A DNA stretch of 64,000 nucleotides from an uncultured bacterium (GCA_964429875.1 CAYSDL010000002.1:5270-69269); one strand, 5' to 3'; counted from the first letter of the stretch, positions 1-64,000 are shown. Notes: generated from the sequence alone by a model not told the origin. A program made the numbers and translations.

Positions 1-1
1 T

Positions 2-2671
2 GAAAACATAGATAGTTATCTATGTGGAATAGATAGTAGTAATGTTTATGTTGATTCAGAAATTGAACAAGAATGTATTAATAATAACTGTGGTACCTTT
101 GATAATCCTTTTAAAACTATTTCACGAGCAATGTCTATGATACTTCCAACTGAAGTAAATCCAATTACTATACATTTAATTGGATCTATATATTCGGATA
201 GCAACAATCAAGAAATATTTCCAATATGCATGATAGATCATACTAATATAATTGGAGAAAATAGAGACATAACTTTTTTAGATGCAAATTTACAAAATAG
301 AGTTATTTCATTTGATGATGTTATAAACAGTTCACTTTCAAATATTACTATACAAAATGGTATAACAGAAAGCTACTATGACGGTGCTGGAATATATTTA
401 AACTTATCTAATGTTATTTTTGACAGTGTTTCTTTACTAAACAATCATGCATCAGATGATGGTGGTGATATATGTTCTGATAATTCTAGCATAACCATTA
501 ATAATAGTTTAATTGAAAATAATATATCTGAAGATAATGGAGGAGGGATATGCGCTGTTAATTCAAATATTACTATAAGTAATACAACATTAAATAATAA
601 TATTGCAAGAGATGAAGGTGGTGGCATATGGTCTGGGATTATATCTGGGATAACATTGATTAATTCCAAAATAATAAATAATCAATCAAAATTAGGTGGT
701 GGTATATTTTTTTTCTATCCTGGTATTTTTTCATCAATTGGAAATTCAAATATCTATTTAAACAATTCAAATATCGGCAATGATCTTTATTCAATCAGTA
801 ATGATATTATATCCGTAGTAATAGACACGTTTACAGTTCAATATCCTTCTGAGTATCATGCATTCCCAATTAATAATTTTTCATTTGATATTAATGATGG
901 GATTTTACCTAATATTGGCATAGATAGCGATTCGGTATATGTTTCTGTACATGAAGGGTCTAATCTTAATGATGGATCTCAAAATTTTCCTTTAAAGAGT
1001 ATCCGTTATGCATTAGCAACTTTATACATAAATGAAAATAATCCAAAAGAAATAATTTTAGATGAAGGTATTTACAGTAATTCATTGACAAATGAGAACT
1101 ATCCAATTCCTGTTATTAATAATTTAACAATAAGTGGACAAGGGCCAATTCTTACAATTTTAGATGGTGAACAAAATTCACAAATTTTATCTATGTATGA
1201 ATCTCATAACTCTACGATAAAAGGATTATCTATTATAAATGGATATAGTGAAATAGGAGGAGGAATATATTGTAAAAATTCATATCCTGAATTTATAGAT
1301 TTGTCTGTTAGAAACAATACAGCATATTTTAGCGGTGGAGGTATATATTTAGATAATTCTACACCTGAATTTAGTGATGACAATCAATTCCTATGTAGTA
1401 TTTATAACAATGAGGCTCCATTAGGTAAAGATATTGTTTCATATGATACATTTATTGAGGCTACACTAGACACTTTCACTGTTATGTTTCCAACAAGTGT
1501 TTATGCGCATCCATTAGAAAACTTTAACATAGAACCACTCAACAATATTTTGGAGCAAATCCCAAACTATATATATATATCAACAAATGGTGACGATATA
1601 ATTGGTAATGGCAGTGAGTCTAACCCTTTTGCAAGCCTAACACATGCATTATCTGTCGCTATTTCTAATAATGAAGTTCCATTAACAATTTTTATAGATG
1701 AAGGTTATTATAATTACAATGAAGACTTTCCAATTAATCTAATTGATAATATTAGAATTAAAGGTTCTGGAGCAGAATTTACTATAATAGATGGGAATCG
1801 ACAATCAAGGATATTCAATATAAATAATATAAATAATGTTATCATCGAAGATATCTCAATTAAAGATGGAAAAGTTCAATCTTTATGTTCAGAAACTGAT
1901 CCATTCTATGCAACTGGTGGAGGTATTAGAATTGAAGAATCTTCTAATATCAAGATTGTAAATACTATTCTTTATAATAATTCTCTTGAAGGAGGATATT
2001 TTACAGAATGGCATGATACAGGGTATGAATCTACTTCATATTGTAATGCTCGTGGAGGCGCTATCTATATTAAAACATCAGATTTGGATATTATAAATTG
2101 TTCTTTGATTGACAATTCTATACAAAATAATATTTCTAGTTATGAAACTTATTTTGGTTCTGGTATATATATATCATCAGAATCTAATGTTAATATATAT
2201 AATTCTATTTTATGGGATAATCATATTTTCCTTCCTGAATGGCAAGGAAATGATAACTTGCTAACTAACAGTTCATCTGAAGTAAATGTTCTATTTTCTA
2301 ATATAGAAGAAGATGATTATTGGGGAACTATGTCATTAGATCCATTATTTGATACAAATCAAAATTTCCCTTATATCTTATCTTCTCTTTCTCCATGCAT
2401 TGATTCTGGAACAGCAGATTTTGATGGAGATGGCATTGATGATATAGTTAATTATTTGGGTTTAGCTCCTGACATGGGTGCAATTGAATCATTCCCTCCC
2501 ATTTCACTTGGAGATCTTAATCAAGATTATCAATTAAATATTTTCGATATAATTATTCTTGTTGAATATGCGTTAGATGGCGAATACGTTTCAATCGGCG
2601 ATCTCAATCAAGATGAAACTATAGACGTTTTAGACATTATAGCCCTTGTTTCACTCATTCTAGATAATTAA
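2..2671 (+). CDS. Secreted multi-module right-handed beta-helix protein (Pmp/PbH1-like GGxI repeats) with C-terminal dockerin-like module; 5'-partial, runs off the window start
   Basis: I read frame 2 codon by codon from nt 2 and found no stop before the ATG at 131 used by the ORF track. The upstream residues ...NVYVDSEIEQECINNNCGTFDNPFKTISRAM repeat a cap motif seen twice more (VYVSVHEGSNLNDGSQNFPLKSIRYALA; IYISTNGDDIIGNGSESNPFASLTHALS). There are nine GG[GA]I-type turns (DNGGGICA, DEGGGIWS, KLGGGIFF, EIGGGIYC, FSGGGIYL, ATGGGIRI, ARGGAIYI and others). The last 54 aa form a duplicated GDLNQD...LDII.LV module. Confidence 0.8.
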   Translation, partial: ENIDSYLCGIDSSNVYVDSEIEQECINNNCGTFDNPFKTISRAMSMILPTEVNPITIHLIGSIYSDSNNQEIFPICMIDHTNIIGENRDITFLDANLQNRVISFDDVINSSLSNITIQNGITESYYDGAGIYLNLSNVIFDSVSLLNNHASDDGGDICSDNSSITINNSLIENNISEDNGGGICAVNSNITISNTTLNNNIARDEGGGIWSGIISGITLINSKIINNQSKLGGGIFFFYPGIFSSIGNSNIYLNNSNIGNDLYSISNDIISVVIDTFTVQYPSEYHAFPINNFSFDINDGILPNIGIDSDSVYVSVHEGSNLNDGSQNFPLKSIRYALATLYINENNPKEIILDEGIYSNSLTNENYPIPVINNLTISGQGPILTILDGEQNSQILSMYESHNSTIKGLSIINGYSEIGGGIYCKNSYPEFIDLSVRNNTAYFSGGGIYLDNSTPEFSDDNQFLCSIYNNEAPLGKDIVSYDTFIEATLDTFTVMFPTSVYAHPLENFNIEPLNNILEQIPNYIYISTNGDDIIGNGSESNPFASLTHALSVAISNNEVPLTIFIDEGYYNYNEDFPINLIDNIRIKGSGAEFTIIDGNRQSRIFNINNINNVIIEDISIKDGKVQSLCSETDPFYATGGGIRIEESSNIKIVNTILYNNSLEGGYFTEWHDTGYESTSYCNARGGAIYIKTSDLDIINCSLIDNSIQNNISSYETYFGSGIYISSESNVNIYNSILWDNHIFLPEWQGNDNLLTNSSSEVNVLFSNIEEDDYWGTMSLDPLFDTNQNFPYILSSLSPCIDSGTADFDGDGIDDIVNYLGLAPDMGAIESFPPISLGDLNQDYQLNIFDIIILVEYALDGEYVSIGDLNQDETIDVLDIIALVSLILDN
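2507..2668 (+). other. Dockerin-like C-terminal module 1 (two Ca-loop plus helix segments)
   Basis: LGDLNQDYQLNIFDIIILVEYAL-DGEYVSI-GDLNQDETIDVLDIIALVSLILDN, followed directly by the stop codon. Confidence 0.7.
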
Positions 2672-2695
2672 ACATAATTAATTTATATCTAATAA

Positions 2696-3586
2696 ATGAA
2701 CCACCAATCAAATAAACCACTATTTCTTTCTACCTGGGAACATGGCTATAAAGCTAACATATGTGGAATAAATTTATTAAAAAATGATTTCTGTGCATTG
2801 GATTCTATTGAAGAGGCAGCTAAAATCACTGAATTAGATGAGAATGTCAGAACAGTAGGAGTTGGTGGTTATACAGATAATGCAGGAGATGTTACTCTAG
2901 ATGCTAGCATCATGGACCATAATGGTAACGCTGGATCAGTTGCCTTTGTTAAAAATATATCTCACCCTCTATCACTAGCTAGAACCGTCATGGAAAAGTC
3001 TAAACATGTTATGCTAGTAGGTGAGGGGGCTGAAATATTTGCTTCAGAAAATGGTTATAAATTTACCAATATAGCTACAGACAAATCATTAATTGATTAT
3101 GAAAAATGGAAAATCAACAAAAATACAGCTCCTGTAAATCAAGATAATCACGATACAATAACTCTTATAGCACTTGATAAAGAGGGTAGTATTGCTGCAG
3201 GAAGTACAACAAGTGGCCTTGCATATAAAAGCAAAGGCAGGGTAGGTGATAGTCCAATCATTGGTTCGGGTATTTATGTCGATGGCAATGTTGGTGCAGC
3301 TGGTGCAACTGGATTCGGGGAGGAAATTATGAAAAATGTTGGTAGTTTTCTTATTGTTGAGTTAATGTCTCAAGGATATTCCCCGAATGAAGCGTGCAGA
3401 GAAGCTGTAAATAGAACACTTAAAAAGCACAATTTTAAATTTAAAGAACAAATAGCTTATATTGCATTAAGGAATGATGGTGAATATGGGGCAGCTGCTG
3501 CAAATGATAAATTTTTCCTTAATGTATCAACTCCTTCAAAAACAAAAACTATTAAAATTTCCGGATGCATAACATCTGATGCTTAA
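2696..3586 (+). CDS. Glycosylasparaginase / isoaspartyl peptidase (Ntn-hydrolase, asparaginase-2 family)
   Basis: Family motifs NHDTITLIALD (D-T autoprocessing site), AAGSTTSGLAYKSKGRVGDSPIIGSGIYVD and GAAGATGFGEEIM. Confidence 0.85.
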   Translation: MNHQSNKPLFLSTWEHGYKANICGINLLKNDFCALDSIEEAAKITELDENVRTVGVGGYTDNAGDVTLDASIMDHNGNAGSVAFVKNISHPLSLARTVMEKSKHVMLVGEGAEIFASENGYKFTNIATDKSLIDYEKWKINKNTAPVNQDNHDTITLIALDKEGSIAAGSTTSGLAYKSKGRVGDSPIIGSGIYVDGNVGAAGATGFGEEIMKNVGSFLIVELMSQGYSPNEACREAVNRTLKKHNFKFKEQIAYIALRNDGEYGAAAANDKFFLNVSTPSKTKTIKISGCITSDA

Positions 3587-5402
3587 ATCAGGCAAATTAT
3601 CTACATTTCTATTACTTATCCCCTTTATTTTTACACCTTTTGTAATCTCTTCTGATTTAACAGATTCATCATTATTTCCAAAGCACATATTTATTATTAT
3701 TTCATTTTTTTTTATTTCTATTTACTTATCCTTAAGAAATAACTATTTATATGATAAAAATATTTTCATTTACATGATTATATTTTTTGGTTATTGTTTA
3801 TCAACTTCATATATACATTCATTTAATTTCAATAAATCGATTTGGGATATTGTTTTTCAATTATCATGGTTTTTTATTCTCATTACATTTATAAATATTC
3901 TTAATAAAGAATTAATTACATGTATTCTTATTTCAACTTCATTAGTGTCAGGCCTCTTATCGCTCATATGTATAAATGACTTATTAAATATTTTTAGTTT
4001 AGACATTCCATCAAAAGGATTGATGAGCGCAACGTTTGGATATAGAAATTATTTTTCGCAATATTTATGTTTTTCAATTCCTGCAGGACTTATATCAATC
4101 ATGATTATATCAAATAAAAAAGTTAGATATTTATTATTATTATGCACTTCATTGTCTTTAGTGTCACTTTTTTTAACAAGAACAAGAGCGGCATGGATCG
4201 CAATATTTGTGATCTTTATTATTTTTATATATATAAATAGAAATTTTTTATTTAATGCAATTAAAACAAATATTAAAAATAAATGCTCTATTTTGTTTAT
4301 ATCTGCGTTTATATTTGTTTTTTCGTTTATTCTTTCTATCCCAATTACAGGTTCTACAACATCAACAGACACAATGGATGTAAATAAAACTACAATATCT
4401 CAGACTCTTTCAACTTTATTTAACTTTGATAAGTCCTCATTCGGAGATCGATATAATATGTATAAATCAACAGGAAAAATGATAAATGATCATTTTTTAT
4501 TTGGTGTTGGTGTTGGAAATTGGTATATAAATTATCCATTCTACTCTAGAAATAACCAAACAGATATTGATGATAAAGTATGGAAATATGATAAAATCAT
4601 AAAAAGACCCCATAATGATTTTTTATTAATATTTTCTGAAATAGGCTCAGTAGGTCTATTACTTATTTTAATACCTATGCTATACTATCTTAGATATATT
4701 TTTAAGAGCTTAATTAACAAAGATGAATATTTCTATATAAATCAATTCTGCCTTTTAGCACTGATATGTATATTTATTGAATCAATGTTCGATTTTCCTA
4801 AAGAAAGAATTATGCCCAACTTATATTTTTTCTTTATCATCGCAATAATACATCAACAGATTTATAAATCAAAAATCAAAGAAACTAATTTTGTTTTACC
4901 ATTATTATCAACTTTTGTTTTCTTATCTTTTCTATTATTTAAAATTAATGATATTAACAATGATAAAGATTTTGCTGTTTTAAAACAGCTAAACAAAGAT
5001 AAAAGGTTCTCAGAATCAACTATCTTGGCAGAGAAAGTGCTAAAATTCAGAAATGTTGACTATTCTGGAACACCTATATATTATTATCTAGGTATTTCAG
5101 CTTATAATAATAAAGAATTAGATAAAGCTAATAATTATTTCAATAAAGGATTATCATTATTTCCATATCATTTAGGGCTCCTTGGCAATAGTCTTATTAT
5201 CAATGGAAAAACAGAAGATATTGATAAAGCGTACGATAAAATGCTCTTAATCAAATCATTATATCCAAAATTAATTAAACCCCAAATTGATATGGCAAAA
5301 ATTTATATCAACCAAAATAATATGAAAAAAGCAAGAAGAGTATTATTAGATATTAATTATGAAAATGATGAAATTCTTAGCCTTTTGTTATCAACAAAGT
5401 AG
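3579..5402 (+). CDS. O-antigen ligase / Wzy_C-domain polytopic membrane protein with C-terminal TPR region
   Basis: Many TM helices. TRTRAAWIAIFV and KRPHNDFLLIFSEIGSVGLLL resemble the Wzy_C/O-antigen ligase loop. The C-terminal ~130 aa are TPR-like (YYYLGISAYNNKELDKANNYFNKGLSLFP). The start overlaps the upstream stop by 8 nt. Confidence 0.75.
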   Translation: MLKSGKLSTFLLLIPFIFTPFVISSDLTDSSLFPKHIFIIISFFFISIYLSLRNNYLYDKNIFIYMIIFFGYCLSTSYIHSFNFNKSIWDIVFQLSWFFILITFINILNKELITCILISTSLVSGLLSLICINDLLNIFSLDIPSKGLMSATFGYRNYFSQYLCFSIPAGLISIMIISNKKVRYLLLLCTSLSLVSLFLTRTRAAWIAIFVIFIIFIYINRNFLFNAIKTNIKNKCSILFISAFIFVFSFILSIPITGSTTSTDTMDVNKTTISQTLSTLFNFDKSSFGDRYNMYKSTGKMINDHFLFGVGVGNWYINYPFYSRNNQTDIDDKVWKYDKIIKRPHNDFLLIFSEIGSVGLLLILIPMLYYLRYIFKSLINKDEYFYINQFCLLALICIFIESMFDFPKERIMPNLYFFFIIAIIHQQIYKSKIKETNFVLPLLSTFVFLSFLLFKINDINNDKDFAVLKQLNKDKRFSESTILAEKVLKFRNVDYSGTPIYYYLGISAYNNKELDKANNYFNKGLSLFPYHLGLLGNSLIINGKTEDIDKAYDKMLLIKSLYPKLIKPQIDMAKIYINQNNMKKARRVLLDINYENDEILSLLLSTK

Positions 5403-5505
5403 TCCAACGATATTCTTGTATATATTCCAATTTATAACTAAATTCTAAACATATATTTTTACTTATAAATTTTAAATATTTTCAATTTCTTTTAGAGGAG
5501 GAAAA

Positions 5506-6417
5506 ATGATTAATTTAATAAAAGCCTTTTTATTAATTTCAATTTCAATAAACATAAACTTATTTTCAGTTGAACTTAATGTTCCTGAGGATTACGATAA
5601 TATTCAAGCAGCTATAACTTATGCTAATAACGGAGATACCGTAAATGTTGCAACTGGTACATATACAGGTTATGGTAATGTGAATATTAATTTTTATGGT
5701 AAGTCTATCTATCTAAATGGAAATAATTCTACATTAGATGCAGATCATAATCATAGATTATTTTATTTTAATAGTGAAGAAGATACCACTACAGTAGTTG
5801 AAGGATTTACTATACGAGAGGGTGCTTCAGATATAACTGAAGATGGCGATGAATATATTTCAACATTTATGATTTCTGCTCACACAGGTGATCCTGAGTT
5901 ATTTTATTTATCTGACCCATCATCAGGGTATTCAATTGATAATATTGAACCTGAAACACCAGAAAATGTATTTGGTTCCTACAGTTTTATCAATGAAAAT
6001 GATGAGTATATAAGTGATGTTTTTATTAATTGGGATCCGCTTTTAAATACTCCTGATTTTGATTATATTGAAATCTATAATAATGATAATCTTTATGGTT
6101 ATACTATACAAACTGGATCTGCACATGTTTCAATAGAAGATTTTCCATATAGTTTTACTATAAAAGTATATGATTACAATGGAAATAGCTCAGATTTTTC
6201 TTTGCCTTATTTTTCTAATGAGACTTTAGGTGATTTAAATCAGGATCATACAATCAATGTTTCTGATGCAGTGATGATGGTTGATGCAATATTACTTATT
6301 TCTGAAACAGGCATTTTACCAAATGATTTTATATTCACGTTATCAGAGTTATATATAGACAATGAGGTCAATGTCATTGATCTTGTCGCATTAATTAATA
6401 TAATATTAGATATTTAA
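5506..6417 (+). CDS. Secreted protein: short beta-helix cap plus FN3-like region plus C-terminal dockerin-like module
   Basis: AGGAGG Shine-Dalgarno about 8 nt upstream. Signal peptide MINLIKAFLLISISININLFS. Beta-helix cap VPEDYDNIQAAITYANNGDTVNVATGTYTG. C-terminal GDLNQDHTINVSDAVMMVDAILL, then a degenerate second segment IDNEVNVIDLVALINIILDI. Confidence 0.75.
   Translation: MINLIKAFLLISISININLFSVELNVPEDYDNIQAAITYANNGDTVNVATGTYTGYGNVNINFYGKSIYLNGNNSTLDADHNHRLFYFNSEEDTTTVVEGFTIREGASDITEDGDEYISTFMISAHTGDPELFYLSDPSSGYSIDNIEPETPENVFGSYSFINENDEYISDVFINWDPLLNTPDFDYIEIYNNDNLYGYTIQTGSAHVSIEDFPYSFTIKVYDYNGNSSDFSLPYFSNETLGDLNQDHTINVSDAVMMVDAILLISETGILPNDFIFTLSELYIDNEVNVIDLVALINIILDI
6226..6414 (+). 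other. Dockerin-like C-terminal module 2 (second Ca-loop degenerate)
   Basis: LGDLNQDHTINVSDAVMMVDAILL-ISETGILPNDFIFTLSELY-IDNEVNVIDLVALINIILDI, then stop. Confidence 0.6.
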
Positions 6418-6442
6418 TATTTTTTATATTTCCCTTCTAATA

Positions 6443-7462
6443 TTGTTATCTTCAATATTTCCATGCGATTATGGTTATATTCAAATTAATAATACATGTT
6501 ATTTTGAAGATGATATATATGTTTTACAACACTTTATTGACAGTTCTCAGAATTCTATATATCCTCCGCCAGCAGATATGTCTCCATTAGATCTAGGTGT
6601 CCAAGAATGGGAAAATGGTAGAATTACATTTTTTTGTTATTCTTATATAAGTGAAAGTGAATGCTATATTTATGATTATACTTTAAGTGGACAAATTCCT
6701 CCAGAAATAGGCAATTTAACACAGTTAAGACGTCTTATTATTGCTACAACACAATTATCTGGTGAAATACCTCCAGAAATTGGAAATTTAGTAAACTTAA
6801 CTGAACTAAAAATATATATGAGCGATATTTCAGGTAATATTCCAGATGAGATTGGCAATTTGATAAACTTAACAGATTTATATCTTAAAGAAAATAATTT
6901 ATCAGGATCAATTCCAAATGAAATTAACAATTTAACGCAATTAGATAGACTTTTTCTTGAATATAATGATCTAGGTGGACAAATACCTAACTACTTAGAA
7001 AACCTTCAGAATTTAAGATATTTAAATCTTAAACATAATAATTTCAATGGACAAATACCTGAAACTCTTGGAAATCTATCAAATATAATAGGATTAAGTG
7101 TCGCTCATAATGAGTTAACTGGATATATTCCAGAAAATATCTGCAATATAGCAGATAACAATATTTATGTATATTTATACGGCAATGAATTATGTCCTCC
7201 TTACCCTGATTGCCTTACTAACGAACAGCTAAACGGCTCATGGATGACTGGAGGTGGAGTTGAAGATGAACAGGATACCTCAACTTGCCCAGAATGTTTA
7301 ATAGGTGATGCAAACAACGATCTTATATTAAATATTTCTGATGTTCTAATCTTAATAGATCATATCCTCTATGAAAATTATGTTCAATGTTCTGATATGA
7401 ACTTTGATGATGTATTAAATGTTCAAGATGTAATATTGATTCTTAATAATATTATTAATTAA
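6443..7462 (+). CDS. Plant-specific-type leucine-rich repeat protein with C-terminal dockerin-like module (true start probably upstream at a non-canonical codon, 6410-6440)
   Basis: Seven G.IP motifs at exactly 24-aa spacing (G83, 107, 131, 155, 179, 203, 227), e.g. GEIPPEIGNLVNLTELKIYMSDIS and GSIPNEINNLTQLDRLFLEYNDLG. C-terminal GDANNDLILNISDVLILIDHIL...SDMNFDDVLNVQDVILILNNIIN. The ORF-track start is a TTG only 7 residues before a Cys. The frame is open back to 6410 and encodes a hydrophobic stretch, IFNIFYISLLILLSSIFPC. Confidence 0.8.
   Translation: MLSSIFPCDYGYIQINNTCYFEDDIYVLQHFIDSSQNSIYPPPADMSPLDLGVQEWENGRITFFCYSYISESECYIYDYTLSGQIPPEIGNLTQLRRLIIATTQLSGEIPPEIGNLVNLTELKIYMSDISGNIPDEIGNLINLTDLYLKENNLSGSIPNEINNLTQLDRLFLEYNDLGGQIPNYLENLQNLRYLNLKHNNFNGQIPETLGNLSNIIGLSVAHNELTGYIPENICNIADNNIYVYLYGNELCPPYPDCLTNEQLNGSWMTGGGVEDEQDTSTCPECLIGDANNDLILNISDVLILIDHILYENYVQCSDMNFDDVLNVQDVILILNNIIN
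6683..7192 (+). repeat. Coding tandem repeat: about 7 x 72-nt (24-aa) LRR units
   Basis: Periodicity seen directly in the translation. At DNA level, cctccagaaataggcaatttaac and cctccagaaattggaaatttagt recur. Confidence 0.8.
7301..7459 (+). other. Dockerin-like C-terminal module 3
   Basis: IGDANNDLILNISDVLILIDHIL-YENYVQC-SDMNFDDVLNVQDVILILNNIIN, then stop. Confidence 0.7.
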
Positions 7463-7523
7463 GAATTACATAAATTTACATTATGATACTTTTATTATAT
7501 TCTCAAACATTATAATTTAAGAT

Positions 7524-9059
7524 ATGAATATATTTAAAAAATATTACTCAATCTTTTTTATCGTATCAACATTTGCATTTAGTGAACATATTTCTAAAGA
7601 ATATGCATCAGATATTGCAAACAGAGTAAACACTATCTATAATAAAGATAAGACACTAGAAAAATTAATGATTAAGAATATTGATACTATTTCAGAACAT
7701 AATATAGATCTTTTTTATATAGTCAATTTAGATCCTGTAGGTTTTATATTGATTTCTGCTGACAATAGAGCAATACCTTTACTTGGTTACAGCTTTGATA
7801 ATAATTTTAAAATTGACAATGCCCCAACAAACATCAATTGGTTAATAAATAAATTTAAAACTCAGATATCATCTATTATAAATTCAAATATACCAGCTAC
7901 TGAAAGTATTCATCAACAATGGAACAATCTTTTATCAGAAATTATAAGCCAAGAAACAAGAGATGTGTCGCCACTTCTTGATGCAGAGTTTGATCAATCA
8001 GGCGGATGGAATAATGCTGTAACACAGGCAATAGGATTTAATGGCCCCGTTGGATGTGTTGCTGTATCAATGGCTCAAATTATGCATTATTGGAGCTATC
8101 CATATACAGGTGAGGGCTCAAATTATTACGTAGAAGATGATTACGGTTATATTGAAGTTGATTTTAGCACTGCATATTATGATTACGATAATATGGCTGC
8201 TACTTGGGCAACAGCTCCATCACAGCTCCTCTTGTATCATGCAGGCGTATCAGTAAATATGGACTATGAAAATGGTGGATCTGGAGCATGGGTAGTAGGA
8301 TCTTATCCATCAGCACTTTACTCTATGGAAAACTTTTTTTCTTATAGCAATCAAGTATATACTGTATGGAAGGATAATTATTCAACAACAGACTTTAGAA
8401 ACATATTAAAAGAACAATTAGATAATGGAATGCCTGTTATATATAGTGGATATGATTCTAGTGATGGTGGTCATGCATGGAATATTGATGGCTATTCAGG
8501 AAATAATCTTCATTGCAATTGGGGTTGGGGTGGATGGAATAACGGATACTACAATCTAACATCAATGGGTGGTTTTTCTTATGATCAAGTAGCTCTGATA
8601 GGATTAATACCGCCTGCTTTAACTGATCCACCAGCATTGTTTGATTATGAAGTTATAGATGACACTGTTATCTTTATTGATATATCTCAAGAAATAAACG
8701 AATCTGAGCTAATTTCATGGCATTGGGTTTTCGACGATGGAACTTCAAGTACTACATCTTCAGGGTACACAGAACACACATACAGTCAGCCAGGTACATA
8801 CAATGTACAATTGTATGTAACAAATGAATATGGACAATCAGGACCTTCTCATTATGAGCAAATTATTATTGAAGGTGGTACTCTAGGGGATATCAATGAT
8901 GATTCTGTAGCAAACATTTTAGATATAGTTTTGATTGTAAATTTTATTATTGGTTCAGATACACCAACAACATCAGAGTTTTATAGTGCGGATATGAATG
9001 ATGATGGCATTTTAAATATTCTTGATGTTGTTATACTTGTAAATACAATACTGGACTAA
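7524..9059 (+). CDS. Secreted C10-family (streptopain/SpeB-like) cysteine peptidase with PKD domain and C-terminal dockerin-like module
   Basis: Signal peptide MNIFKKYYSIFFIVSTFAFS. Propeptide-like FYIVNLDPVGFILISADNRAIPLLGYSF. Catalytic Cys context GPVGCVAVSMAQIMHYW and His context DGGHAWNIDGY. PKD-like WHWVFDDGTSSTTSSGYTEHTYSQPGTYNVQLYVTNEYGQS. Dockerin-like tail. Confidence 0.85.
   Translation: MNIFKKYYSIFFIVSTFAFSEHISKEYASDIANRVNTIYNKDKTLEKLMIKNIDTISEHNIDLFYIVNLDPVGFILISADNRAIPLLGYSFDNNFKIDNAPTNINWLINKFKTQISSIINSNIPATESIHQQWNNLLSEIISQETRDVSPLLDAEFDQSGGWNNAVTQAIGFNGPVGCVAVSMAQIMHYWSYPYTGEGSNYYVEDDYGYIEVDFSTAYYDYDNMAATWATAPSQLLLYHAGVSVNMDYENGGSGAWVVGSYPSALYSMENFFSYSNQVYTVWKDNYSTTDFRNILKEQLDNGMPVIYSGYDSSDGGHAWNIDGYSGNNLHCNWGWGGWNNGYYNLTSMGGFSYDQVALIGLIPPALTDPPALFDYEVIDDTVIFIDISQEINESELISWHWVFDDGTSSTTSSGYTEHTYSQPGTYNVQLYVTNEYGQSGPSHYEQIIIEGGTLGDINDDSVANILDIVLIVNFIIGSDTPTTSEFYSADMNDDGILNILDVVILVNTILD
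8883..9056 (+). other. Dockerin-like C-terminal module 4
   Basis: LGDINDDSVANILDIVLIVNFII-GSDTPTTSEFYS-ADMNDDGILNILDVVILVNTILD, then stop. Confidence 0.7.
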
Positions 9060-9070
9060 CATATATTCAT

Positions 9071-9721
9071 ATGAAACCATTATTGTTTATACCCTGCTAT
9101 AATCATACAGAGGAAATAAACAACTTAATATATAATATCAAAAAATATTATAATGAGCATATTCTTATAATTGATGATGGTTCAACAGATGATATACAAT
9201 TAAATCACTCTGAACATATCAAATTAATGAAAAATAAATTTAATAAAGGTAAAGGTTATTCTATACTTAAAGCTTCTAAATATATGCTTACTCATAATTA
9301 TACGCATATGATTGTTATGGACTCAGATAGCCAACATGATCCCTCAAAGCTCAAAGAATTTTTATCTATTGATCCTTCGATTAATTTAGTATATGGAAGA
9401 CGCGTTTTTAAAAAACCAATGCCTATAAGTAGAATATTTTCAAATACATTCACATCAGCAATAATTAGTATATTATGCAACAAGCGTATTTACGATGCTC
9501 AATGTGGATATCGTAGATATGCAGATATTTTTTTTAAAGACTACGAATATAATGAATTAGGATATCAATTTGAATCTGAAATATTACTTAAATGCATTAA
9601 TTCAAAATCAAATATCGAATATGTCAATATTCCAACAATTTATAATGGAAATATAAGCTCTATGAATTATATCACTGATACATTAAAGTTTTTAAGATGT
9701 ATATTAAAAAATATATTTTAA
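9071..9721 (+). CDS. Family 2 glycosyltransferase (polyprenol-phosphate sugar transferase-like)
   Basis: LFIPCYNHTEEI...ILIIDDGSTDD...NKGKGYS...MDSDSQHDP...AQCGYR is the typical GT2 A-fold motif order (DxD = DSD). Confidence 0.8.
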   Translation: MKPLLFIPCYNHTEEINNLIYNIKKYYNEHILIIDDGSTDDIQLNHSEHIKLMKNKFNKGKGYSILKASKYMLTHNYTHMIVMDSDSQHDPSKLKEFLSIDPSINLVYGRRVFKKPMPISRIFSNTFTSAIISILCNKRIYDAQCGYRRYADIFFKDYEYNELGYQFESEILLKCINSKSNIEYVNIPTIYNGNISSMNYITDTLKFLRCILKNIF

Positions 9722-9722
9722 A

Positions 9723-10205
9723 ATGAGGGAGTATTTCATAAACATACTAAGTATAATTGACAGTGAACATATAAAAATTTTCATATTATCAATGGCCCCA
9801 ATTACAGAATTACGTTTTTCAATTCCTTATGGTATATTGATTAAAGATATGAATCCAACTGAAGTTGTACTATTATCAATAATTGGAAATATTCTTATAG
9901 GATTAATCATTGTATATATAATCGGACCAATAATGAAATTTCTTCAAAATTTTTCAATATTTAATAATATTATAAATTATATTTTTAAAAGAACATTAAA
10001 AAAAGGAAAGATAGTAGATAGGATAAAATTTTGGGGACTCGTAATATTTGTAGGAATACCTTTTCCATTAACAGGTGTTTGGACAGGCTCTTTAGCTGCT
10101 TATCTATTTGGAATTCCTATTAAAACAACTACTTTTGCTATTGTAATTGGTGTATTAATAAGCACAACTATAGTAACTCTCCTAACTATTATCCCAACCC
10201 TATAA
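9723..10205 (+). CDS. Small membrane protein, COG2426 / putative small multidrug-export family
   Basis: Four predicted TM segments. APITELRFSIPYGI and GIPFPLTGVWTGSLAAYLFG resemble the PF06695 signature as I remember it. The start is 1 nt after the GT2 stop. Confidence 0.55.
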   Translation: MREYFINILSIIDSEHIKIFILSMAPITELRFSIPYGILIKDMNPTEVVLLSIIGNILIGLIIVYIIGPIMKFLQNFSIFNNIINYIFKRTLKKGKIVDRIKFWGLVIFVGIPFPLTGVWTGSLAAYLFGIPIKTTTFAIVIGVLISTTIVTLLTIIPTL

Positions 10206-10260
10206 AAATTTTATTTTTAAAAAAATATTAGTATATAATAATTAATAACTGTAATTTTTT

Positions 10261-10291
10261 GTGGTTTACAATGTAAACACATTTTACATTG
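10261..10291 (+). promoter_or_regulatory. csp leader element: overlapping inverted repeats giving two mutually exclusive hairpins
   Basis: 10264-10270 gtttaca / 10272-10278 tgtaaac is a perfect palindrome around 10271. Alternatively 10269-10277 caatgtaaa pairs with 10283-10291 tttacattg (9 bp, 5-nt loop). The SD aaggag is at 10308-10313 and the ATG at 10318. Confidence 0.35.
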
Positions 10292-10317
10292 AGTTTTAGT
10301 AATAACAAGGAGCAAGA

Positions 10318-10527
10318 ATGAGCGACAAGCTAAAAGGTACTGTCAAATGGTTCGATGCTAGAAAAGGATACGGCTTTATAGAAAAAGAAGACGGAACAGA
10401 TATATTCTGTCATTTTTCTGTAGTTAATATCGATGGATATAAAACATTAAAAGATGGACAAGCTGTAGAATTTGAAGTTGAATCAAATGATAAAGGTGAA
10501 AGAGCTACTAACGTTACCCCTCTTTAA
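10318..10527 (+). CDS. Cold-shock protein (CspA family, CSD)
   Basis: [28 protein letters not shown] carries the RNP1/RNP2 motifs. 69 aa. Strong SD aaggag. Confidence 0.95.
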
Positions 10528-10642
10528 TTTTTAATCAAAATACATATAATTCTTAGAATTAATCGATTATGTTCATATCGATATTGGAATTTTATTATAT
10601 AATAATTATTTACTATTTTACTTAATAAAATATAATGTTATT

Positions 10643-11080
10643 ATGTTGAATAAAGATAAATCAGAAAAAAAATTAAGCAAGTTACAAACAGATGTAATTA
10701 AAAATTGCGGCACAGAACCACCATTTAATAATGAATATTGGGATAATAAAAAGGAAGGTATTTATGTTGATGTTATTAATGGTGAGCCCTTATTTTGCTC
10801 TATACATAAATTTGATTCAGGAACAGGATGGCCTTCATTTTATGATGTAATTGACCATAACAATATAACAAAGCATAATGATTTTAAATTAGGATATCAA
10901 CGTACAGAAGTTAAATCTACAAAATCAAACTCTCACTTAGGACATGTTTTTGATGATGGCCCAAATAACAAACCAAGATATTGTATTAATTCCGCATCAT
11001 TAAAATTTATAGCAAAAGAGGATCTGCATAAAGAAGGTTATGAACATCTGGAACATTTATTCAATAAAGATAACAAATAA
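10643..11080 (+). CDS. msrB: Peptide-methionine (R)-S-oxide reductase MsrB (zinc-less form)
   Basis: [21 protein letters not shown] and [11 protein letters not shown]. The usual CxxC zinc motifs are absent (DVIN in place of the first CxxC). Confidence 0.9.
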
Positions 11081-12441
11081 TGTATTATAGCATATTTGAA
11101 TTATTTAAAATAGGCGTTGGCCCTTCAAGTTCACATACTGTTGGACCTATAAATGCTGCAAATTTGTTTTTAAATAGTATCTTGAAATCTGAACACATTA
11201 ACAACATAAAAAAAATAAATGTGGAATTAATGGGATCTTTAGCATACACAGCACATGGACACAAAACCATTGATGGTATATTAATTGGACTAACAGGAAC
11301 TTCTCCGGAGAGTGTAGATAAGAGGTCTTTTGAAAAAATTAAAAATATTAAAGATAATAAAAAAATACAGTTGACTAAAGAATGTATAATAACATTTAAA
11401 CCAGATGTAGATATAATTTTAAACAAAAATATTAATAAACGTGATAAATACAACAATGTTATGGTATTTAAATGTTTCTATTCACATAATGATGAACCAT
11501 ATGAAAAAACATATTATTCAATTGGCGGTGGATTTATTGTTGAGAAAGGCATTAAAGAAAAAAGAAAATCAATTACTTTTCCTTACAATTTTAATTCATC
11601 TAATGAACTTTTAAAGTTATGCAAGGACAATGATCTAAATATTTATGATATTATCATATCAAATGAGTTAGCATTAAATAAAAATATTAATAATTTAAAT
11701 TCAAAGGTGTTAAATCTCTGGGATGTAATGAATGATACAATAAAATCTGGCATATCCAAAACTGGAACTATTGATAAGATACTAAACGTAGAAAGACGGG
11801 CTAATAAACTTTACAATAAATTAAAAAGAAAAAATTACTATGATCCTTTAGAAGTCTTAGATTGGGTAAATATATTTGCGATATCTACATGTGAAGAAAA
11901 TGCCTCAGGATCAAAAATTGTTACAGCGCCAACAAATGGAGCGGCTGGAATTATCCCTGCAGTATTAAAATATTATAAAAAATTTACAAATGATTCAAAT
12001 GACGAAGGAATCATAAGATTCCTAGCAACATCAGCAGCTATAGGCATACTTTTCAAAAACAATTCTAGTATATCTGGAGCTGAAGTTGGATGTCAAGGAG
12101 AGGTAGGCGTTGCATGTTCTATGGCAGCAGCAGGTCTTACGGCTGCTCTTGGTGGTACTTCAATGCAGATAGAAAATGCTGCTGAAATTGGGATGGAACA
12201 CAATTTAGGTCTTACATGCGACCCAATAAAAGGCCTTGTTCAAATACCATGTATTGAAAGAAATTCTATGGGTGCAATTAAAGCAATTAATGCTTCAAGA
12301 CTTGCTCTAAGTGGAAGCGGTGAACATAAAGTAACATTAGATCAAGTTATTAAAACTATGAATGAAACTGGAAAATCAATGAACAGCATATATAAGGAAA
12401 CAGCTTTAGGTGGACTAGCTGTAAATGTAATTGAATGTTGA
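11080..12441 (+). CDS. sdaA: L-serine ammonia-lyase (iron-sulfur type, single-chain)
   Basis: [15 protein letters not shown] at the N-terminus. [32 protein letters not shown] and [19 protein letters not shown]. Confidence 0.92.
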
Positions 12442-15065
12442 ACATCAAAAATGAATTAATAATTCTATCAGTAGTATCAATAGTTATAATCTTTATTTCA
12501 ATTAATTTTAATGATAATGAAAGAAAATCATACGAAAATTTTCTATTAAATAAATATAAAGATATACCAAGTTATAGCAAAGAAGAATTAAAGAATATCC
12601 CTAAACCCGAACATCCAGATTTAGCCTCTTATCAAAATTATTTTATGACTTTAGATCCTGCGCTTGGAATTGTCCCATTAGAAAGATTAAAAGAAGCATT
12701 TAACTATACCATTTCATTAAATCCCGACAATAGATCTATAAGCTGGACAAACACTATGTCAAACATGGGAGGCAGAACAAGATGTTTAAAGTATGATCCC
12801 AGTGATTCTGATAGAAAGAAAGTATGGGCAGGTGGTGTTACTGGTGGACTATGGTATAACAATGACATTACAGATGAAACATCATTATGGAACAATGTTG
12901 ATGACCTTTGGGACAACCTAGTTGTGAGCAGTATAGCATTCGATCCTAATAATCCAGATATAATATATGTTGGTACAGGTGAAGCTAATACAGCCATTAT
13001 CACCTATCGTGAAAGTTCTGGAAGAGGCATAGGATTATGGAAAAGTGTTGATGGAGGGATAAATTGGACATTACTAGAATCAACATCAAATTTTGCTTAT
13101 ATAACAGATATTGAAATAAATAACAATTCTGATGTTTATATAGGTGTTGTCTCTGGTACATATTATGGAGTACATGAAAGTTTGCCAAGCGATGGATTGT
13201 ATAAATCAAACAATGGTGGAATCACATGGGAACAGGTATTACCTAATATCCCAAATGATAATACTCCTTACGCAGTTTCTGATATTGAAATTACATCTGA
13301 CAGCAAAATTTTTATTGGCACAATGAAAAATATTAATGGAAATGGTGGTTCATTTATTCTACATAGTGAATCCGGTGATATTGGAACCTGGGTTACTTAC
13401 AGCGATATTAACAACATTATACTTAATCAAGAAGAATTTAATATCCCGGGTAGAGTCGTTGTAACATCATCAATAACTAACCCAAACATATTATATGCTG
13501 TATTTGGATCTGGATATGTAAATAATTATGGATTTAATTATTCTTATGGAAACCATATAATTAAATCAGAAAACGCTGGTCAATCATGGACATTAACTAA
13601 CATACCTAACAATTACGACAATCATACTTGGGCTACTCTTGCATGGCATGCCTTGACTATCGAAATTGATCCCATTGATGAAAACACCCTATATGTAGGC
13701 GGTTTAGACTTACATAAATCAACTAATAGTGGCAATTCATGGACAAAGCTCTCAAATTGGGCCCTTATGTATGAGGGTGGAGGGGATCAATATGTTCATG
13801 CCGATATTCATTCAATAACCTTTAGAAATAATAGCTCAAATGAATTTACTGTCACATCAGATGGAGGTATATTTCATACAATAAATGCTTCTTCAGAAAA
13901 TATAATCTTTTCTGAACATAATAATGGCTACAATACTTTACAATATTACACAGGCGCTATATATCCAGAATCTAATAATAATATTTTTATTGGTGGACTC
14001 CAGGATAATGGAACATTGTTATATTCCGATCAGAATATATATGAATTTCCTGGTGGCGCATTAACAACTAATAATATGATAAGTGGGGGAGATGGAGCAT
14101 ATTGCTTTTGGGATAAAAATGAACCAGAAATATTACTTACATCAACTTATTATAATAGATATTATTTATTTATTAATGGTGTTTATACAAACTATTTCAA
14201 TGGAAATAATGGAATCTTTATCAATCCTGCAGATTATGATTTTAATACAAATAAATTATATGCTAATGCTGTTAGATTTGATGGAACTGCTCAAAATCGA
14301 CTTTTTGTTATTTCAAATGTAGATTCAAACCCTACAGAAGGAAATATAAATCTTTCTACCAATACTGGAGTCCCTTTTTCACATATAAAATATTCGCATC
14401 ATTCAGAAGATGATGCTACACTATTTGTAAGCTCACAATCTGGATATCTTTATAAGGTAGAATTTGATGATGATGATTTTATTGTAAATAATATTACAGG
14501 CAATGATTTTCCAAATGGAAATATTTCTTCTATATCTATTGGAGGTTCTGAAGATACTCTTCTTGTAACATTTTCTAATTATGGCACACCTTCATTATGG
14601 TTAACAACTAATGGTGGAGACGCCTGGGAAAATAAAGATGGGAATTTACCTGATATGCCCATAAGATCTTCATTGTTTCATCCTCAATCTTCTTTAAATG
14701 CATTAATTGCAACAGAAATCGGAGTATGGGGGACATCAAACATCCTTAATGAAAATGTATCTTGGTCACCGTATTCAAATGGTCTTGCAAATGTAAGAGT
14801 AGATATGTTAAATATTCGAAGTTCTGATAATATGGTTTTAGCATCAACTCATGGAAGAGGTCAGTTTTATGGTATCTATGAAGCAGTTCAAGATATATAT
14901 CTTGGTGATATAAACTATGATAATGAACTAAATGTTTTAGATGTTGTTTTGCTCGTTAATATGATCTTAGATGATTCATTTAATATAAGTGGCGATTTAA
15001 ATAGTGATATGCTAAATAATGTGCTAGATGTAGTTTTACTTGTAAATTTAATATTGAATAATTAA
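12435..15065 (+). CDS. Secreted BNR/Asp-box beta-propeller protein (sortilin/VPS10- or GH74-like) with C-terminal dockerin-like module
   Basis: N-terminal signal anchor LIILSVVSIVIIFISI. Five Asp-box motifs (KSVDGGINWT, KSNNGGITWE, KSENAGQSWT, KSTNSGNSWT, TTNGGDAWE). Dockerin-like tail. Confidence 0.8.
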   Translation: MLNIKNELIILSVVSIVIIFISINFNDNERKSYENFLLNKYKDIPSYSKEELKNIPKPEHPDLASYQNYFMTLDPALGIVPLERLKEAFNYTISLNPDNRSISWTNTMSNMGGRTRCLKYDPSDSDRKKVWAGGVTGGLWYNNDITDETSLWNNVDDLWDNLVVSSIAFDPNNPDIIYVGTGEANTAIITYRESSGRGIGLWKSVDGGINWTLLESTSNFAYITDIEINNNSDVYIGVVSGTYYGVHESLPSDGLYKSNNGGITWEQVLPNIPNDNTPYAVSDIEITSDSKIFIGTMKNINGNGGSFILHSESGDIGTWVTYSDINNIILNQEEFNIPGRVVVTSSITNPNILYAVFGSGYVNNYGFNYSYGNHIIKSENAGQSWTLTNIPNNYDNHTWATLAWHALTIEIDPIDENTLYVGGLDLHKSTNSGNSWTKLSNWALMYEGGGDQYVHADIHSITFRNNSSNEFTVTSDGGIFHTINASSENIIFSEHNNGYNTLQYYTGAIYPESNNNIFIGGLQDNGTLLYSDQNIYEFPGGALTTNNMISGGDGAYCFWDKNEPEILLTSTYYNRYYLFINGVYTNYFNGNNGIFINPADYDFNTNKLYANAVRFDGTAQNRLFVISNVDSNPTEGNINLSTNTGVPFSHIKYSHHSEDDATLFVSSQSGYLYKVEFDDDDFIVNNITGNDFPNGNISSISIGGSEDTLLVTFSNYGTPSLWLTTNGGDAWENKDGNLPDMPIRSSLFHPQSSLNALIATEIGVWGTSNILNENVSWSPYSNGLANVRVDMLNIRSSDNMVLASTHGRGQFYGIYEAVQDIYLGDINYDNELNVLDVVLLVNMILDDSFNISGDLNSDMLNNVLDVVLLVNLILNN
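14901..15062 (+). other. Dockerin-like C-terminal module 5
   Basis: LGDINYDNELNVLDVVLLVNMIL-DDSFNIS-GDLNSDMLNNVLDVVLLVNLILNN, then stop. Confidence 0.7.
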
Positions 15066-15074
15066 TATAATATT

Positions 15075-15416
15075 ATGTCAACAATATTTAATAAAATTAT
15101 AAATAAAGAAATTAATGCTAATATTTTATATGAAGATGATATTTGCATAGCATTTTACGACATATCGCCACAGGCACCAATTCATTTTCTTATAATCCCT
15201 AAAAAAGAAATTAAAACTATAAATAATATTAAAAATGAAGATAAAGATATGATTGGACATTTATTTATTATAGCTAAGGATTTAGCTAGAAAATTAAACA
15301 TTAATGAAGATGGTTATAGAATTGTATTTAATTGCAATGAAAATGCTGGACAAACTGTATTTCACATACATATGCATGTATTAGGGGGGAGGAAATTATT
15401 ATGGCCTCCAGGATAA
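15075..15416 (+). CDS. HIT-family (histidine triad) nucleotide-binding protein
   Basis: The histidine triad HIHMHVLGG lies near the C-terminus, with APIHFLIIPKK upstream. 113 aa. Confidence 0.9.
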   Translation: MSTIFNKIINKEINANILYEDDICIAFYDISPQAPIHFLIIPKKEIKTINNIKNEDKDMIGHLFIIAKDLARKLNINEDGYRIVFNCNENAGQTVFHIHMHVLGGRKLLWPPG

Positions 15417-16081
15417 ATACGGGAAGATTGATATTAGTAAGACATGGTCAATCGATATATAATCTTGAAAATAGATTTACTGGATGGAAGGATGTTCCTC
15501 TAACAAAACTTGGAGAAAAAGAAGCACATCAAGCTGGAAAATTATTATCCAATATCAATTTTAGTTTTGCATTTACTTCGAAGTTAAAAAGAGCACAAAA
15601 TACATTAAATACTATTCTTAGTTACAACAAATCTAACCCAGAAATAATTGAAAATATTGCTTTAAATGAAAGGGATTATGGTGATTTGATCGGACAAAAT
15701 AAATCAGAAGCGGCACTAAAATTTGGAAATAAACAAGTACAAATATGGAGAAGAAGTTACGACACGCCACCACCTGGTGGTGAGTCATTAAAAATGACCT
15801 GCGATCGAACTGTGCCATATTTTAAAAAACATATACTTTCTAAAATACCAAACAATAATATTATTATCTCAGCACACGGGAACAGTATCCGGGCTATTAT
15901 AAAATATTTATTTAATTATAATAAAAATGATATATTAAAAACAGAAGTTGGCTGGTGTGAGCCTTGGATTATTGTATTACATGATAATAAGGTTCAAAAA
16001 TTTAATATTCTAAATAGAGAAGGAAGTAAAAGCATGAGTTTTATTCCAAAAGATCCTATATTATCAACGGAGGTGAAATGA
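15401..16081 (+). CDS. gpmA: 2,3-bisphosphoglycerate-dependent phosphoglycerate mutase
   Basis: LILVRHGQSIYNLENRFTGWKDVPLT, ERDYGDL, WRRSYDTPPPGGESL and SAHGNSIRA. Confidence 0.9.
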   Translation: MASRINTGRLILVRHGQSIYNLENRFTGWKDVPLTKLGEKEAHQAGKLLSNINFSFAFTSKLKRAQNTLNTILSYNKSNPEIIENIALNERDYGDLIGQNKSEAALKFGNKQVQIWRRSYDTPPPGGESLKMTCDRTVPYFKKHILSKIPNNNIIISAHGNSIRAIIKYLFNYNKNDILKTEVGWCEPWIIVLHDNKVQKFNILNREGSKSMSFIPKDPILSTEVK

Positions 16082-16800
16082 AAATTTTATTACTTATATT
16101 AACATTAGCTTATTGCTCAGAAGAAACGACAAATAAATATTTTGGTGGATGGCCTATTAATGAGTCTAAAGATGATATTATTGGATCGGATCTCGATTAT
16201 GATTGTCCAAATAGTATAGGATGTGAATGTAATAATAATCAAGATTGTATTAATAAAAATTGTATCAAATCACCACGTGGATCATTTTGCTATCCCAAAA
16301 CAGGTGATATATTCCCAGAATTTATATCAATAGACCAATACGATGAGCTCGTAAATATATATGATTTTGCAAATCAAGGTAAATATATTTTAATCGAATT
16401 AGGTACAGCCTGGTGCTCTCCTTGTAATATCTTAGCAAATTGGCTTGCCTATGATGATAAAGAAATCACAACAAAAAGCTTTTGGAAACCAGAATATCAG
16501 AAAATATATGATATGGTACATAATGGTGATATTTACTTTATAACAATTTTATATGAAGATGAAAACAGAAATAATGCAACCTATGATACTATATATGAAT
16601 GGTTTGATAATTATCCTGATGAAAGCATTCCTTTATTAATTGATTCTAATAAATCATTACATACTTGGGCTAAACCAACTGGCATTCCAGCTATCACTTT
16701 ATTAGATGATAATATGAAGATTGTAAATTTTTCATCAAGAGGTTTAAATGAATCATTTGATATCTTACTTACACTAATAAACAACGATGAAAACAAATAA
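16078..16800 (+). CDS. Thioredoxin-fold (TlpA/redoxin-like) lipoprotein with Cys-rich N-terminal region
   Basis: Lipobox-like [13 protein letters not shown]. Cys-rich [32 protein letters not shown]. Redox motif GTAWCSPCN. Confidence 0.65.
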
Positions 16801-17710
16801 TCTTTTATATAATGAAACAAAACTATATCTAGCTTATCTTCAATTTGAAAGAAAATTATCCATAAATACTATTAATGCGTATTGGCTTGATTTAAAATTT
16901 TATATCAATTATTTAAATGAAGCTTACAATATAGATGATTTCAACAATATTAAAAGGACACATTTAAAAAACTATATTCAGTCATTAAGTAAAATAAAAA
17001 ATAATACAACAAAAGAAAATGCTACTTTAAATCGCACTGTATCTAGTATCAAAAATTTTCATAAATATTTATTATTAAATAATAAATGTAAAAACGACCC
17101 TTCTAAAGTTTTAAAGTCAATAAAATTAAAACAAACACTTCCAAAAATTTTAAATGTTGAAGAAATTGACTCTATTGTTAATTCAATCGACGAATTATCA
17201 AAAAATGGAATTAGAGACAAATCAATTATTATGATTTTATATTCTAGTGGGCTTAGAGTATCTGAGCTTATTAATTTAACTTTGACTAATTTCTTTATCG
17301 AAGAGGAAATATTGCGCATCATAGGCAAGGGAGACAAAGAACGAATAGTTCCTATAGGCTATAAAGCAAAAATTGTTTTATTAAAATATATAAATGAAAT
17401 TAGACCACAATATTCTAAACGAAGCGAAACTAAAGGAATAATATTATTAAGTAATAGAGGCAAACCATTATCAAGAAAAACAGTATGGAATATTATAAAA
17501 AGAGTTGTTAATAATTCAGACATACATAAAGATATATCACCTCATACATTTAGACATAGCTTTGCATCTCATTTACTCGAAGGTGGGGCAGATTTAAGAG
17601 TTGTTCAAGAACTATTAGGGCATTCAAGTATATCAACAACGCAAATATATACTCACTTAGATAAATCATATTTAAAAGAAATTCATAAAGAATTTCATCC
17701 TCGAGGTTAA
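16787..17710 (+). CDS. xerD: Tyrosine site-specific recombinase XerD/XerC (chromosome dimer resolution type)
   Basis: [50 protein letters not shown] cannot separate XerC from XerD by eye. Confidence 0.85.
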
Positions 17711-17712
17711 TT

Positions 17713-18372
17713 GTGGGAATAATTCGATATTTAGATAGTGATCCAATTTTATTTATATCTTTAGTGATATGTTTAATATTTTCTTTATGTTTTCATGAAT
17801 ATGCTCATGGTATTACAGCATATTATTATGGTGATGATACAGCATATAATTACGGCAGATTAACTTTGAATCCACTAGCACATTTAGATCCAATTGGTTC
17901 TTTAATGATATTATTTATTGGAATAGGATATGCAAAACCTGTGCCAGTAAATCAAAGCAAACTAAAGAATCCACGTTCTGATATTATTAAAGTTGCTGCT
18001 GCAGGACCCATATCAAACTTAATACTATGTTTTCTTGGCATATTAACATTTCATATTATCAAAGCAACTCCTGGAAATACAATTTATTTGTTCCTTCAAA
18101 TATTTATTTCAATTAATGCTGCTCTTGCAGTGTTTAATTTAATACCAGTTTACCCTTTAGATGGAGGTCAAATATTTGGGAATTTATTTATAAACAAATA
18201 TCCAAATATATCAAGGAATCTATTAATATATGGTCCAAAAGCACTCTTAGCTGTAATATTAATTGGATTATTAACCGGATATTCAATTTTATGGGTAATA
18301 ATAGGTCCAATTATTGAGTTCATAATAAATTCATTTGAAACTATAATAATATTATTTTTAAGCATATTTTAA
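17713..18372 (+). CDS. M50-family (site-2 protease-like) zinc metallopeptidase
   Basis: GTG start. HEYAHG (HExxH) sits in a TM segment. NLIPVYPLDGGQI is the second conserved motif. Confidence 0.8.
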   Translation: MGIIRYLDSDPILFISLVICLIFSLCFHEYAHGITAYYYGDDTAYNYGRLTLNPLAHLDPIGSLMILFIGIGYAKPVPVNQSKLKNPRSDIIKVAAAGPISNLILCFLGILTFHIIKATPGNTIYLFLQIFISINAALAVFNLIPVYPLDGGQIFGNLFINKYPNISRNLLIYGPKALLAVILIGLLTGYSILWVIIGPIIEFIINSFETIIILFLSIF

Positions 18373-18495
18373 ATGAATTTTAAACAACTAAGAGATAATA
18401 GTTGGAAGTATACTGCAAATTATAAAAAACTTTTTATCAATATTTGCATATTAATAGTTATAATCATATTAATTAATTATATAGGGAAGATATGA
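18373..18495 (+). CDS. Unlisted 40-aa single-pass membrane peptide ORF, stop overlapping the ftcD start (ATGA)
   Basis: Hand translation gives MNFKQLRDNSWKYTANYKKLFINICILIVIIILINYIGKI. It begins 1 nt after the M50 gene stop. Its TGA (18493-18495) overlaps the ATG (18492-18494) of the next gene. It is below the ORF-track size cutoff. Confidence 0.35.
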   Translation: MNFKQLRDNSWKYTANYKKLFINICILIVIIILINYIGKI

Positions 18496-20159
18496 AATTA
18501 ATAGAATGTGTTCCAAATTTTAGTGAAGGTCGAGATGAAATAATTATAAACAAAATTATTGACTCTATTAAAACTGTTGAAAACATACATTTATTAGATG
18601 TGGATCCTGGAAAAACAACTAATCGAACCGTTGTAACATTTGTAGGAACACCAGAGTCTGTCTTGATTGCTGCATTTAATGGAATAAAAACTGCATCTAA
18701 ACTTATTAATATGAAGATTCATAAAGGGGAGCATCCTCGTATGGGTGCTACTGATGTATGTCCATTAATACCCGTCTCGAATGTCACAATGAAAGAATGT
18801 ATAAATTTATCACATAAATTAGCAAAAATGGTTTCTGATAAATTAAATATCCAAGTTTTCATGTATGAAAATTCAGCAAAACATAAAGATAGATCTAATC
18901 TATCAAATATTCGAAAAGGTGAATATGAAGGCATGGAAACAAAAGTTAATGATTCTTCATGGATTCCTGATTATGGAAATAATATACTATTTAATAAAAA
19001 ATCAGGAGTGACTGCAATAGGTGCGAGAGAATACTTAATTGCATATAATATTAATTTAAATACACAAAATAAAAAAATAGCAACTGATATAGCATTAGAT
19101 ATAAGAGAAGCTGGCAGAGCTAAAAGAGATAATAATGGCAAAATACTTAGAGATAAAAGTGGATCAATAATTAAAAAACCAGGAAAACTAAAGTTTTGCA
19201 AAGCTGTAGGCTGGTATATTGATGAATATAATATTGCACAAGTTTCAATAAATCTAACAAATTTCAAAAAAACTTCAATGCATAAAACATTTGAAGAAGT
19301 AAGAAGACAAGCAAGAAAAAGGGGGCTACGTGTTACTGGCAGTGAAGTTGTTGGATTATTGCCCAAAAAAGCACTAATTGATGCAGGAAACTATTACCTG
19401 TCTAAGCAAAATGAATCATTAGGAATCCCTGAAATTGACATTATAAAATTAGGTGTATCATCATTAGGTTTAAATGAAATAAATACATTTAAAATAAAAG
19501 AAAAATTAATTGAATATGTTATAGATAACACTAATAATTTACCTGCATTAACAATTGATGATTTCATAAATGAGGTATCACGATCTAGCGCAACTCCTGG
19601 AGGAGGAAGCGTTGCTGCTTTAGTTGGTTCATTAGGAGCTGCATTATCATCAATGGTTAGCAATTTAACTATAAACAAAAAAGGCTTTGAAAGATTCAAT
19701 AAACTACACCAAATCAAATCTAAGCAATGCCAAGTACATAAAGATGAATTATTAAAATATGTTGATAAAGATACAAATGCATATAATGATGTTATTAATG
19801 CAATACGATTACCAAAAAAATCAAAAAAAGAAATCACGCATAGAAATAAAAAAATTTATGAAGCAAACATTAATGCGGCTCAAATACCATTAGAGATTCT
19901 AGAAAAATGCAACATCCTTATACATGAAACATTATCAATTTCTGAAAACTGCAACCCTAATTCAATATCCGACATTGCTGTTGCTAATGATTTAATTTAT
20001 GCTGCAGCAAAAGGAGCCTCTTATAACATTATAATTAATTTATCTTTAGCAAATAAAAAAGATAAGGAGAGATATAGTAATAGTGTTGAATATTATATTA
20101 AACAGATAGAAGATGTCCATCTTAAAATATCAACCATCACAAATAACATACTATTTTAG
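18492..20159 (+). CDS. ftcD: Bifunctional glutamate formimidoyltransferase / formimidoyltetrahydrofolate cyclodeaminase
   Basis: N-terminal MKLIECVPNFSEGRD and HPRMGATDVCP (transferase). C-terminal SSATPGGGSVAALVGSLGAALSSMV (cyclodeaminase). Confidence 0.88.
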   Translation: MKLIECVPNFSEGRDEIIINKIIDSIKTVENIHLLDVDPGKTTNRTVVTFVGTPESVLIAAFNGIKTASKLINMKIHKGEHPRMGATDVCPLIPVSNVTMKECINLSHKLAKMVSDKLNIQVFMYENSAKHKDRSNLSNIRKGEYEGMETKVNDSSWIPDYGNNILFNKKSGVTAIGAREYLIAYNINLNTQNKKIATDIALDIREAGRAKRDNNGKILRDKSGSIIKKPGKLKFCKAVGWYIDEYNIAQVSINLTNFKKTSMHKTFEEVRRQARKRGLRVTGSEVVGLLPKKALIDAGNYYLSKQNESLGIPEIDIIKLGVSSLGLNEINTFKIKEKLIEYVIDNTNNLPALTIDDFINEVSRSSATPGGGSVAALVGSLGAALSSMVSNLTINKKGFERFNKLHQIKSKQCQVHKDELLKYVDKDTNAYNDVINAIRLPKKSKKEITHRNKKIYEANINAAQIPLEILEKCNILIHETLSISENCNPNSISDIAVANDLIYAAAKGASYNIIINLSLANKKDKERYSNSVEYYIKQIEDVHLKISTITNNILF

Positions 20160-21863
20160 ATGAAACAAATTATAAAAAAATTAAACTCAAAGCTTATTGA
20201 TCAAATATCTGCAGGTGAAGTTGTAGATTGTCCAGAATCTGTTATTAAAGAATTAATTGATAATTCTATAGATGCTAAATCCACCATTATTAAAATACAT
20301 CTAAAAAAAGCAGGGACCAGTGAAATCATTGTAAGAGATAATGGCATTGGTATGAATGATACAAACATTGTTAATTGCTTGGAAAGATTTGCTACAAGTA
20401 AAATATCAACACAATCAGATCTTAACAACATTAAAACATTAGGCTTCCGAGGAGAAGCATTGCCAAGCATTTCATCAGTAAGTAAAATAATTATTAAATC
20501 TTCAGGTAATTCAATACAAAATTATTCAAAAAATAAAATGAAGATACTACCTTCAAATATTGAGACTGGGACAGAGATTACAGTCTCAAATATTTTTTAT
20601 AATATACCTGCTCGGAAAAAATTTTTAAAAAGTGATAATTATGAACTAAGAAAAGTAATAAATACAATTAATAAATTTTGTATCGGTTATCCAGAAATAT
20701 CGTTTTTATTAACACATAATAATAAAAAATTAATAAACGTTCAAAGTGAACCCTTAGATTCTAGAATAGTGTCTTTATTAGGAAAGGATTACAAAAAAAA
20801 TCTCTTAAAAGTAGATTCAACGAAAGAAACAGTTTCTATTAATGGATATATTGGTAATCTATCTACAATAAAAAAACGAAAAGGCAACCAATTTTGCTAT
20901 ATTAATAATAGATATATAAATAATAACTTAATAAATATTACAATACACAGTTGTTATAAACATCTTATAGAACGAGGAGAATATCCTTTTTCTGTACTTT
21001 TTTTAACAGTCCCAACAAATATGTTTGATGTGAATGTACACCCAAAAAAACTTGAAGTTAAATTCGACAATGAGTTAAAAATACAGTATTTAATCAAATC
21101 TGCAATTAGCACTATTTTAAAAAATAATTTACTAAAAGTTACTCCAGACTTTTATATCAATAAATCAAAGGGGATACTTGAAAATGAATCCTTTGCATTT
21201 GCTCAATCTATTGATTCTAATAATGTGAATAATAATTTTGAAGAACGTGCATCAGTACTTACTAGTGAAGATCATCGAAATAATGATGATAGCAATGAAA
21301 TAGACAATGTTTGGCAGTTGCATAATAAATATATAATAACAGAAATTAAATCTGGATTAGTAATAGTTGATCAACATGTAGCCCATGAAAGAGTATTATA
21401 TGAAGAAGCAAAGATCGCATTAGATGGAGAAGGATTAAATTCACAAAAGATTTTATTTCCTCAAACATTGTCTTTTGAAACAGAAGAATTTACTTATCTT
21501 CTTGAACTATTGTTATACTTGGAGAAAATTGGTTTTGAGATTAGAAAGTTTGGTGAAAGGTCAGTCATTATTGAAGGAGTTCCATCAGAACTCTCACTTG
21601 GAAAAGAAAAAGAAATAATACAGGACATCCTTGAAAATTATATGGAAAGTAAAGAATTAAATTCGTCATTTATTGAATATATGGCAGCGACCTATGCATG
21701 CAAAGCAGCAGTTAAAGCAGGTGAAAGCTTAACACAAATTGAATGTTTGGAACTCATAAATAAACTTTTCAACACAAATCATCCATATTATTGTCCACAT
21801 GGCAGACCAATAATTGTAAACTTAACAATAGATGAACTTGATAAACGATTTGAAAGACACTAA
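20160..21863 (+). CDS. mutL: DNA mismatch repair protein MutL
   Basis: IDQISAGEVVDCPESVIKELIDNSIDA, DNGIGM, LGFRGEALPSISSVS, and C-terminal CPHGRPI. Confidence 0.93.
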   Translation: MKQIIKKLNSKLIDQISAGEVVDCPESVIKELIDNSIDAKSTIIKIHLKKAGTSEIIVRDNGIGMNDTNIVNCLERFATSKISTQSDLNNIKTLGFRGEALPSISSVSKIIIKSSGNSIQNYSKNKMKILPSNIETGTEITVSNIFYNIPARKKFLKSDNYELRKVINTINKFCIGYPEISFLLTHNNKKLINVQSEPLDSRIVSLLGKDYKKNLLKVDSTKETVSINGYIGNLSTIKKRKGNQFCYINNRYINNNLINITIHSCYKHLIERGEYPFSVLFLTVPTNMFDVNVHPKKLEVKFDNELKIQYLIKSAISTILKNNLLKVTPDFYINKSKGILENESFAFAQSIDSNNVNNNFEERASVLTSEDHRNNDDSNEIDNVWQLHNKYIITEIKSGLVIVDQHVAHERVLYEEAKIALDGEGLNSQKILFPQTLSFETEEFTYLLELLLYLEKIGFEIRKFGERSVIIEGVPSELSLGKEKEIIQDILENYMESKELNSSFIEYMAATYACKAAVKAGESLTQIECLELINKLFNTNHPYYCPHGRPIIVNLTIDELDKRFERH

Positions 21864-21901
21864 CCTTTATATTAAATTAGAATATACAAATAGGTTAAAT
21901 A

Positions 21902-22528
21902 ATGAAAAATTATAAAAAATATATATTTACTGGTATTATGTCATTAATACCTATGATGATCACCTTTTGGATTATTCAATATTTATTTATTATCTTTTCT
22001 GTACCAGGAAAGGTGATCGTAAGCAAAATTTTTGATATTGCTTTTTTTAATAATGAATTATTTTTAAAATTACGTTACACTCTTGAATATGTCTTAGGTT
22101 TTGTATTAACAATACTGTTTTTATACTTTGTTGGTATAATTATTTCAAATGTATTAGGTAAACGTTTATATAAATTTTTCGAGAAGATCCTGCAACGGAT
22201 ACCATTAGTAAGTAAAATTTATACAACCGTGAAAAATGTGACGGAGACATTCACAAAACAGGATAGTAAAGCATTTGAAAAAGTTGTATTAATTCAATAT
22301 CCAAGAGAAGACCTTTGGACATTAGCCATGGTAACAGGAGAATCAAAGGATCTACGTTCAATAGAATATTACAACTTATTTGTACCAACAACTCCAAATC
22401 CAACATCTGGTTATCTTATCATGATAAAAAAAAGTGATGCAATTGAAACTGATCTTTCTGTTGATGATGGACTTTCTATTATAATTTCAGGTGGCATGGT
22501 ATCTCCTAAAATATTAAATATAAAATGA
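21902..22528 (+). CDS. DUF502-family membrane protein
   Basis: Two N-terminal TM segments. RIPLVSKIYTTVKNV and PTTPNPTSGYLIMI are as in DUF502. Confidence 0.7.
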   Translation: MKNYKKYIFTGIMSLIPMMITFWIIQYLFIIFSVPGKVIVSKIFDIAFFNNELFLKLRYTLEYVLGFVLTILFLYFVGIIISNVLGKRLYKFFEKILQRIPLVSKIYTTVKNVTETFTKQDSKAFEKVVLIQYPREDLWTLAMVTGESKDLRSIEYYNLFVPTTPNPTSGYLIMIKKSDAIETDLSVDDGLSIIISGGMVSPKILNIK

Positions 22529-24675
22529 ATTTAAATGCAGATAAGTATAGAACAATTATTGAGAACCTCCATGAAGGAATAATTATACTCAATAAAAATT
22601 TCGAAATAATTTATTTAAATAATTTTATTCTTGAATTAATTGAACATACAGAAAGTCAAATGATAAATAAAAACTTTCTAGATTTTCTCGATGAAAAAAA
22701 TAATGAATTATTAAAAAATAAATTAATTAGTAATGATTCTAATAATACATGTGATATTAAAATCTTATCTAATTCAAAAAGAAATATTTTTTTAAGAGTT
22801 TCAACAAGCTCATACATTGAAAACAATAATGATAACTATATATGTGTGTGTGAAGATATATCTAATATACATAGAGATGAAGTTGTAAAATCCTGCATTT
22901 ATAAAATATCTGAAGCAATACATGATGTTGATGACTTACAAAGCTTATATAAAGAAATTCATTATATCATATCAGAAGTTACGAATACTAATAACTTCTA
23001 TATTGCCTTAGTTGATTGGAAAACAGAAATTTTAACATTCCCATATTTTGTCGATGAAAAAGATTCCCAACCAAAACCTGCTAAATTAAAAAATGGTCTG
23101 ACTGAATATGTCCTTAGAAGTGAACAATCTATATTATTAAATGAAGACTTATATAAGAATCTTGTCAAACAAAAAGCTATAGATATAGTAGGCAGCCAAT
23201 GTACTAATTGGCTAGGAGTCCCTTTAAAACTAACCAATGGTAAAACTATTGGTATGATTGGTATACAATCATATGATAAAAAAATAAAGTTTACTGAAGA
23301 AGATAAAAAAATACTACTTTTTGTTTCTGATCAAGTTGCTATGGCTATTAAAAGAAAAATTGATGATATTCAGATACATAAACAAGCTCATTATGATCAA
23401 TTAACTGGTTTAACAAATAAAGCTCTATTTCATGATCGTTTAGAGCATGCTATTGAACATGCACGAAGACATGATGAAGTTTTAGCTGTAATGTTTATAG
23501 ACTTAGATAATTTTAAATATGTTAATGATTCAATGGGTCATTCAGCTGGAGATAAACTGATTACTATTATAGCAAATAGACTAAAAGACTGTGTAAGAAA
23601 AGGAGATACAGTATCAAGATGGGGAGGTGATGAATTTACTGTATTACTACCTTCTGTAAAAAGATTAAGCGGTATTTATAAATTATGTAATAGAATCTTA
23701 ACAGAAAAATTTTCAAATATTGTTGTTGAAGGACAAGAACTAAGAATAACTGCGAGTATAGGGATATCTATTTTCCCTCAAGATGGAGACGACGCTGATA
23801 AGTTAATTAAAAATGCTGATGCTGCAATGTATAAATCTAAAGAATTGGGTAAAAATCAGTACAATTTATATGAACCACAAATGAATGATAAAATATTAGA
23901 ACGAATATCATTTGAAAATGGATTATTCAAAGCCATGCAAAATGAAGAATTTACTTTAGTTTATCAACCGCAAATTGAACTAAATAAAAATAAGATAATT
24001 GGTTTTGAAGCATTAGTTCGATGGGACTCTCCTGAAAAAGGTGTTCTTGCACCATATAAATTTATCCCTATAGCTGAAGAAACTAATCTTATTCTTCCTT
24101 TAGGTGAATGGATCATAAAAGAAGTATGTAAATTAAATAAAGAATGGCATGATAGAGGACATAAAAACCTGACAGCAGCAGTAAACATATCTGCAAAACA
24201 ATTTTATCAAAGTGATATTGTTCAAATAGTTAAAAAATCTATTGAAAAAAGTAAACTTGATCCAAATTATCTAGAATTAGAATTAACAGAGAGTATTATA
24301 ATGGATGATGTAGATAAAGCTATAAAAATATTTAATGAGCTTAAATCAATGGGTATTAAAATTTCTATCGATGATTTTGGAACTGGCTATTCATCCTTAA
24401 GCTACTTAAAACAATTTCCGATTGATTGTTTAAAAATAGACCAATCATTTATATCAAATCTTACCAAGGATAGCATCAATGATATAACTATTGCAAATCT
24501 AGTAATTGATCTAGGACATAAATTAGGGTTACAGGTAATTGCCGAAGGAGTAGAAACTCAACAACAAATAGATTTTTTGAGCGAATATGCATGTGATAAA
24601 ATACAAGGATATATAGTAAGTAAACCTTTAAATAAACATGAATTTGAAAAATTGCTTGATAAAAAATATAACTAA
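22525..24675 (+). CDS. PAS-GAF-GGDEF-EAL cyclic-di-GMP signalling protein
   Basis: The diguanylate cyclase motif RWGGDEFTVLL is intact. EAL-domain motifs EALVRW, ELELTES and DDFGTGYSSLSYLK are present. N-terminal PAS-like and GAF-like regions. Confidence 0.88.
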   Translation: MNLNADKYRTIIENLHEGIIILNKNFEIIYLNNFILELIEHTESQMINKNFLDFLDEKNNELLKNKLISNDSNNTCDIKILSNSKRNIFLRVSTSSYIENNNDNYICVCEDISNIHRDEVVKSCIYKISEAIHDVDDLQSLYKEIHYIISEVTNTNNFYIALVDWKTEILTFPYFVDEKDSQPKPAKLKNGLTEYVLRSEQSILLNEDLYKNLVKQKAIDIVGSQCTNWLGVPLKLTNGKTIGMIGIQSYDKKIKFTEEDKKILLFVSDQVAMAIKRKIDDIQIHKQAHYDQLTGLTNKALFHDRLEHAIEHARRHDEVLAVMFIDLDNFKYVNDSMGHSAGDKLITIIANRLKDCVRKGDTVSRWGGDEFTVLLPSVKRLSGIYKLCNRILTEKFSNIVVEGQELRITASIGISIFPQDGDDADKLIKNADAAMYKSKELGKNQYNLYEPQMNDKILERISFENGLFKAMQNEEFTLVYQPQIELNKNKIIGFEALVRWDSPEKGVLAPYKFIPIAEETNLILPLGEWIIKEVCKLNKEWHDRGHKNLTAAVNISAKQFYQSDIVQIVKKSIEKSKLDPNYLELELTESIIMDDVDKAIKIFNELKSMGIKISIDDFGTGYSSLSYLKQFPIDCLKIDQSFISNLTKDSINDITIANLVIDLGHKLGLQVIAEGVETQQQIDFLSEYACDKIQGYIVSKPLNKHEFEKLLDKKYN

Positions 24676-24683
24676 TACAAATA

Positions 24684-25175
24684 ATGAATAACTTAATCGA
24701 AAAAATAACACTATCTGATTATAATAACCTTTTCTATGCTTGTGCTATTATCTTGCTATCATGGATTCTTGGTCATTTTATTAAATATGTTACAACAACT
24801 AAATTATTAAATAATAATAATAACCCAGCACTTATTCGATTATTAGGTAAGGCTATCAAAAATTTACTTTTGTTAATTGGAATTATTAGTGGTCTAGGAA
24901 CTATAGGAATAGATATTTCAGCAATGGTTGCCGGGTTAGGCTTAACAGGATTTGCATTAGGATTTGCAATGAAGGACATATTATCAAACATGATATCAGG
25001 AATCTTAATATTATTATACCAACCTTTTTCAGTGGAAGATAATATTAAAGTTGATAAATTTGAAGGAAAAGTAACTGAGATCAACTTAAGATATACTTCA
25101 ATAAAACAAAACGAAGAAATAATACTATTACCTAATTCATTTATCTATTCAAAACCAATTGTTGTGAAAAAATAA
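24684..25175 (+). CDS. Short MscS-family mechanosensitive channel homologue
   Basis: GLGLTGFALGFAMKDILSNMISGILILLYQPFSVEDNIKV is the pore helix/beta-domain signature. At only 163 aa, it lacks the C-terminal alpha-beta domain. Confidence 0.7.
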   Translation: MNNLIEKITLSDYNNLFYACAIILLSWILGHFIKYVTTTKLLNNNNNPALIRLLGKAIKNLLLLIGIISGLGTIGIDISAMVAGLGLTGFALGFAMKDILSNMISGILILLYQPFSVEDNIKVDKFEGKVTEINLRYTSIKQNEEIILLPNSFIYSKPIVVKK

Positions 25176-25179
25176 TTTT

Positions 25180-26163
25180 TTAAATTCTAATACTATCTAG
25201 TATTTTGTGCATATCTACAACGTTATCACACATCATTAATTCTCTTCTATAATTCGAAGAGTTGTGAAAACTTTTCAAGTAATAGTTAATATGTTTTTTT
25301 GAAAGATTTACACTAGCTATAGAAGATTTGTTTTTATCGAGCAAATCTATATGTGTCTTGCATGTCAATATAATATCTTCTAATGATGGTAATGTAATAT
25401 CCTCTCCGTTTAACGATTCACTTATTTGTTTAAAAATCCATGGATTTCCCAATGCTCCTCTTCCTATCATAACTGCATCACACTTTGTATAATTTTTAAT
25501 TTTATTATATGACTCAATGCTTGTTACATCTCCATTTCCTATAATAGGAATAGAAACATTTTTTTTTAAATCCTTAATTAAATCCCAATTTGAATGCCCA
25601 GTATACCCTTGCTTAGTTGTCCTTGCATGCAAAGTAATTGCTTTAATTCCAGCTTCTTCTAATATAGTGCCAGCCTCTAATGTAACAATACTGTTAGAAT
25701 CCCAGCCTGATCTCATTTTAGCTGTTACAGGAATATTTGGTACAGCATCTACAACTGATGAGGATATCTCTTTCATTAATGATAGGTTTCTTAAAGCTGC
25801 TGATCCAGCTCCTCTTTTAGTTATTTTAGGGACGGGACACCCAAAATTAATATCAATAATATCTGGTTTGTAATTATCATAAATAAATTTTGCTGATTTT
25901 GAAACTGTTAATGGACTATCGCCAAATATTTGAACTCCTATTGGTCTTTCTTCATCGGTAAATTTTATCATATTAAGTGTTTTTAAGTTTTTTCTGATTA
26001 TACCTTCTGCGCTTACAAATTCTGTATATACAACAGAGGCTCCCATTCTTTTATTTATAATTCTACATGGCATATCAGTCACGCCGGCCATTGGTGCTAA
26101 AAATAGAGGATTATTAATTTTTAAATTACCAAGATTCATCTTATTTAACTTATTTATACTCAT
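25180..26163 (-). CDS. dusB: tRNA-dihydrouridine synthase
   Basis: LAPMAGVTDMPCR, DINFGCPVPKI, ITLHARTTKQGYTG and MIGRGALGNPWIF. Confidence 0.9.
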   Translation of the reverse strand: MSINKLNKMNLGNLKINNPLFLAPMAGVTDMPCRIINKRMGASVVYTEFVSAEGIIRKNLKTLNMIKFTDEERPIGVQIFGDSPLTVSKSAKFIYDNYKPDIIDINFGCPVPKITKRGAGSAALRNLSLMKEISSSVVDAVPNIPVTAKMRSGWDSNSIVTLEAGTILEEAGIKAITLHARTTKQGYTGHSNWDLIKDLKKNVSIPIIGNGDVTSIESYNKIKNYTKCDAVMIGRGALGNPWIFKQISESLNGEDITLPSLEDIILTCKTHIDLLDKNKSSIASVNLSKKHINYYLKSFHNSSNYRRELMMCDNVVDMHKILDSIRI

Positions 26164-26183
26164 TTATTTAATTAAATTATTGT

Positions 26184-26459
26184 ATGGAAATTTTACAACA
26201 AATGGGTTCATTACCAATATTTTTTCTTATGTTTATCATTATTTATTTTTTAATGATAAGGCCCAATTCTATACAACAAAAAAACCACACAAACTTATTA
26301 AATAATTTGAAAAAAGGTGATAAGATAATTACACGTGGTGGAATAGTTGGCAAGATAGTTGACATTCAAGGGGCAAAAAAGGATAAACTAATTGTTAATG
26401 TTGGCGATAACACAAAAATCAATATTTTAAAATCATATATCGTTTCACTTTCAGAGTAA
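26184..26459 (+). CDS. yajC: Preprotein translocase subunit YajC
   Basis: One TM segment, then IRPNSIQQKNHTNLLNNLKKGDKIITRGGIVGKI. 91 aa. Confidence 0.88.
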   Translation: MEILQQMGSLPIFFLMFIIIYFLMIRPNSIQQKNHTNLLNNLKKGDKIITRGGIVGKIVDIQGAKKDKLIVNVGDNTKINILKSYIVSLSE

Positions 26460-26463
26460 AGCT

Positions 26464-27381
26464 ATGAATATAATATTTTTTGGTAATGGTGATTTCTCAT
26501 TAAAGTCACTAGAGTATTTACATGCTAGCAAACTACATAATATTGTTTTAGCAGTAACAAATAAGGTGAAAAAACAAGGGAGAGGCCTTAAACAAACAAA
26601 TACTCCTATTGCCAGATATTCAATTAATAACAATATTAATCTTTATAAAACTAACAACATTAAAAACATTAAAAATATTGATATATTCAAAAAATATAAT
26701 GCAGACATATTTGTTGTAATAGAGTATAAAATATTACCAAAATACATTTTCAATATTCCAAAGTATGGTACTGTAAATATTCATGCGTCATTACTTCCAA
26801 AATATCGAGGGGCCGCTCCAATACAACGCTCAATTATGAATGGAGATACAACTTTAGGAGTCTCTTCATTTATTATTAATTCATCAGTAGATTCTGGAAA
26901 AATAATTGCTCAAGATAGTTGCTTTTATGACGATTCTCTTACTTATGGAACAATATATAATGAATTGTCTGTTCTTGGTGCAAATCTACTTCTGTTATCA
27001 TTAGATAGAATTAAGATGAATCAACCGATGCTAGATCAAAATAATGAACATGTTACACGAGCATCTAAGATAAGCAAAAAAGAATTAATAATATCTTTTA
27101 AGGATAGCTCTTTTAATATCCATAATAAGATAAGAGCGTTAACTCCTCCAGGTCCATATGCTACAATTAATGGAAAAAAAGTTAAATTTACTAAAACGTA
27201 CTATTCAAGTGATTGTCATAGTTTACATTTAGGTAAACATCAAATCATTGATAACAATATTTATATTGGCTGTTCTTCAGGAAGTCTTATAGTCAAAAAA
27301 TTACAATTTGAAAGCAAAAAAGAAATCTCATCAATTGATTTTTCAAATATGCAGCAATTCAAAAATATTAAATTTGAATAA
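26464..27381 (+). CDS. fmt: Methionyl-tRNA formyltransferase
   Basis: MNIIFFGNGDFS, VNIHASLLPKYRGAAPIQRSI, and a C-terminal Formyl_trans_C-like region. Confidence 0.9.
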   Translation: MNIIFFGNGDFSLKSLEYLHASKLHNIVLAVTNKVKKQGRGLKQTNTPIARYSINNNINLYKTNNIKNIKNIDIFKKYNADIFVVIEYKILPKYIFNIPKYGTVNIHASLLPKYRGAAPIQRSIMNGDTTLGVSSFIINSSVDSGKIIAQDSCFYDDSLTYGTIYNELSVLGANLLLLSLDRIKMNQPMLDQNNEHVTRASKISKKELIISFKDSSFNIHNKIRALTPPGPYATINGKKVKFTKTYYSSDCHSLHLGKHQIIDNNIYIGCSSGSLIVKKLQFESKKEISSIDFSNMQQFKNIKFE

Positions 27382-28669
27382 AGTAACATACAAGTCATCA
27401 CGACATGTCGCTTATGATATTATCTTTGAATTCTTTAGTAAAAAAATTCAATTAAAATCTATATCCTCAAAAATAATATCAAAATATGACTTTAAGAACA
27501 ACGATAAAGCATTTATTAATGAGATCACTGTAGGGTCAATTAGATATTATCATTATATACTGTATCACATAAATGCATTTGTTAAAAATAAGAAAATTGA
27601 TAAAAAATCATTGACAATATTACTTATGGGTATTTATCAATTAAAATTTATGGATAGCGTCCCAGATTATGCCGCAATATCAACATCTGTTGATTTAGCA
27701 AAAGATAAAACAAAGAATAAATATAAATTTGTTAATGCTATACTAAGAAAAGTATCTACAAAAGATATAAATGTCGATATTCCTGAATATGTAAGTTTAT
27801 CTTTTCCTAAATGGTTTTATGATCTAACATTAGATCAATTCAACAAAAATAAAACAATAAATATTCTTAATTTTTTTAATAAAAAACCTATCAATTGGAT
27901 ACGTATAAATGCTGAAAATAGAGTTGTTTTAGATAAACTTGGTGATAATGATATTAAATATCATGTTTTTGAAGATAATAATAATTATATCAAAATAAAA
28001 TCAATATCAAATTTACTTATCCATGAATTAATCAAATCTGGGAATCTTTACATACAATCTCCTGGCTCTTCATTTGTAGTTGATCTACTATCACCTGTTT
28101 CTGGAGAAAGCATTTTAGATGCTTGTGCTGCCCCTGGTGGAAAGCTTACTGATATACTAATTAGAACTTCTAACTCAAGCAAAATTTCTGCATTTGAAAG
28201 TGATCTAAATAGATACAAGTTAACTATTAATAATCTAAAAAATATAAAAGCAGATGTTAATATTTTAAAAAATATTGATTTTTTAAAATATAATAATATT
28301 AAATTTGATAAAATATTACTTGATGTTCCATGCAGTTCATCTGGAACTATTAGTAAAAATCCAGATATAAAGATTAGGAAAACATTGAAGAATTTTACTT
28401 ATCTTAGACAAGTTCAAAAAAGTTTACTAGAAAAAGCATCGACTATCTTAAATAAAGGTGGCTGCATTGTATACAGTACATGTTCAATTTTTGATTGTGA
28501 AAACTGGGATATAATAAATTCATTTCTTTCCAAAAATAAGGAATTTAAAATAATAAATGCAAAAAAATATGTAGGACTTTCATATGTTGATAGACATGGA
28601 GCTTTAAATATTCTGCCTCATAAACATAAATTAGATGGTATGTTTGCAGTACGATTAGAGTTTAAATGA
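27308..28669 (+). CDS. rsmB: 16S rRNA (cytosine-C5)-methyltransferase RsmB
   Basis: NusB-like N-terminal domain. DACAAPGGK, DVPCSSSGT and YSTCSIF. The ORF-track ATG overlaps fmt by 74 nt. An in-frame TTG at 27374 (LNKVTYKSSRHVAYD...) overlaps by only 8 nt and is the more likely start. Confidence 0.88.
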   Translation: MKAKKKSHQLIFQICSNSKILNLNKVTYKSSRHVAYDIIFEFFSKKIQLKSISSKIISKYDFKNNDKAFINEITVGSIRYYHYILYHINAFVKNKKIDKKSLTILLMGIYQLKFMDSVPDYAAISTSVDLAKDKTKNKYKFVNAILRKVSTKDINVDIPEYVSLSFPKWFYDLTLDQFNKNKTINILNFFNKKPINWIRINAENRVVLDKLGDNDIKYHVFEDNNNYIKIKSISNLLIHELIKSGNLYIQSPGSSFVVDLLSPVSGESILDACAAPGGKLTDILIRTSNSSKISAFESDLNRYKLTINNLKNIKADVNILKNIDFLKYNNIKFDKILLDVPCSSSGTISKNPDIKIRKTLKNFTYLRQVQKSLLEKASTILNKGGCIVYSTCSIFDCENWDIINSFLSKNKEFKIINAKKYVGLSYVDRHGALNILPHKHKLDGMFAVRLEFK

Positions 28670-29391
28670 AAATAATATCTAAGTACATATTAATTTTTAT
28701 ATTATTTGCAGCATCTGGACTGTTTTTACTAGATGGTATACTTTTACCGTTACTTACCAATACAAATGAAGAAATTTATTTACCTGATGTTAGACACAGT
28801 TCAATTTACAAAGCTGAAAAGCAACTCAATGATTTAGGCTTTAATGTAGAAGTAATAATATCTAATTATAATGAAATATATACTCCAAATACTGTCATCA
28901 GCATGTCTCCAAGGGCATTTACAAAAATTAAAAAAGGAAGATCCGTAAAGCTAACTATCGCTGGAGATAAAAAAAATATTATTATAAATGATTTTGTAAA
29001 TACTTCACTTACTAGTGCACAATTAATAATAAATCAACAAGGCTTAAAATTAGATACTATTATTTATGAATATAATAATGATTATAAAAAAGATTTAATA
29101 ACATCACAATATCCAAAACCAGGAAAGGTGCTGCAAACGAATGATAAAATAACATATATAGTTAGCCTTGGCGATCCTCCAAATTATTATGTAGTTCCTA
29201 CTTTAATTAATATAAATTACTCAAAAGCTAAAGAAATAATTTCAAAGTCTGGCCTAAGAATTGGTAATATTAAATATGAATACAATGATGAATATTTGAA
29301 TAATACTATACTAGAACAAAGCATTACAGGAGGATTGAAATTGTCCTTCCCAAAATCAATAGACTTAATAATAAGTACTGATATAAGATGA
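28666..29391 (+). CDS. Membrane-anchored protein with three PASTA domains and no kinase or transpeptidase domain
   Basis: N-terminal TM YILIFILFAASGLFLLDGILLPLL, then three ~65-aa units (LPDVRHSSIYKAEKQLNDLGFNVEV..., FVNTSLTSAQLIINQQGLKLDTI..., VVPTLININYSKAKEIISKSGLRIGNI...). Confidence 0.8.
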   Translation: MKIISKYILIFILFAASGLFLLDGILLPLLTNTNEEIYLPDVRHSSIYKAEKQLNDLGFNVEVIISNYNEIYTPNTVISMSPRAFTKIKKGRSVKLTIAGDKKNIIINDFVNTSLTSAQLIINQQGLKLDTIIYEYNNDYKKDLITSQYPKPGKVLQTNDKITYIVSLGDPPNYYVVPTLININYSKAKEIISKSGLRIGNIKYEYNDEYLNNTILEQSITGGLKLSFPKSIDLIISTDIR

Positions 29392-30035
29392 ATAGCAGAA
29401 TAATATCACCATCATTGCTTTCTGCTAATTTTACAAGATTAAAAGAGGATATTCAAAAAGTTGAAGTATTAGGTATTAATAGACTGCATTTAGATGTAAT
29501 GGATGGAAACTTTGTTCCAAATCTAACATTTGGACCCTTTATCATAAAAGATATAAGAGAAATTACTAGCTCTCATTTAGAAACCCACTTAATGATTAAC
29601 AATCCAGAAAAATATCTCAAAGATTATATACAAGCAGGTTCAGATACTTTAATATTTCACTATGAAGCATCAAATGATATAAAAAGAGATCTAACTACAA
29701 TAAAAGATAATAATGTCGTAGCTGGAGTTGCCATTAATCCAAACACAGACCCAAGTCTTCTTATTAAATATTTGGATTATATAGACTATATATTAATAAT
29801 GTCTGTTTATCCTGGCTTTGGCGGTCAAAAATTTATACCCGATACACTAGAAACAATGAAATTTCTAAGAACATCAACTACAAATCATAATATTTTATTA
29901 GGTGTTGATGGAGGAGTGAATATAAATACAATAGATAAAGTTTATGATACTAACATTGATATCACAATTGTAGGTTCAGGACTATATGGTGCTAAAGATA
30001 TAAAAGAAAGATATCAACACTTAATTAGTGAATAA
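29388..30035 (+). CDS. rpe: Ribulose-phosphate 3-epimerase
   Basis: ISPSLLSANF, LHLDVMDGNFVPNLTFGP, MSVYPGFGGQKFI, VDGGVN. Confidence 0.93.
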   Translation: MNSRIISPSLLSANFTRLKEDIQKVEVLGINRLHLDVMDGNFVPNLTFGPFIIKDIREITSSHLETHLMINNPEKYLKDYIQAGSDTLIFHYEASNDIKRDLTTIKDNNVVAGVAINPNTDPSLLIKYLDYIDYILIMSVYPGFGGQKFIPDTLETMKFLRTSTTNHNILLGVDGGVNINTIDKVYDTNIDITIVGSGLYGAKDIKERYQHLISE

Positions 30036-30618
30036 TAACAATATACTTTCATATAAAAATGAATTATATAGAAAAATTGTGCATATGTGCTCAATTATTT
30101 TCCCAATCACCTATTATTATATTAGCTATACTTATTTTAGTATTTTCATTACAACATTTACGCTAATATTGCTTTTAATAGACCTCTCACGTAAAAAATC
30201 ATTTTATATCAAAACTTTTCTAAACATTTTTCTTAAAAAAGTATTCAGGAATTATGAAATAAATGAATTAATGAGCGCTACATATATGCTCTTAAGTTTT
30301 ACGATAATAACATTTACATGCAATAAACCTGAAGTGTTATTTGCTATGTTAGTAGTCATTTTTTCTGATTCTATTGCAGCTTTAATAGGTATTAAATATG
30401 GACATGTTACCCTTATGAATGATAAAACGCTCGAAGGTTCGTTCGCATTTATAATTACTACAGTTTTCATATTATCATTTATCAATATAGATATTGCAAT
30501 TTATCAAATTATTATTGTTTGCATAATAGCAACCATCACAGAACTATTTACTCCGACTAGATATGATAATTTCACTGTGCCTATTGCATCAGCCTTATCA
30601 TTAGGATTGTTTGCATGA
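30028..30618 (+). CDS. CTP-dependent polyprenol/diacylglycerol kinase-like membrane protein (CdsA/dolichol kinase superfamily)
   Basis: Polytopic. FSDSIAALIGIKYG...LEGSFAF matches the cytidylyltransferase-family C-terminal signature. Confidence 0.6.
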   Translation: MNNNNILSYKNELYRKIVHMCSIIFPITYYYISYTYFSIFITTFTLILLLIDLSRKKSFYIKTFLNIFLKKVFRNYEINELMSATYMLLSFTIITFTCNKPEVLFAMLVVIFSDSIAALIGIKYGHVTLMNDKTLEGSFAFIITTVFILSFINIDIAIYQIIIVCIIATITELFTPTRYDNFTVPIASALSLGLFA

Positions 30619-32576
30619 GCTTTATATCATCAATATTTTTATGGTTTTTACCATTGATTACAATTCCTCTTATTTTCCATTTATTAAAGAGGAGGAAGTA
30701 TCAGAATATTTCATTTAGCACATTAAGGTTTTTTAAATCAATTCAAACTGAAGCAATAAACAAATTAAGCATTATAAATATAATTTTGCTTATTATAAGA
30801 ACTCTTATAATTTTATTTATTATTTTGTTATTATCAAGACCGACAATCGAAGGTAAGTTTAATTCTAAATATTCAAATAACAATAACCTTACATATGTTA
30901 TTATTGATGATTCATATTCTAATATTCAATTCATACAAAACGATCTAACTAAATTATTAAAACAAATATATAATTCATACAATGAGAACACAACATTTAT
31001 GATTTCATTATTATCAGATAACAGTATTATACATAATGGAAAACTTCAACTAAATAAAATCACATCATTAAACATAGATCCTTCATTTACATCTAAGAAA
31101 TTTAATATAAATAATATCTTGGATAATATTTTGGATAAAGATATATATTCTAATATTGATATTTATTTTGTTAGCGATTTTCAATCTAAATCTTTTCCTC
31201 CAATAAATGAAGAATCAATTTCCATAAAAGATAATATTAATTTCTTTATTTTGAAAAATGAGCCTAATAATAAAAATATATTTATAAATAATGTGTCGAT
31301 TGAAAATAATGTTATCATTCCAAATGAAATTATTGATATAAATACACAAATATCAAGTACATCATTAAATGTTGATAATCTTGAAGTTGAGCTGCATATA
31401 AATAATATAAATGTTGGGAAGAATACCTTAAATATCAAAGAAAATAATTTTTACAATTTGAAGTTCAGAACGTCTATCCCCGAAGAAGGAAGATATAACT
31501 GCAAGTTATCGATCAATGATCCTTCAGAATTAAACTTAGATGATAATTATTATTTTACACTAGAAACTAATAAAGAATCTAATATATGTATTATATCAAA
31601 TTCTAACGATGACTACTATTTTACTAAAGCAGTAAATACATATAATCAATTGCATAAAAATTTATCTATCATACACTTAACATCAGAAAACTATCTACTC
31701 AATAACCACAGTACTTTTGAATCTGTTATAGTGTTTGATTATAGTCTTATTACTAAAGAACTTTATTATAAAATTAATTCACAGACGAACAATATTATAG
31801 TTATCCCGAATGAGGATTTTAAAGCAAACAATTATTTGTCTAAACTTCTTAATATGGAAGCATATAGCAATTTAAAATCAACACATCTTAAAAATGATTC
31901 CTTTATATCAATTGATACAGAAAGTATTAAAGATCCTAATTTGAGTTTAATATTTAGTAGTGATATACCTGAACGAAAATTAATTTTTTTCAAATATACT
32001 AATATTCCTATATCAGCAAATACAATAATAGCACATGATAATGGATATTCATTTTTAAACAAGTTTGAAATTGAAAACAATACTTTGATAACTCTATCGA
32101 CACCACTAGATCTATCATCTTCTAATTTACCTATCAAAGGAATTTTTATTCCATTTGTTTTGGAAATAACAAAAGAAAATGTTTTAAAAAATCACTACAC
32201 CTGCAATGAAACAATTAATAGTGAAGAGGACATTGCATACACCATAACACCTACAAAAGATACAATCCTAATAAATAATAAAAGTTTGAAATTAAATAAT
32301 ATTGGCTTTCATAAGTTATTTTATAACTCTAATGATAATGATTTTATTGCTTTAAATATTGATCAAAATGAATTTAACGATACTTACCTAACTAATGATC
32401 AGGTATTAACAATATTTCCAGATGTCACTATAATAGATGTTAATAGTAGTTTTCAAGAGAAGCTTAATAATATGGTTGTAGGATATGAAATATGGCGATA
32501 TTTATTATATTTTATTATAATTCTTATTATAGCAGAAATGTACCTATCTAATATATATTTTATTAAAAATGATTGA
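30615..32576 (+). CDS. BatA-type N-terminal double-TM domain membrane protein
   Basis: N-terminus FLWFLPLITIPLIFHLLKRRK followed by a second TM (aerotolerance-regulator N-terminal domain pattern). Large low-complexity N/I/S-rich middle region. C-terminal TM. Confidence 0.6.
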   Translation: MSFISSIFLWFLPLITIPLIFHLLKRRKYQNISFSTLRFFKSIQTEAINKLSIINIILLIIRTLIILFIILLLSRPTIEGKFNSKYSNNNNLTYVIIDDSYSNIQFIQNDLTKLLKQIYNSYNENTTFMISLLSDNSIIHNGKLQLNKITSLNIDPSFTSKKFNINNILDNILDKDIYSNIDIYFVSDFQSKSFPPINEESISIKDNINFFILKNEPNNKNIFINNVSIENNVIIPNEIIDINTQISSTSLNVDNLEVELHINNINVGKNTLNIKENNFYNLKFRTSIPEEGRYNCKLSINDPSELNLDDNYYFTLETNKESNICIISNSNDDYYFTKAVNTYNQLHKNLSIIHLTSENYLLNNHSTFESVIVFDYSLITKELYYKINSQTNNIIVIPNEDFKANNYLSKLLNMEAYSNLKSTHLKNDSFISIDTESIKDPNLSLIFSSDIPERKLIFFKYTNIPISANTIIAHDNGYSFLNKFEIENNTLITLSTPLDLSSSNLPIKGIFIPFVLEITKENVLKNHYTCNETINSEEDIAYTITPTKDTILINNKSLKLNNIGFHKLFYNSNDNDFIALNIDQNEFNDTYLTNDQVLTIFPDVTIIDVNSSFQEKLNNMVVGYEIWRYLLYFIIILIIAEMYLSNIYFIKND

Positions 32577-33831
32577 TTCAATATTAATTGCTTTACAACT
32601 TCCAACTTATGATGTAAAAGCTCTCAATGAAGAATTGAATGAGATGAACCTACTAGCAAATACCCTTGGATATAATATCATCGATACTGTTATTCAAAAA
32701 AGAAACAGGATAGACTCATCAACATATTTTGGAAAGGGTAAAATTGAGATAATTATAAACCAATGTAAAGCATTGAAATGTAAGAATATATTTATTAATG
32801 ATGAACTAAATCCAAGCCATTTTAAAAATATACAAAAGTTATGTAGTAAAAAGATTCATATTTATGATAGAACACAGCTAATTCTTGATATTTTTAGTCA
32901 ACATGCTAAAACAAAAGAGTCTCGGACACAAATAGATCTTGCTAAACTTGAATATTTAATGCCTAGATTAACAGGAATGTGGACTCACTTGGAAAGACAG
33001 GCAGGCGGGACTGGAATGAGAGGAGGTCCAGGAGAAAAGCAAATTGAAATTGATAGAAGATTAATTAAAAAAGATATTACTAAACTTAAAAGAGATCTTA
33101 GTAAAATTGAAATACAGAGAAATACTCAAAGAAAATCCAGAAGAAATGTTTTTAAAGTTGCATTTGCTGGATATACAAATGCAGGGAAATCTTCTTTACT
33201 AAAAACTATATCAGGGCACGATGCCTATATTAAAGATCAATTATTTGCAACCCTTGATACTACAACAAAAAAAATAAAAATAAATAAGAAAGATGTTCTA
33301 ATTAGCGATACTGTTGGTTTTCTTAGGAAATTACCACATAATCTTATTGCTTCTTTTAGATCAACTCTAGCTGATATTCAAGATGCAGATCTTATAATAA
33401 AATTAATTGACATATCATCATCAGATATTCAAGGTCACATAAACACAATAGACTCAACATTAAAAGAATTAAATTGTGATAAAAAAAATACAATATTAGT
33501 ATTTAATAAGATAGACAAGATAAAAGACCCCAATGTATTTGCTAGAATAAATGAGAAATACAAAAACCCGATTATGATATCAACAACAAAGAAGTTGAAA
33601 ATCAATACATTGATCGACGCATTAGATAGTATTATAAATACCGAAATGAACCAATATGAGATTATTCTTAACTATTCTGACATACAAACTATTAATGAGA
33701 TATATAAAAGAGCAGTAAAGATTAAAAAAGTAGCTGATTATAACAATATCACTTTCAGTTTTACATCAACAAAAGAAGATTTTAAAATAATACAAAATAT
33801 CCGTAAAAGCAGTTTTTCAGAGGACCTTTAG
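32569..33831 (+). CDS. hflX: GTPase HflX
   Basis: YFGKGKIEI, RTQIDLAKLEYLMPRL, GPGEKQIEIDRR, G1 GYTNAGKSSLL, DTVGF, NKID. Confidence 0.92.
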   Translation: MIDSILIALQLPTYDVKALNEELNEMNLLANTLGYNIIDTVIQKRNRIDSSTYFGKGKIEIIINQCKALKCKNIFINDELNPSHFKNIQKLCSKKIHIYDRTQLILDIFSQHAKTKESRTQIDLAKLEYLMPRLTGMWTHLERQAGGTGMRGGPGEKQIEIDRRLIKKDITKLKRDLSKIEIQRNTQRKSRRNVFKVAFAGYTNAGKSSLLKTISGHDAYIKDQLFATLDTTTKKIKINKKDVLISDTVGFLRKLPHNLIASFRSTLADIQDADLIIKLIDISSSDIQGHINTIDSTLKELNCDKKNTILVFNKIDKIKDPNVFARINEKYKNPIMISTTKKLKINTLIDALDSIINTEMNQYEIILNYSDIQTINEIYKRAVKIKKVADYNNITFSFTSTKEDFKIIQNIRKSSFSEDL

Positions 33832-33970
33832 AAAGTCACAGTGGGTAACTCCTCCTGAATCGCAAGTTTCCTTCAATTAAGTAAACTTAATAAGGCCTGC
33901 TTTTGAAAAAGGTAAGTAAGAAACCCTATATTTAAGTTGAAAGTTCTGAAAAATCAAATACCTTTACGGA
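33800..33970. ncRNA. Candidate structured RNA (class unknown) spanning the hflX 3' end and the hflX-cutA spacer
   Basis: Collinear long-range pairing: 33800-33807 tccgtaaa with 33963-33970 tttacgga; 33813-33822 tttttcagag with 33944-33953 ttctgaaaaa (9 WC plus 1 GU); 33826-33829 cttt with 33940-33943 aaag. These enclose about 110 nt that include a locally GC-rich stretch (19/40 G+C at 33832-33871 by hand count) and an internal hairpin at 33870-33895 (ccttcaattaag/cttaataagg). The spacer (198 nt) is unusually long for this window. Confidence 0.25.
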
Positions 33971-34029
33971 TATTTATAATATTAAATTAAAATTAATTAA
34001 ATTATTTCCATAATAAAATTAAGTATTTT

Positions 34030-34344
34030 ATGTATATAATGATTACAACAACTTCAGATTCAAGGGAAATATTACAATCTATTTCAAAAAAGATTTTAAA
34101 AGAAAAGCTATCTCCCTGCATTCAATCATCTAGTAATATTGAATCGTTATATATATGGAATAAGAAGTTTGAAAACTCTACCGAGTATAAAATTGAAATA
34201 AAAACACACAATAAATTTCAAGAGAAGATTGTTTCAATTATTAAAGAAAAACATAATTACGCTGTGCCTGAAATTGTTAGCTGCAATATAGAGCTTATAG
34301 ATAAAGACTATAGAAAATGGTTTAATGAAGTTAATGAATCTTAA
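34030..34344 (+). CDS. cutA: Divalent-cation tolerance protein CutA
   Basis: About 104 aa. KLSPCIQSSSNIESLYIWNKKFENSTEYKIEIKT...HNYAVPEIVS fits the CutA1 pattern. Confidence 0.8.
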   Translation: MYIMITTTSDSREILQSISKKILKEKLSPCIQSSSNIESLYIWNKKFENSTEYKIEIKTHNKFQEKIVSIIKEKHNYAVPEIVSCNIELIDKDYRKWFNEVNES

Positions 34345-35344
34345 ATATTACATACTTTCATTTTTATTATCAATTTGTCATACAACATTTTCAATAGTTG
34401 CTGTTGACACTAATACAAATGAGGTTGGAAGTGCTGGAGGATCATGTATAGCAAACTCTATAATAATTAGTGATATTCATCCAGGAGTAGGAGCTATTCA
34501 TACACAATCATACTGGAACCCAGTTAATCAGGATTATGCCTCCACATTAATGGAAGAAGGATACTCACCAGAAGAAATTATGCAGCTTCTAGAGGATAAT
34601 GATATTCAAAATAATCCAGGAATCAGACAATATGGTGCAGTTGATCTATATCGTGAAAATAATTATGGGTTATTATATGAATTTGAATGCAATCAGATAG
34701 AAGGTGCAGCGTGGGAAGGTGAACCCGGAAGCGAAGACCTTGCTTTGTGTGCTGATCCTCCGATCCCCAGAAGTGCTTCTTTTACTGGAGATGATTGTTT
34801 AGACTGGAAAGGCCATATAAATGGAATAAACTACGCAATTCAAGGCAATATACTTTTAAATGAGAGTATATTGATCTCAATTGAAGAAGGTTTTATTTCA
34901 ACAAATGGTAGCTTAGATCAAAAACTGATGGCGGCATTACAAGGAGGAAAAGTACCAGGGGCAGACTCAAGATGTCTCGATGAAGGAATATCAACATTAT
35001 CAGCTTTTATTCGAGTAGCTAGACCTGAAGATGAAAATAACTACTATATGGATTTAAATGTTGATAACGTAGTTCCTTATTATAATCAAAGCGGATTTTG
35101 GATTGATCCTGTTGATACACTTCAAATATTATATAATGAGTGGTATCAAAATGAATTTGATTTTAATATTGGAGATATTAACCAAGACTATATAATCAAT
35201 ATACTTGATGTTGTAATAATGGTCAATTTTATAATGACACAGGTCCCTTCGGGTATAGAATTTTACTTATCTGATATTAACTCAGATGACATAGTTAATA
35301 TTCAGGATATAATTCTTCTTATTAATATAATTTTAAATAGTTAG
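34325..35344 (+). CDS. Secreted DUF1028 (Ntn-hydrolase-fold) protein with C-terminal dockerin-like module
   Basis: Signal peptide MKLMNLKYYILSFLLSIC, then TTFSIVAVDTNTNEVGSAGGSC (DUF1028 normally starts MTFSI...). Dockerin-like tail. The start overlaps the cutA end by 20 nt (alternative ATG at 34334). Confidence 0.78.
   Translation: MKLMNLKYYILSFLLSICHTTFSIVAVDTNTNEVGSAGGSCIANSIIISDIHPGVGAIHTQSYWNPVNQDYASTLMEEGYSPEEIMQLLEDNDIQNNPGIRQYGAVDLYRENNYGLLYEFECNQIEGAAWEGEPGSEDLALCADPPIPRSASFTGDDCLDWKGHINGINYAIQGNILLNESILISIEEGFISTNGSLDQKLMAALQGGKVPGADSRCLDEGISTLSAFIRVARPEDENNYYMDLNVDNVVPYYNQSGFWIDPVDTLQILYNEWYQNEFDFNIGDINQDYIINILDVVIMVNFIMTQVPSGIEFYLSDINSDDIVNIQDIILLINIILNS
35168..35341 (+). other. 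Dockerin-like C-terminal module 6
   Basis: IGDINQDYIINILDVVIMVNFIM-TQVPSGIEFYL-SDINSDDIVNIQDIILLINIILNS, then stop. Confidence 0.7.
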
Positions 35345-35355
35345 AAAGGAATAAC

Positions 35356-35736
35356 ATGAAAAAAGCATCTATAACAGCATTTAGTTTAATTTTATTTGGA
35401 CTAAAACTTCCTTACATTGTTTGGTATAAATCTAAAATTAAGTTATCCAACTACAACTATAAATCTCATGAAGAGATGCTAGATGAAGAATATATTGTAA
35501 CAAGCTGGATTGATTGGGCAATAGATTGCTGGATTTTATTTACATATCCAATTGGTTTACTCATTATATTAGTTATTTTGATTGCGACTAAAACGATTTT
35601 TGTTCTTCTTGGACTTATTCCAATATATTTTGCTCCTTTTTTTATTTCAATCGTGAGAGAACTGGGAGGTTCATTAATGTTGCTTCACATGAATATTAGA
35701 GGAATTGAAAAAAATACTCATAAAGAAGATAAATAA
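35356..35736 (+). CDS. Hypothetical small membrane protein (about 3 TM)
   Basis: ORF with an aaaggaa SD-like sequence upstream. Hydrophobic segments AFSLILFGLKLPYIVW, ILFTYPIGLLIILVILIATKTIFVLLGLIPIYFAPFFISIV. No family recognised. Confidence 0.55.
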   Translation: MKKASITAFSLILFGLKLPYIVWYKSKIKLSNYNYKSHEEMLDEEYIVTSWIDWAIDCWILFTYPIGLLIILVILIATKTIFVLLGLIPIYFAPFFISIVRELGGSLMLLHMNIRGIEKNTHKEDK

Positions 35737-36545
35737 TGTATGTAAAAAATGATAAAACATGTATTTTCCTAACAAAAGATAAGCATTTAAACGATTTACC
35801 TATATTGTTTCTACACGGTTTTACGGGGTCTTCAAAATCATGGGATGAAACAAGGAATAACTTAAATCATTCTTCTATTGCACTAGATATTCCAGGACAT
35901 GGTAAAAGTACGTTCAATAATTTAGATAAAGAGTATACTTATAAAAATCTTAGATCTGAGATATATCTGTGTCTTAAAAAACTCAACGTTTCCAAAGTTC
36001 ATCTTTGTGGTTATTCAATGGGTGGGAGAATTGCAATTTCTTTAGCTCAAAAATACCCTTCTCTTATTAAATCATTAATCCTTGAGAGCTCATCATTGGG
36101 AATATCAAATAGTGAAGAAAAAAATAAAAGATTTGAAGAAGATCTAACATTGTCAAACAATATTATTAATTCAATTGATGATTTTAACAAAACATGGACA
36201 AAGAATAAACTTTTTAAACATCAAAAAACTAGAAACAATGCAGCATTCATAAAGCAAAATTTGATAAGGAAGTCTCATAATAGTAACCAGCTGTCTAAAT
36301 CATTACTATCATTTAGCAAGGGAACAATGCCAGCCTTCGAGGAGTCTTTTGCATTATTTGATTTTCCTGTATACCTAATCAATGGTCACGATGACACCAA
36401 GTATATAAAAATAAACAGAGATATGATGAAAATACATAAAAAATCTAAGCAATTCATTATAAACAATGCATCACATAATGTACATTTAGAAAACAATGAA
36501 TTCTATATAGATACGTTATATAAGATACTTATAGATGCAACTTAA
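35736..36545 (+). CDS. Alpha/beta hydrolase (MenH-like)
   Basis: LFLHGFTGSSKSWDE, nucleophile elbow GYSMGGRIA, C-terminal ASHNVHLEN. Confidence 0.7.
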   Translation: MYVKNDKTCIFLTKDKHLNDLPILFLHGFTGSSKSWDETRNNLNHSSIALDIPGHGKSTFNNLDKEYTYKNLRSEIYLCLKKLNVSKVHLCGYSMGGRIAISLAQKYPSLIKSLILESSSLGISNSEEKNKRFEEDLTLSNNIINSIDDFNKTWTKNKLFKHQKTRNNAAFIKQNLIRKSHNSNQLSKSLLSFSKGTMPAFEESFALFDFPVYLINGHDDTKYIKINRDMMKIHKKSKQFIINNASHNVHLENNEFYIDTLYKILIDAT

Positions 36546-36560
36546 AGTATTACATTAGCT

Positions 36561-37313
36561 ATGATCACAAAAGACGACTTAATAAATTCAATATTTTTTC
36601 CTAGATCATCAGATACACAAAATAACAATGATCATACAGTTCTTGTTGAAAAAGATATATCTGTTGGAATGACATTTTTTTTAAAAGATAAAACATTTAA
36701 TAATATTCTATTCTTCCATGGAAATGCTGAATTAGCTCAAGAATACAGCGATATAGCTGCTTTTTTTCATAATTATAATATAAACATAATTGTGGCTGAT
36801 TATAGAGGGTATGGTTTATCTGGAGGAACTCCAACCAAAAAGAATCTCCAAAGTGATTCCCTTATTATATTTGATTATGTTAAAAAATATTTAACATCAA
36901 ACAATTATAGTAAGAAGTTTATTGTTATGGGACGATCACTTGGGAGTGCTTCAGCTGCACATATTATAAGCAACAAAGAAAAAGATATAGATGGGTGTAT
37001 TATAGAAAGCGGTTTTGTGACAGAACATTGTCTTCTTGAACTAATGAATATTAACCCCGACGACATTTCATTTAGACTAAGTGATGGATTTGAAAATTTG
37101 ATAAAATTTAAAAATTATACAAAGCCAATATTTATAATTCATGCTGACTTAGATGATATTGTACCAATAAGCCAGGCTGACATGCTTTTTGTAGAAAGCG
37201 GTTCAACAAATAAAGATATGTATAAGGTCAATGGAGCTAACCATAATAATATTATCATGATGTCAAGAGAGGAATATTTTATAAAAATAAGAGATTTCAT
37301 TGAAAGTACTTAA
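36561..37313 (+). CDS. Alpha/beta hydrolase (Bem46/ABHD13-like)
   Basis: LFFHGNAE, ADYRGYGLSGGTPT, GRSLGSASA, HADLDDIVP, ANHNN. Confidence 0.7.
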   Translation: MITKDDLINSIFFPRSSDTQNNNDHTVLVEKDISVGMTFFLKDKTFNNILFFHGNAELAQEYSDIAAFFHNYNINIIVADYRGYGLSGGTPTKKNLQSDSLIIFDYVKKYLTSNNYSKKFIVMGRSLGSASAAHIISNKEKDIDGCIIESGFVTEHCLLELMNINPDDISFRLSDGFENLIKFKNYTKPIFIIHADLDDIVPISQADMLFVESGSTNKDMYKVNGANHNNIIMMSREEYFIKIRDFIEST

Positions 37314-38118
37314 ACCGTTATGCCTGCTTGCATTTATTACAATCCTTATTCCGAATGATAAATCATTAGGCAGAGATAATGATCCTAAAATCCCCTCTGA
37401 TATTTCAACAGCAAGTTTACTGTATAGAAAAGTAGTTTGGTCAACATTATCACTTCCTGGACAAAGATTTATGTCAAGCTTAATTTTCCCTGAATCATCT
37501 ATAGCATACATGGACGTTGATAATGCTGTAGCATTTACAATTGATGATGGATTTTGTGGTGTAGATAATCCTAACGGCTGCATGATAAATGAAGTAAGAG
37601 ATCTATTTAATAAATATGACGCCAAAGCAACATTTTTTATTACTGGGAACCACTGCAATTATGTATCAGTAGATGAAGTACAATTGCTATTAAATGATGG
37701 ACATGAATTGGCAAATCATAACATGTACGACTATCCATATGACCAACATTCAAAAGAAGATTTTGAGAGTGATCTAGATTCAACGCAAAATATTATATCA
37801 CAATTTACACCTGTAGATACTAAATGGTATAGAGCTCCGCATGCCAAGCTATCTAAAGAGATGCAGACTGTTATAGATTCAAGAGGGATGGTTCATATTA
37901 TTAGTGATTCTTTTGCTAATGATACAGCAATCCCAGATAGTAAATGGATAGCTGAATTTGTGTTAAAAAGCGTTCAACCTGGATCAATTATTGTTTTACA
38001 TATGCCAGAAAGAGGTGTCAGAGAATGGTGCTACGAGGCAATGGAATTAGTTTTACAGGGACTTAAAGAAAAGAATTTAGACATTTTAACACTTACAGAA
38101 TTAGAGAAACTACAGTAA
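37300..38118 (+). CDS. Secreted polysaccharide deacetylase (NodB homology, CE4)
   Basis: Signal peptide MKVLKPLCLLAFITILIP. FTIDDGF, ATFFITG, GHELANH and RAPHAKL. Confidence 0.82.
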   Translation: MKVLKPLCLLAFITILIPNDKSLGRDNDPKIPSDISTASLLYRKVVWSTLSLPGQRFMSSLIFPESSIAYMDVDNAVAFTIDDGFCGVDNPNGCMINEVRDLFNKYDAKATFFITGNHCNYVSVDEVQLLLNDGHELANHNMYDYPYDQHSKEDFESDLDSTQNIISQFTPVDTKWYRAPHAKLSKEMQTVIDSRGMVHIISDSFANDTAIPDSKWIAEFVLKSVQPGSIIVLHMPERGVREWCYEAMELVLQGLKEKNLDILTLTELEKLQ

Positions 38119-38126
38119 CTTTATTT

Positions 38127-39701
38127 ATGAAACTTCAAAAATATTCTCCTGATAAAATAGATGGCAAGTATGATGTTATTATTATTGGATCAGGCATATC
38201 TGGATTATGTAGCGCTGCACTTCTTGGAATGGAAGGAAAAAAGGTACTTGTAATTGAAAAACATTTCAAAATCGGTGGTTATACACACACTTTTAAAAGA
38301 CAAAACTATGAATGGGATGTAGGTATTCATTATATTGGAGGTGTTCACAGAGAAAAAGCATTTTCTAGAAAGTTATTTGATAAAATAACAGAGAATGAAC
38401 TTAAATGGAATAAAACAGATGATAACTATGATAGGATTATATTTCCTGACAAATCATATGACTTTATTGCACCAAAAAGTAAATTCATAGAAAATATGAA
38501 AAGTTACTTCCCTGATGAATCTTCAAATATTGATAAATATATTGATGTTGTTTTAAGTATAAATAAAGCTATGTTTAAATATTTCGCTGCAAAAAGCTTA
38601 TCTGGAGTTAAAGAATTTTTTATGCACAAATATCTCAGTAAAGATTTTTTAGCTTTTTCTAACAAAACAACATATGATGCATTATCAGAAATCACTTCAA
38701 ATCAAAAATTAATAGGTGTATTAACCGGTCAGTGGGGTGATTATGGTCTTCCCCCTAAACAAAGTAGTTTTGCTATGCATTGTGCAATTGCTGGGCATTA
38801 TTTAGATGGAGCAAACTATCCCATAGGAGGATCTCGGATGATAGCTGAGTCTATTGCACCTGTAATAGAAAAGTATGGTGGCAAGATATTTATAAGCACA
38901 GGAGTAGATTCAATTCATATTAAAAATAGTGCATGTAAGGGAGTTATTTTAGAAAATGGTGATATTATTGAATCAGATACTGTTATAAGTAGCGCAGGCG
39001 TTCAGAACACATTGCATAAGTTTTTAAGAAATGAGGATTCCTTGTCATCCTATAGAGAAAATTTAAGTTTAGTAAAACCCTCATTTGGACATGCCTGTTT
39101 ATATGTTGGGTTTAATAAAACTGCAAAAGAGCTTGGGATTAAAAATACAAATCTATGGATCTATCCAGGTTATGATCATGATTTAACTACTAATACCTAT
39201 ATGAATAATGAAGATGCAGATTTTCCTGTTACCTATATTTCTTTTGCCTCATCAAAGGATCCAAGCTGGGACAGTGTACATCCTGGCACAGCAACACTTG
39301 AAGCAATAGTTCCAACAAAGTTTAATAATTTTAGCAAATGGTCAAAAGATCCATGGAAAGGTAGGGGAGATGAGTATGAAAAATATAAGGAAAACTTCTC
39401 TAAGCGTATAATAAAGCAAATTTATAAACATTGTCCTCACCTTGAAAATAAAATTTCTTATTATGAATTATCCTCTCCACTTTCCACGAGAGACATGGCT
39501 CATTATCAATTTGGAGAACTCTATGGAGCAGATCATACACCTTCAAGATTCAGACAAAAATGGTTAAAGCCTAAAACTCCTGTTAAAAATTTATATATGA
39601 CAGGACAAGATATTACTACAGTTGGACTTCCCAGTGCTTTAATGTCGGGCGTTCTTACATGCTCCACTTTATTAAATAAAAATTTATTCAAAACAATATA
39701 A
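38127..39701 (+). CDS. FAD-dependent oxidoreductase, phytoene desaturase (CrtI) / retinol saturase-like family
   Basis: Rossmann motif YDVIIIGSGISGLCSAALLGMEGKKVLVIEKHFKIGGYTHTF. C-terminal LYMTGQDITTVGLPSALMSG. Confidence 0.75.
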   Translation: MKLQKYSPDKIDGKYDVIIIGSGISGLCSAALLGMEGKKVLVIEKHFKIGGYTHTFKRQNYEWDVGIHYIGGVHREKAFSRKLFDKITENELKWNKTDDNYDRIIFPDKSYDFIAPKSKFIENMKSYFPDESSNIDKYIDVVLSINKAMFKYFAAKSLSGVKEFFMHKYLSKDFLAFSNKTTYDALSEITSNQKLIGVLTGQWGDYGLPPKQSSFAMHCAIAGHYLDGANYPIGGSRMIAESIAPVIEKYGGKIFISTGVDSIHIKNSACKGVILENGDIIESDTVISSAGVQNTLHKFLRNEDSLSSYRENLSLVKPSFGHACLYVGFNKTAKELGIKNTNLWIYPGYDHDLTTNTYMNNEDADFPVTYISFASSKDPSWDSVHPGTATLEAIVPTKFNNFSKWSKDPWKGRGDEYEKYKENFSKRIIKQIYKHCPHLENKISYYELSSPLSTRDMAHYQFGELYGADHTPSRFRQKWLKPKTPVKNLYMTGQDITTVGLPSALMSGVLTCSTLLNKNLFKTI

Positions 39702-40562
39702 ATGCCTAAAATAGAATTATTAGATGGTGCAATGGGTTCTGAATTCATTAAAAGAGGCTATAATCTACCTGAGCACATATGGTCGGCGAATATGAATATT
39801 GAAAACTCTGATACCGTTTATGACATACATATGGAGTATATAAATGCTGGTTCTAACTATATAACAACAAATACATTTAGGACAACTCCTCGATCTTATA
39901 TGAAAACTGGACTTAATATAAACGAAGCGACAATAGTTGCAAAAAAATCCTTATTAAATGCAGCAGAAATAGCAAAAAAAGCAGCAAATAACAGCGTTAA
40001 GGTTCTTGGTTCAATTGCACCACTTGAAGATTGTTATATGCCAAATTTATTTCCAGGAAAAAATATTGCAAAAAAAGAATATCAAGAAATAGCTAAATGG
40101 TTAGATGAATCGAATATTGATATATTTTTAATTGAAACTATGAATTCTATTCAAGAAGCTGAAATTTGCATTAAAGAATGTTCAAAGTATAATAGACCAA
40201 TATGGGTGAGTTTTTCATTACTTGATAAGAAGAAAATACTATCAGGAGAAAAACTTATTGATGCGATTAAAATGACAAACACATATGATGTTGATGCATT
40301 TTTAATTAATTGCACTTCATTGTATTCTATAAACTATTGTCTTGATACAGTTAGTGATAATTGTGAAGGCAGATGGGGAGTTTATCCTAATCTAGGCATT
40401 GGAAATATTTCTCCCGATGGAAATATTAAATCAATTCACAGTAATGATGATATTATACGTTTATTCTACAATGTAATTGATCATGGGGGGACACTAATTG
40501 GTACATGCTGTGGCTCTTCACCAAAACACATAAACTTATTAAAAAATAAAGTTCTCAAATAA
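39702..40562 (+). CDS. Homocysteine S-methyltransferase family protein
   Basis: LLDGAMGSE, ITTNTFR, LIETM, INCT, GTCCGSSPKHI (zinc-binding Cys pair). Confidence 0.82.
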   Translation: MPKIELLDGAMGSEFIKRGYNLPEHIWSANMNIENSDTVYDIHMEYINAGSNYITTNTFRTTPRSYMKTGLNINEATIVAKKSLLNAAEIAKKAANNSVKVLGSIAPLEDCYMPNLFPGKNIAKKEYQEIAKWLDESNIDIFLIETMNSIQEAEICIKECSKYNRPIWVSFSLLDKKKILSGEKLIDAIKMTNTYDVDAFLINCTSLYSINYCLDTVSDNCEGRWGVYPNLGIGNISPDGNIKSIHSNDDIIRLFYNVIDHGGTLIGTCCGSSPKHINLLKNKVLK

Positions 40563-41044
40563 TGATTCTACCTGACTTACTCGATTATAATTTAAATATT
40601 GTTTTTTGTGGAATGGCTGCTAGCAAAAAATCTAGACAAGTCAATGCATACTATGCTGGACCTGGTAATAAGTTTTGGAAAACATTATACAATATAAGAT
40701 TAACTACAAAAGAGCTTAAACCAAAAGAATTCAAACAACTGATTACATATAAAATTGGCTTAACTGATATATGTAAAACAGATTTTGGCAATGACAATGA
40801 ATTAGATTCGACAAAATTCGATGTAAATGGGTGTAATTTGAAGATATTACAATACAAACCTAGAATCATATGCTTTAATGGAAAAAATCCTGCAAAAGTG
40901 TATTTAAATAAGAAAAAAGTTGAATATGGTATTCAAATTGAAAAAATAGGTGACTCTGAAGTCTTTATACTGCCGTCAACAAGTGGAGCAGCAAGTGGTT
41001 ATTGGGATATTAATAAATGGAAACTTTTAGTAAATTATTGTTGA
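40562..41044 (+). CDS. Mug/TDG-like (UDG superfamily) DNA glycosylase homologue with atypical motif 1
   Basis: Collinear with my recollection of E. coli Mug: IVFCG-MAASKKSRQVNAYYAGPGNKFW versus [27 protein letters not shown]. It also has LPSTSGAAS near the C-terminus. GINPG is replaced by GMAAS. Confidence 0.7.
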   Translation: MILPDLLDYNLNIVFCGMAASKKSRQVNAYYAGPGNKFWKTLYNIRLTTKELKPKEFKQLITYKIGLTDICKTDFGNDNELDSTKFDVNGCNLKILQYKPRIICFNGKNPAKVYLNKKKVEYGIQIEKIGDSEVFILPSTSGAASGYWDINKWKLLVNYC

Positions 41045-41117
41045 TCTACAAAGCTCTTCTTGTTATTAATTCGGAATAATACTGATAATATATATTATGT
41101 CTAATAGTATGTCTGAG

Positions 41118-44018
41118 CTAAGAAAACTTAAGGAGCTGTTCTTTTAAAGCTTTAGCCCTATTTACTTCAATATGATCAGGATCGGCAAATTTATAGTGAT
41201 CTAAATAAATATCAATCTTTTCTAATGCCTTACTATATTCACCCATGTCTCTATATAATAAAGCATATTCATAATCAGCGTCAAATAGATATTTTAAGCT
41301 AGTGCCGTAAATTTCATCAAGTTTATTCTTTGATTTTTTATATTCTCCTAATAATCTGTAGCATCTAGCAATGGAAATATGTATCCCAGCATAATGATGT
41401 GCTTTATTATTATCTAAATATTCTTCATATAAAGAAATTGCTTTTTGATAATCATTATAAACATATTCTGACACAATTCCTTCATGTCTGTGTATTTTCC
41501 AATAATCCATTGCAAGTGCATCGTGGCCATTTTTTGCTATTTGAATCTGCTCTTCTATTAAACTCCATTTTTCTGCTTCAATATACATAGATATTTTCCA
41601 CATAGGAGATCTTATTTCATCTGTTGCAAGTTTGAATTTTTCATCAGCATAATTCAAAATATCTACAGATTGATCAAATTGATCAATCTGTGCATAATTC
41701 CTAGAAAGAGTAATATAAAAACTACCGTAAAAATTTAATGGCATTTTATCTTCTGTCAGAGATAGTGCTAAATTTATATATTTAATTCCTTCTTTAATCT
41801 TACCATACTCTTCATTTAATATGTATAATTGTCTATATGTAGAAAGGGTGTCATATATAGTATTACATCTATCCAATATTTTAGTAAATTCTTCAATTCT
41901 TCCTATTCCTAAATCTTTTTTAATATATGCTAAGTCTAACATTGCTTCTACATTATTTGTATCATATAACAATGCCTGATTATACATTTCTTCAGCCTTT
42001 TCATAATCATTCATTGTTTCATACAGGGTACCTAATGTGGTATATATTTCATAGTCATCTGGATATCCTTCAAGATGATCTAAATAGTATTTTAATGCTT
42101 TATCATAATCACCTAAATCATAAAAATATGTGTTCCCAATTTTCATAATGTAATTTGATACAACATCTGTTCCATATTTATTACCAAATAATTTTAATAC
42201 TTTTTTATATTGCTCTATTTCTTTGTCATGTTGTGATTTCATTGCATAAAATTCTCCTAAAACATTGTACGCTAAAACATCATCTGGAAATAATTCTGCT
42301 TGCATCAAAGCGACCTTAAAAGCCTTATCAGGCTGTTTCGTTTCAAAATAATATAATACATTTGGAATGAAACGTAATTTTTCGGGAAGTTTATAAATAT
42401 TATCTATAATTTTTTCAATTACATGAAGCTGGTTATCTCCCTGACCATCTGCTTGATAAATATTATGCAATCCTAAATATGCAATTACAAAAGAATCGTC
42501 TATTTTTACGGCTTTAAGAAAATAATCAATAGCCTTTTCATGTTCCTCCATAGCTCTTATTGCTCCTTCAGAAGCCATTCTCAAGGCTTCCTCAGATTTT
42601 GTCAACAATTCATTAGCTGGTAAATCTATTGACTCTTCAATATAATTAATCGGAACTCCAATATCTTTTCTAATAAACAAAGACAAATCATCAATCAATT
42701 CAAATATATCATCACTGATAAAAGTTTTTGATGAGATTTTTTTAAAGGATTTCGTATGATAAATATTAACAAGAATATTATATTTATTATTTTCTTGTTT
42801 GATTTTGCCATTTAGAAAATACTCATCTTTAGCAAGTAAAGAAATTTCTCTTTGAAGTGAAACGCTCAAGTTATCAAACACCGTTTTATTATATTTTTTC
42901 AACCTCCAGTTATATTGAAATTGTTCATATGAATTAATATAAAGATCTTGATGTAACTTCCAGGATATTGCGCCTGGCAAACCATAAGATAGCCAAGATT
43001 TTTCAGTATTCTCAGCATCAATACCAAGATTATAAAGAGTAATGGACTTTCTAAACTCAGACTTTGGGACAATCCTATCCATAACCTTACCATAATCTTT
43101 ACAATTTGATGTACAAGAGGCTGCGCATACATGTTCATATGAAACTGTTTTAGTGGTAGCACCCAAATCCTTAGGGTAGAAAAAAATAGTTAAAGCAATA
43201 ATGGTTGCAATAAGATTTAGAGGTATACCTATTTTTTCTACTTTTGTCCATCTGTCTTTTCCAGGAGCTCCATGAAAATATGATAAAATTAGAACACTAG
43301 GTATCATTGAAATAATAACCGCTAAACCTAAATCAACTAAATGAGGAGAGTATTGATACCTAATTGTAAACCAATCAATAAATTGGATGACTGTCCATCC
43401 AACTGCAACATAAAACCCTATAAATTGAGGAATCCTTCTTGCTAATAATTCTGAAAAAAATGTTAATTCTACTTTCTTTTCTTTTTTTATTTCTTCAGTT
43501 TTTTCTTGTGATGAACTTTTATGATTAATTAATTGAAAAATCTCATAGGTATCATCAATTCCTTTAATCTCTTTTTCACCTAAAGATTTTGTATCAATAT
43601 CTTCATGACCTCTAGTATGATTATTCACGTCTTTAGTAATACATATTTGACCTGGCTTTGCAAAACCATAAATACGTGATGCAATGTTTACGCCTGATCC
43701 AAAATAATCATCTTTTTCTTTAATAACATCACCAACGTGAATACCCACACGTACTTTAAAATCACATTGGGCTGTAATTATCTCTTGTAAAAGCTTAGAG
43801 AACTTGACAGCATTGTAGGCACTATCAAAAATCATCAAACATCCGTCACCAAGTTCCTTTAAAACTTCGCCATTATATTTTTTAATATTATTCTGTATTA
43901 GAGATGAATGGTCTTTGATATGTTTAAGGCCAAGCTTTTCATTTTTAGCCATTGTGACAGTAAAGTCGACGACATCACTAAAAACTATCGCTGCTAATTT
44001 TCTATTAGATATGTCCAT
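41118..44018 (-). CDS. Class III adenylate/guanylate cyclase - TM - TPR multidomain protein
   Basis: N-terminal AAIVFSDVVDFT...KELGDGCLMIF...RVGIHVGDV...FGSGVNIASR cyclase domain. About 4 TM segments (residues ~190-290). Long C-terminal array of TPR-like repeats. Confidence 0.85.
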   Translation of the reverse strand: MDISNRKLAAIVFSDVVDFTVTMAKNEKLGLKHIKDHSSLIQNNIKKYNGEVLKELGDGCLMIFDSAYNAVKFSKLLQEIITAQCDFKVRVGIHVGDVIKEKDDYFGSGVNIASRIYGFAKPGQICITKDVNNHTRGHEDIDTKSLGEKEIKGIDDTYEIFQLINHKSSSQEKTEEIKKEKKVELTFFSELLARRIPQFIGFYVAVGWTVIQFIDWFTIRYQYSPHLVDLGLAVIISMIPSVLILSYFHGAPGKDRWTKVEKIGIPLNLIATIIALTIFFYPKDLGATTKTVSYEHVCAASCTSNCKDYGKVMDRIVPKSEFRKSITLYNLGIDAENTEKSWLSYGLPGAISWKLHQDLYINSYEQFQYNWRLKKYNKTVFDNLSVSLQREISLLAKDEYFLNGKIKQENNKYNILVNIYHTKSFKKISSKTFISDDIFELIDDLSLFIRKDIGVPINYIEESIDLPANELLTKSEEALRMASEGAIRAMEEHEKAIDYFLKAVKIDDSFVIAYLGLHNIYQADGQGDNQLHVIEKIIDNIYKLPEKLRFIPNVLYYFETKQPDKAFKVALMQAELFPDDVLAYNVLGEFYAMKSQHDKEIEQYKKVLKLFGNKYGTDVVSNYIMKIGNTYFYDLGDYDKALKYYLDHLEGYPDDYEIYTTLGTLYETMNDYEKAEEMYNQALLYDTNNVEAMLDLAYIKKDLGIGRIEEFTKILDRCNTIYDTLSTYRQLYILNEEYGKIKEGIKYINLALSLTEDKMPLNFYGSFYITLSRNYAQIDQFDQSVDILNYADEKFKLATDEIRSPMWKISMYIEAEKWSLIEEQIQIAKNGHDALAMDYWKIHRHEGIVSEYVYNDYQKAISLYEEYLDNNKAHHYAGIHISIARCYRLLGEYKKSKNKLDEIYGTSLKYLFDADYEYALLYRDMGEYSKALEKIDIYLDHYKFADPDHIEVNRAKALKEQLLKFS

Positions 44019-44021
44019 TCG

Positions 44022-44882
44022 TTAAATCAATCTTCCTTTACTTTTATTTTTCTTTGACTTTTTATGTCCTTTTACCGTCCATACAACGCCAATGTACAAT
44101 GTATAGTAATCTGCTTCTATATGATTACTTATTTGTTGAATGAAATTTTCATTCCCATCAGTGTAATATAATAATTCTTGGTCAGGCCTTTTAAGATGTG
44201 TGAGCATATTATATCTTACTCCGAAATCAAGACCAACATCCTGAACTTCATCAAAGAATATATTCACACCTAAATCAAGAGTAAATGCTGGCGATGTAGA
44301 ACGATGTTCAAGATCTGTAGAATTGTTATTGTTAGAACAAAAGTCTGCATCAAGTAATATATCCATAAACCAGCCAAAATTCGAACATCCGTCACCAAAA
44401 TCATATGATGTTTTTTCTGAAAAAGTAGCTATACCTAAAAGACCTCCAACATAAGGCCTAAAGTTTCCATTTTTACTTAATCCATTACTAGCTGTTAATC
44501 TAAAGCCTCCATTGAAAACAAATCCCTGCTCATAATTATTTATTTCAACATTCATTAAAGCATTTCCACTTGTGCCCTGCACTTCATCTGTCCAATAATC
44601 ACTTCTAAAGCTAATATATTGAACGCCAACTTGCCATTTGAATAATCCTTCTCTAAGAGTATTTTTTCTTTCAAATGCTCTTGAAAAGGAATACCTAATA
44701 CTGAAGCCATCATCTGCATATTTATCATATAATGCTGTTGGATAGTTTCTTCCAAAGTCAATCTCATGATAAGAATGCGGAGAGACATCTAAGCAATACA
44801 CAAAAGAAAAGGATAAAATAATACTTAATATTATTAATTTAATATCTTTAAACAAGATTACCCTTTCTAAGCAGAGCATCAA
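44022..44882 (-). CDS. Putative outer-membrane beta-barrel protein
   Basis: Signal peptide KDIKLIILSIILSFSFVYC. Alternating-hydrophobicity strands rich in G/Y/F (WQVGVQYISFRS, GFVFNGGFRLTAS, RPYVGGLLGIATF, DFGVRYNM). The start is ambiguous (TTG 44882, ATG 44879, TTG 44855) and the longest form overlaps the dcp stop. Confidence 0.55.
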   Translation of the reverse strand: MMLCLERVILFKDIKLIILSIILSFSFVYCLDVSPHSYHEIDFGRNYPTALYDKYADDGFSIRYSFSRAFERKNTLREGLFKWQVGVQYISFRSDYWTDEVQGTSGNALMNVEINNYEQGFVFNGGFRLTASNGLSKNGNFRPYVGGLLGIATFSEKTSYDFGDGCSNFGWFMDILLDADFCSNNNNSTDLEHRSTSPAFTLDLGVNIFFDEVQDVGLDFGVRYNMLTHLKRPDQELLYYTDGNENFIQQISNHIEADYYTLYIGVVWTVKGHKKSKKNKSKGRLI

Positions 44883-46875
44883 CTTTTGGCTCCCTCCCCA
44901 TAAATTTCACATATAAATTCATTGGATGCTCCATGTTCCCTTTAGATAAAATATTTTTCTTAAAGGATTCTGCTGTGCTAACATTAAAAATTCCATCATT
45001 TTTAAATTTCTCAAAGGCATCCGCTTCTAAAAGCTCTGCCCATTTATATGAATAATAACCAGCTGAATATCCTCCGCTAAAAATATGCCCAAATGAACAT
45101 GAGACACTATTACCTTCAACTTTAGGCACCTGTCTGTAGTTTTCAATAAGAGATCCCTCATATTCTTCTACATCATTAACCTGTTTATATCCATCATGCC
45201 ACCCCATATCAATCTTACAAAGCTGTAATTGTCTAAGAGAGTTTGATCCTGACATATATGTTTTAACATCATTTATCTTATCAATATATTCCATTGGCAT
45301 TGATTTACCTGTTTCATAATGCTTCGCATACATTTCTATTACTTCTGGCTCGGTCAACCAATTTTCTAAAATTTGTGAAGGAAGCTCAACAAAATCCCAA
45401 TATACGCTCATGCTTCCTAGTGACTGATATTTAACATTAGAAAATAGTCCATGCAAACAATGTCCAAATTCATGGAAGACAGTTCTTACTTCATTAATTG
45501 ACCATAATGCAGGTTTGGAATCAGTAGGTTTTGTTAAATTGCAATTTAAAGTCACATGAGGTCTTTGTACCTCTCCATTATTAAGCCCTTGACTTCTAAG
45601 CTGATTCATCCAGGCACCATTTCTTTTTGTTTCTCTTGGATAAAGGTCAATATATAGCAATCCTAAATAATTACCCTCTTTATCATCTACTTTATATACA
45701 TTTACCTCATCGTGAAAAACCTGTACATCTGAAAGATGGTTGATCGTTATACCATACAATTTATTTGCAACATCAAAGACGCCATTTATAACATTTTCTG
45801 ATTTAAAGTAAGGCCTAAGGGCTTCATCATTAAAATCGAACATTTTTTCTTTATATAAATTCCCATAATAAGCTGTGTCCCACGCCTGCATTTCATCAAT
45901 ACCATCTAACTCTTTAGCGTAAGCTTTTATATCATCAAATTCTTTCTTTGACTTATCAAATGAAGGCACAATTAAATCATCAATAAGTTTGTATACATTA
46001 TTTTTAGATTGAGCCATTCTTCTATTAAGAACATAATCTGCATGCGTATCATACCCTAAGAGATTTGCTTTATCATGACGGAGTTTTGAAATCTTTCTAA
46101 GAATATCTGTATTATCAAATTCATCACCATTACACTTTGATCCCATTAGACGCAATACATCTTTGCGTGTAGATCTATCTTTGCAAAATTTTACAATAAT
46201 ACCAAAATTAGTATCTAGAGAAAAACACCAACTCCCCTCTCTCCCTTCTTTTTTTGCAAGCTCACTTGCAGCATCAATAAAGGATTGAGGAATTCCTGTA
46301 AGTAAATTCTCATCATCTATCCAGTATTTATTAATTTTATTTGAAGCTTTTAAAACATTATCTGAAAACTTAGGTGAAAGAATAGATAGCTCCTGCGATA
46401 TGCTTCTGTATGTTTCCTTATCAGCATCATTTAAGTTTGCTCCGTTTCTAGCAAATGAGCTATAAATTTCATTAATAAGCCTCAGATCTTCTTCATTATA
46501 CCCCATAGCCTCCTTAGAATCAAAAACGTCTTTTATTCGTAAAAATAAAGCTTCATTCAAGTAAATATCATTACTTAGCTTTGTTGTAAGCGGGTTGATA
46601 TCCTTTATTAAATCTCTAATTCCTTGATCTGCTTCAGATGCAAACAGATGATGAAATACTGTATTAACATAATCCAGATCTTCCTTCGCTGTTTCAAATG
46701 CAATGATGGTATTATCAAATGTTGCAGGCTCTTCATTATCACAAATATTTTTAATATTTGCTTCAGCCAGATCTATCGTCTCCTTAATTGCTGGCAAAAA
46801 ATGTTCTGATTTGATATCTTCAAACGGAACAGTGTTATAAGGTTGATTGTTTTTTGCTAATAATGGATTTTCCAC
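44848..46875 (-). CDS. dcp: M3-family peptidyl-dipeptidase / oligopeptidase
   Basis: Zinc motif FHEFGHCLHG. Length and FVELPSQILENW fit M3A. Confidence 0.88.
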   Translation of the reverse strand: MENPLLAKNNQPYNTVPFEDIKSEHFLPAIKETIDLAEANIKNICDNEEPATFDNTIIAFETAKEDLDYVNTVFHHLFASEADQGIRDLIKDINPLTTKLSNDIYLNEALFLRIKDVFDSKEAMGYNEEDLRLINEIYSSFARNGANLNDADKETYRSISQELSILSPKFSDNVLKASNKINKYWIDDENLLTGIPQSFIDAASELAKKEGREGSWCFSLDTNFGIIVKFCKDRSTRKDVLRLMGSKCNGDEFDNTDILRKISKLRHDKANLLGYDTHADYVLNRRMAQSKNNVYKLIDDLIVPSFDKSKKEFDDIKAYAKELDGIDEMQAWDTAYYGNLYKEKMFDFNDEALRPYFKSENVINGVFDVANKLYGITINHLSDVQVFHDEVNVYKVDDKEGNYLGLLYIDLYPRETKRNGAWMNQLRSQGLNNGEVQRPHVTLNCNLTKPTDSKPALWSINEVRTVFHEFGHCLHGLFSNVKYQSLGSMSVYWDFVELPSQILENWLTEPEVIEMYAKHYETGKSMPMEYIDKINDVKTYMSGSNSLRQLQLCKIDMGWHDGYKQVNDVEEYEGSLIENYRQVPKVEGNSVSCSFGHIFSGGYSAGYYSYKWAELLEADAFEKFKNDGIFNVSTAESFKKNILSKGNMEHPMNLYVKFMGREPKVDALLRKGNLV

Positions 46876-46884
46876 ATTTCTCTC

Positions 46885-49275
46885 CTATCTAATAACTAAA
46901 TTTATAATTTTACCTGGTACATAAATTTCTTTAATAATTTCTTTGTCGTCAATATGTTTTTTAACATTATCGTGATCTTTTGCCTGTATTAATATTTCAT
47001 CTTTTGTCATTGACGTTTCAACCTCAATATTTCCTCTCAGCTTTCCATTAACTTGAATAGATATATTCATTGTATTTTTAGATAGCTTTGACTCATCATG
47101 TGTTGGCCAAGACTGAGAAAATACGCTTGATTTATTGCCAATAGATTCCCATAGCTCCTCTGATAGATGCGGTGCAAATGGGCCCATTAATTTTATAAAA
47201 TCTTTAGCCATTTCATTTGAAATACCTTTATTATAAAAATAATTAACATACTCCATTAGTTTACTTAGACACGTATTAAACTTTAAATCAGAAAGGTCAT
47301 GCGTAACTAACTTTATCGTATTGTGATGAACGTACATATCATCTGCTTTAAAATCTTCATCCTTGATATTGTTACATAGTCTCATTGATCTTTTTAAAAA
47401 TCTATCTATACCTGTAATACCTTTATCATTCCAATCTCCACCCTCATCAAAAGGACCCATGAACATCAAATAACATCTAAACGTATCTGATCCATAATTT
47501 TCAACAAATTCATCTGGAGATACAGTATTCCCTTTAGATTTAGACATTTTAGAACCATCTTTAGTAATGGTTCCCTGATGAAATAAATGTTTAAACGGTT
47601 CATCAAAATTTAAATGGCCTAAATCTCTTAATGCTTTTGTAACAAATCTTGCGTAAAGAAGGTGCATCGTTGCATGCTCTGCCCCTCCAATATAATGATC
47701 AACTGGCAACCACTTTAAATTTTCTTTTGTAAATGGAACTTCATCATTATCAGGGTCAACATACCTAAGATAATACCAGGAGGAGCATACGAATGTATCC
47801 ATCGTATCAATCTCAGGCTTCCACCCTGCTCCAAATATTTCCTCAGTTTTTTTAATAAGATTTTTAGAAGATCCAAGTGGAGATGTTCCTTTTGGTTTAT
47901 ACTCAACATCATCAGGTAATAGCCATGGAAGATGTTCTTCAGGTATAGGATGGGGATTTCCATCAGGATCATAAACAATAGGTATGGGTGCACCCCAGTA
48001 TCTTTGCCTTGAGATCAGCCAATCTTTTAAACGATAGTTTATATCCTTTTCTCCTATATTATTCTCTTCTAGCCATGATATCATTTTTCTTTTTGCATCT
48101 TTAGTAGATAAGCCATCCAAGAAACCTGAGTTAACAGCTGTTCCATTTCCAATAAAAGCATTATCATTTATTGATATATTATTGCCATCATCTACAACTT
48201 TTACTATATCAAGAAAATATTTTTGTGCAAATTCAAAATCTCTCTGATCATGCCCTGGCACAGCCATTATTGCGCCAGTCCCATACCCCGTTAAAACGTA
48301 ATCTGCTATCCATATCTGTATTTTATTTTTATTTACAGGATTTATTGCATAGGATCCTGTAAAAACTCCTGTTTTATCTTTATTTAAATCTAATCGCTGA
48401 AGCTCACTTTTCTTTGAAGCATTTCTGCAATATTCTTCAACGCTTTTTTTGTTATCAGAGGAGGTTATTTTATCAACAAGATCATGCTCAGGAGAAATAA
48501 CCATATAGGTTGATCCAAATAATGTATCAGGCCTTGTTGTAAACACCTCTATCTTAGAATTATACTTATCTATATTAAAATCTATTTTAGCCCCTGAGCT
48601 TTTTCCAATCCAGTTTTTTTGCATAAGCATTGTTTTCTCTGGCCATTTAACTGAATCAAAATTCAATAGTTCATCTGCATATTCTGTTATTTTAAAAAAC
48701 CACTGCTTTAAAGGTTTTTGTATGACCTCTGCTCCCGATCTATCAGAAGTACCATCGCTTTTAACCTGCTCATTTGCAAGAACTGTCTGATCTACTGGAT
48801 CCCAATTAACCATAGCCTCTTTTTGATATGCAAGATCATTATTATATAATTGAAGGAACAACCACTGTGTCCACTTATAGTACTCAGGAATACTTGTATT
48901 TACTTCTTTTGACCAATCAAACATCCCGCCTATTTCTTTTAACTGATCCTTCATCTTCGAAATATTCTTCTCTGTGCTTATTTTTGGATGAACACCGTGT
49001 TTTATAGCAAAGTTTTCAGCTGGCAATCCAAAAGCATCAAATCCTTGGGGCTGAAAAACATTATAACCTCTCATTTTAAGAAATCTTGCAAAAGTATCAG
49101 CTGGACCATAATTATACCAGTGGCCTATATGGAGTCTATCGCCGGATGGATAACTAAACATTGTAAGACAATATTTTTTATTTTCAGATGAAGTTATATC
49201 AGTTAAATGATTATGTGATGATTCCCATTTATCTCGCCATTTTTTCTCAATTTTTTTAAAATTTACATCAGTCAT
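46885..49275 (-). CDS. leuS: Leucine--tRNA ligase
   Basis: PYPSGD-type MFSYPSGDRLHIGHWYNY (HIGH). KMSKSKGN (KMSKS). Editing domain TTRPDTLFG. Confidence 0.95.
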   Translation of the reverse strand: MTDVNFKKIEKKWRDKWESSHNHLTDITSSENKKYCLTMFSYPSGDRLHIGHWYNYGPADTFARFLKMRGYNVFQPQGFDAFGLPAENFAIKHGVHPKISTEKNISKMKDQLKEIGGMFDWSKEVNTSIPEYYKWTQWLFLQLYNNDLAYQKEAMVNWDPVDQTVLANEQVKSDGTSDRSGAEVIQKPLKQWFFKITEYADELLNFDSVKWPEKTMLMQKNWIGKSSGAKIDFNIDKYNSKIEVFTTRPDTLFGSTYMVISPEHDLVDKITSSDNKKSVEEYCRNASKKSELQRLDLNKDKTGVFTGSYAINPVNKNKIQIWIADYVLTGYGTGAIMAVPGHDQRDFEFAQKYFLDIVKVVDDGNNISINDNAFIGNGTAVNSGFLDGLSTKDAKRKMISWLEENNIGEKDINYRLKDWLISRQRYWGAPIPIVYDPDGNPHPIPEEHLPWLLPDDVEYKPKGTSPLGSSKNLIKKTEEIFGAGWKPEIDTMDTFVCSSWYYLRYVDPDNDEVPFTKENLKWLPVDHYIGGAEHATMHLLYARFVTKALRDLGHLNFDEPFKHLFHQGTITKDGSKMSKSKGNTVSPDEFVENYGSDTFRCYLMFMGPFDEGGDWNDKGITGIDRFLKRSMRLCNNIKDEDFKADDMYVHHNTIKLVTHDLSDLKFNTCLSKLMEYVNYFYNKGISNEMAKDFIKLMGPFAPHLSEELWESIGNKSSVFSQSWPTHDESKLSKNTMNISIQVNGKLRGNIEVETSMTKDEILIQAKDHDNVKKHIDDKEIIKEIYVPGKIINLVIR

Positions 49276-49312
49276 ATTTAATGTATTACTTTAATTATTT
49301 GTTATATATCCT

Positions 49313-50062
49313 TTATATAGGAGAGTTACATAATTTTATATTTTTAACATTTTCATTTATCAATTTTTCAAACATCGTTCCGCATACTACAAAAGATGCT
49401 CCAGCTTTAACAATATCTACCATATCATTTTCATTTAAAATTCCCCCACCTACCATTATTGGTATTGAAACATAGCTAGAAATATAATCAATTAAATCTA
49501 GTTGCATTATGTTTTTAGCGCCACTGCCGCAATCAAAATAAATTATTTTATTTCCAAGATACTCGCCAGCTAGTGCATGGCTTAAAATAAGATCCTTATC
49601 ATCCATATCCAAAGGAACTGTATTACTAACTTTTTGAACGCTAGTAACAGTCCCACCATCTAACAGAATATATGCTGTCGGTATAACATCAATATTATAC
49701 TGTTTAATTTTAACAGCACCCTTTACTTGCTCATCTATAAGAAACCTTGGATTTCTACCACTGATTAAATTTAAATATAACATTGATTTAATATGAGGGG
49801 TAATTTGATTAGAATCTCCGGGAAACAGAATAATTGGAAGCTTTGATAACTCATTAATCTTAATTATTCGATCTTCATACCCATTATTTTCAACCATACT
49901 ACCACCAACGAGAATAATATCAAAATTAGAGCCATTTATTGATTCAATAGTCTTATTTAGTATTTTATCATTTTTTTCATCTGGATCAATTAGAGCAAAT
50001 TTAACAAAACCATTTTTCTCTCTTATTTCATTAATTTTTTTATATGTACAACTATCAATCAT
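49313..50062 (-). CDS. Geranylgeranylglyceryl / heptaprenylglyceryl phosphate synthase family protein (GGGPS/PcrB)
   Basis: FALIDPD, ILVGGS, PIILFPGD, LNLISGRNPRFLIDEQ, YFDCGSGA and VGGGI...AGASFVVCG are collinear with PcrB/GGGPS TIM-barrel motifs. The start overlaps the gcvPA stop by 4 nt. Confidence 0.8.
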   Translation of the reverse strand: MIDSCTYKKINEIREKNGFVKFALIDPDEKNDKILNKTIESINGSNFDIILVGGSMVENNGYEDRIIKINELSKLPIILFPGDSNQITPHIKSMLYLNLISGRNPRFLIDEQVKGAVKIKQYNIDVIPTAYILLDGGTVTSVQKVSNTVPLDMDDKDLILSHALAGEYLGNKIIYFDCGSGAKNIMQLDLIDYISSYVSIPIMVGGGILNENDMVDIVKAGASFVVCGTMFEKLINENVKNIKLCNSPI

Positions 50063-51390
50063 TTACACGACAAAAGATACTCAATGAGCTTATCTATATC
50101 ATTTCGGGATCTTTTTTCAGTAAAAGCAAGAAGCAACAAGTTATCTGAAAGATCATTTACCGGAATATCGATCAATATATTTCTCTTTATGGCTTCTCTT
50201 TGTATGTTTTTAGCTGATAATTTTGTCTTAACTACAAATTCCTTAATAAAAGATCGATTATCCTCAAATAGAGCGAAATTATCCATTTTCTCAATAGCTG
50301 AAGCAGCATATTGCGCATTATTATAACAAAGCTTAGCAACACCTGGAAGCCCTTGTTTACCAAGTAAAGCCATGTAAATAGTGCATCGCAAAGCCAACAA
50401 TCCTTGATTAGTGCATATGTTCGAAGTTGCCCTCTCTCTTCGAATATGCTGCTCTCTTGTTTGCAATGTCATCACATAACCATTTTTACCATCCAGATCT
50501 ATTGTTTTACCAATAATTCTCCCCGGCATTTTTCTTGCATATTTTAATTTAGTTGCAAAAAGCCCAATATAAGGCCCACCTAATTGCATATAATTACCAA
50601 GTGGCTGCCCCTCGCCAACATACACATCACATCCAGAGTCACCTGGAGATTTTAATAATGACATTGATATTGGATCAGATACACAGATCAACAACGATTC
50701 TTCCTTAACGGCACTGATTTTCTCAATATTTTCAATTAGACCATAATAATTAGGATTTTGGACAACAATACACGCAACATCATCTGACATAATATTTTCT
50801 ATAGAATTATTATTAATTAAACCGTTTGATGATTTAATAATATCTATTTTAACATTACGTTCCTTGAAGTAAGTCTTAACAACCTCTATGTAATTAGGAT
50901 TCACCATATCAGATATTAATATTCTATTTCTTTTATCTGATTTTATTGACATTGAGCAAGCCTCAGCTATTGAAGAAGCACAATCATAAAGTGATGCATT
51001 CGCAATTTCCATGCCTGACAATTGACATAGCATTGATTGAAATTCATATAAATATTGAAGCGTGCCCTGACTCACTTCTGGTTGATAAGGTGTATAGGCA
51101 GTATAAAATTCAGATCTACTTGACAAAGTATCTACTATTCTTGGTATATAATGATCGTAGGATCCTCCACCTAAAAAACAAATAGAGTTTTGCGCATGCA
51201 AATTAGAATTAGATAAAATTGATAGATCTAAGTCAATTTCTTGTTCACTCTGAAAATCATTCAATTCTAAGGATTCTATATCATATCTATATTTTTCTGG
51301 AATAATTTTAAATAACTCATCAACGTTGTTGATTCCTATGGTCGACAACATATCTTCAACATCTTTATTTGTTTGTGGAATATTTGTCAT
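50059..51390 (-). CDS. gcvPA: Glycine dehydrogenase (decarboxylating) subunit 1
   Basis: 443 aa. FLGGGSYDHYIP, EFYTAYTPYQPEVSQGTLQ, REQHIRRERATSNICTNQ. Confidence 0.92.
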   Translation of the reverse strand: MTNIPQTNKDVEDMLSTIGINNVDELFKIIPEKYRYDIESLELNDFQSEQEIDLDLSILSNSNLHAQNSICFLGGGSYDHYIPRIVDTLSSRSEFYTAYTPYQPEVSQGTLQYLYEFQSMLCQLSGMEIANASLYDCASSIAEACSMSIKSDKRNRILISDMVNPNYIEVVKTYFKERNVKIDIIKSSNGLINNNSIENIMSDDVACIVVQNPNYYGLIENIEKISAVKEESLLICVSDPISMSLLKSPGDSGCDVYVGEGQPLGNYMQLGGPYIGLFATKLKYARKMPGRIIGKTIDLDGKNGYVMTLQTREQHIRRERATSNICTNQGLLALRCTIYMALLGKQGLPGVAKLCYNNAQYAASAIEKMDNFALFEDNRSFIKEFVVKTKLSAKNIQREAIKRNILIDIPVNDLSDNLLLLAFTEKRSRNDIDKLIEYLLSCK

Positions 51391-51391
51391 A

Positions 51392-51763
51392 TTATATTAT
51401 TTTTTTATAATCATCATATGATAAAAGAGATTTTAGATCGTCATTATTTTTTAATTTTACTTTAACTATCCATCCATTATTATACGGATCATTATTTATA
51501 GTTTCTGGCTCAGCATCAAGGGCTTCATTAATTTCTAATATCTTCGAAGAAACTGGCATATATAAATCAGCAACAGTTTTAACAGCTTCAATTGTTCCAA
51601 AAACATCATTTGAATTAAATTCTTCACCTACTTCTGGAAATTCAACAAAGATTATATCTCCAAGTTCACTTTGCGCATGATTCGTAATTCCAATAAAGGC
51701 ACAACCTTCCTTAAGACTTATCCATTCATGATCTTTTGTAAAAAGTAAATCTTTTTCGTTCAT
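51392..51763 (-). CDS. gcvH: Glycine cleavage system H protein
   Basis: FTKDHEWI, LGDIIFVEFPEVG, and lipoyl-lysine context IEAVKTVADLYMPVS. Confidence 0.93.
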   Translation of the reverse strand: MNEKDLLFTKDHEWISLKEGCAFIGITNHAQSELGDIIFVEFPEVGEEFNSNDVFGTIEAVKTVADLYMPVSSKILEINEALDAEPETINNDPYNNGWIVKVKLKNNDDLKSLLSYDDYKKII

Positions 51764-51772
51764 TTTTATTCC

Positions 51773-53113
51773 TTATATTTTTTCATTTAAAAAATTTGTA
51801 TTAAAATTTCCATTTATAAAGTTTTTATTTTTGAGAATCGTTTTCTGAAAAGGTATTGTTGTTTTTATACCTTCAATCACACATTCATCCAATGCTCCAA
51901 GCATTCTACTTATAGCTTCGTTCCTATCATGACCACTAACAATAATTTTAGCAATCATAGAATCATAACTAGAGGGCACGGTATAACCTGAATATATATG
52001 GGTATCTACACGCACACCCATTCCCCCAGGTAAATGCAAAGAAGTTATAAGTCCAGGTGAAGGCATAAAATTATTATCAGGGTCTTCAGCATTTATTCTA
52101 CATTCTATAGAATGACCTCTGCTTTTAACTTTATTTAACCATTTTGGAAGAGTGTATCCTGAATGACACAAAATTTGATTTTTAATTAAGTCGAAATTAG
52201 TAACAAATTCTGTAACTGGATGTTCAACTTGAATACGTGTATTCATTTCCATAAAATAATATTTTGAAGAATCTACATCATATAAATACTCAATAGTACC
52301 AACTCCTAAATATCTTGTTTTTTCTATTACTTCCTTTGATTTTTTTAACATACTATCTCTTACATCAGAATCAATAGCAATAGAAGGAGATTCTTCAATA
52401 ATTTTTTGATGTCGCCTTTGTATAGAACACTCTCTTTCACAAAGAGCATAAGCATTATTTTCTTTATCATTTATAACCTGAATTTCAATATGCTTTGGAT
52501 TAGTAAAATATTTTTCTAAATAAACACGATCATCATTGAATGAAATTTTAGCTTCTGCCTGAGCAGTTTCAAACGAATGTTTAAACTCTTCCTTCGAATG
52601 AACTAATCGCATACCTCTTCCACCTCCACCTGATGTAGCTTTTATTATAACTGGATATCCAATTTCATCAGCTATTTCCATACCTTCTTCAAATGAAGAC
52701 AAATTACCGTGCGACCCTGGTATAACAGGCAAACCAAGGTTTTTCATTGTTTTTTTTGCTTCGGATTTATCACCCATTGTTTTGATTGTATCAGCATCAG
52801 GGCCAATAAATGTAATATTATTATCTTTGCAAATTGATGAAAAATTAGAACTTTCAGACAAAAAACCATAACCTGGATGTATAGCATCAGCATTAGTTAA
52901 TTCTGCAGCAGAGATAATTGCTGGAATATTTAAATAACTTAAGATAGGATTAGATGGGCCTATACATATTGCTTCATTAGCAAATTTCTTATGTAAAGAC
53001 AAATCATCGCTTTCTGAATAAATTGCTACAGTTTCAATTCCAAGTTCTCGGCATGCTCTAATAATACGAAGTGCAATTTCTCCACGATTTGCAATTAATA
53101 TCTTTTGAAACAT
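51773..53113 (-). CDS. accC: Acetyl-CoA carboxylase, biotin carboxylase subunit
   Basis: MFQKILIANRGEIALRIIRAC, HPGYGFLSE, GGGGRGMR, EMNTRIQVEHPVTE. Confidence 0.95.
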   Translation of the reverse strand: MFQKILIANRGEIALRIIRACRELGIETVAIYSESDDLSLHKKFANEAICIGPSNPILSYLNIPAIISAAELTNADAIHPGYGFLSESSNFSSICKDNNITFIGPDADTIKTMGDKSEAKKTMKNLGLPVIPGSHGNLSSFEEGMEIADEIGYPVIIKATSGGGGRGMRLVHSKEEFKHSFETAQAEAKISFNDDRVYLEKYFTNPKHIEIQVINDKENNAYALCERECSIQRRHQKIIEESPSIAIDSDVRDSMLKKSKEVIEKTRYLGVGTIEYLYDVDSSKYYFMEMNTRIQVEHPVTEFVTNFDLIKNQILCHSGYTLPKWLNKVKSRGHSIECRINAEDPDNNFMPSPGLITSLHLPGGMGVRVDTHIYSGYTVPSSYDSMIAKIIVSGHDRNEAISRMLGALDECVIEGIKTTIPFQKTILKNKNFINGNFNTNFLNEKI

Positions 53114-53635
53114 TTAATTTTCTTTAATTTTAAATAATGGTTGACCATATTCAACAGGTTCTCCATTTTTGATTAAAATTTCTACTACTACACCATTGTA
53201 CTCAGACTCTATTTCATTAAATATTTTCATAGCCTCTACAATACATAATGTTTTTCCTTTACTGATTTTATCACCAATATTTACAAAAGGTGGATCGCCA
53301 GGCTTAGAAGATTCATAGCAAGTACCAACAAGAGGAGATTCAATAACTGTTAGATTTTGAATTATATCATCTTTATCCGAATTTTCAATTAATATATCTG
53401 AATTTTCATCATCATCACTAGATGAAATTTCATTACTAACGTCCAGATCTTCATCCTTAAATTGATTTTCATTATTTTTAGATTTAACAGGATTAATACT
53501 AGAATCAATTTTTCCACTTGTATTTTTTGATAATTTTATTTTTTGGAATCCCCAAAATGAGGATATTGACACCTCGTTAATATCAGTATCTTTAATTGCA
53601 TCAATAATTTTTTTAATTTTATTTTTTAAAGTCAT
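53114..53635 (-). CDS. accB: Biotin carboxyl carrier protein
   Basis: C-terminal biotinyl domain with the CIVEAMKIFNEIE motif. Acidic low-complexity linker. Confidence 0.92.
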   Translation of the reverse strand: MTLKNKIKKIIDAIKDTDINEVSISSFWGFQKIKLSKNTSGKIDSSINPVKSKNNENQFKDEDLDVSNEISSSDDDENSDILIENSDKDDIIQNLTVIESPLVGTCYESSKPGDPPFVNIGDKISKGKTLCIVEAMKIFNEIESEYNGVVVEILIKNGEPVEYGQPLFKIKEN

Positions 53636-54195
53636 TTTATTCGTTCAATATAACGTTTATCTCTAGTATCAACACGTATTATTTCATTTTCTTGAATAAA
53701 TAAAGGAACATTAATAGTTATGCCACTTTCTAATTTAGCAGGCTTTGTACCACCTTGAGCTGTATTTCCTTTTTCTCCAGGATCAGTTTTAATTACTTTC
53801 AAGTTCATATGTGTAGGGATTCTTATTTCTATTGCTTCATCTCCATTAAAAACTATAGTGACTTCGGTATTTTCTACAAGAAACAATAATGAATTTTCAT
53901 CAATCTGGTCCTTATTTAAAGATATTTGTTCATAAGTTTCCTGATCCATAAAGTAGTATGAATCTGCATCGTTATAAATATAATTATAATTTTTTGCTTC
54001 AATGCGAACACTCTCAATTTTCTGGCCTGCTCGGAAAGTTTCATCAACAACCTGGCCAGTCCTTACATTCTTCAGTTTGGTTCTAACAAATGCACCTCCT
54101 TTACCAGGCTTAACGTGCAAGAACTCTATTATTTTCCATAAACCATTTTTATGATTTAATATCATACCATTCTTAATATCAGAAGTATTTGCCAT
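53632..54195 (-). CDS. efp: Elongation factor P
   Basis: MANTSDIKNGMIL...HVKPGKGGAFVRTKLKN...GGTKPAKLESG. Confidence 0.95.
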   Translation of the reverse strand: MANTSDIKNGMILNHKNGLWKIIEFLHVKPGKGGAFVRTKLKNVRTGQVVDETFRAGQKIESVRIEAKNYNYIYNDADSYYFMDQETYEQISLNKDQIDENSLLFLVENTEVTIVFNGDEAIEIRIPTHMNLKVIKTDPGEKGNTAQGGTKPAKLESGITINVPLFIQENEIIRVDTRDKRYIERIK

Positions 54196-54278
54196 ATATA
54201 TGCACCTTGAATTATATATATAAATTATTTACATAATTTAATTATTTATAATATTAATTATATATTTAAAAAAGAATG

Positions 54279-54737
54279 TTATTTAAGATTTATTAATGAA
54301 TCGGATTTATCAATTAAAGGTTTAAGATTTTCCAGTTCATATTGGATAGAAGGAATTAGATCATCATTCGGATACTTTTTAATAAATTCTTTATAATAAT
54401 AATTTGCATCAGTATAAGAATCAGTATAATTTGCATAAACATAACCTAATGTAAATAATGATTTCTTATTTTCAGCAGACGTAGGGTACTCTGTTAATAT
54501 TTGATTCAGAAAGGATATTGCTATATCGTATTGTTTATATTCATTTAAATAGATTTCAGAAATTAAATAATAAGATTTAGGTGCAAAAGAGCTATCATAA
54601 TATTTTTCAGCAATTACGTTAAGTTTAACGACGCATTCACTAAATCTCCCTTTATCATAGTCATCAATTGCATTACTCCATGCTTTTTCAATATCAATAT
54701 CTGACTGATCGCATGAAAATGTAGACAAAATAAACAA
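54279..54737 (-). CDS. TPR-repeat lipoprotein (BamD/YbgF-like); true start probably ATA 54773 or ATT 54770
   Basis: TPR-like YYLISEIYLNEYKQYDIAISFLNQILTEYP and LFTLGYVYANYTDSYTDANYYYKEFIKKYP. The listed TTG start leaves only MFILSTFSC before the lipobox Cys. The frame is open upstream and reads [23 protein letters not shown], with GGAG 7 nt before ATA. Confidence 0.7.
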   Translation of the reverse strand: MFILSTFSCDQSDIDIEKAWSNAIDDYDKGRFSECVVKLNVIAEKYYDSSFAPKSYYLISEIYLNEYKQYDIAISFLNQILTEYPTSAENKKSLFTLGYVYANYTDSYTDANYYYKEFIKKYPNDDLIPSIQYELENLKPLIDKSDSLINLK

Positions 54738-54769
54738 ACATAAAATACAGTTGGATAAAAATGTTTTAA

Positions 54770-56683
54770 TTATTTTTTTTCTCCTTCCTCTTCAACTACC
54801 TCATAATCAGCATCTTGGACTTCATCTTTTTTTCCATCTTTCGATGATGATTTAGATGCAGGATCTTTATCTTGTCCATTTGCCTGAGCATCTTTGTAAA
54901 GTTTCTCAGAAACTTCAGAAAAAACCTTATTTAGATTTTCAACAGCTGCTTTAATTGCATCTTTATCATTAGTTTCTTTTGCTTTTTTCAACTCATCAAG
55001 TTTTCCAGTTATTAATTCAGAATCTTTTTCAGAAAGCTTATCTTTTAATTCTTCAAGTTGTTTTTCAGTTTGATGTATCATTTGATCTGCTTGATTGATA
55101 GTTTCTACATATTCTTTTTTCTCAGAGTCTTCTTTTTTATGTTCCTCTGCATCTCTTTTCATTTTTTCTATATCAGCATCAGATAGTCCACTTGAAGCTT
55201 CTATTCTAATAGATTGTTCTTTATTCGTGGCTTTGTCAACGGCTGAAACATTCAGTATACCATTTGCATCTATATCAAAAGACACTTCAATTTGAGGAAC
55301 TCCGCGCGGCGATGATGGTATACCATCAAGATGAAATCTTCCTAATGATTTATTTCCAGTTGCCATCTCCCTTTCACCTTGGAGTATATGAACTTCAACA
55401 GACGTTTGATTATCAGCTGCTGTAGAGAATATTTGACTTTTTTTACTTGGGATAGTTGTATTTGATTCAATCAGCTTTGTAAATACACCACCTAACGTTT
55501 CAATACCTAATGATAAAGGTGTAACATCAAGCAACACAACATCTTCAACATCGCCGGCCAAAACACCGCCTTGAATTGCAGCACCTAAAGCAACAACTTC
55601 ATCAGGATTTACACCTTGATGTATTTCTTTATTAAATATTTCCTTAATGGTCTTTTGAACTAAGGGTACTCTAGTAGATCCACCAACAAGAATAACTTCA
55701 TCTATCTCAGATGATTTAATATCTGCATCACTAAGAGCTTTTTTACAAGGATTTACAGTTTTTGCAACTAAGTCACCTATTAAAGACTCAAACTTCGCTC
55801 TTGATAGAGAGAGTAGAAGGTTTTTAGGTCCTTCATCATTAGTTGCAATAAATGGTAAATTTATTTCAGTTTGTTTTGAAGAAGAAAGTTCACATTTAGC
55901 TTTTTCTGCAGCCTCTTTTAGTCTTTGAAGAGCCATTGAATCTTTTGATAAATCAATTTTATCAGAATCATTAAACTTTTTAACCATCCAATCAACTAGA
56001 GCATTATCAAAATCATCACCACCTAACATTGTATCTCCATTAGTTGATTTTACTTCAAAAACGCCATCACCAAGCTCAAGTATTGAAATATCAAATGTAC
56101 CTCCACCTAAATCATATACGGCGATCTTTTTATCTCCTACTTTATCTAGTCCATAAGCTAATGCAGCTGCAGTTGGTTCATTTATAATTCTTTTCACCTC
56201 TAAACCAGCTATTGTTCCAGCATCTTTAGTTGCTTGACGCTGATCATCGTTAAAATATGCTGGAACTGTTATAACTGCTTCTTTTACAGTTTCACCAAGA
56301 TAGTCTTCAGCTGTCTTTTTAAGATTCTGCAATACAATTGCGCTAATTTGTGGTGCAGCATACTTACCTTTATCAACTTTTATTTTAACTGAACCTTTAT
56401 CTCCAGACACTATTTCATAAGGAAGTCTTTTAGATTCACCTTTCATCTCAGTAAAGGATCTACCAATAAATCTCTTTGCAGAGAAAATGGTGTTTTTTGG
56501 ATTTGTCACAGCTTGTCTTTTTGCAGATTGACCAACGAGAGTGTCTCCATCTTTTGAAAATGCCACAATCGAAGGAGTTGTACGCAAACCTTCAGAATTT
56601 GTAATTACAACAGGCTTACCTCCTTCTATTACAGCAACGCAGGAGTTTGTTGTACCTAGATCTATACCAATAATTTTACTCAT
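54770..56683 (-). CDS. dnaK: Molecular chaperone DnaK (Hsp70)
   Basis: [37 protein letters not shown]. Confidence 0.97.
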
Positions 56684-56710
56684 TATAAATTTACCTCACT
56701 ATAGTTAAAA

Positions 56711-56747
56711 AATAATTATCATCACATAAGAATAATTACAATAATTA
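56711..56747. repeat. Three exact copies of the octamer TAATTATT (dnaK-sense) in the clpC-dnaK spacer
   Basis: Plus-strand aataatta at 56711-56718, 56731-56738 and 56740-56747. The last two copies are separated by 1 nt. Confidence 0.4.
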
Positions 56748-56781
56748 TGCCAAATAGCTAGAGTAAGACGTTTTGTCATGT

Positions 56782-59235
56782 TTACTTATTGGTTTTTACT
56801 GTTCTTTTAGATCTAATCTTATTATTTTTATTTCTTTTATAATTAAAAATAAGATCAGTTTTTTTACCATTTATTGTTATTGAGGAACCTTCTTTTAAAT
56901 CTCCATTTAAATACTTAATTGAAAGTATATTTTCAATCTGGTTTTGTATGAGTCTACGTAATGGCCTTGCCCCCCATTCTCTGTGTGAACCATTTTGAAG
57001 GAGAATTTTCTTTGCAGATTTATTTACTCTTAGTGAAATATTTTTTTTCTTAAGATTAACTCGTAAATCATTTAACTGAAGATCAATTATTTTATATAGA
57101 TCATCTTGAGATAGAGAATTAAAAATAATTATATCATCAATTCTGTTTAGAAATTCTGATTTAAAGTATTTTTTAATCTCCGTGTTAATTTTCAATTCAG
57201 CATCGTCTGGATTTTGTTTTTTATCTATAAAGCCTATTTTGCTTGAATGTAGTGTTTGAGTACCAATGTTTGAAGTTAAAATAATGATTGTATTTCTAAA
57301 GTCGATATTATGGCCGAGGCTATCAGTAAGTTGTCCTTCATCAAGAATTTGCAATAATATATTAAAAACATCCGAATGAGCCTTTTCTATTTCATCAAAT
57401 AAAACGATCGAATAAGGGTTTCTTCGAACTTTTTCTGATAATTGCCCGCCCTCTTCATATCCAACATATCCTGGAGGAGCACCAATAAGTCTTGAAACAT
57501 TATACCTCTCCATGTACTCAGACATATCAATTTTTATAAGAGAATCTTCACGATCAAACAATGATAATGCCAATTGTTTTGCCAGCTCTGTTTTACCTAC
57601 ACCTGATGGTCCTAAAAATAAAAACGAACCTATTGGATGAGTGGGATTACTAAAACCAGCCCTTGATCTTTGTATTGAATAAACAAGTTTTTCAATGGCA
57701 TTATCTTGTCCAATTATACTTTTTTTAATAAAAGAACCAATTTTTAATAATTTATCTGATTCTTTTTGATTTATTTTTTTTATAGGTATACCAGTCATCA
57801 TTGAAACTGTTTCTGCAACATCAAATTCAGTAATGTTAACAAAATGTTCATCTGAATTTGTATATTCCATCTGAAGGTCATTTAACTTTTCAACCATTTT
57901 TTTTTCTTTATCTCTTATCTTAGCAGCATTTTCAAATTTCTGTTTTGTTATTTCTAATTCTTTTGATTTTTTTATTTTATTAATTTTGTTTTCTAATCGT
58001 AAAATATTTGATGGTATATTTATATTATTAAGGTGAACTTTAGAGCAGACCTCATCCATGACATCGATAGCTTTATCAGGAAGGTGTCTATCTGTTATAT
58101 ATCTTTCACTAAGTTCTACACATGCATTTATTGATTCTTCGGTCAATTTTACTTTATGATGAGCTTCATATCTATCTTTAATACCTCGTAAAATATCTGC
58201 AGTATCATGCATATTAGGTGGATGTACAATTATTTTCTGAAATCGTCTTTCTAAAGCCCCATCACGCTCTACATACTTCTTGTATTCATTTAATGTAGTT
58301 GCTCCTATAATTTGAATATCACCTCTTGCTAAAGCTGGCTTAAACATATTTGCTGCATCAAGGGAACCAGATGCACCACCCGCACCAACGATGGTATGCA
58401 ATTCATCAATAAATAAAATAATATTAGATGAAGTTTCTAATTCTATCATCATCTTTCTCATACGTTCTTCAAATTGACCTCTATATTTTGTTCCAGCTAT
58501 GATTCCTGAAATATCTAAGGCTATAACATTATAGTCCCACAATAATCTAGGAACTTTCTTTTGAAAAATCCTTAATGCAAGGCCCTCGACAATTGCAGTT
58601 TTACCTACTCCAGGCTCACCTATTAAAACAGGATTGTTTTTTTTACGTCTAGATAATATTTGAGAAATTCTTTCAATCTCAACATTCCTACCTACTACAA
58701 TATCCAACTCATTACTTTCGGCCATTTTTGTAATATTTCTTGAGAACATATCTAATGTCGGAGTTGATGTTGATATACTTTTTAATGGTTTTGTTTTTCT
58801 TATATCTATATTTGAATTTATATAAGAAAGAATTATATCATAATCTATTGAAAAGGAATCAAGAACATCTTTTGACAATCCATCTTTTTCTTTACAAATA
58901 GATAATAAAACATCATTTTGAGATGTAGCTTTACCACCTCTTTTTTCAGATTCATTAAATGAGTTTTTTAAAATCCGCTCAGCTCTTCTTGTTAGAGGAA
59001 GATGTCCTAAAGTCGTTGTAGTGTTGGTTGTATTAATAGAGGCTTCAATAAAATTTAACATTTTACTTAAGTCACAACCAACAGTTGATAATGTTGCTGC
59101 TGCATTGCCATTCTTATCTTTTATAATTGCAAGGAGAATATGCTCTGATCCTACATATGTATGACCAAATCTTATTGCTTCTTCTTTTGCATACTTTAAT
59201 AACCTCTGGACGCCTTTTGTATAATTTTCACTCAT
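56782..59235 (-). CDS. clpC: ATP-dependent Clp protease ATP-binding subunit ClpC (Clp/Hsp100, two AAA+ modules)
   Basis: Clp_N repeat ([17 protein letters not shown]). Walker A motifs GEPGVGKTA and GPSGVGKTE. The short middle domain and 817-aa length fit ClpC rather than ClpB. Confidence 0.9.
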
Positions 59236-59893
59236 CTTTAATTAATTTTACTTTCATATTATTAATTTCAAAAACTTTATTAGATATTGACCTTATCTTC
59301 ATATCATGTGTTGCTATAATAAAAATTTTATCTAACTCTTCATTTAGTTTAACAAATAATTCTAATATAAGTTTAGAATTTTTTTTATCTAGATTTCCTG
59401 TTGGCTCATCAGCTAAAATAATTTTCGGGTCATTAAGTATAGACCTGATTATTGAAATTCTTTGACATTGGCCAGCTGATAAATTAGAAACATATGATTT
59501 TCTTTTATCAAAAAGCATAAACTTATTTAAATAATAATCTATTTTTTCCCTTGAATTAGAAGTATCATTGCGGGCAATAATAAGAGGAATTCTCAAATTT
59601 TCCTGAACGGTAAATTCAGGCAAAAGACAGTGTGATTGAAAAATATACCCAAAGGTATTTATTCGATGTTTTGCAAAAACTGATTTCACTTTTTTTCCAT
59701 CAACAAGTATATCACCATTATCATGGTTTAATATGCCTCCAATAATTTTCAACAAAGTAGATTTCCCTACACCAGATTCACCTAGGAAACATGCTATATC
59801 TCCTTTATTTAGCGAAAAAGAAGTATTTTTTAAAACATCTATAGTATTTGATTTTGTTTTGAAAGACTTAGAAATATTATTTACTTTGAGCAA
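59228..59893 (-). CDS. lolD: ABC transporter ATP-binding protein (LolD-like)
   Basis: Walker A GESGVGKST, signature LSAGQCQR, Walker B ILADEPTGNLD. It lies immediately downstream of two FtsX-type permease genes. Confidence 0.8.
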   Translation of the reverse strand: MLKVNNISKSFKTKSNTIDVLKNTSFSLNKGDIACFLGESGVGKSTLLKIIGGILNHDNGDILVDGKKVKSVFAKHRINTFGYIFQSHCLLPEFTVQENLRIPLIIARNDTSNSREKIDYYLNKFMLFDKRKSYVSNLSAGQCQRISIIRSILNDPKIILADEPTGNLDKKNSKLILELFVKLNEELDKIFIIATHDMKIRSISNKVFEINNMKVKLIKDE

Positions 59894-61010
59894 AAGCTGA
59901 CTCCTCTCTTTTAAAAAATATAGGGATTGAACTAGATGCCCCTATAAAAAGACTTAAAAATATAATAAAAAATGAAACTGTAGAAACATTTAATTGATTT
60001 GGGAGGATATTAAATGGAAGTGCCTCGAAAAGAAGATTAAACATTCCATACATAGAATTAGCATAGAGTGTTAATTCCGATAGGAAAAAACCAATAATAC
60101 TAAAAATTAAACTAAAAAATACATTAATCTTAATCAAATTTAAATACAAATCAATTTTTCTTAGACCTAGTATATTCAATATAGTAATCTGATGATATTT
60201 TTCAATAATTGATAATGTCATAATCGAAAATAACATTAAAAATGTAACACCTATAATAAAAAATCCTAGAAATGAATATATTTTTTTTTCAAAGTTTATA
60301 GCTGATATTAAAACATTGTTGAAAGATCTATCATTTAATACTTTATAGGAATTAGATAAATCTGAATTAATATCTTCATTTAGATAATAATTAATATTAT
60401 TAACTCCTAAATAAATATCTTTAGTTGAGCTTTCAGATGTTATAACATATCTACTATCATAATCATAAATGCCAAGATTAAAAATACCTGAAACAATCAT
60501 TCTCTTACTTGGTACAAGCCCCGTTGACAAATTAACATCAATAGGTGAAGATAAAAGAACATCATCACCTATGTTTAGATTAAATTCTTCAGCAAGATCA
60601 AGGCCTATTAAAATACAATCTTTTTCAATTTTACTATCAAAATCTATCATATATTTAGATGTAAGATTATTTTTTAAAAATTTATTTAAGTTTTTATAAT
60701 TTTTAACTACTATTGTTGATTGTGAATAATCATTATTCAATATAGAAATTCGTTCAAATCCTTCATTTGTAATAATCTTATCATCGTATAATTTTATCAC
60801 TTCATCATTATTAAGGTTTGAAATATATGTTGAATAATTAAATGCCTTAAATCTTTTAACTATATTATTTTCCATCCCTTCCATTATAGAAAGAGTCATA
60901 AAGATGATATAACTCCCTATTAAGCATGATAATAGTGGAAACAAAAAATAATATCTAAAAGCACCATTTTCAGTCTTAAAAAATACTTTGAATATATAGA
61001 ATGCAATCAT
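59877..61010 (-). CDS. FtsX/MacB-type ABC permease (LolC/LolE-like)
   Basis: Four-TM FtsX architecture with a large periplasmic loop. I place the start at the ATG at 61008-61010 (MIAFYIFKVFF...), 1 nt after the upstream stop. The ORF-track ATG at 61076 overlaps the upstream gene by 65 nt. Confidence 0.75.
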   Translation of the reverse strand: MIAFYIFKVFFKTENGAFRYYFLFPLLSCLIGSYIIFMTLSIMEGMENNIVKRFKAFNYSTYISNLNNDEVIKLYDDKIITNEGFERISILNNDYSQSTIVVKNYKNLNKFLKNNLTSKYMIDFDSKIEKDCILIGLDLAEEFNLNIGDDVLLSSPIDVNLSTGLVPSKRMIVSGIFNLGIYDYDSRYVITSESSTKDIYLGVNNINYYLNEDINSDLSNSYKVLNDRSFNNVLISAINFEKKIYSFLGFFIIGVTFLMLFSIMTLSIIEKYHQITILNILGLRKIDLYLNLIKINVFFSLIFSIIGFFLSELTLYANSMYGMFNLLFEALPFNILPNQLNVSTVSFFIIFLSLFIGASSSIPIFFKREESAFAQSK

Positions 61011-61011
61011 A

Positions 61012-62172
61012 TTAACTTTTAATATCAATGTTGTTACTAGAAAGTGAATTTTTGAACGAAACAACTGTAGATGCAATGGCTATTATAATGATATAAAAAA
61101 ATACTACCAGAAAATCTGACCCATTTATTTCAAATGGAATTTTTTCTGTATAATAAATTTCCTTGGGAATTTCTATTAGTGTGAAATTATTATTTAAAAA
61201 ATTAAACCCGAAATAAATAAATATCGATAGCAATGAACCAATAATAGAAATTATAACATTTTTTATAAGATACAAATATTTTATATCTTTAACATTAAAA
61301 CCCATAATATATAAAATAATATTTTCATCTTTACTTAATGATAAATCTATATATGTAGAAGAAACAATATTAAGCATTGAAATAATCAAAACAAATAACA
61401 ATAAAAACTTTATTGGTATATCATAGGCAAACAACCATTCTGTAAAACTAGAGTGTCTTTGTTTCCAAGATGTAAATTTATAATCTTTAAATAAATTGGA
61501 GATATCAACATTATTGGGCTTATAGCTTGAATTGCGATGACTTAAAACTACCGATGAATTAAAATTACTCTTATTTATAAAATCCTTAACGAAATGAATT
61601 TTTGTGTATATAAGATAGTTATCATAATATGGAATGTTCGTTTTAAATATACCAGAAACTTTAATTTTGAGAAGATTTACTTTATCATTATCCATATTAA
61701 TAAGAAAAACTTCATCATCAATATTAACTTTAAGTTTGCTTGATAGTCCTTCACCAACAATTATACCGTTACCATTAAATTGACCTTCAATAATATATTG
61801 ATTTAATTTAAATACTTCTTGACCAGAATCATCATAAGCGTTCAATAACGAACCTTCACTTGAACCTGAAAACTTTACAAGTATTTCTTGTGTTAATAGA
61901 TTGGTAGATATAATAGATTCATTAATATTATTTTTATCAAAGCTCAGGTTATTTATATTATGTATTCTTCCATAACCATCAATATCTATTATTTTTCTGA
62001 CTATTTGAGATTTAAACCCTTGATTGATTGAAAGGGAGATTAAGATAAATGATAAGGAGCAAACTGTTATAAATATAGATAGAATATTGAGTATTGATCT
62101 AAACTTTGATTTTTTATTCCATGAAAATAAAATTTTTTTTAGTATAAAACAATATTTAGAGACATTACTCAT
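61012..62172 (-). CDS. FtsX/MacB-type ABC permease (LolC/LolE-like), paralogue of the downstream gene
   Basis: N-terminal TM ILNILSIFITVCSLSFILISLSINQGF, a periplasmic domain, and three C-terminal TM segments. Confidence 0.75.
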   Translation of the reverse strand: MSNVSKYCFILKKILFSWNKKSKFRSILNILSIFITVCSLSFILISLSINQGFKSQIVRKIIDIDGYGRIHNINNLSFDKNNINESIISTNLLTQEILVKFSGSSEGSLLNAYDDSGQEVFKLNQYIIEGQFNGNGIIVGEGLSSKLKVNIDDEVFLINMDNDKVNLLKIKVSGIFKTNIPYYDNYLIYTKIHFVKDFINKSNFNSSVVLSHRNSSYKPNNVDISNLFKDYKFTSWKQRHSSFTEWLFAYDIPIKFLLLFVLIISMLNIVSSTYIDLSLSKDENIILYIMGFNVKDIKYLYLIKNVIISIIGSLLSIFIYFGFNFLNNNFTLIEIPKEIYYTEKIPFEINGSDFLVVFFYIIIIAIASTVVSFKNSLSSNNIDIKS

Positions 62173-63658
62173 CTGATCTCATTGCAGGAAAAAGAATGAC
62201 ATCCTTTATACTATCCTGAGAGGTTAATATCATAACCAGTCTATCAATACCCAAGCCAACGCCTCCAGTTGGGGGCATACCATATTCAATAGCTTGTAAA
62301 AAGTTTTCATCTAATACTTGAGCCTCATCATCACCTAGATCTCTATACTTTGATTGTTCTTCTAATCTAGATCTTTGATCAATAGGGTCATTAAGCTCTG
62401 AAAAAGCATTAGCAATTTCCATTCCGCCTATAAATAGTTCGAATCTTTCTACTAGATATTCATCATTTAATTTCTTTTTAGCCAAAGGAGAGATTTCAAT
62501 TGGATAATTTATTATATATGTTGGTTGTATTAAATGAGGTTCGACAAAATATCCAAATGCTTTATCTATTAATTTTCCACGATTTGATTTTTTATCAATT
62601 TTTACTTTAGATTTTACTAATAATTTAAATATTTCATCATCATGCATATTTCTAATATCACACTTAGCTTTTTTATTTAATATTGTAAAAAAATCAAATA
62701 TTTTAAATTTTTTATCAAAATTAATTAGATTTGACTTATAATGAGTTTTCATTGTTTTATCTACTTTACTAGAGACTTCTTTAATTAAACTTTCAGTTAG
62801 TTGCATCATTTCAGTAACATCAGAGTAGGATTCATAAAATTCTAACATTGTAAATTCTGGATTATGGCTTTTATCCATCCCCTCATTTCTAAAGTTTTTT
62901 GCTATTTCATACACTTTATCAAAACCGCCAACTATTAATCTTTTTAAATATAATTCATCGGCAATTCTTAAATATAAATTTTGTTCTAAAGTATTATGAT
63001 AAGTTTTAAATGGTTTAGCATTAGCTCCTCCATAAATATTTTGAAGAACTGGAGTTTCTACTTCAATGTAATCGTTTTTATTTAGATAATTTCTTATTCC
63101 ATTAATAATTTCACTTCTCAAAATGAATACTTCTTTGATATCAGGATTAGCAATAAGATCTAAATGTCTATTTCTGTATCTTTGCTCTTTATCATCGAAT
63201 GAAAAGAAAACTTTGCCATCTTTTTCTTTCAAATTAGGAAGAGGTCTAATACTTTTGGACAGCATTATATATTTGTTGACTTTAATTGACAGTTCTTTAG
63301 TTTTAGTATAAAACACTTCACCATTACATCCTACAATATCACCTATATCTGACTTACGAACAGTTGAGTCATAAGCATCATTAATTACGTTGTCTTTCTT
63401 AACATATAATTGAAGCTTGTTCGATTTATCTTGAATATTAATAAATGAAACTTTCCCCATCTTTCTAAATGATATGATTCTACCAGCTAAACTAACATTC
63501 TTGCCAATTAATTTTTTCTTATTATCAATAACATCAGATATATGATGTGATCTATCAAACTTAAAAGGGTATGGATTTATAGAAGAGTCTTTAATATCAT
63601 TAAGTTTTTCTATTCTATTTTTCATAATTTGCTTTAAGCTTTGTTGATTATTTGACAT
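62165..63658 (-). CDS. lysS: Lysine--tRNA ligase (class II)
   Basis: OB-fold N-domain. FRNEGMDKSHNPEFTMLEFY (motif 2 region). GGVGLGIDRLVMILT (motif 3). Confidence 0.95.
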   Translation of the reverse strand: MSNNQQSLKQIMKNRIEKLNDIKDSSINPYPFKFDRSHHISDVIDNKKKLIGKNVSLAGRIISFRKMGKVSFINIQDKSNKLQLYVKKDNVINDAYDSTVRKSDIGDIVGCNGEVFYTKTKELSIKVNKYIMLSKSIRPLPNLKEKDGKVFFSFDDKEQRYRNRHLDLIANPDIKEVFILRSEIINGIRNYLNKNDYIEVETPVLQNIYGGANAKPFKTYHNTLEQNLYLRIADELYLKRLIVGGFDKVYEIAKNFRNEGMDKSHNPEFTMLEFYESYSDVTEMMQLTESLIKEVSSKVDKTMKTHYKSNLINFDKKFKIFDFFTILNKKAKCDIRNMHDDEIFKLLVKSKVKIDKKSNRGKLIDKAFGYFVEPHLIQPTYIINYPIEISPLAKKKLNDEYLVERFELFIGGMEIANAFSELNDPIDQRSRLEEQSKYRDLGDDEAQVLDENFLQAIEYGMPPTGGVGLGIDRLVMILTSQDSIKDVILFPAMRSDE

Positions 63659-64000
63659 TTTTCTCCATATTAGTTAATAAATATTTTCTAATAAAATTGT
63701 TTATATCTCCATCTAAAACTTGATTTATATTTGATGTTTCCCATTTAGTACGATGATCTTTTATCATATTATACGGATGAAAAACGTATGATCTAATTTG
63801 GCTTCCCCAAGAAATATCTGATTTAGTATTATTTAATTTAGTTTTTTCACTATTAATTTCATCTAATTTCAACTGATATAATTTAGAACTAAGAATTTTT
63901 ATTGCAATATTCTTATTTTTAAGTTGACTTCTTTGGTTTTGGCATTGAACTACAAGACCTGTTGGAAGATGCGTTATTCTGACAGCACTATCAGTTTTAT
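63648..64000 (-). CDS. prfB: Peptide chain release factor 2, 3'-portion (gene continues beyond the window end)
   Basis: The frame is open to nt 64000. Hand translation upstream of the ORF-track start gives KTDSAVRITHLPTGLVVQCQNQRSQLKNKNIAIKILSSKLYQL, followed by SWGSQIRSYVFHPYNMIKDHRT. Confidence 0.9.
   Translation of the reverse strand, partial: KTDSAVRITHLPTGLVVQCQNQRSQLKNKNIAIKILSSKLYQLKLDEINSEKTKLNNTKSDISWGSQIRSYVFHPYNMIKDHRTKWETSNINQVLDGDINNFIRKYLLTNMEKNVK

What the first reader, a model, noticed from the sequence alone, without database searches (positions are those of the whole stretch)
2..15065. Six unrelated secreted proteins share one terminal dockerin-like tag: a candidate non-cellulolytic cohesin-dockerin display system or new C-terminal sorting system
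Seen directly: the last 53-63 residues of ORFs 2..2671, 5506..6417, 6443..7462, 7524..9059, 12435..15065 and 34325..35344 are the same module.
- Segment 1 is [LI]GD[LIA]N.D...N[IV].D[IV][IV]..[VI]. followed by a helix.
- A 7-20 aa linker follows.
- Segment 2 is [GSA]D[LMI]N.D...N[IV].D[IV][IV].L[VI]N.I[LI].
- The stop codon follows within 0-3 residues.
A duplicated Ca-loop plus helix is the architecture of type I dockerins (established for clostridial cellulosomes; non-cellulosomal dockerins are known to be widespread). The cargo domains have nothing in common and none looks like a cellulosomal glycoside hydrolase. They are a three-module beta-helix, a beta-helix/FN3-like protein, a plant-type LRR, a C10 protease with PKD, an Asp-box propeller and a DUF1028 Ntn-hydrolase. 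Five of the six lie within 15 kb, interleaved with a Wzy_C-TPR membrane protein, a glycosylasparaginase and a GT2. No cohesin-like scaffold is recognisable in this window. My inference is that the lineage assembles or anchors a protein-binding and proteolytic exoproteome through this tag. Alternatively, because the tag is always strictly terminal, it may have been co-opted as a sorting signal analogous to T9SS-CTD or PEP-CTERM.
Basis: partly seen in the sequence, partly recalled or inferred. Interest (0 to 1): 0.8.

Follow-up and report, generated by a model that had tools for sequence, protein, structure and literature searches.

The report
Dockerin tags on Marinimicrobia secreted proteins
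Six unrelated secreted proteins of an uncultured low-GC marine bacterium (SAR406/Marinimicrobia) end in genuine dockerin modules, most likely protein-docking plugs rather than a new sorting signal; this use of dockerins outside cellulose degradation is already known, but relatives point to an unannotated cohesin-like partner module.

Summary
Six + strand ORFs end in the same duplicated Ca-loop-plus-helix module. A profile of the six finds only those six in a six-frame search of the window (E 1e-21 to 1e-23; next best 0.5).

The module is a type I dockerin. PF00404 is the best Pfam hit for all six, and three pass the gathering score. The predicted fold matches C. thermocellum dockerin (TM 0.89, rmsd 1.0 A).

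The window is syntenic (11 genes, 50-67 % identity) with a Candidatus Neomarinimicrobiota MAG, whose orthologue of ORF E keeps the tag.

The "new C-terminal sorting signal" reading is not supported:
- Relatives carry the same dockerin at the N-terminus.
- Others carry it internally, upstream of a genuine T9SS sorting domain.

The window holds no cohesin. In relatives I found a ~105-aa "GFQF" module with no Pfam or NCBIfam model:
- Its closest single-domain structural matches are cohesins.
- It is repeated up to 13 times in giant proteins that end in T9SS sorting domains.
- It is sometimes fused or adjacent to dockerins.

It is a candidate partner, and nothing shows binding.

Non-cellulosomal dockerins are known, including C10 protease fusions. 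A scaffold with a T9SS sorting domain was proposed in Cloacimonadota. Verdict: new member of a known kind, moderate interest.

The parts
2..2671 (+). ORF A (5' end outside the window): repeated beta-helix/PMP-like modules with a terminal dockerin
   Evidence: weak Beta_helix and Chlam_PMP. (POMP_repeat).
2504..2668 (+). Dockerin tag of A (55 aa)
   Evidence: PF00404 21.8 bits, best hit, just under the gathering score of 22.9. Tag HMM E 3.1e-23.
5506..6417 (+). ORF B: signal peptide, NosD-like beta-helix start and a terminal dockerin
6223..6414 (+). Dockerin tag of B (64 aa; second Ca loop degenerate, longest linker)
   Evidence: PF00404 24.7 bits, first segment only. Tag HMM E 8.7e-22. Degenerate loop seen.
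6443..7462 (+). ORF C: plant-type LRR protein with a terminal dockerin. The reading frame opens at 6410 with a hydrophobic signal-like stretch.
   Evidence: LRR_1, LRR_8 and LRR_14. N-terminus read.
7298..7459 (+). Dockerin tag of C (54 aa)
   Evidence: PF00404 14.1 bits, the only hit, below the gathering score. Tag HMM E 1.2e-21.
7524..9059 (+). ORF D: signal peptide + Spi inhibitor + Peptidase_C10 + PKD + terminal dockerin
   Evidence: 147.3, 46.7 and 46.6 bits.
8880..9056 (+). Dockerin tag of D (59 aa); this is the tag that was modelled
   Evidence: PF00404 37.4 bits. AF2 best model pLDDT 94.9. Foldseek 2ccl_B TM 0.89, rmsd 1.0 A.
12435..15065 (+). ORF E: N-terminal membrane anchor or signal, Asp-box/BNR propeller-like body and a terminal dockerin. 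It is conserved with its tag in the Neomarinimicrobiota MAG.
   Evidence: The orthologue L002 6854..9529 is 53 % identical over 883 aa and keeps the dockerin.
14898..15062 (+). Dockerin tag of E (55 aa)
   Evidence: PF00404 13.7 bits, best hit, below the gathering score. Tag HMM E 4.6e-21.
34325..35344 (+). ORF F: signal peptide + DUF1028 (Ntn-hydrolase-like) + terminal dockerin
   Evidence: DUF1028 119.6 bits.
35165..35341 (+). Dockerin tag of F (59 aa)
   Evidence: PF00404 32.4 bits. Tag HMM E 1.2e-23.
9723..21863 (+). Conserved backbone block: Sm_multidrug_ex, MsrB, SdaA, E, HIT, GpmA, Trx-like, XerD, M50, the 555-aa gene at 18492..20159 and MutL. It identifies the lineage and shows that E plus its tag is ancestral.
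   Evidence: Collinear with L002 (Candidatus Neomarinimicrobiota MAG SP328): 11 genes at 50-67 % aa identity.

Best explanation
The six ORFs end in genuine type I dockerin modules: two EF-hand-like Ca2+ loops, each followed by a helix. The window comes from a low-GC (28.5 %) marine member of Marinimicrobia (SAR406 / Marinisomatota).

Most likely the dockerin is a non-covalent protein-docking plug. The proposed sequence of events is:
1. Each cargo protein is exported by its own Sec signal peptide. The cargo comprises a C10 protease, an LRR binder, a BNR propeller, a DUF1028 hydrolase and beta-helix proteins.
2. The Ca2+-folded dockerin binds a cohesin-type beta-sandwich module on a scaffold protein.
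3. The scaffold is anchored at the cell surface, so a proteolytic and adhesive exoproteome stays on the cell instead of diffusing into sea water.

The best candidate receptor is a ~105-aa 'GFQF' module found in relatives. It looks like a shortened, divergent cohesin. It is tandemly repeated in giant proteins that carry a T9SS C-terminal sorting domain.

Shown: dockerin identity and fold, lineage, conservation of the tag in an orthologue, non-terminal positions in relatives, and the existence and architecture of the GFQF family.

Inferred: binding between dockerin and GFQF (or any cohesin), surface location, and presence of the partner in this genome.
For: Dockerin identity:
- PF00404 is the best hit for 6/6 tags, and 3 pass the gathering score.
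- The loops have the D1-N3-D5-N9-D12 pattern.
- The AF2 model (pLDDT 94.9) has dockerins as its top 36 PDB matches. The best is 2ccl_B with TM 0.89 and rmsd 1.0 A.

Lineage and conservation:
- The window is collinear over 11 genes with a Neomarinimicrobiota MAG contig.
- The E orthologue there keeps the tag.

Module behaviour, not signal behaviour:
- The dockerin is N-terminal in L002 1545..2567, fused to Exo_endo_phos.
- It is internal and upstream of Por_Secre_tail in an L001 protein and in P0205.

Candidate partner (GFQF module):
- L002 751..1542 encodes two GFQF modules and lies 3 nt upstream of a dockerin gene.
- In L083 a dockerin gene overlaps the start of a GFQF gene.
- The best single-domain PDB matches of the AF2 model are cohesins 2xdh, 6kge_A and 5n5p_A (prob 0.99-1.0, TM 0.44-0.47).
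- One module region of a GFQF giant ORF passes Pfam Cohesin (26.2 bits against a gathering score of 24.1).
- hhalign of the GFQF profile against that region gives 85 % probability, E 6e-6.
- There are 2,772 clusters, with up to 13-14 modules per protein.
- Por_Secre_tail/TIGR04183 sits at the C-terminus of L097, L102, P0142 and P0205.
- P0160 and P0247 combine 3-4 GFQF modules with a terminal dockerin, like adaptor scaffoldins.
- An L001 protein fetched through its neighbouring dockerin gene carries GFQF, dockerin and a T9SS sorting domain together.

Precedent:
- Cloacimonadota Ca. Stygibacter has C-terminal dockerins on peptidases and GHs, plus a cohesin scaffoldin with a T9SS sorting domain (PMC8542988).
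- A C10 peptidase-dockerin fusion was reported from rumen metagenomes (PMC6487960).
Against: - The window has no cohesin or GFQF module. The rest of this genome could not be searched.
- The GFQF-cohesin link is weak at the sequence level. Only 2 of 63 modules hit PF00963 at E <= 1. The profile against PDB sequences gives E 0.84. TM-scores are below 0.5, and CBM2 domains also match.
- GFQF loci are not enriched in window-type dockerins: 12 domains in 478 kb, against 6 in 64 kb in the window. Adjacency and fusion could therefore reflect the high background density of dockerin genes.
- The cargo proteins have no T9SS sorting domain, so their route across the outer membrane is unexplained.
- Only one of the five AF2 models of the tag was confident.
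Confidence: 0.55

Rival explanations
1. Orphan dockerin. The module is a Ca2+-stabilised terminal domain that binds something other than a cohesin (own envelope glycan, polysaccharide or particle surfaces), or that only stabilises the protein. No dedicated scaffold exists in this organism.
For: - The window has no cohesin or GFQF.
- GFQF loci are not enriched in dockerins.
- Non-cellulosomal dockerins have been interpreted as adhesins in other phyla (PMC10066038).
- Tagged genes sit among envelope-glycan genes: Wzy_C, GT2 and a polysaccharide deacetylase.
Against: - The two loop-helix segments keep the internal symmetry typical of cohesin-binding type I dockerins. The fold superposes on cohesin-bound dockerins.
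- GFQF/cohesin-like modules do occur in the same lineage and contigs, and in the same polypeptides as this dockerin subtype.
Confidence: 0.27
2. The tag is a C-terminal sorting or secretion signal in its own right. It would be recognised by an export or attachment machinery and possibly removed, as with the T9SS sorting domain or PEP-CTERM.
For: - The tag is strictly terminal in all six window proteins, and in 117 of the 120 best database hits. That sample is biased by a terminal query and by gene fragments.
- The cargo lacks any other recognisable outer-membrane export signal.
Against: - The tag is N-terminal in L002 1545..2567.
- It is internal and followed by a genuine Por_Secre_tail in an L001 protein and in P0205.
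- No PF18962, TIGR04183 or other curated sorting model matches the tags.
- The fold is helical, with no transmembrane helix plus basic tail.
Confidence: 0.06
3. Piggy-back export. The dockerin binds a scaffold that bears a T9SS sorting domain already in the periplasm, and the cargo crosses the outer membrane together with it. The tag would then be both a docking module and an indirect secretion tag.
For: - GFQF scaffolds carry T9SS type A sorting domains while the dockerin cargo does not.
- The cargo has only Sec signals.
- From general knowledge, not tested here: T9SS exports folded proteins.
Against: There is no direct evidence. No T9SS component or scaffold is in the window, and other routes such as T2SS are not excluded.
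Confidence: 0.1

Closest known systems
Type I dockerin-cohesin pair of clostridial cellulosomes (e.g. C. thermocellum Xyn10B dockerin, PDB 2CCL/1OHZ)
   Same: - Same Pfam family (PF00404).
- Same duplicated Ca-loop + helix segments, with D1/N3/D5/N9/D12.
- Same predicted fold (TM 0.85-0.89).
- Mostly C-terminal on Sec-exported proteins.
   Different: - The host is a diderm marine Marinimicrobia, not a Gram-positive cellulolytic clostridium.
- The cargo is protease, LRR, propeller and hydrolase, with no glycoside hydrolase.
- No canonical PF00963 scaffoldin was seen.
- Positions 10/11 of each segment are hydrophobic (I/V-L), not the Ser-Thr recalled for C. thermocellum dockerins (my own knowledge, not tested here).
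Proposed cellulosome-like complex of Ca. Stygibacter (Cloacimonadota), Williams et al. 2021, PMC8542988
   Same: - The phylum is related, by my own knowledge (FCB group).
- Signal-peptide enzymes, including peptidases, carry C-terminal dockerins.
- The scaffold has tandem cohesin modules and a T9SS C-terminal domain for surface attachment.
- The role is non-cellulolytic (proteins and other polymers).
   Different: - There the cohesins are recognised by InterPro and sit with CBM2/CBM3 modules in one 3,755-aa scaffoldin.
- Here the candidate receptor is a shorter module invisible to Pfam and NCBIfam. It is found only in relatives, not in the window.
Non-cellulosomal dockerins (Peer et al. 2009, cited in PMC8542988 and PMC6487960) and rumen dockerin proteins of non-carbohydrate function (Bensoussan et al. 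2016, PMC6487960)
   Same: - Dockerins sit on proteases and other non-CAZyme proteins.
[quoted passage not shown]
- The partner is often unknown.
   Different: - The density here is high: 6 tagged genes in 64 kb, about one gene in nine.
- The lineage is a globally abundant uncultured marine clade. The held literature never mentions dockerins together with it.
T9SS type A C-terminal sorting domain (Por_Secre_tail, PF18962/TIGR04183)
   Same: A short C-terminal module shared by unrelated secreted proteins of FCB-group bacteria.
   Different: - No HMM match in the six proteins.
- Helical Ca-binding fold, where sorting domains are beta-sandwiches by my own knowledge.
- In relatives the dockerin occurs N-terminally, or upstream of a real sorting domain in the same protein.

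Membership tests
Type I dockerin (Pfam PF00404 Dockerin_1) | Significant match to the family HMM at the curated gathering score | tested here: met
   Tags scanned alone scored 37.4 (D), 32.4 (F) and 24.7 (B) bits, above the gathering score of 22.9. A scored 21.8, C 14.1 and E 13.7 bits, below it, but PF00404 is the best hit for all six. All six are mutually homologous at E <= 1e-21.
Type I dockerin (Pfam PF00404 Dockerin_1) | Two ~22-residue segments, each an EF-hand-like Ca2+ loop (D1, N/D3, D5, N/D9, D12) followed by a helix | tested here: met
   11 of 12 segments carry the full loop. B segment 2 is degenerate (E-L-Y-I-D...N..D).
Type I dockerin (Pfam PF00404 Dockerin_1) | Three-helix dockerin fold | tested here: met
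   The AF2 model of the D tag has helices 13-24, 31-37 and 47-58 and pLDDT 94.9. The other four models scored only 50-61. The Foldseek top 36 PDB hits are all dockerins; 2ccl_B has TM 0.89 and rmsd 1.0 A.
Type I dockerin (Pfam PF00404 Dockerin_1) | Ca2+-dependent folding and binding to a cohesin | not testable with these tools
   Needs ITC or pull-down with and without EDTA, or at least multimer structure prediction.
Cohesin-dockerin assembly system (cellulosome-like) | A cohesin-bearing scaffold protein encoded in the same genome | tested here: inconclusive
   None in the 64-kb window. The rest of the genome is unavailable. The syntenic relative L002 encodes a 2-module GFQF protein next to a dockerin gene.
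Cohesin-dockerin assembly system (cellulosome-like) | The receptor module is a cohesin (PF00963, 9-stranded jelly roll) | tested here: inconclusive
   - The best single-domain PDB matches of the GFQF model are cohesins (prob 0.99-1.0), but TM is only 0.44-0.47 and CBM2 domains also match.
- Only 2 of 63 modules hit PF00963.
- One module region in L114 passes the gathering score (26.2 bits).
- hhalign GFQF against that region gives 85 % probability.
- The profile against PDB sequences gives E 0.84.
Cohesin-dockerin assembly system (cellulosome-like) | Scaffold with tandem receptor modules and a cell-surface anchor | tested here: met
   Met in related marine contigs, not in the window. ORFs carry up to 8 modules and proteins up to 13-14. 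Por_Secre_tail/TIGR04183 ends L097, L102, P0142 and P0205.
Cohesin-dockerin assembly system (cellulosome-like) | Cargo dominated by plant-cell-wall glycoside hydrolases (a cellulosome proper) | tested here: not met
   The cargo is a C10 protease, LRR, DUF1028, beta-helix and BNR-like proteins, with no GH domain. The system would therefore be non-cellulosomal.
C-terminal sorting signals (T9SS sorting domains, PEP-CTERM/LPXTG-type) | Match to a curated sorting-domain model, or a transmembrane helix plus basic tail | tested here: not met
   The six proteins have no PF18962, TIGR04183 or other sorting model. The tag ends in a 12-residue amphipathic helix and an acidic or neutral residue.
C-terminal sorting signals (T9SS sorting domains, PEP-CTERM/LPXTG-type) | Obligatory C-terminal position in all homologues | tested here: not met
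   N-terminal in L002 1545..2567. Internal and upstream of Por_Secre_tail in L001 16312..19236 and in P0205.

The most novel reading that the evidence does not exclude
The GFQF module is a large, so far unannotated family of shortened cohesins. It would be the missing receptor for the 'orphan' dockerins of marine FCB-group bacteria. Dockerin-tagged cargo without its own T9SS signal would dock on scaffolds bearing a T9SS sorting domain in the periplasm and ride with them to the cell surface. SAR406 cells would then wear a modular protease and adhesin coat, and the dockerin would double as an indirect secretion tag.
Probability: 0.1. Interest if true: 0.8.

Novelty: new member of a known kind. 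Interest (0 to 1): 0.42.

Why it matters
Marinimicrobia (SAR406) are, by general knowledge, abundant and almost uncultured ocean heterotrophs, and how they process organic matter is poorly known.

About one gene in nine in this window carries a dockerin. If the tags tether proteases, binders and hydrolases to a surface scaffold, the cell could keep its extracellular enzymes and their products close in a dilute ocean. That would be a 'selfish' strategy.

Most non-cellulosomal dockerins have no known ligand. The GFQF module gives a concrete, cheaply testable candidate receptor and an HMM to search with.

As it stands, the finding extends known biology to a new phylum. It does not reveal a new kind of system.

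Tried and rejected
- **Exact-sequence look-up of ORF D.** Not on record, so the source genome is not in that collection.
- **Rfam and tRNA scans of the window.** Nothing found.
- **Literature.** No paper in the library holds 'dockerin' together with SAR406, Marinimicrobia or Marinisomatota. Peer et al. 2009 (PMC3035643) is not held.
- **GFQF protein against PDB sequences.** No significant hit.
- **GFQF against Pfam and NCBIfam.** No family.
- **Metagenome scan with the broad GFQF alignment A3.** It was repeated with the narrower A4.
- **Enrichment of dockerin genes near GFQF genes.** Not demonstrated. Only 8 of 84 loci hold a dockerin, about 1 per 40 kb, which is lower than in the window. I therefore do not use adjacency as statistical evidence.
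- **Search with the Pfam-positive cohesin region of L114, to build a deeper cohesin profile.** It gave only 2 relatives, so the hhalign test rests on a shallow alignment.
- **Recent duplication or gene conversion of the tags.** Rejected, because DNA identity is only 53-62 %.
- **Chance or low-complexity artefact.** Rejected.
- **T9SS sorting-domain identity of the tag.** Rejected.
Full report
**1. The observation**

ORF A is open at the window's 5' end. Their last 54-64 residues align as one module:
- a loop G-D-x-N-x-D-x3-N-x2-D followed by a hydrophobic helix;
- a linker of variable length;
- a second loop and helix;
- the stop codon 0-2 residues later.

ORF B is the one exception to the stated pattern. 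Its second loop is degenerate (SELYIDNEVNVID).

This is not chance. A regular expression for the loop finds 11 copies in the six-frame translation, all at these six ORF ends. A profile built from the six tags finds exactly these six at E 1e-21 to 1e-23, and the next best hit in the window has E 0.5. The tags are only 53-62 % identical in DNA and 31-48 % in protein. They are old, diverged copies held in shape by selection, not a recent duplication.

**2. What the module is**

PF00404 (Dockerin_1) is the best Pfam hit for each of the six tags scanned alone.

| Tag | Bits | Against the gathering score of 22.9 |
|---|---|---|
| D | 37.4 | above |
| F | 32.4 | above |
| B | 24.7 | above |
| A | 21.8 | below |
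| C | 14.1 | below |
| E | 13.7 | below |

The Ca-ligand positions D1, N3, D5, N9 and D12 match the positions I recall for C. thermocellum dockerins. An AlphaFold2 model of the D tag has three helices and pLDDT 94.9. The other four models were poor (50-61), which is a caveat. The tag is a type I dockerin.

**3. Cargo and neighbours**

| ORF | Cargo |
|---|---|
| A | weak beta-helix/PMP repeats |
| B | weak NosD-like beta-helix |
| C | LRR |
| D | Spi inhibitor + Peptidase_C10 + PKD |
| E | no Pfam hit; its orthologue shows weak Sortilin-Vps10/BNR signals |
| F | DUF1028 |

B, D and F have clear signal peptides, and E has an N-terminal membrane anchor or signal. No glycoside hydrolase is present. 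None of the 26 ORFs scanned with Pfam contains a cohesin.

**4. Whose genome**

The window has 28.5 % G+C. A scan of one genome per GTDB species with the serine dehydratase at 11080..12441 gave a Candidatus Neomarinimicrobiota MAG (isolate SP328, locus L002) as the best match. All other matches were distant.

L002 is collinear with window 9.7-21.9 kb over 11 genes at 50-67 % amino-acid identity. The window is therefore from the Marinimicrobia / SAR406 / Marinisomatota lineage. A tag-profile search of 5.8 billion proteins returned 1,056 hits. The 120 listed are all short sequences, mostly from ENA, with some from JGI, NCBI and Tara Oceans marine sets, and 107 of them are annotated PF00404.

**5. 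Is the tag conserved, and is it always terminal?**

The orthologue of E in L002 (6854..9529, 53 % identity over 883 aa) keeps a terminal dockerin. The tag is therefore conserved in an orthologue.

The tag is not bound to the C-terminus in relatives:
- L002 1545..2567 encodes signal peptide, then dockerin, then an Exo_endo_phos domain. PF00404 scores 31.8 bits at residues 24-68.
- L001 is a 934-kb lagoon contig with 30 % G+C in the stretch read. It encodes a protein with LTD, a dockerin at residues 746-802 and a genuine Por_Secre_tail behind it.
- P0205 has the same order of dockerin and T9SS domain.

A module that works at either end, and that sits in front of a real T9SS sorting domain, is not itself a C-terminal sorting signal. 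No curated Pfam or NCBIfam sorting-domain model matches the six proteins either.

**6. A candidate partner**

Three nucleotides upstream of the dockerin-phosphatase gene, L002 751..1542 encodes a 263-aa secreted protein. It is made of two ~105-aa repeats (32 % identical) with the motif ..YNS..DIGGFQFN..ASGGDA..GF..VLGFSFTG..IPAGCGTL. The module has no Pfam, NCBIfam or PDB sequence match.

*Fold.* Its AlphaFold model is confident within the modules (pLDDT mostly 77-98 there; whole-protein mean 77.5). The best single-domain PDB matches are cohesins: the non-cellulosomal A. fulgidus cohesin 2xdh, 6kge_A and 5n5p_A (probability 0.99-1.0, TM 0.44-0.47). CBM2 domains come next.

*Size of the family.* An exhaustive profile search finds 2,772 clusters with E <= 1e-3. 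Proteins of up to 4,996 aa carry up to 13-14 modules.

*Architecture.* Eighty marine metagenome loci show ORFs with up to 8 modules. Several of these giant proteins start with a signal peptide and end in a T9SS type A sorting domain: L097, L102, P0142 and P0205.

*Link to cohesin.* One module region of the L114 giant ORF passes Pfam Cohesin, at 26.2 bits against a gathering score of 24.1. It aligns with the GFQF profile at 14-21 bits. hhalign gives 85 % probability and E 6e-6.

*Link to dockerin.* P0160 (4 modules) and P0247 (3 modules) end in PF00404 dockerins of the window's subtype, which is the architecture of adaptor scaffoldins. P0160 is seen on four marine contigs. The L001 protein mentioned above, reached through its neighbouring dockerin gene, also contains a GFQF module (E 8.5e-25). 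In L083 a dockerin gene overlaps the start of a GFQF gene.

**7. Limits of that lead**

- The window has no GFQF module, and I could not search the rest of its genome.
- Only 2 of 63 modules hit PF00963 at E <= 1.
- The profile against PDB sequences gives E 0.84 for a cohesin.
- TM-scores are below 0.5.
- GFQF loci are not enriched in window-type dockerins: 12 domains in 478 kb, against 6 in 64 kb in the window. Because dockerin genes are so dense in this lineage, adjacency and fusion are suggestive only.
- Binding is untested.

**8. Mechanism proposed**

Each cargo is exported by Sec. Its Ca2+-folded dockerin plugs into a cohesin-type module of a surface scaffold. This holds a protease, binders and hydrolases at the cell surface. 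I put this at about 0.55, with GFQF as the receptor at about 0.4.

Rivals:
- an orphan dockerin with a non-cohesin ligand or a purely stabilising role (0.27);
- piggy-back export on scaffolds that bear a T9SS sorting domain (0.10);
- an autonomous sorting signal (0.06).

It is unexplained how cargo without a T9SS domain crosses the outer membrane.

**9. Comparison with what is known**

- Non-cellulosomal dockerins in many lineages were catalogued by Peer et al. 2009 (cited; the paper itself is not held).
- Rumen metagenomes hold dockerins on non-carbohydrate enzymes. About a fifth of those functions are in protein catabolism, and a C10 peptidase-dockerin fusion is listed (PMC6487960).
- Williams et al. 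2021 proposed a complex for the Cloacimonadota genus Ca. Stygibacter. It has C-terminal dockerins on peptidases and GHs, plus a 3,755-aa tandem-cohesin scaffoldin attached through a conserved C-terminal domain (PMC8542988).
- The present case is the same kind of system in another phylum. No paper in the library mentions dockerins together with that phylum. The likely difference is that the receptor is a shortened cohesin-like module that current domain libraries miss.

**10. Verdict**

- The dockerin identity is confirmed.
- The display-system reading is plausible and now has a concrete candidate partner.
- The sorting-signal reading is not supported.
- Novelty: new member of a known kind. The GFQF module could raise this to a new variant if binding is shown.
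- Interest is moderate (0.42).

Noticed in passing
window 6410..6445 (start of ORF C): From its TTG start at 6443, ORF C (LRR + dockerin) has no signal peptide. The reading frame already opens at 6410 and reads IFNIFYISLLILLSSIFP|CDYGY, a hydrophobic signal-like stretch. The only possible start codons there are ATA (6410) and ATT (6419), and the stretch overlaps the stop of ORF B. This could be a non-canonical start or translational coupling.
   Followed up: partly
L002 751..1542 and L087-L166: A ~105-aa 'GFQF' module (DIGGFQFN...VLGFSFTG..IPAGCGTL) has no Pfam or NCBIfam model. It forms 2,772 clusters in public data and repeats up to 13-14 times in giant marine proteins that end in T9SS sorting domains. 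Its closest single-domain structural matches are cohesins.
   Followed up: yes
L001 16312..19236 (- strand): A single 974-aa protein combines signal peptide, LTD, Cys-rich 'C.G.CGG' linker repeats, one GFQF module, a dockerin and a Por_Secre_tail. Similar Cys-rich linkers separate GFQF modules in other loci.
   Followed up: partly
L114 56..7255: A 2,400-aa multi-GFQF ORF also contains a plastocyanin/azurin-like Copper-bind domain (PF00127, 47 bits). It also holds the only module region that passes Pfam Cohesin. A Copper-bind protein that ends in a T9SS sorting domain is also encoded in L001.
   Followed up: no
P0001, P0005 (marine metagenome fragments): These dockerins have three loop-helix segments instead of two.
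   Followed up: no
window 35165..35341 (tag of F): The tag aligns weakly (16.7 bits, E 0.004) with the last 56 positions of NCBIfam NF045500 'Omp28-related selenoprotein'. That family may also end in a dockerin-like tail.
   Followed up: no
window 1..9720 versus L002 1..4170: Upstream of the conserved Sm_multidrug_ex-MsrB-SdaA block the two genomes differ completely. Both fill the variable region with dockerin-related genes. The window has A-D plus Wzy_C, GT2 and asparaginase. L002 has a 2xGFQF protein, a dockerin-phosphatase and two small genes with no Pfam hit.
   Followed up: partly
window 41118..44018 (- strand): A 966-aa protein has an N-terminal adenylate/guanylate cyclase catalytic domain and a long TPR array.
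   Followed up: no
window 1..64000: No tRNA gene and no Rfam family at gathering score in 64 kb. G+C is 28.5 %.
   Followed up: no
L082 (contig davie_1__contig_43134_pilon): A long-read metagenome contig in which housekeeping genes (SecA, acyl-CoA dehydrogenase, tRNA synthetase) and a probable giant GFQF gene are broken into many short ORFs. These are probably uncorrected frameshift errors.
   Followed up: no
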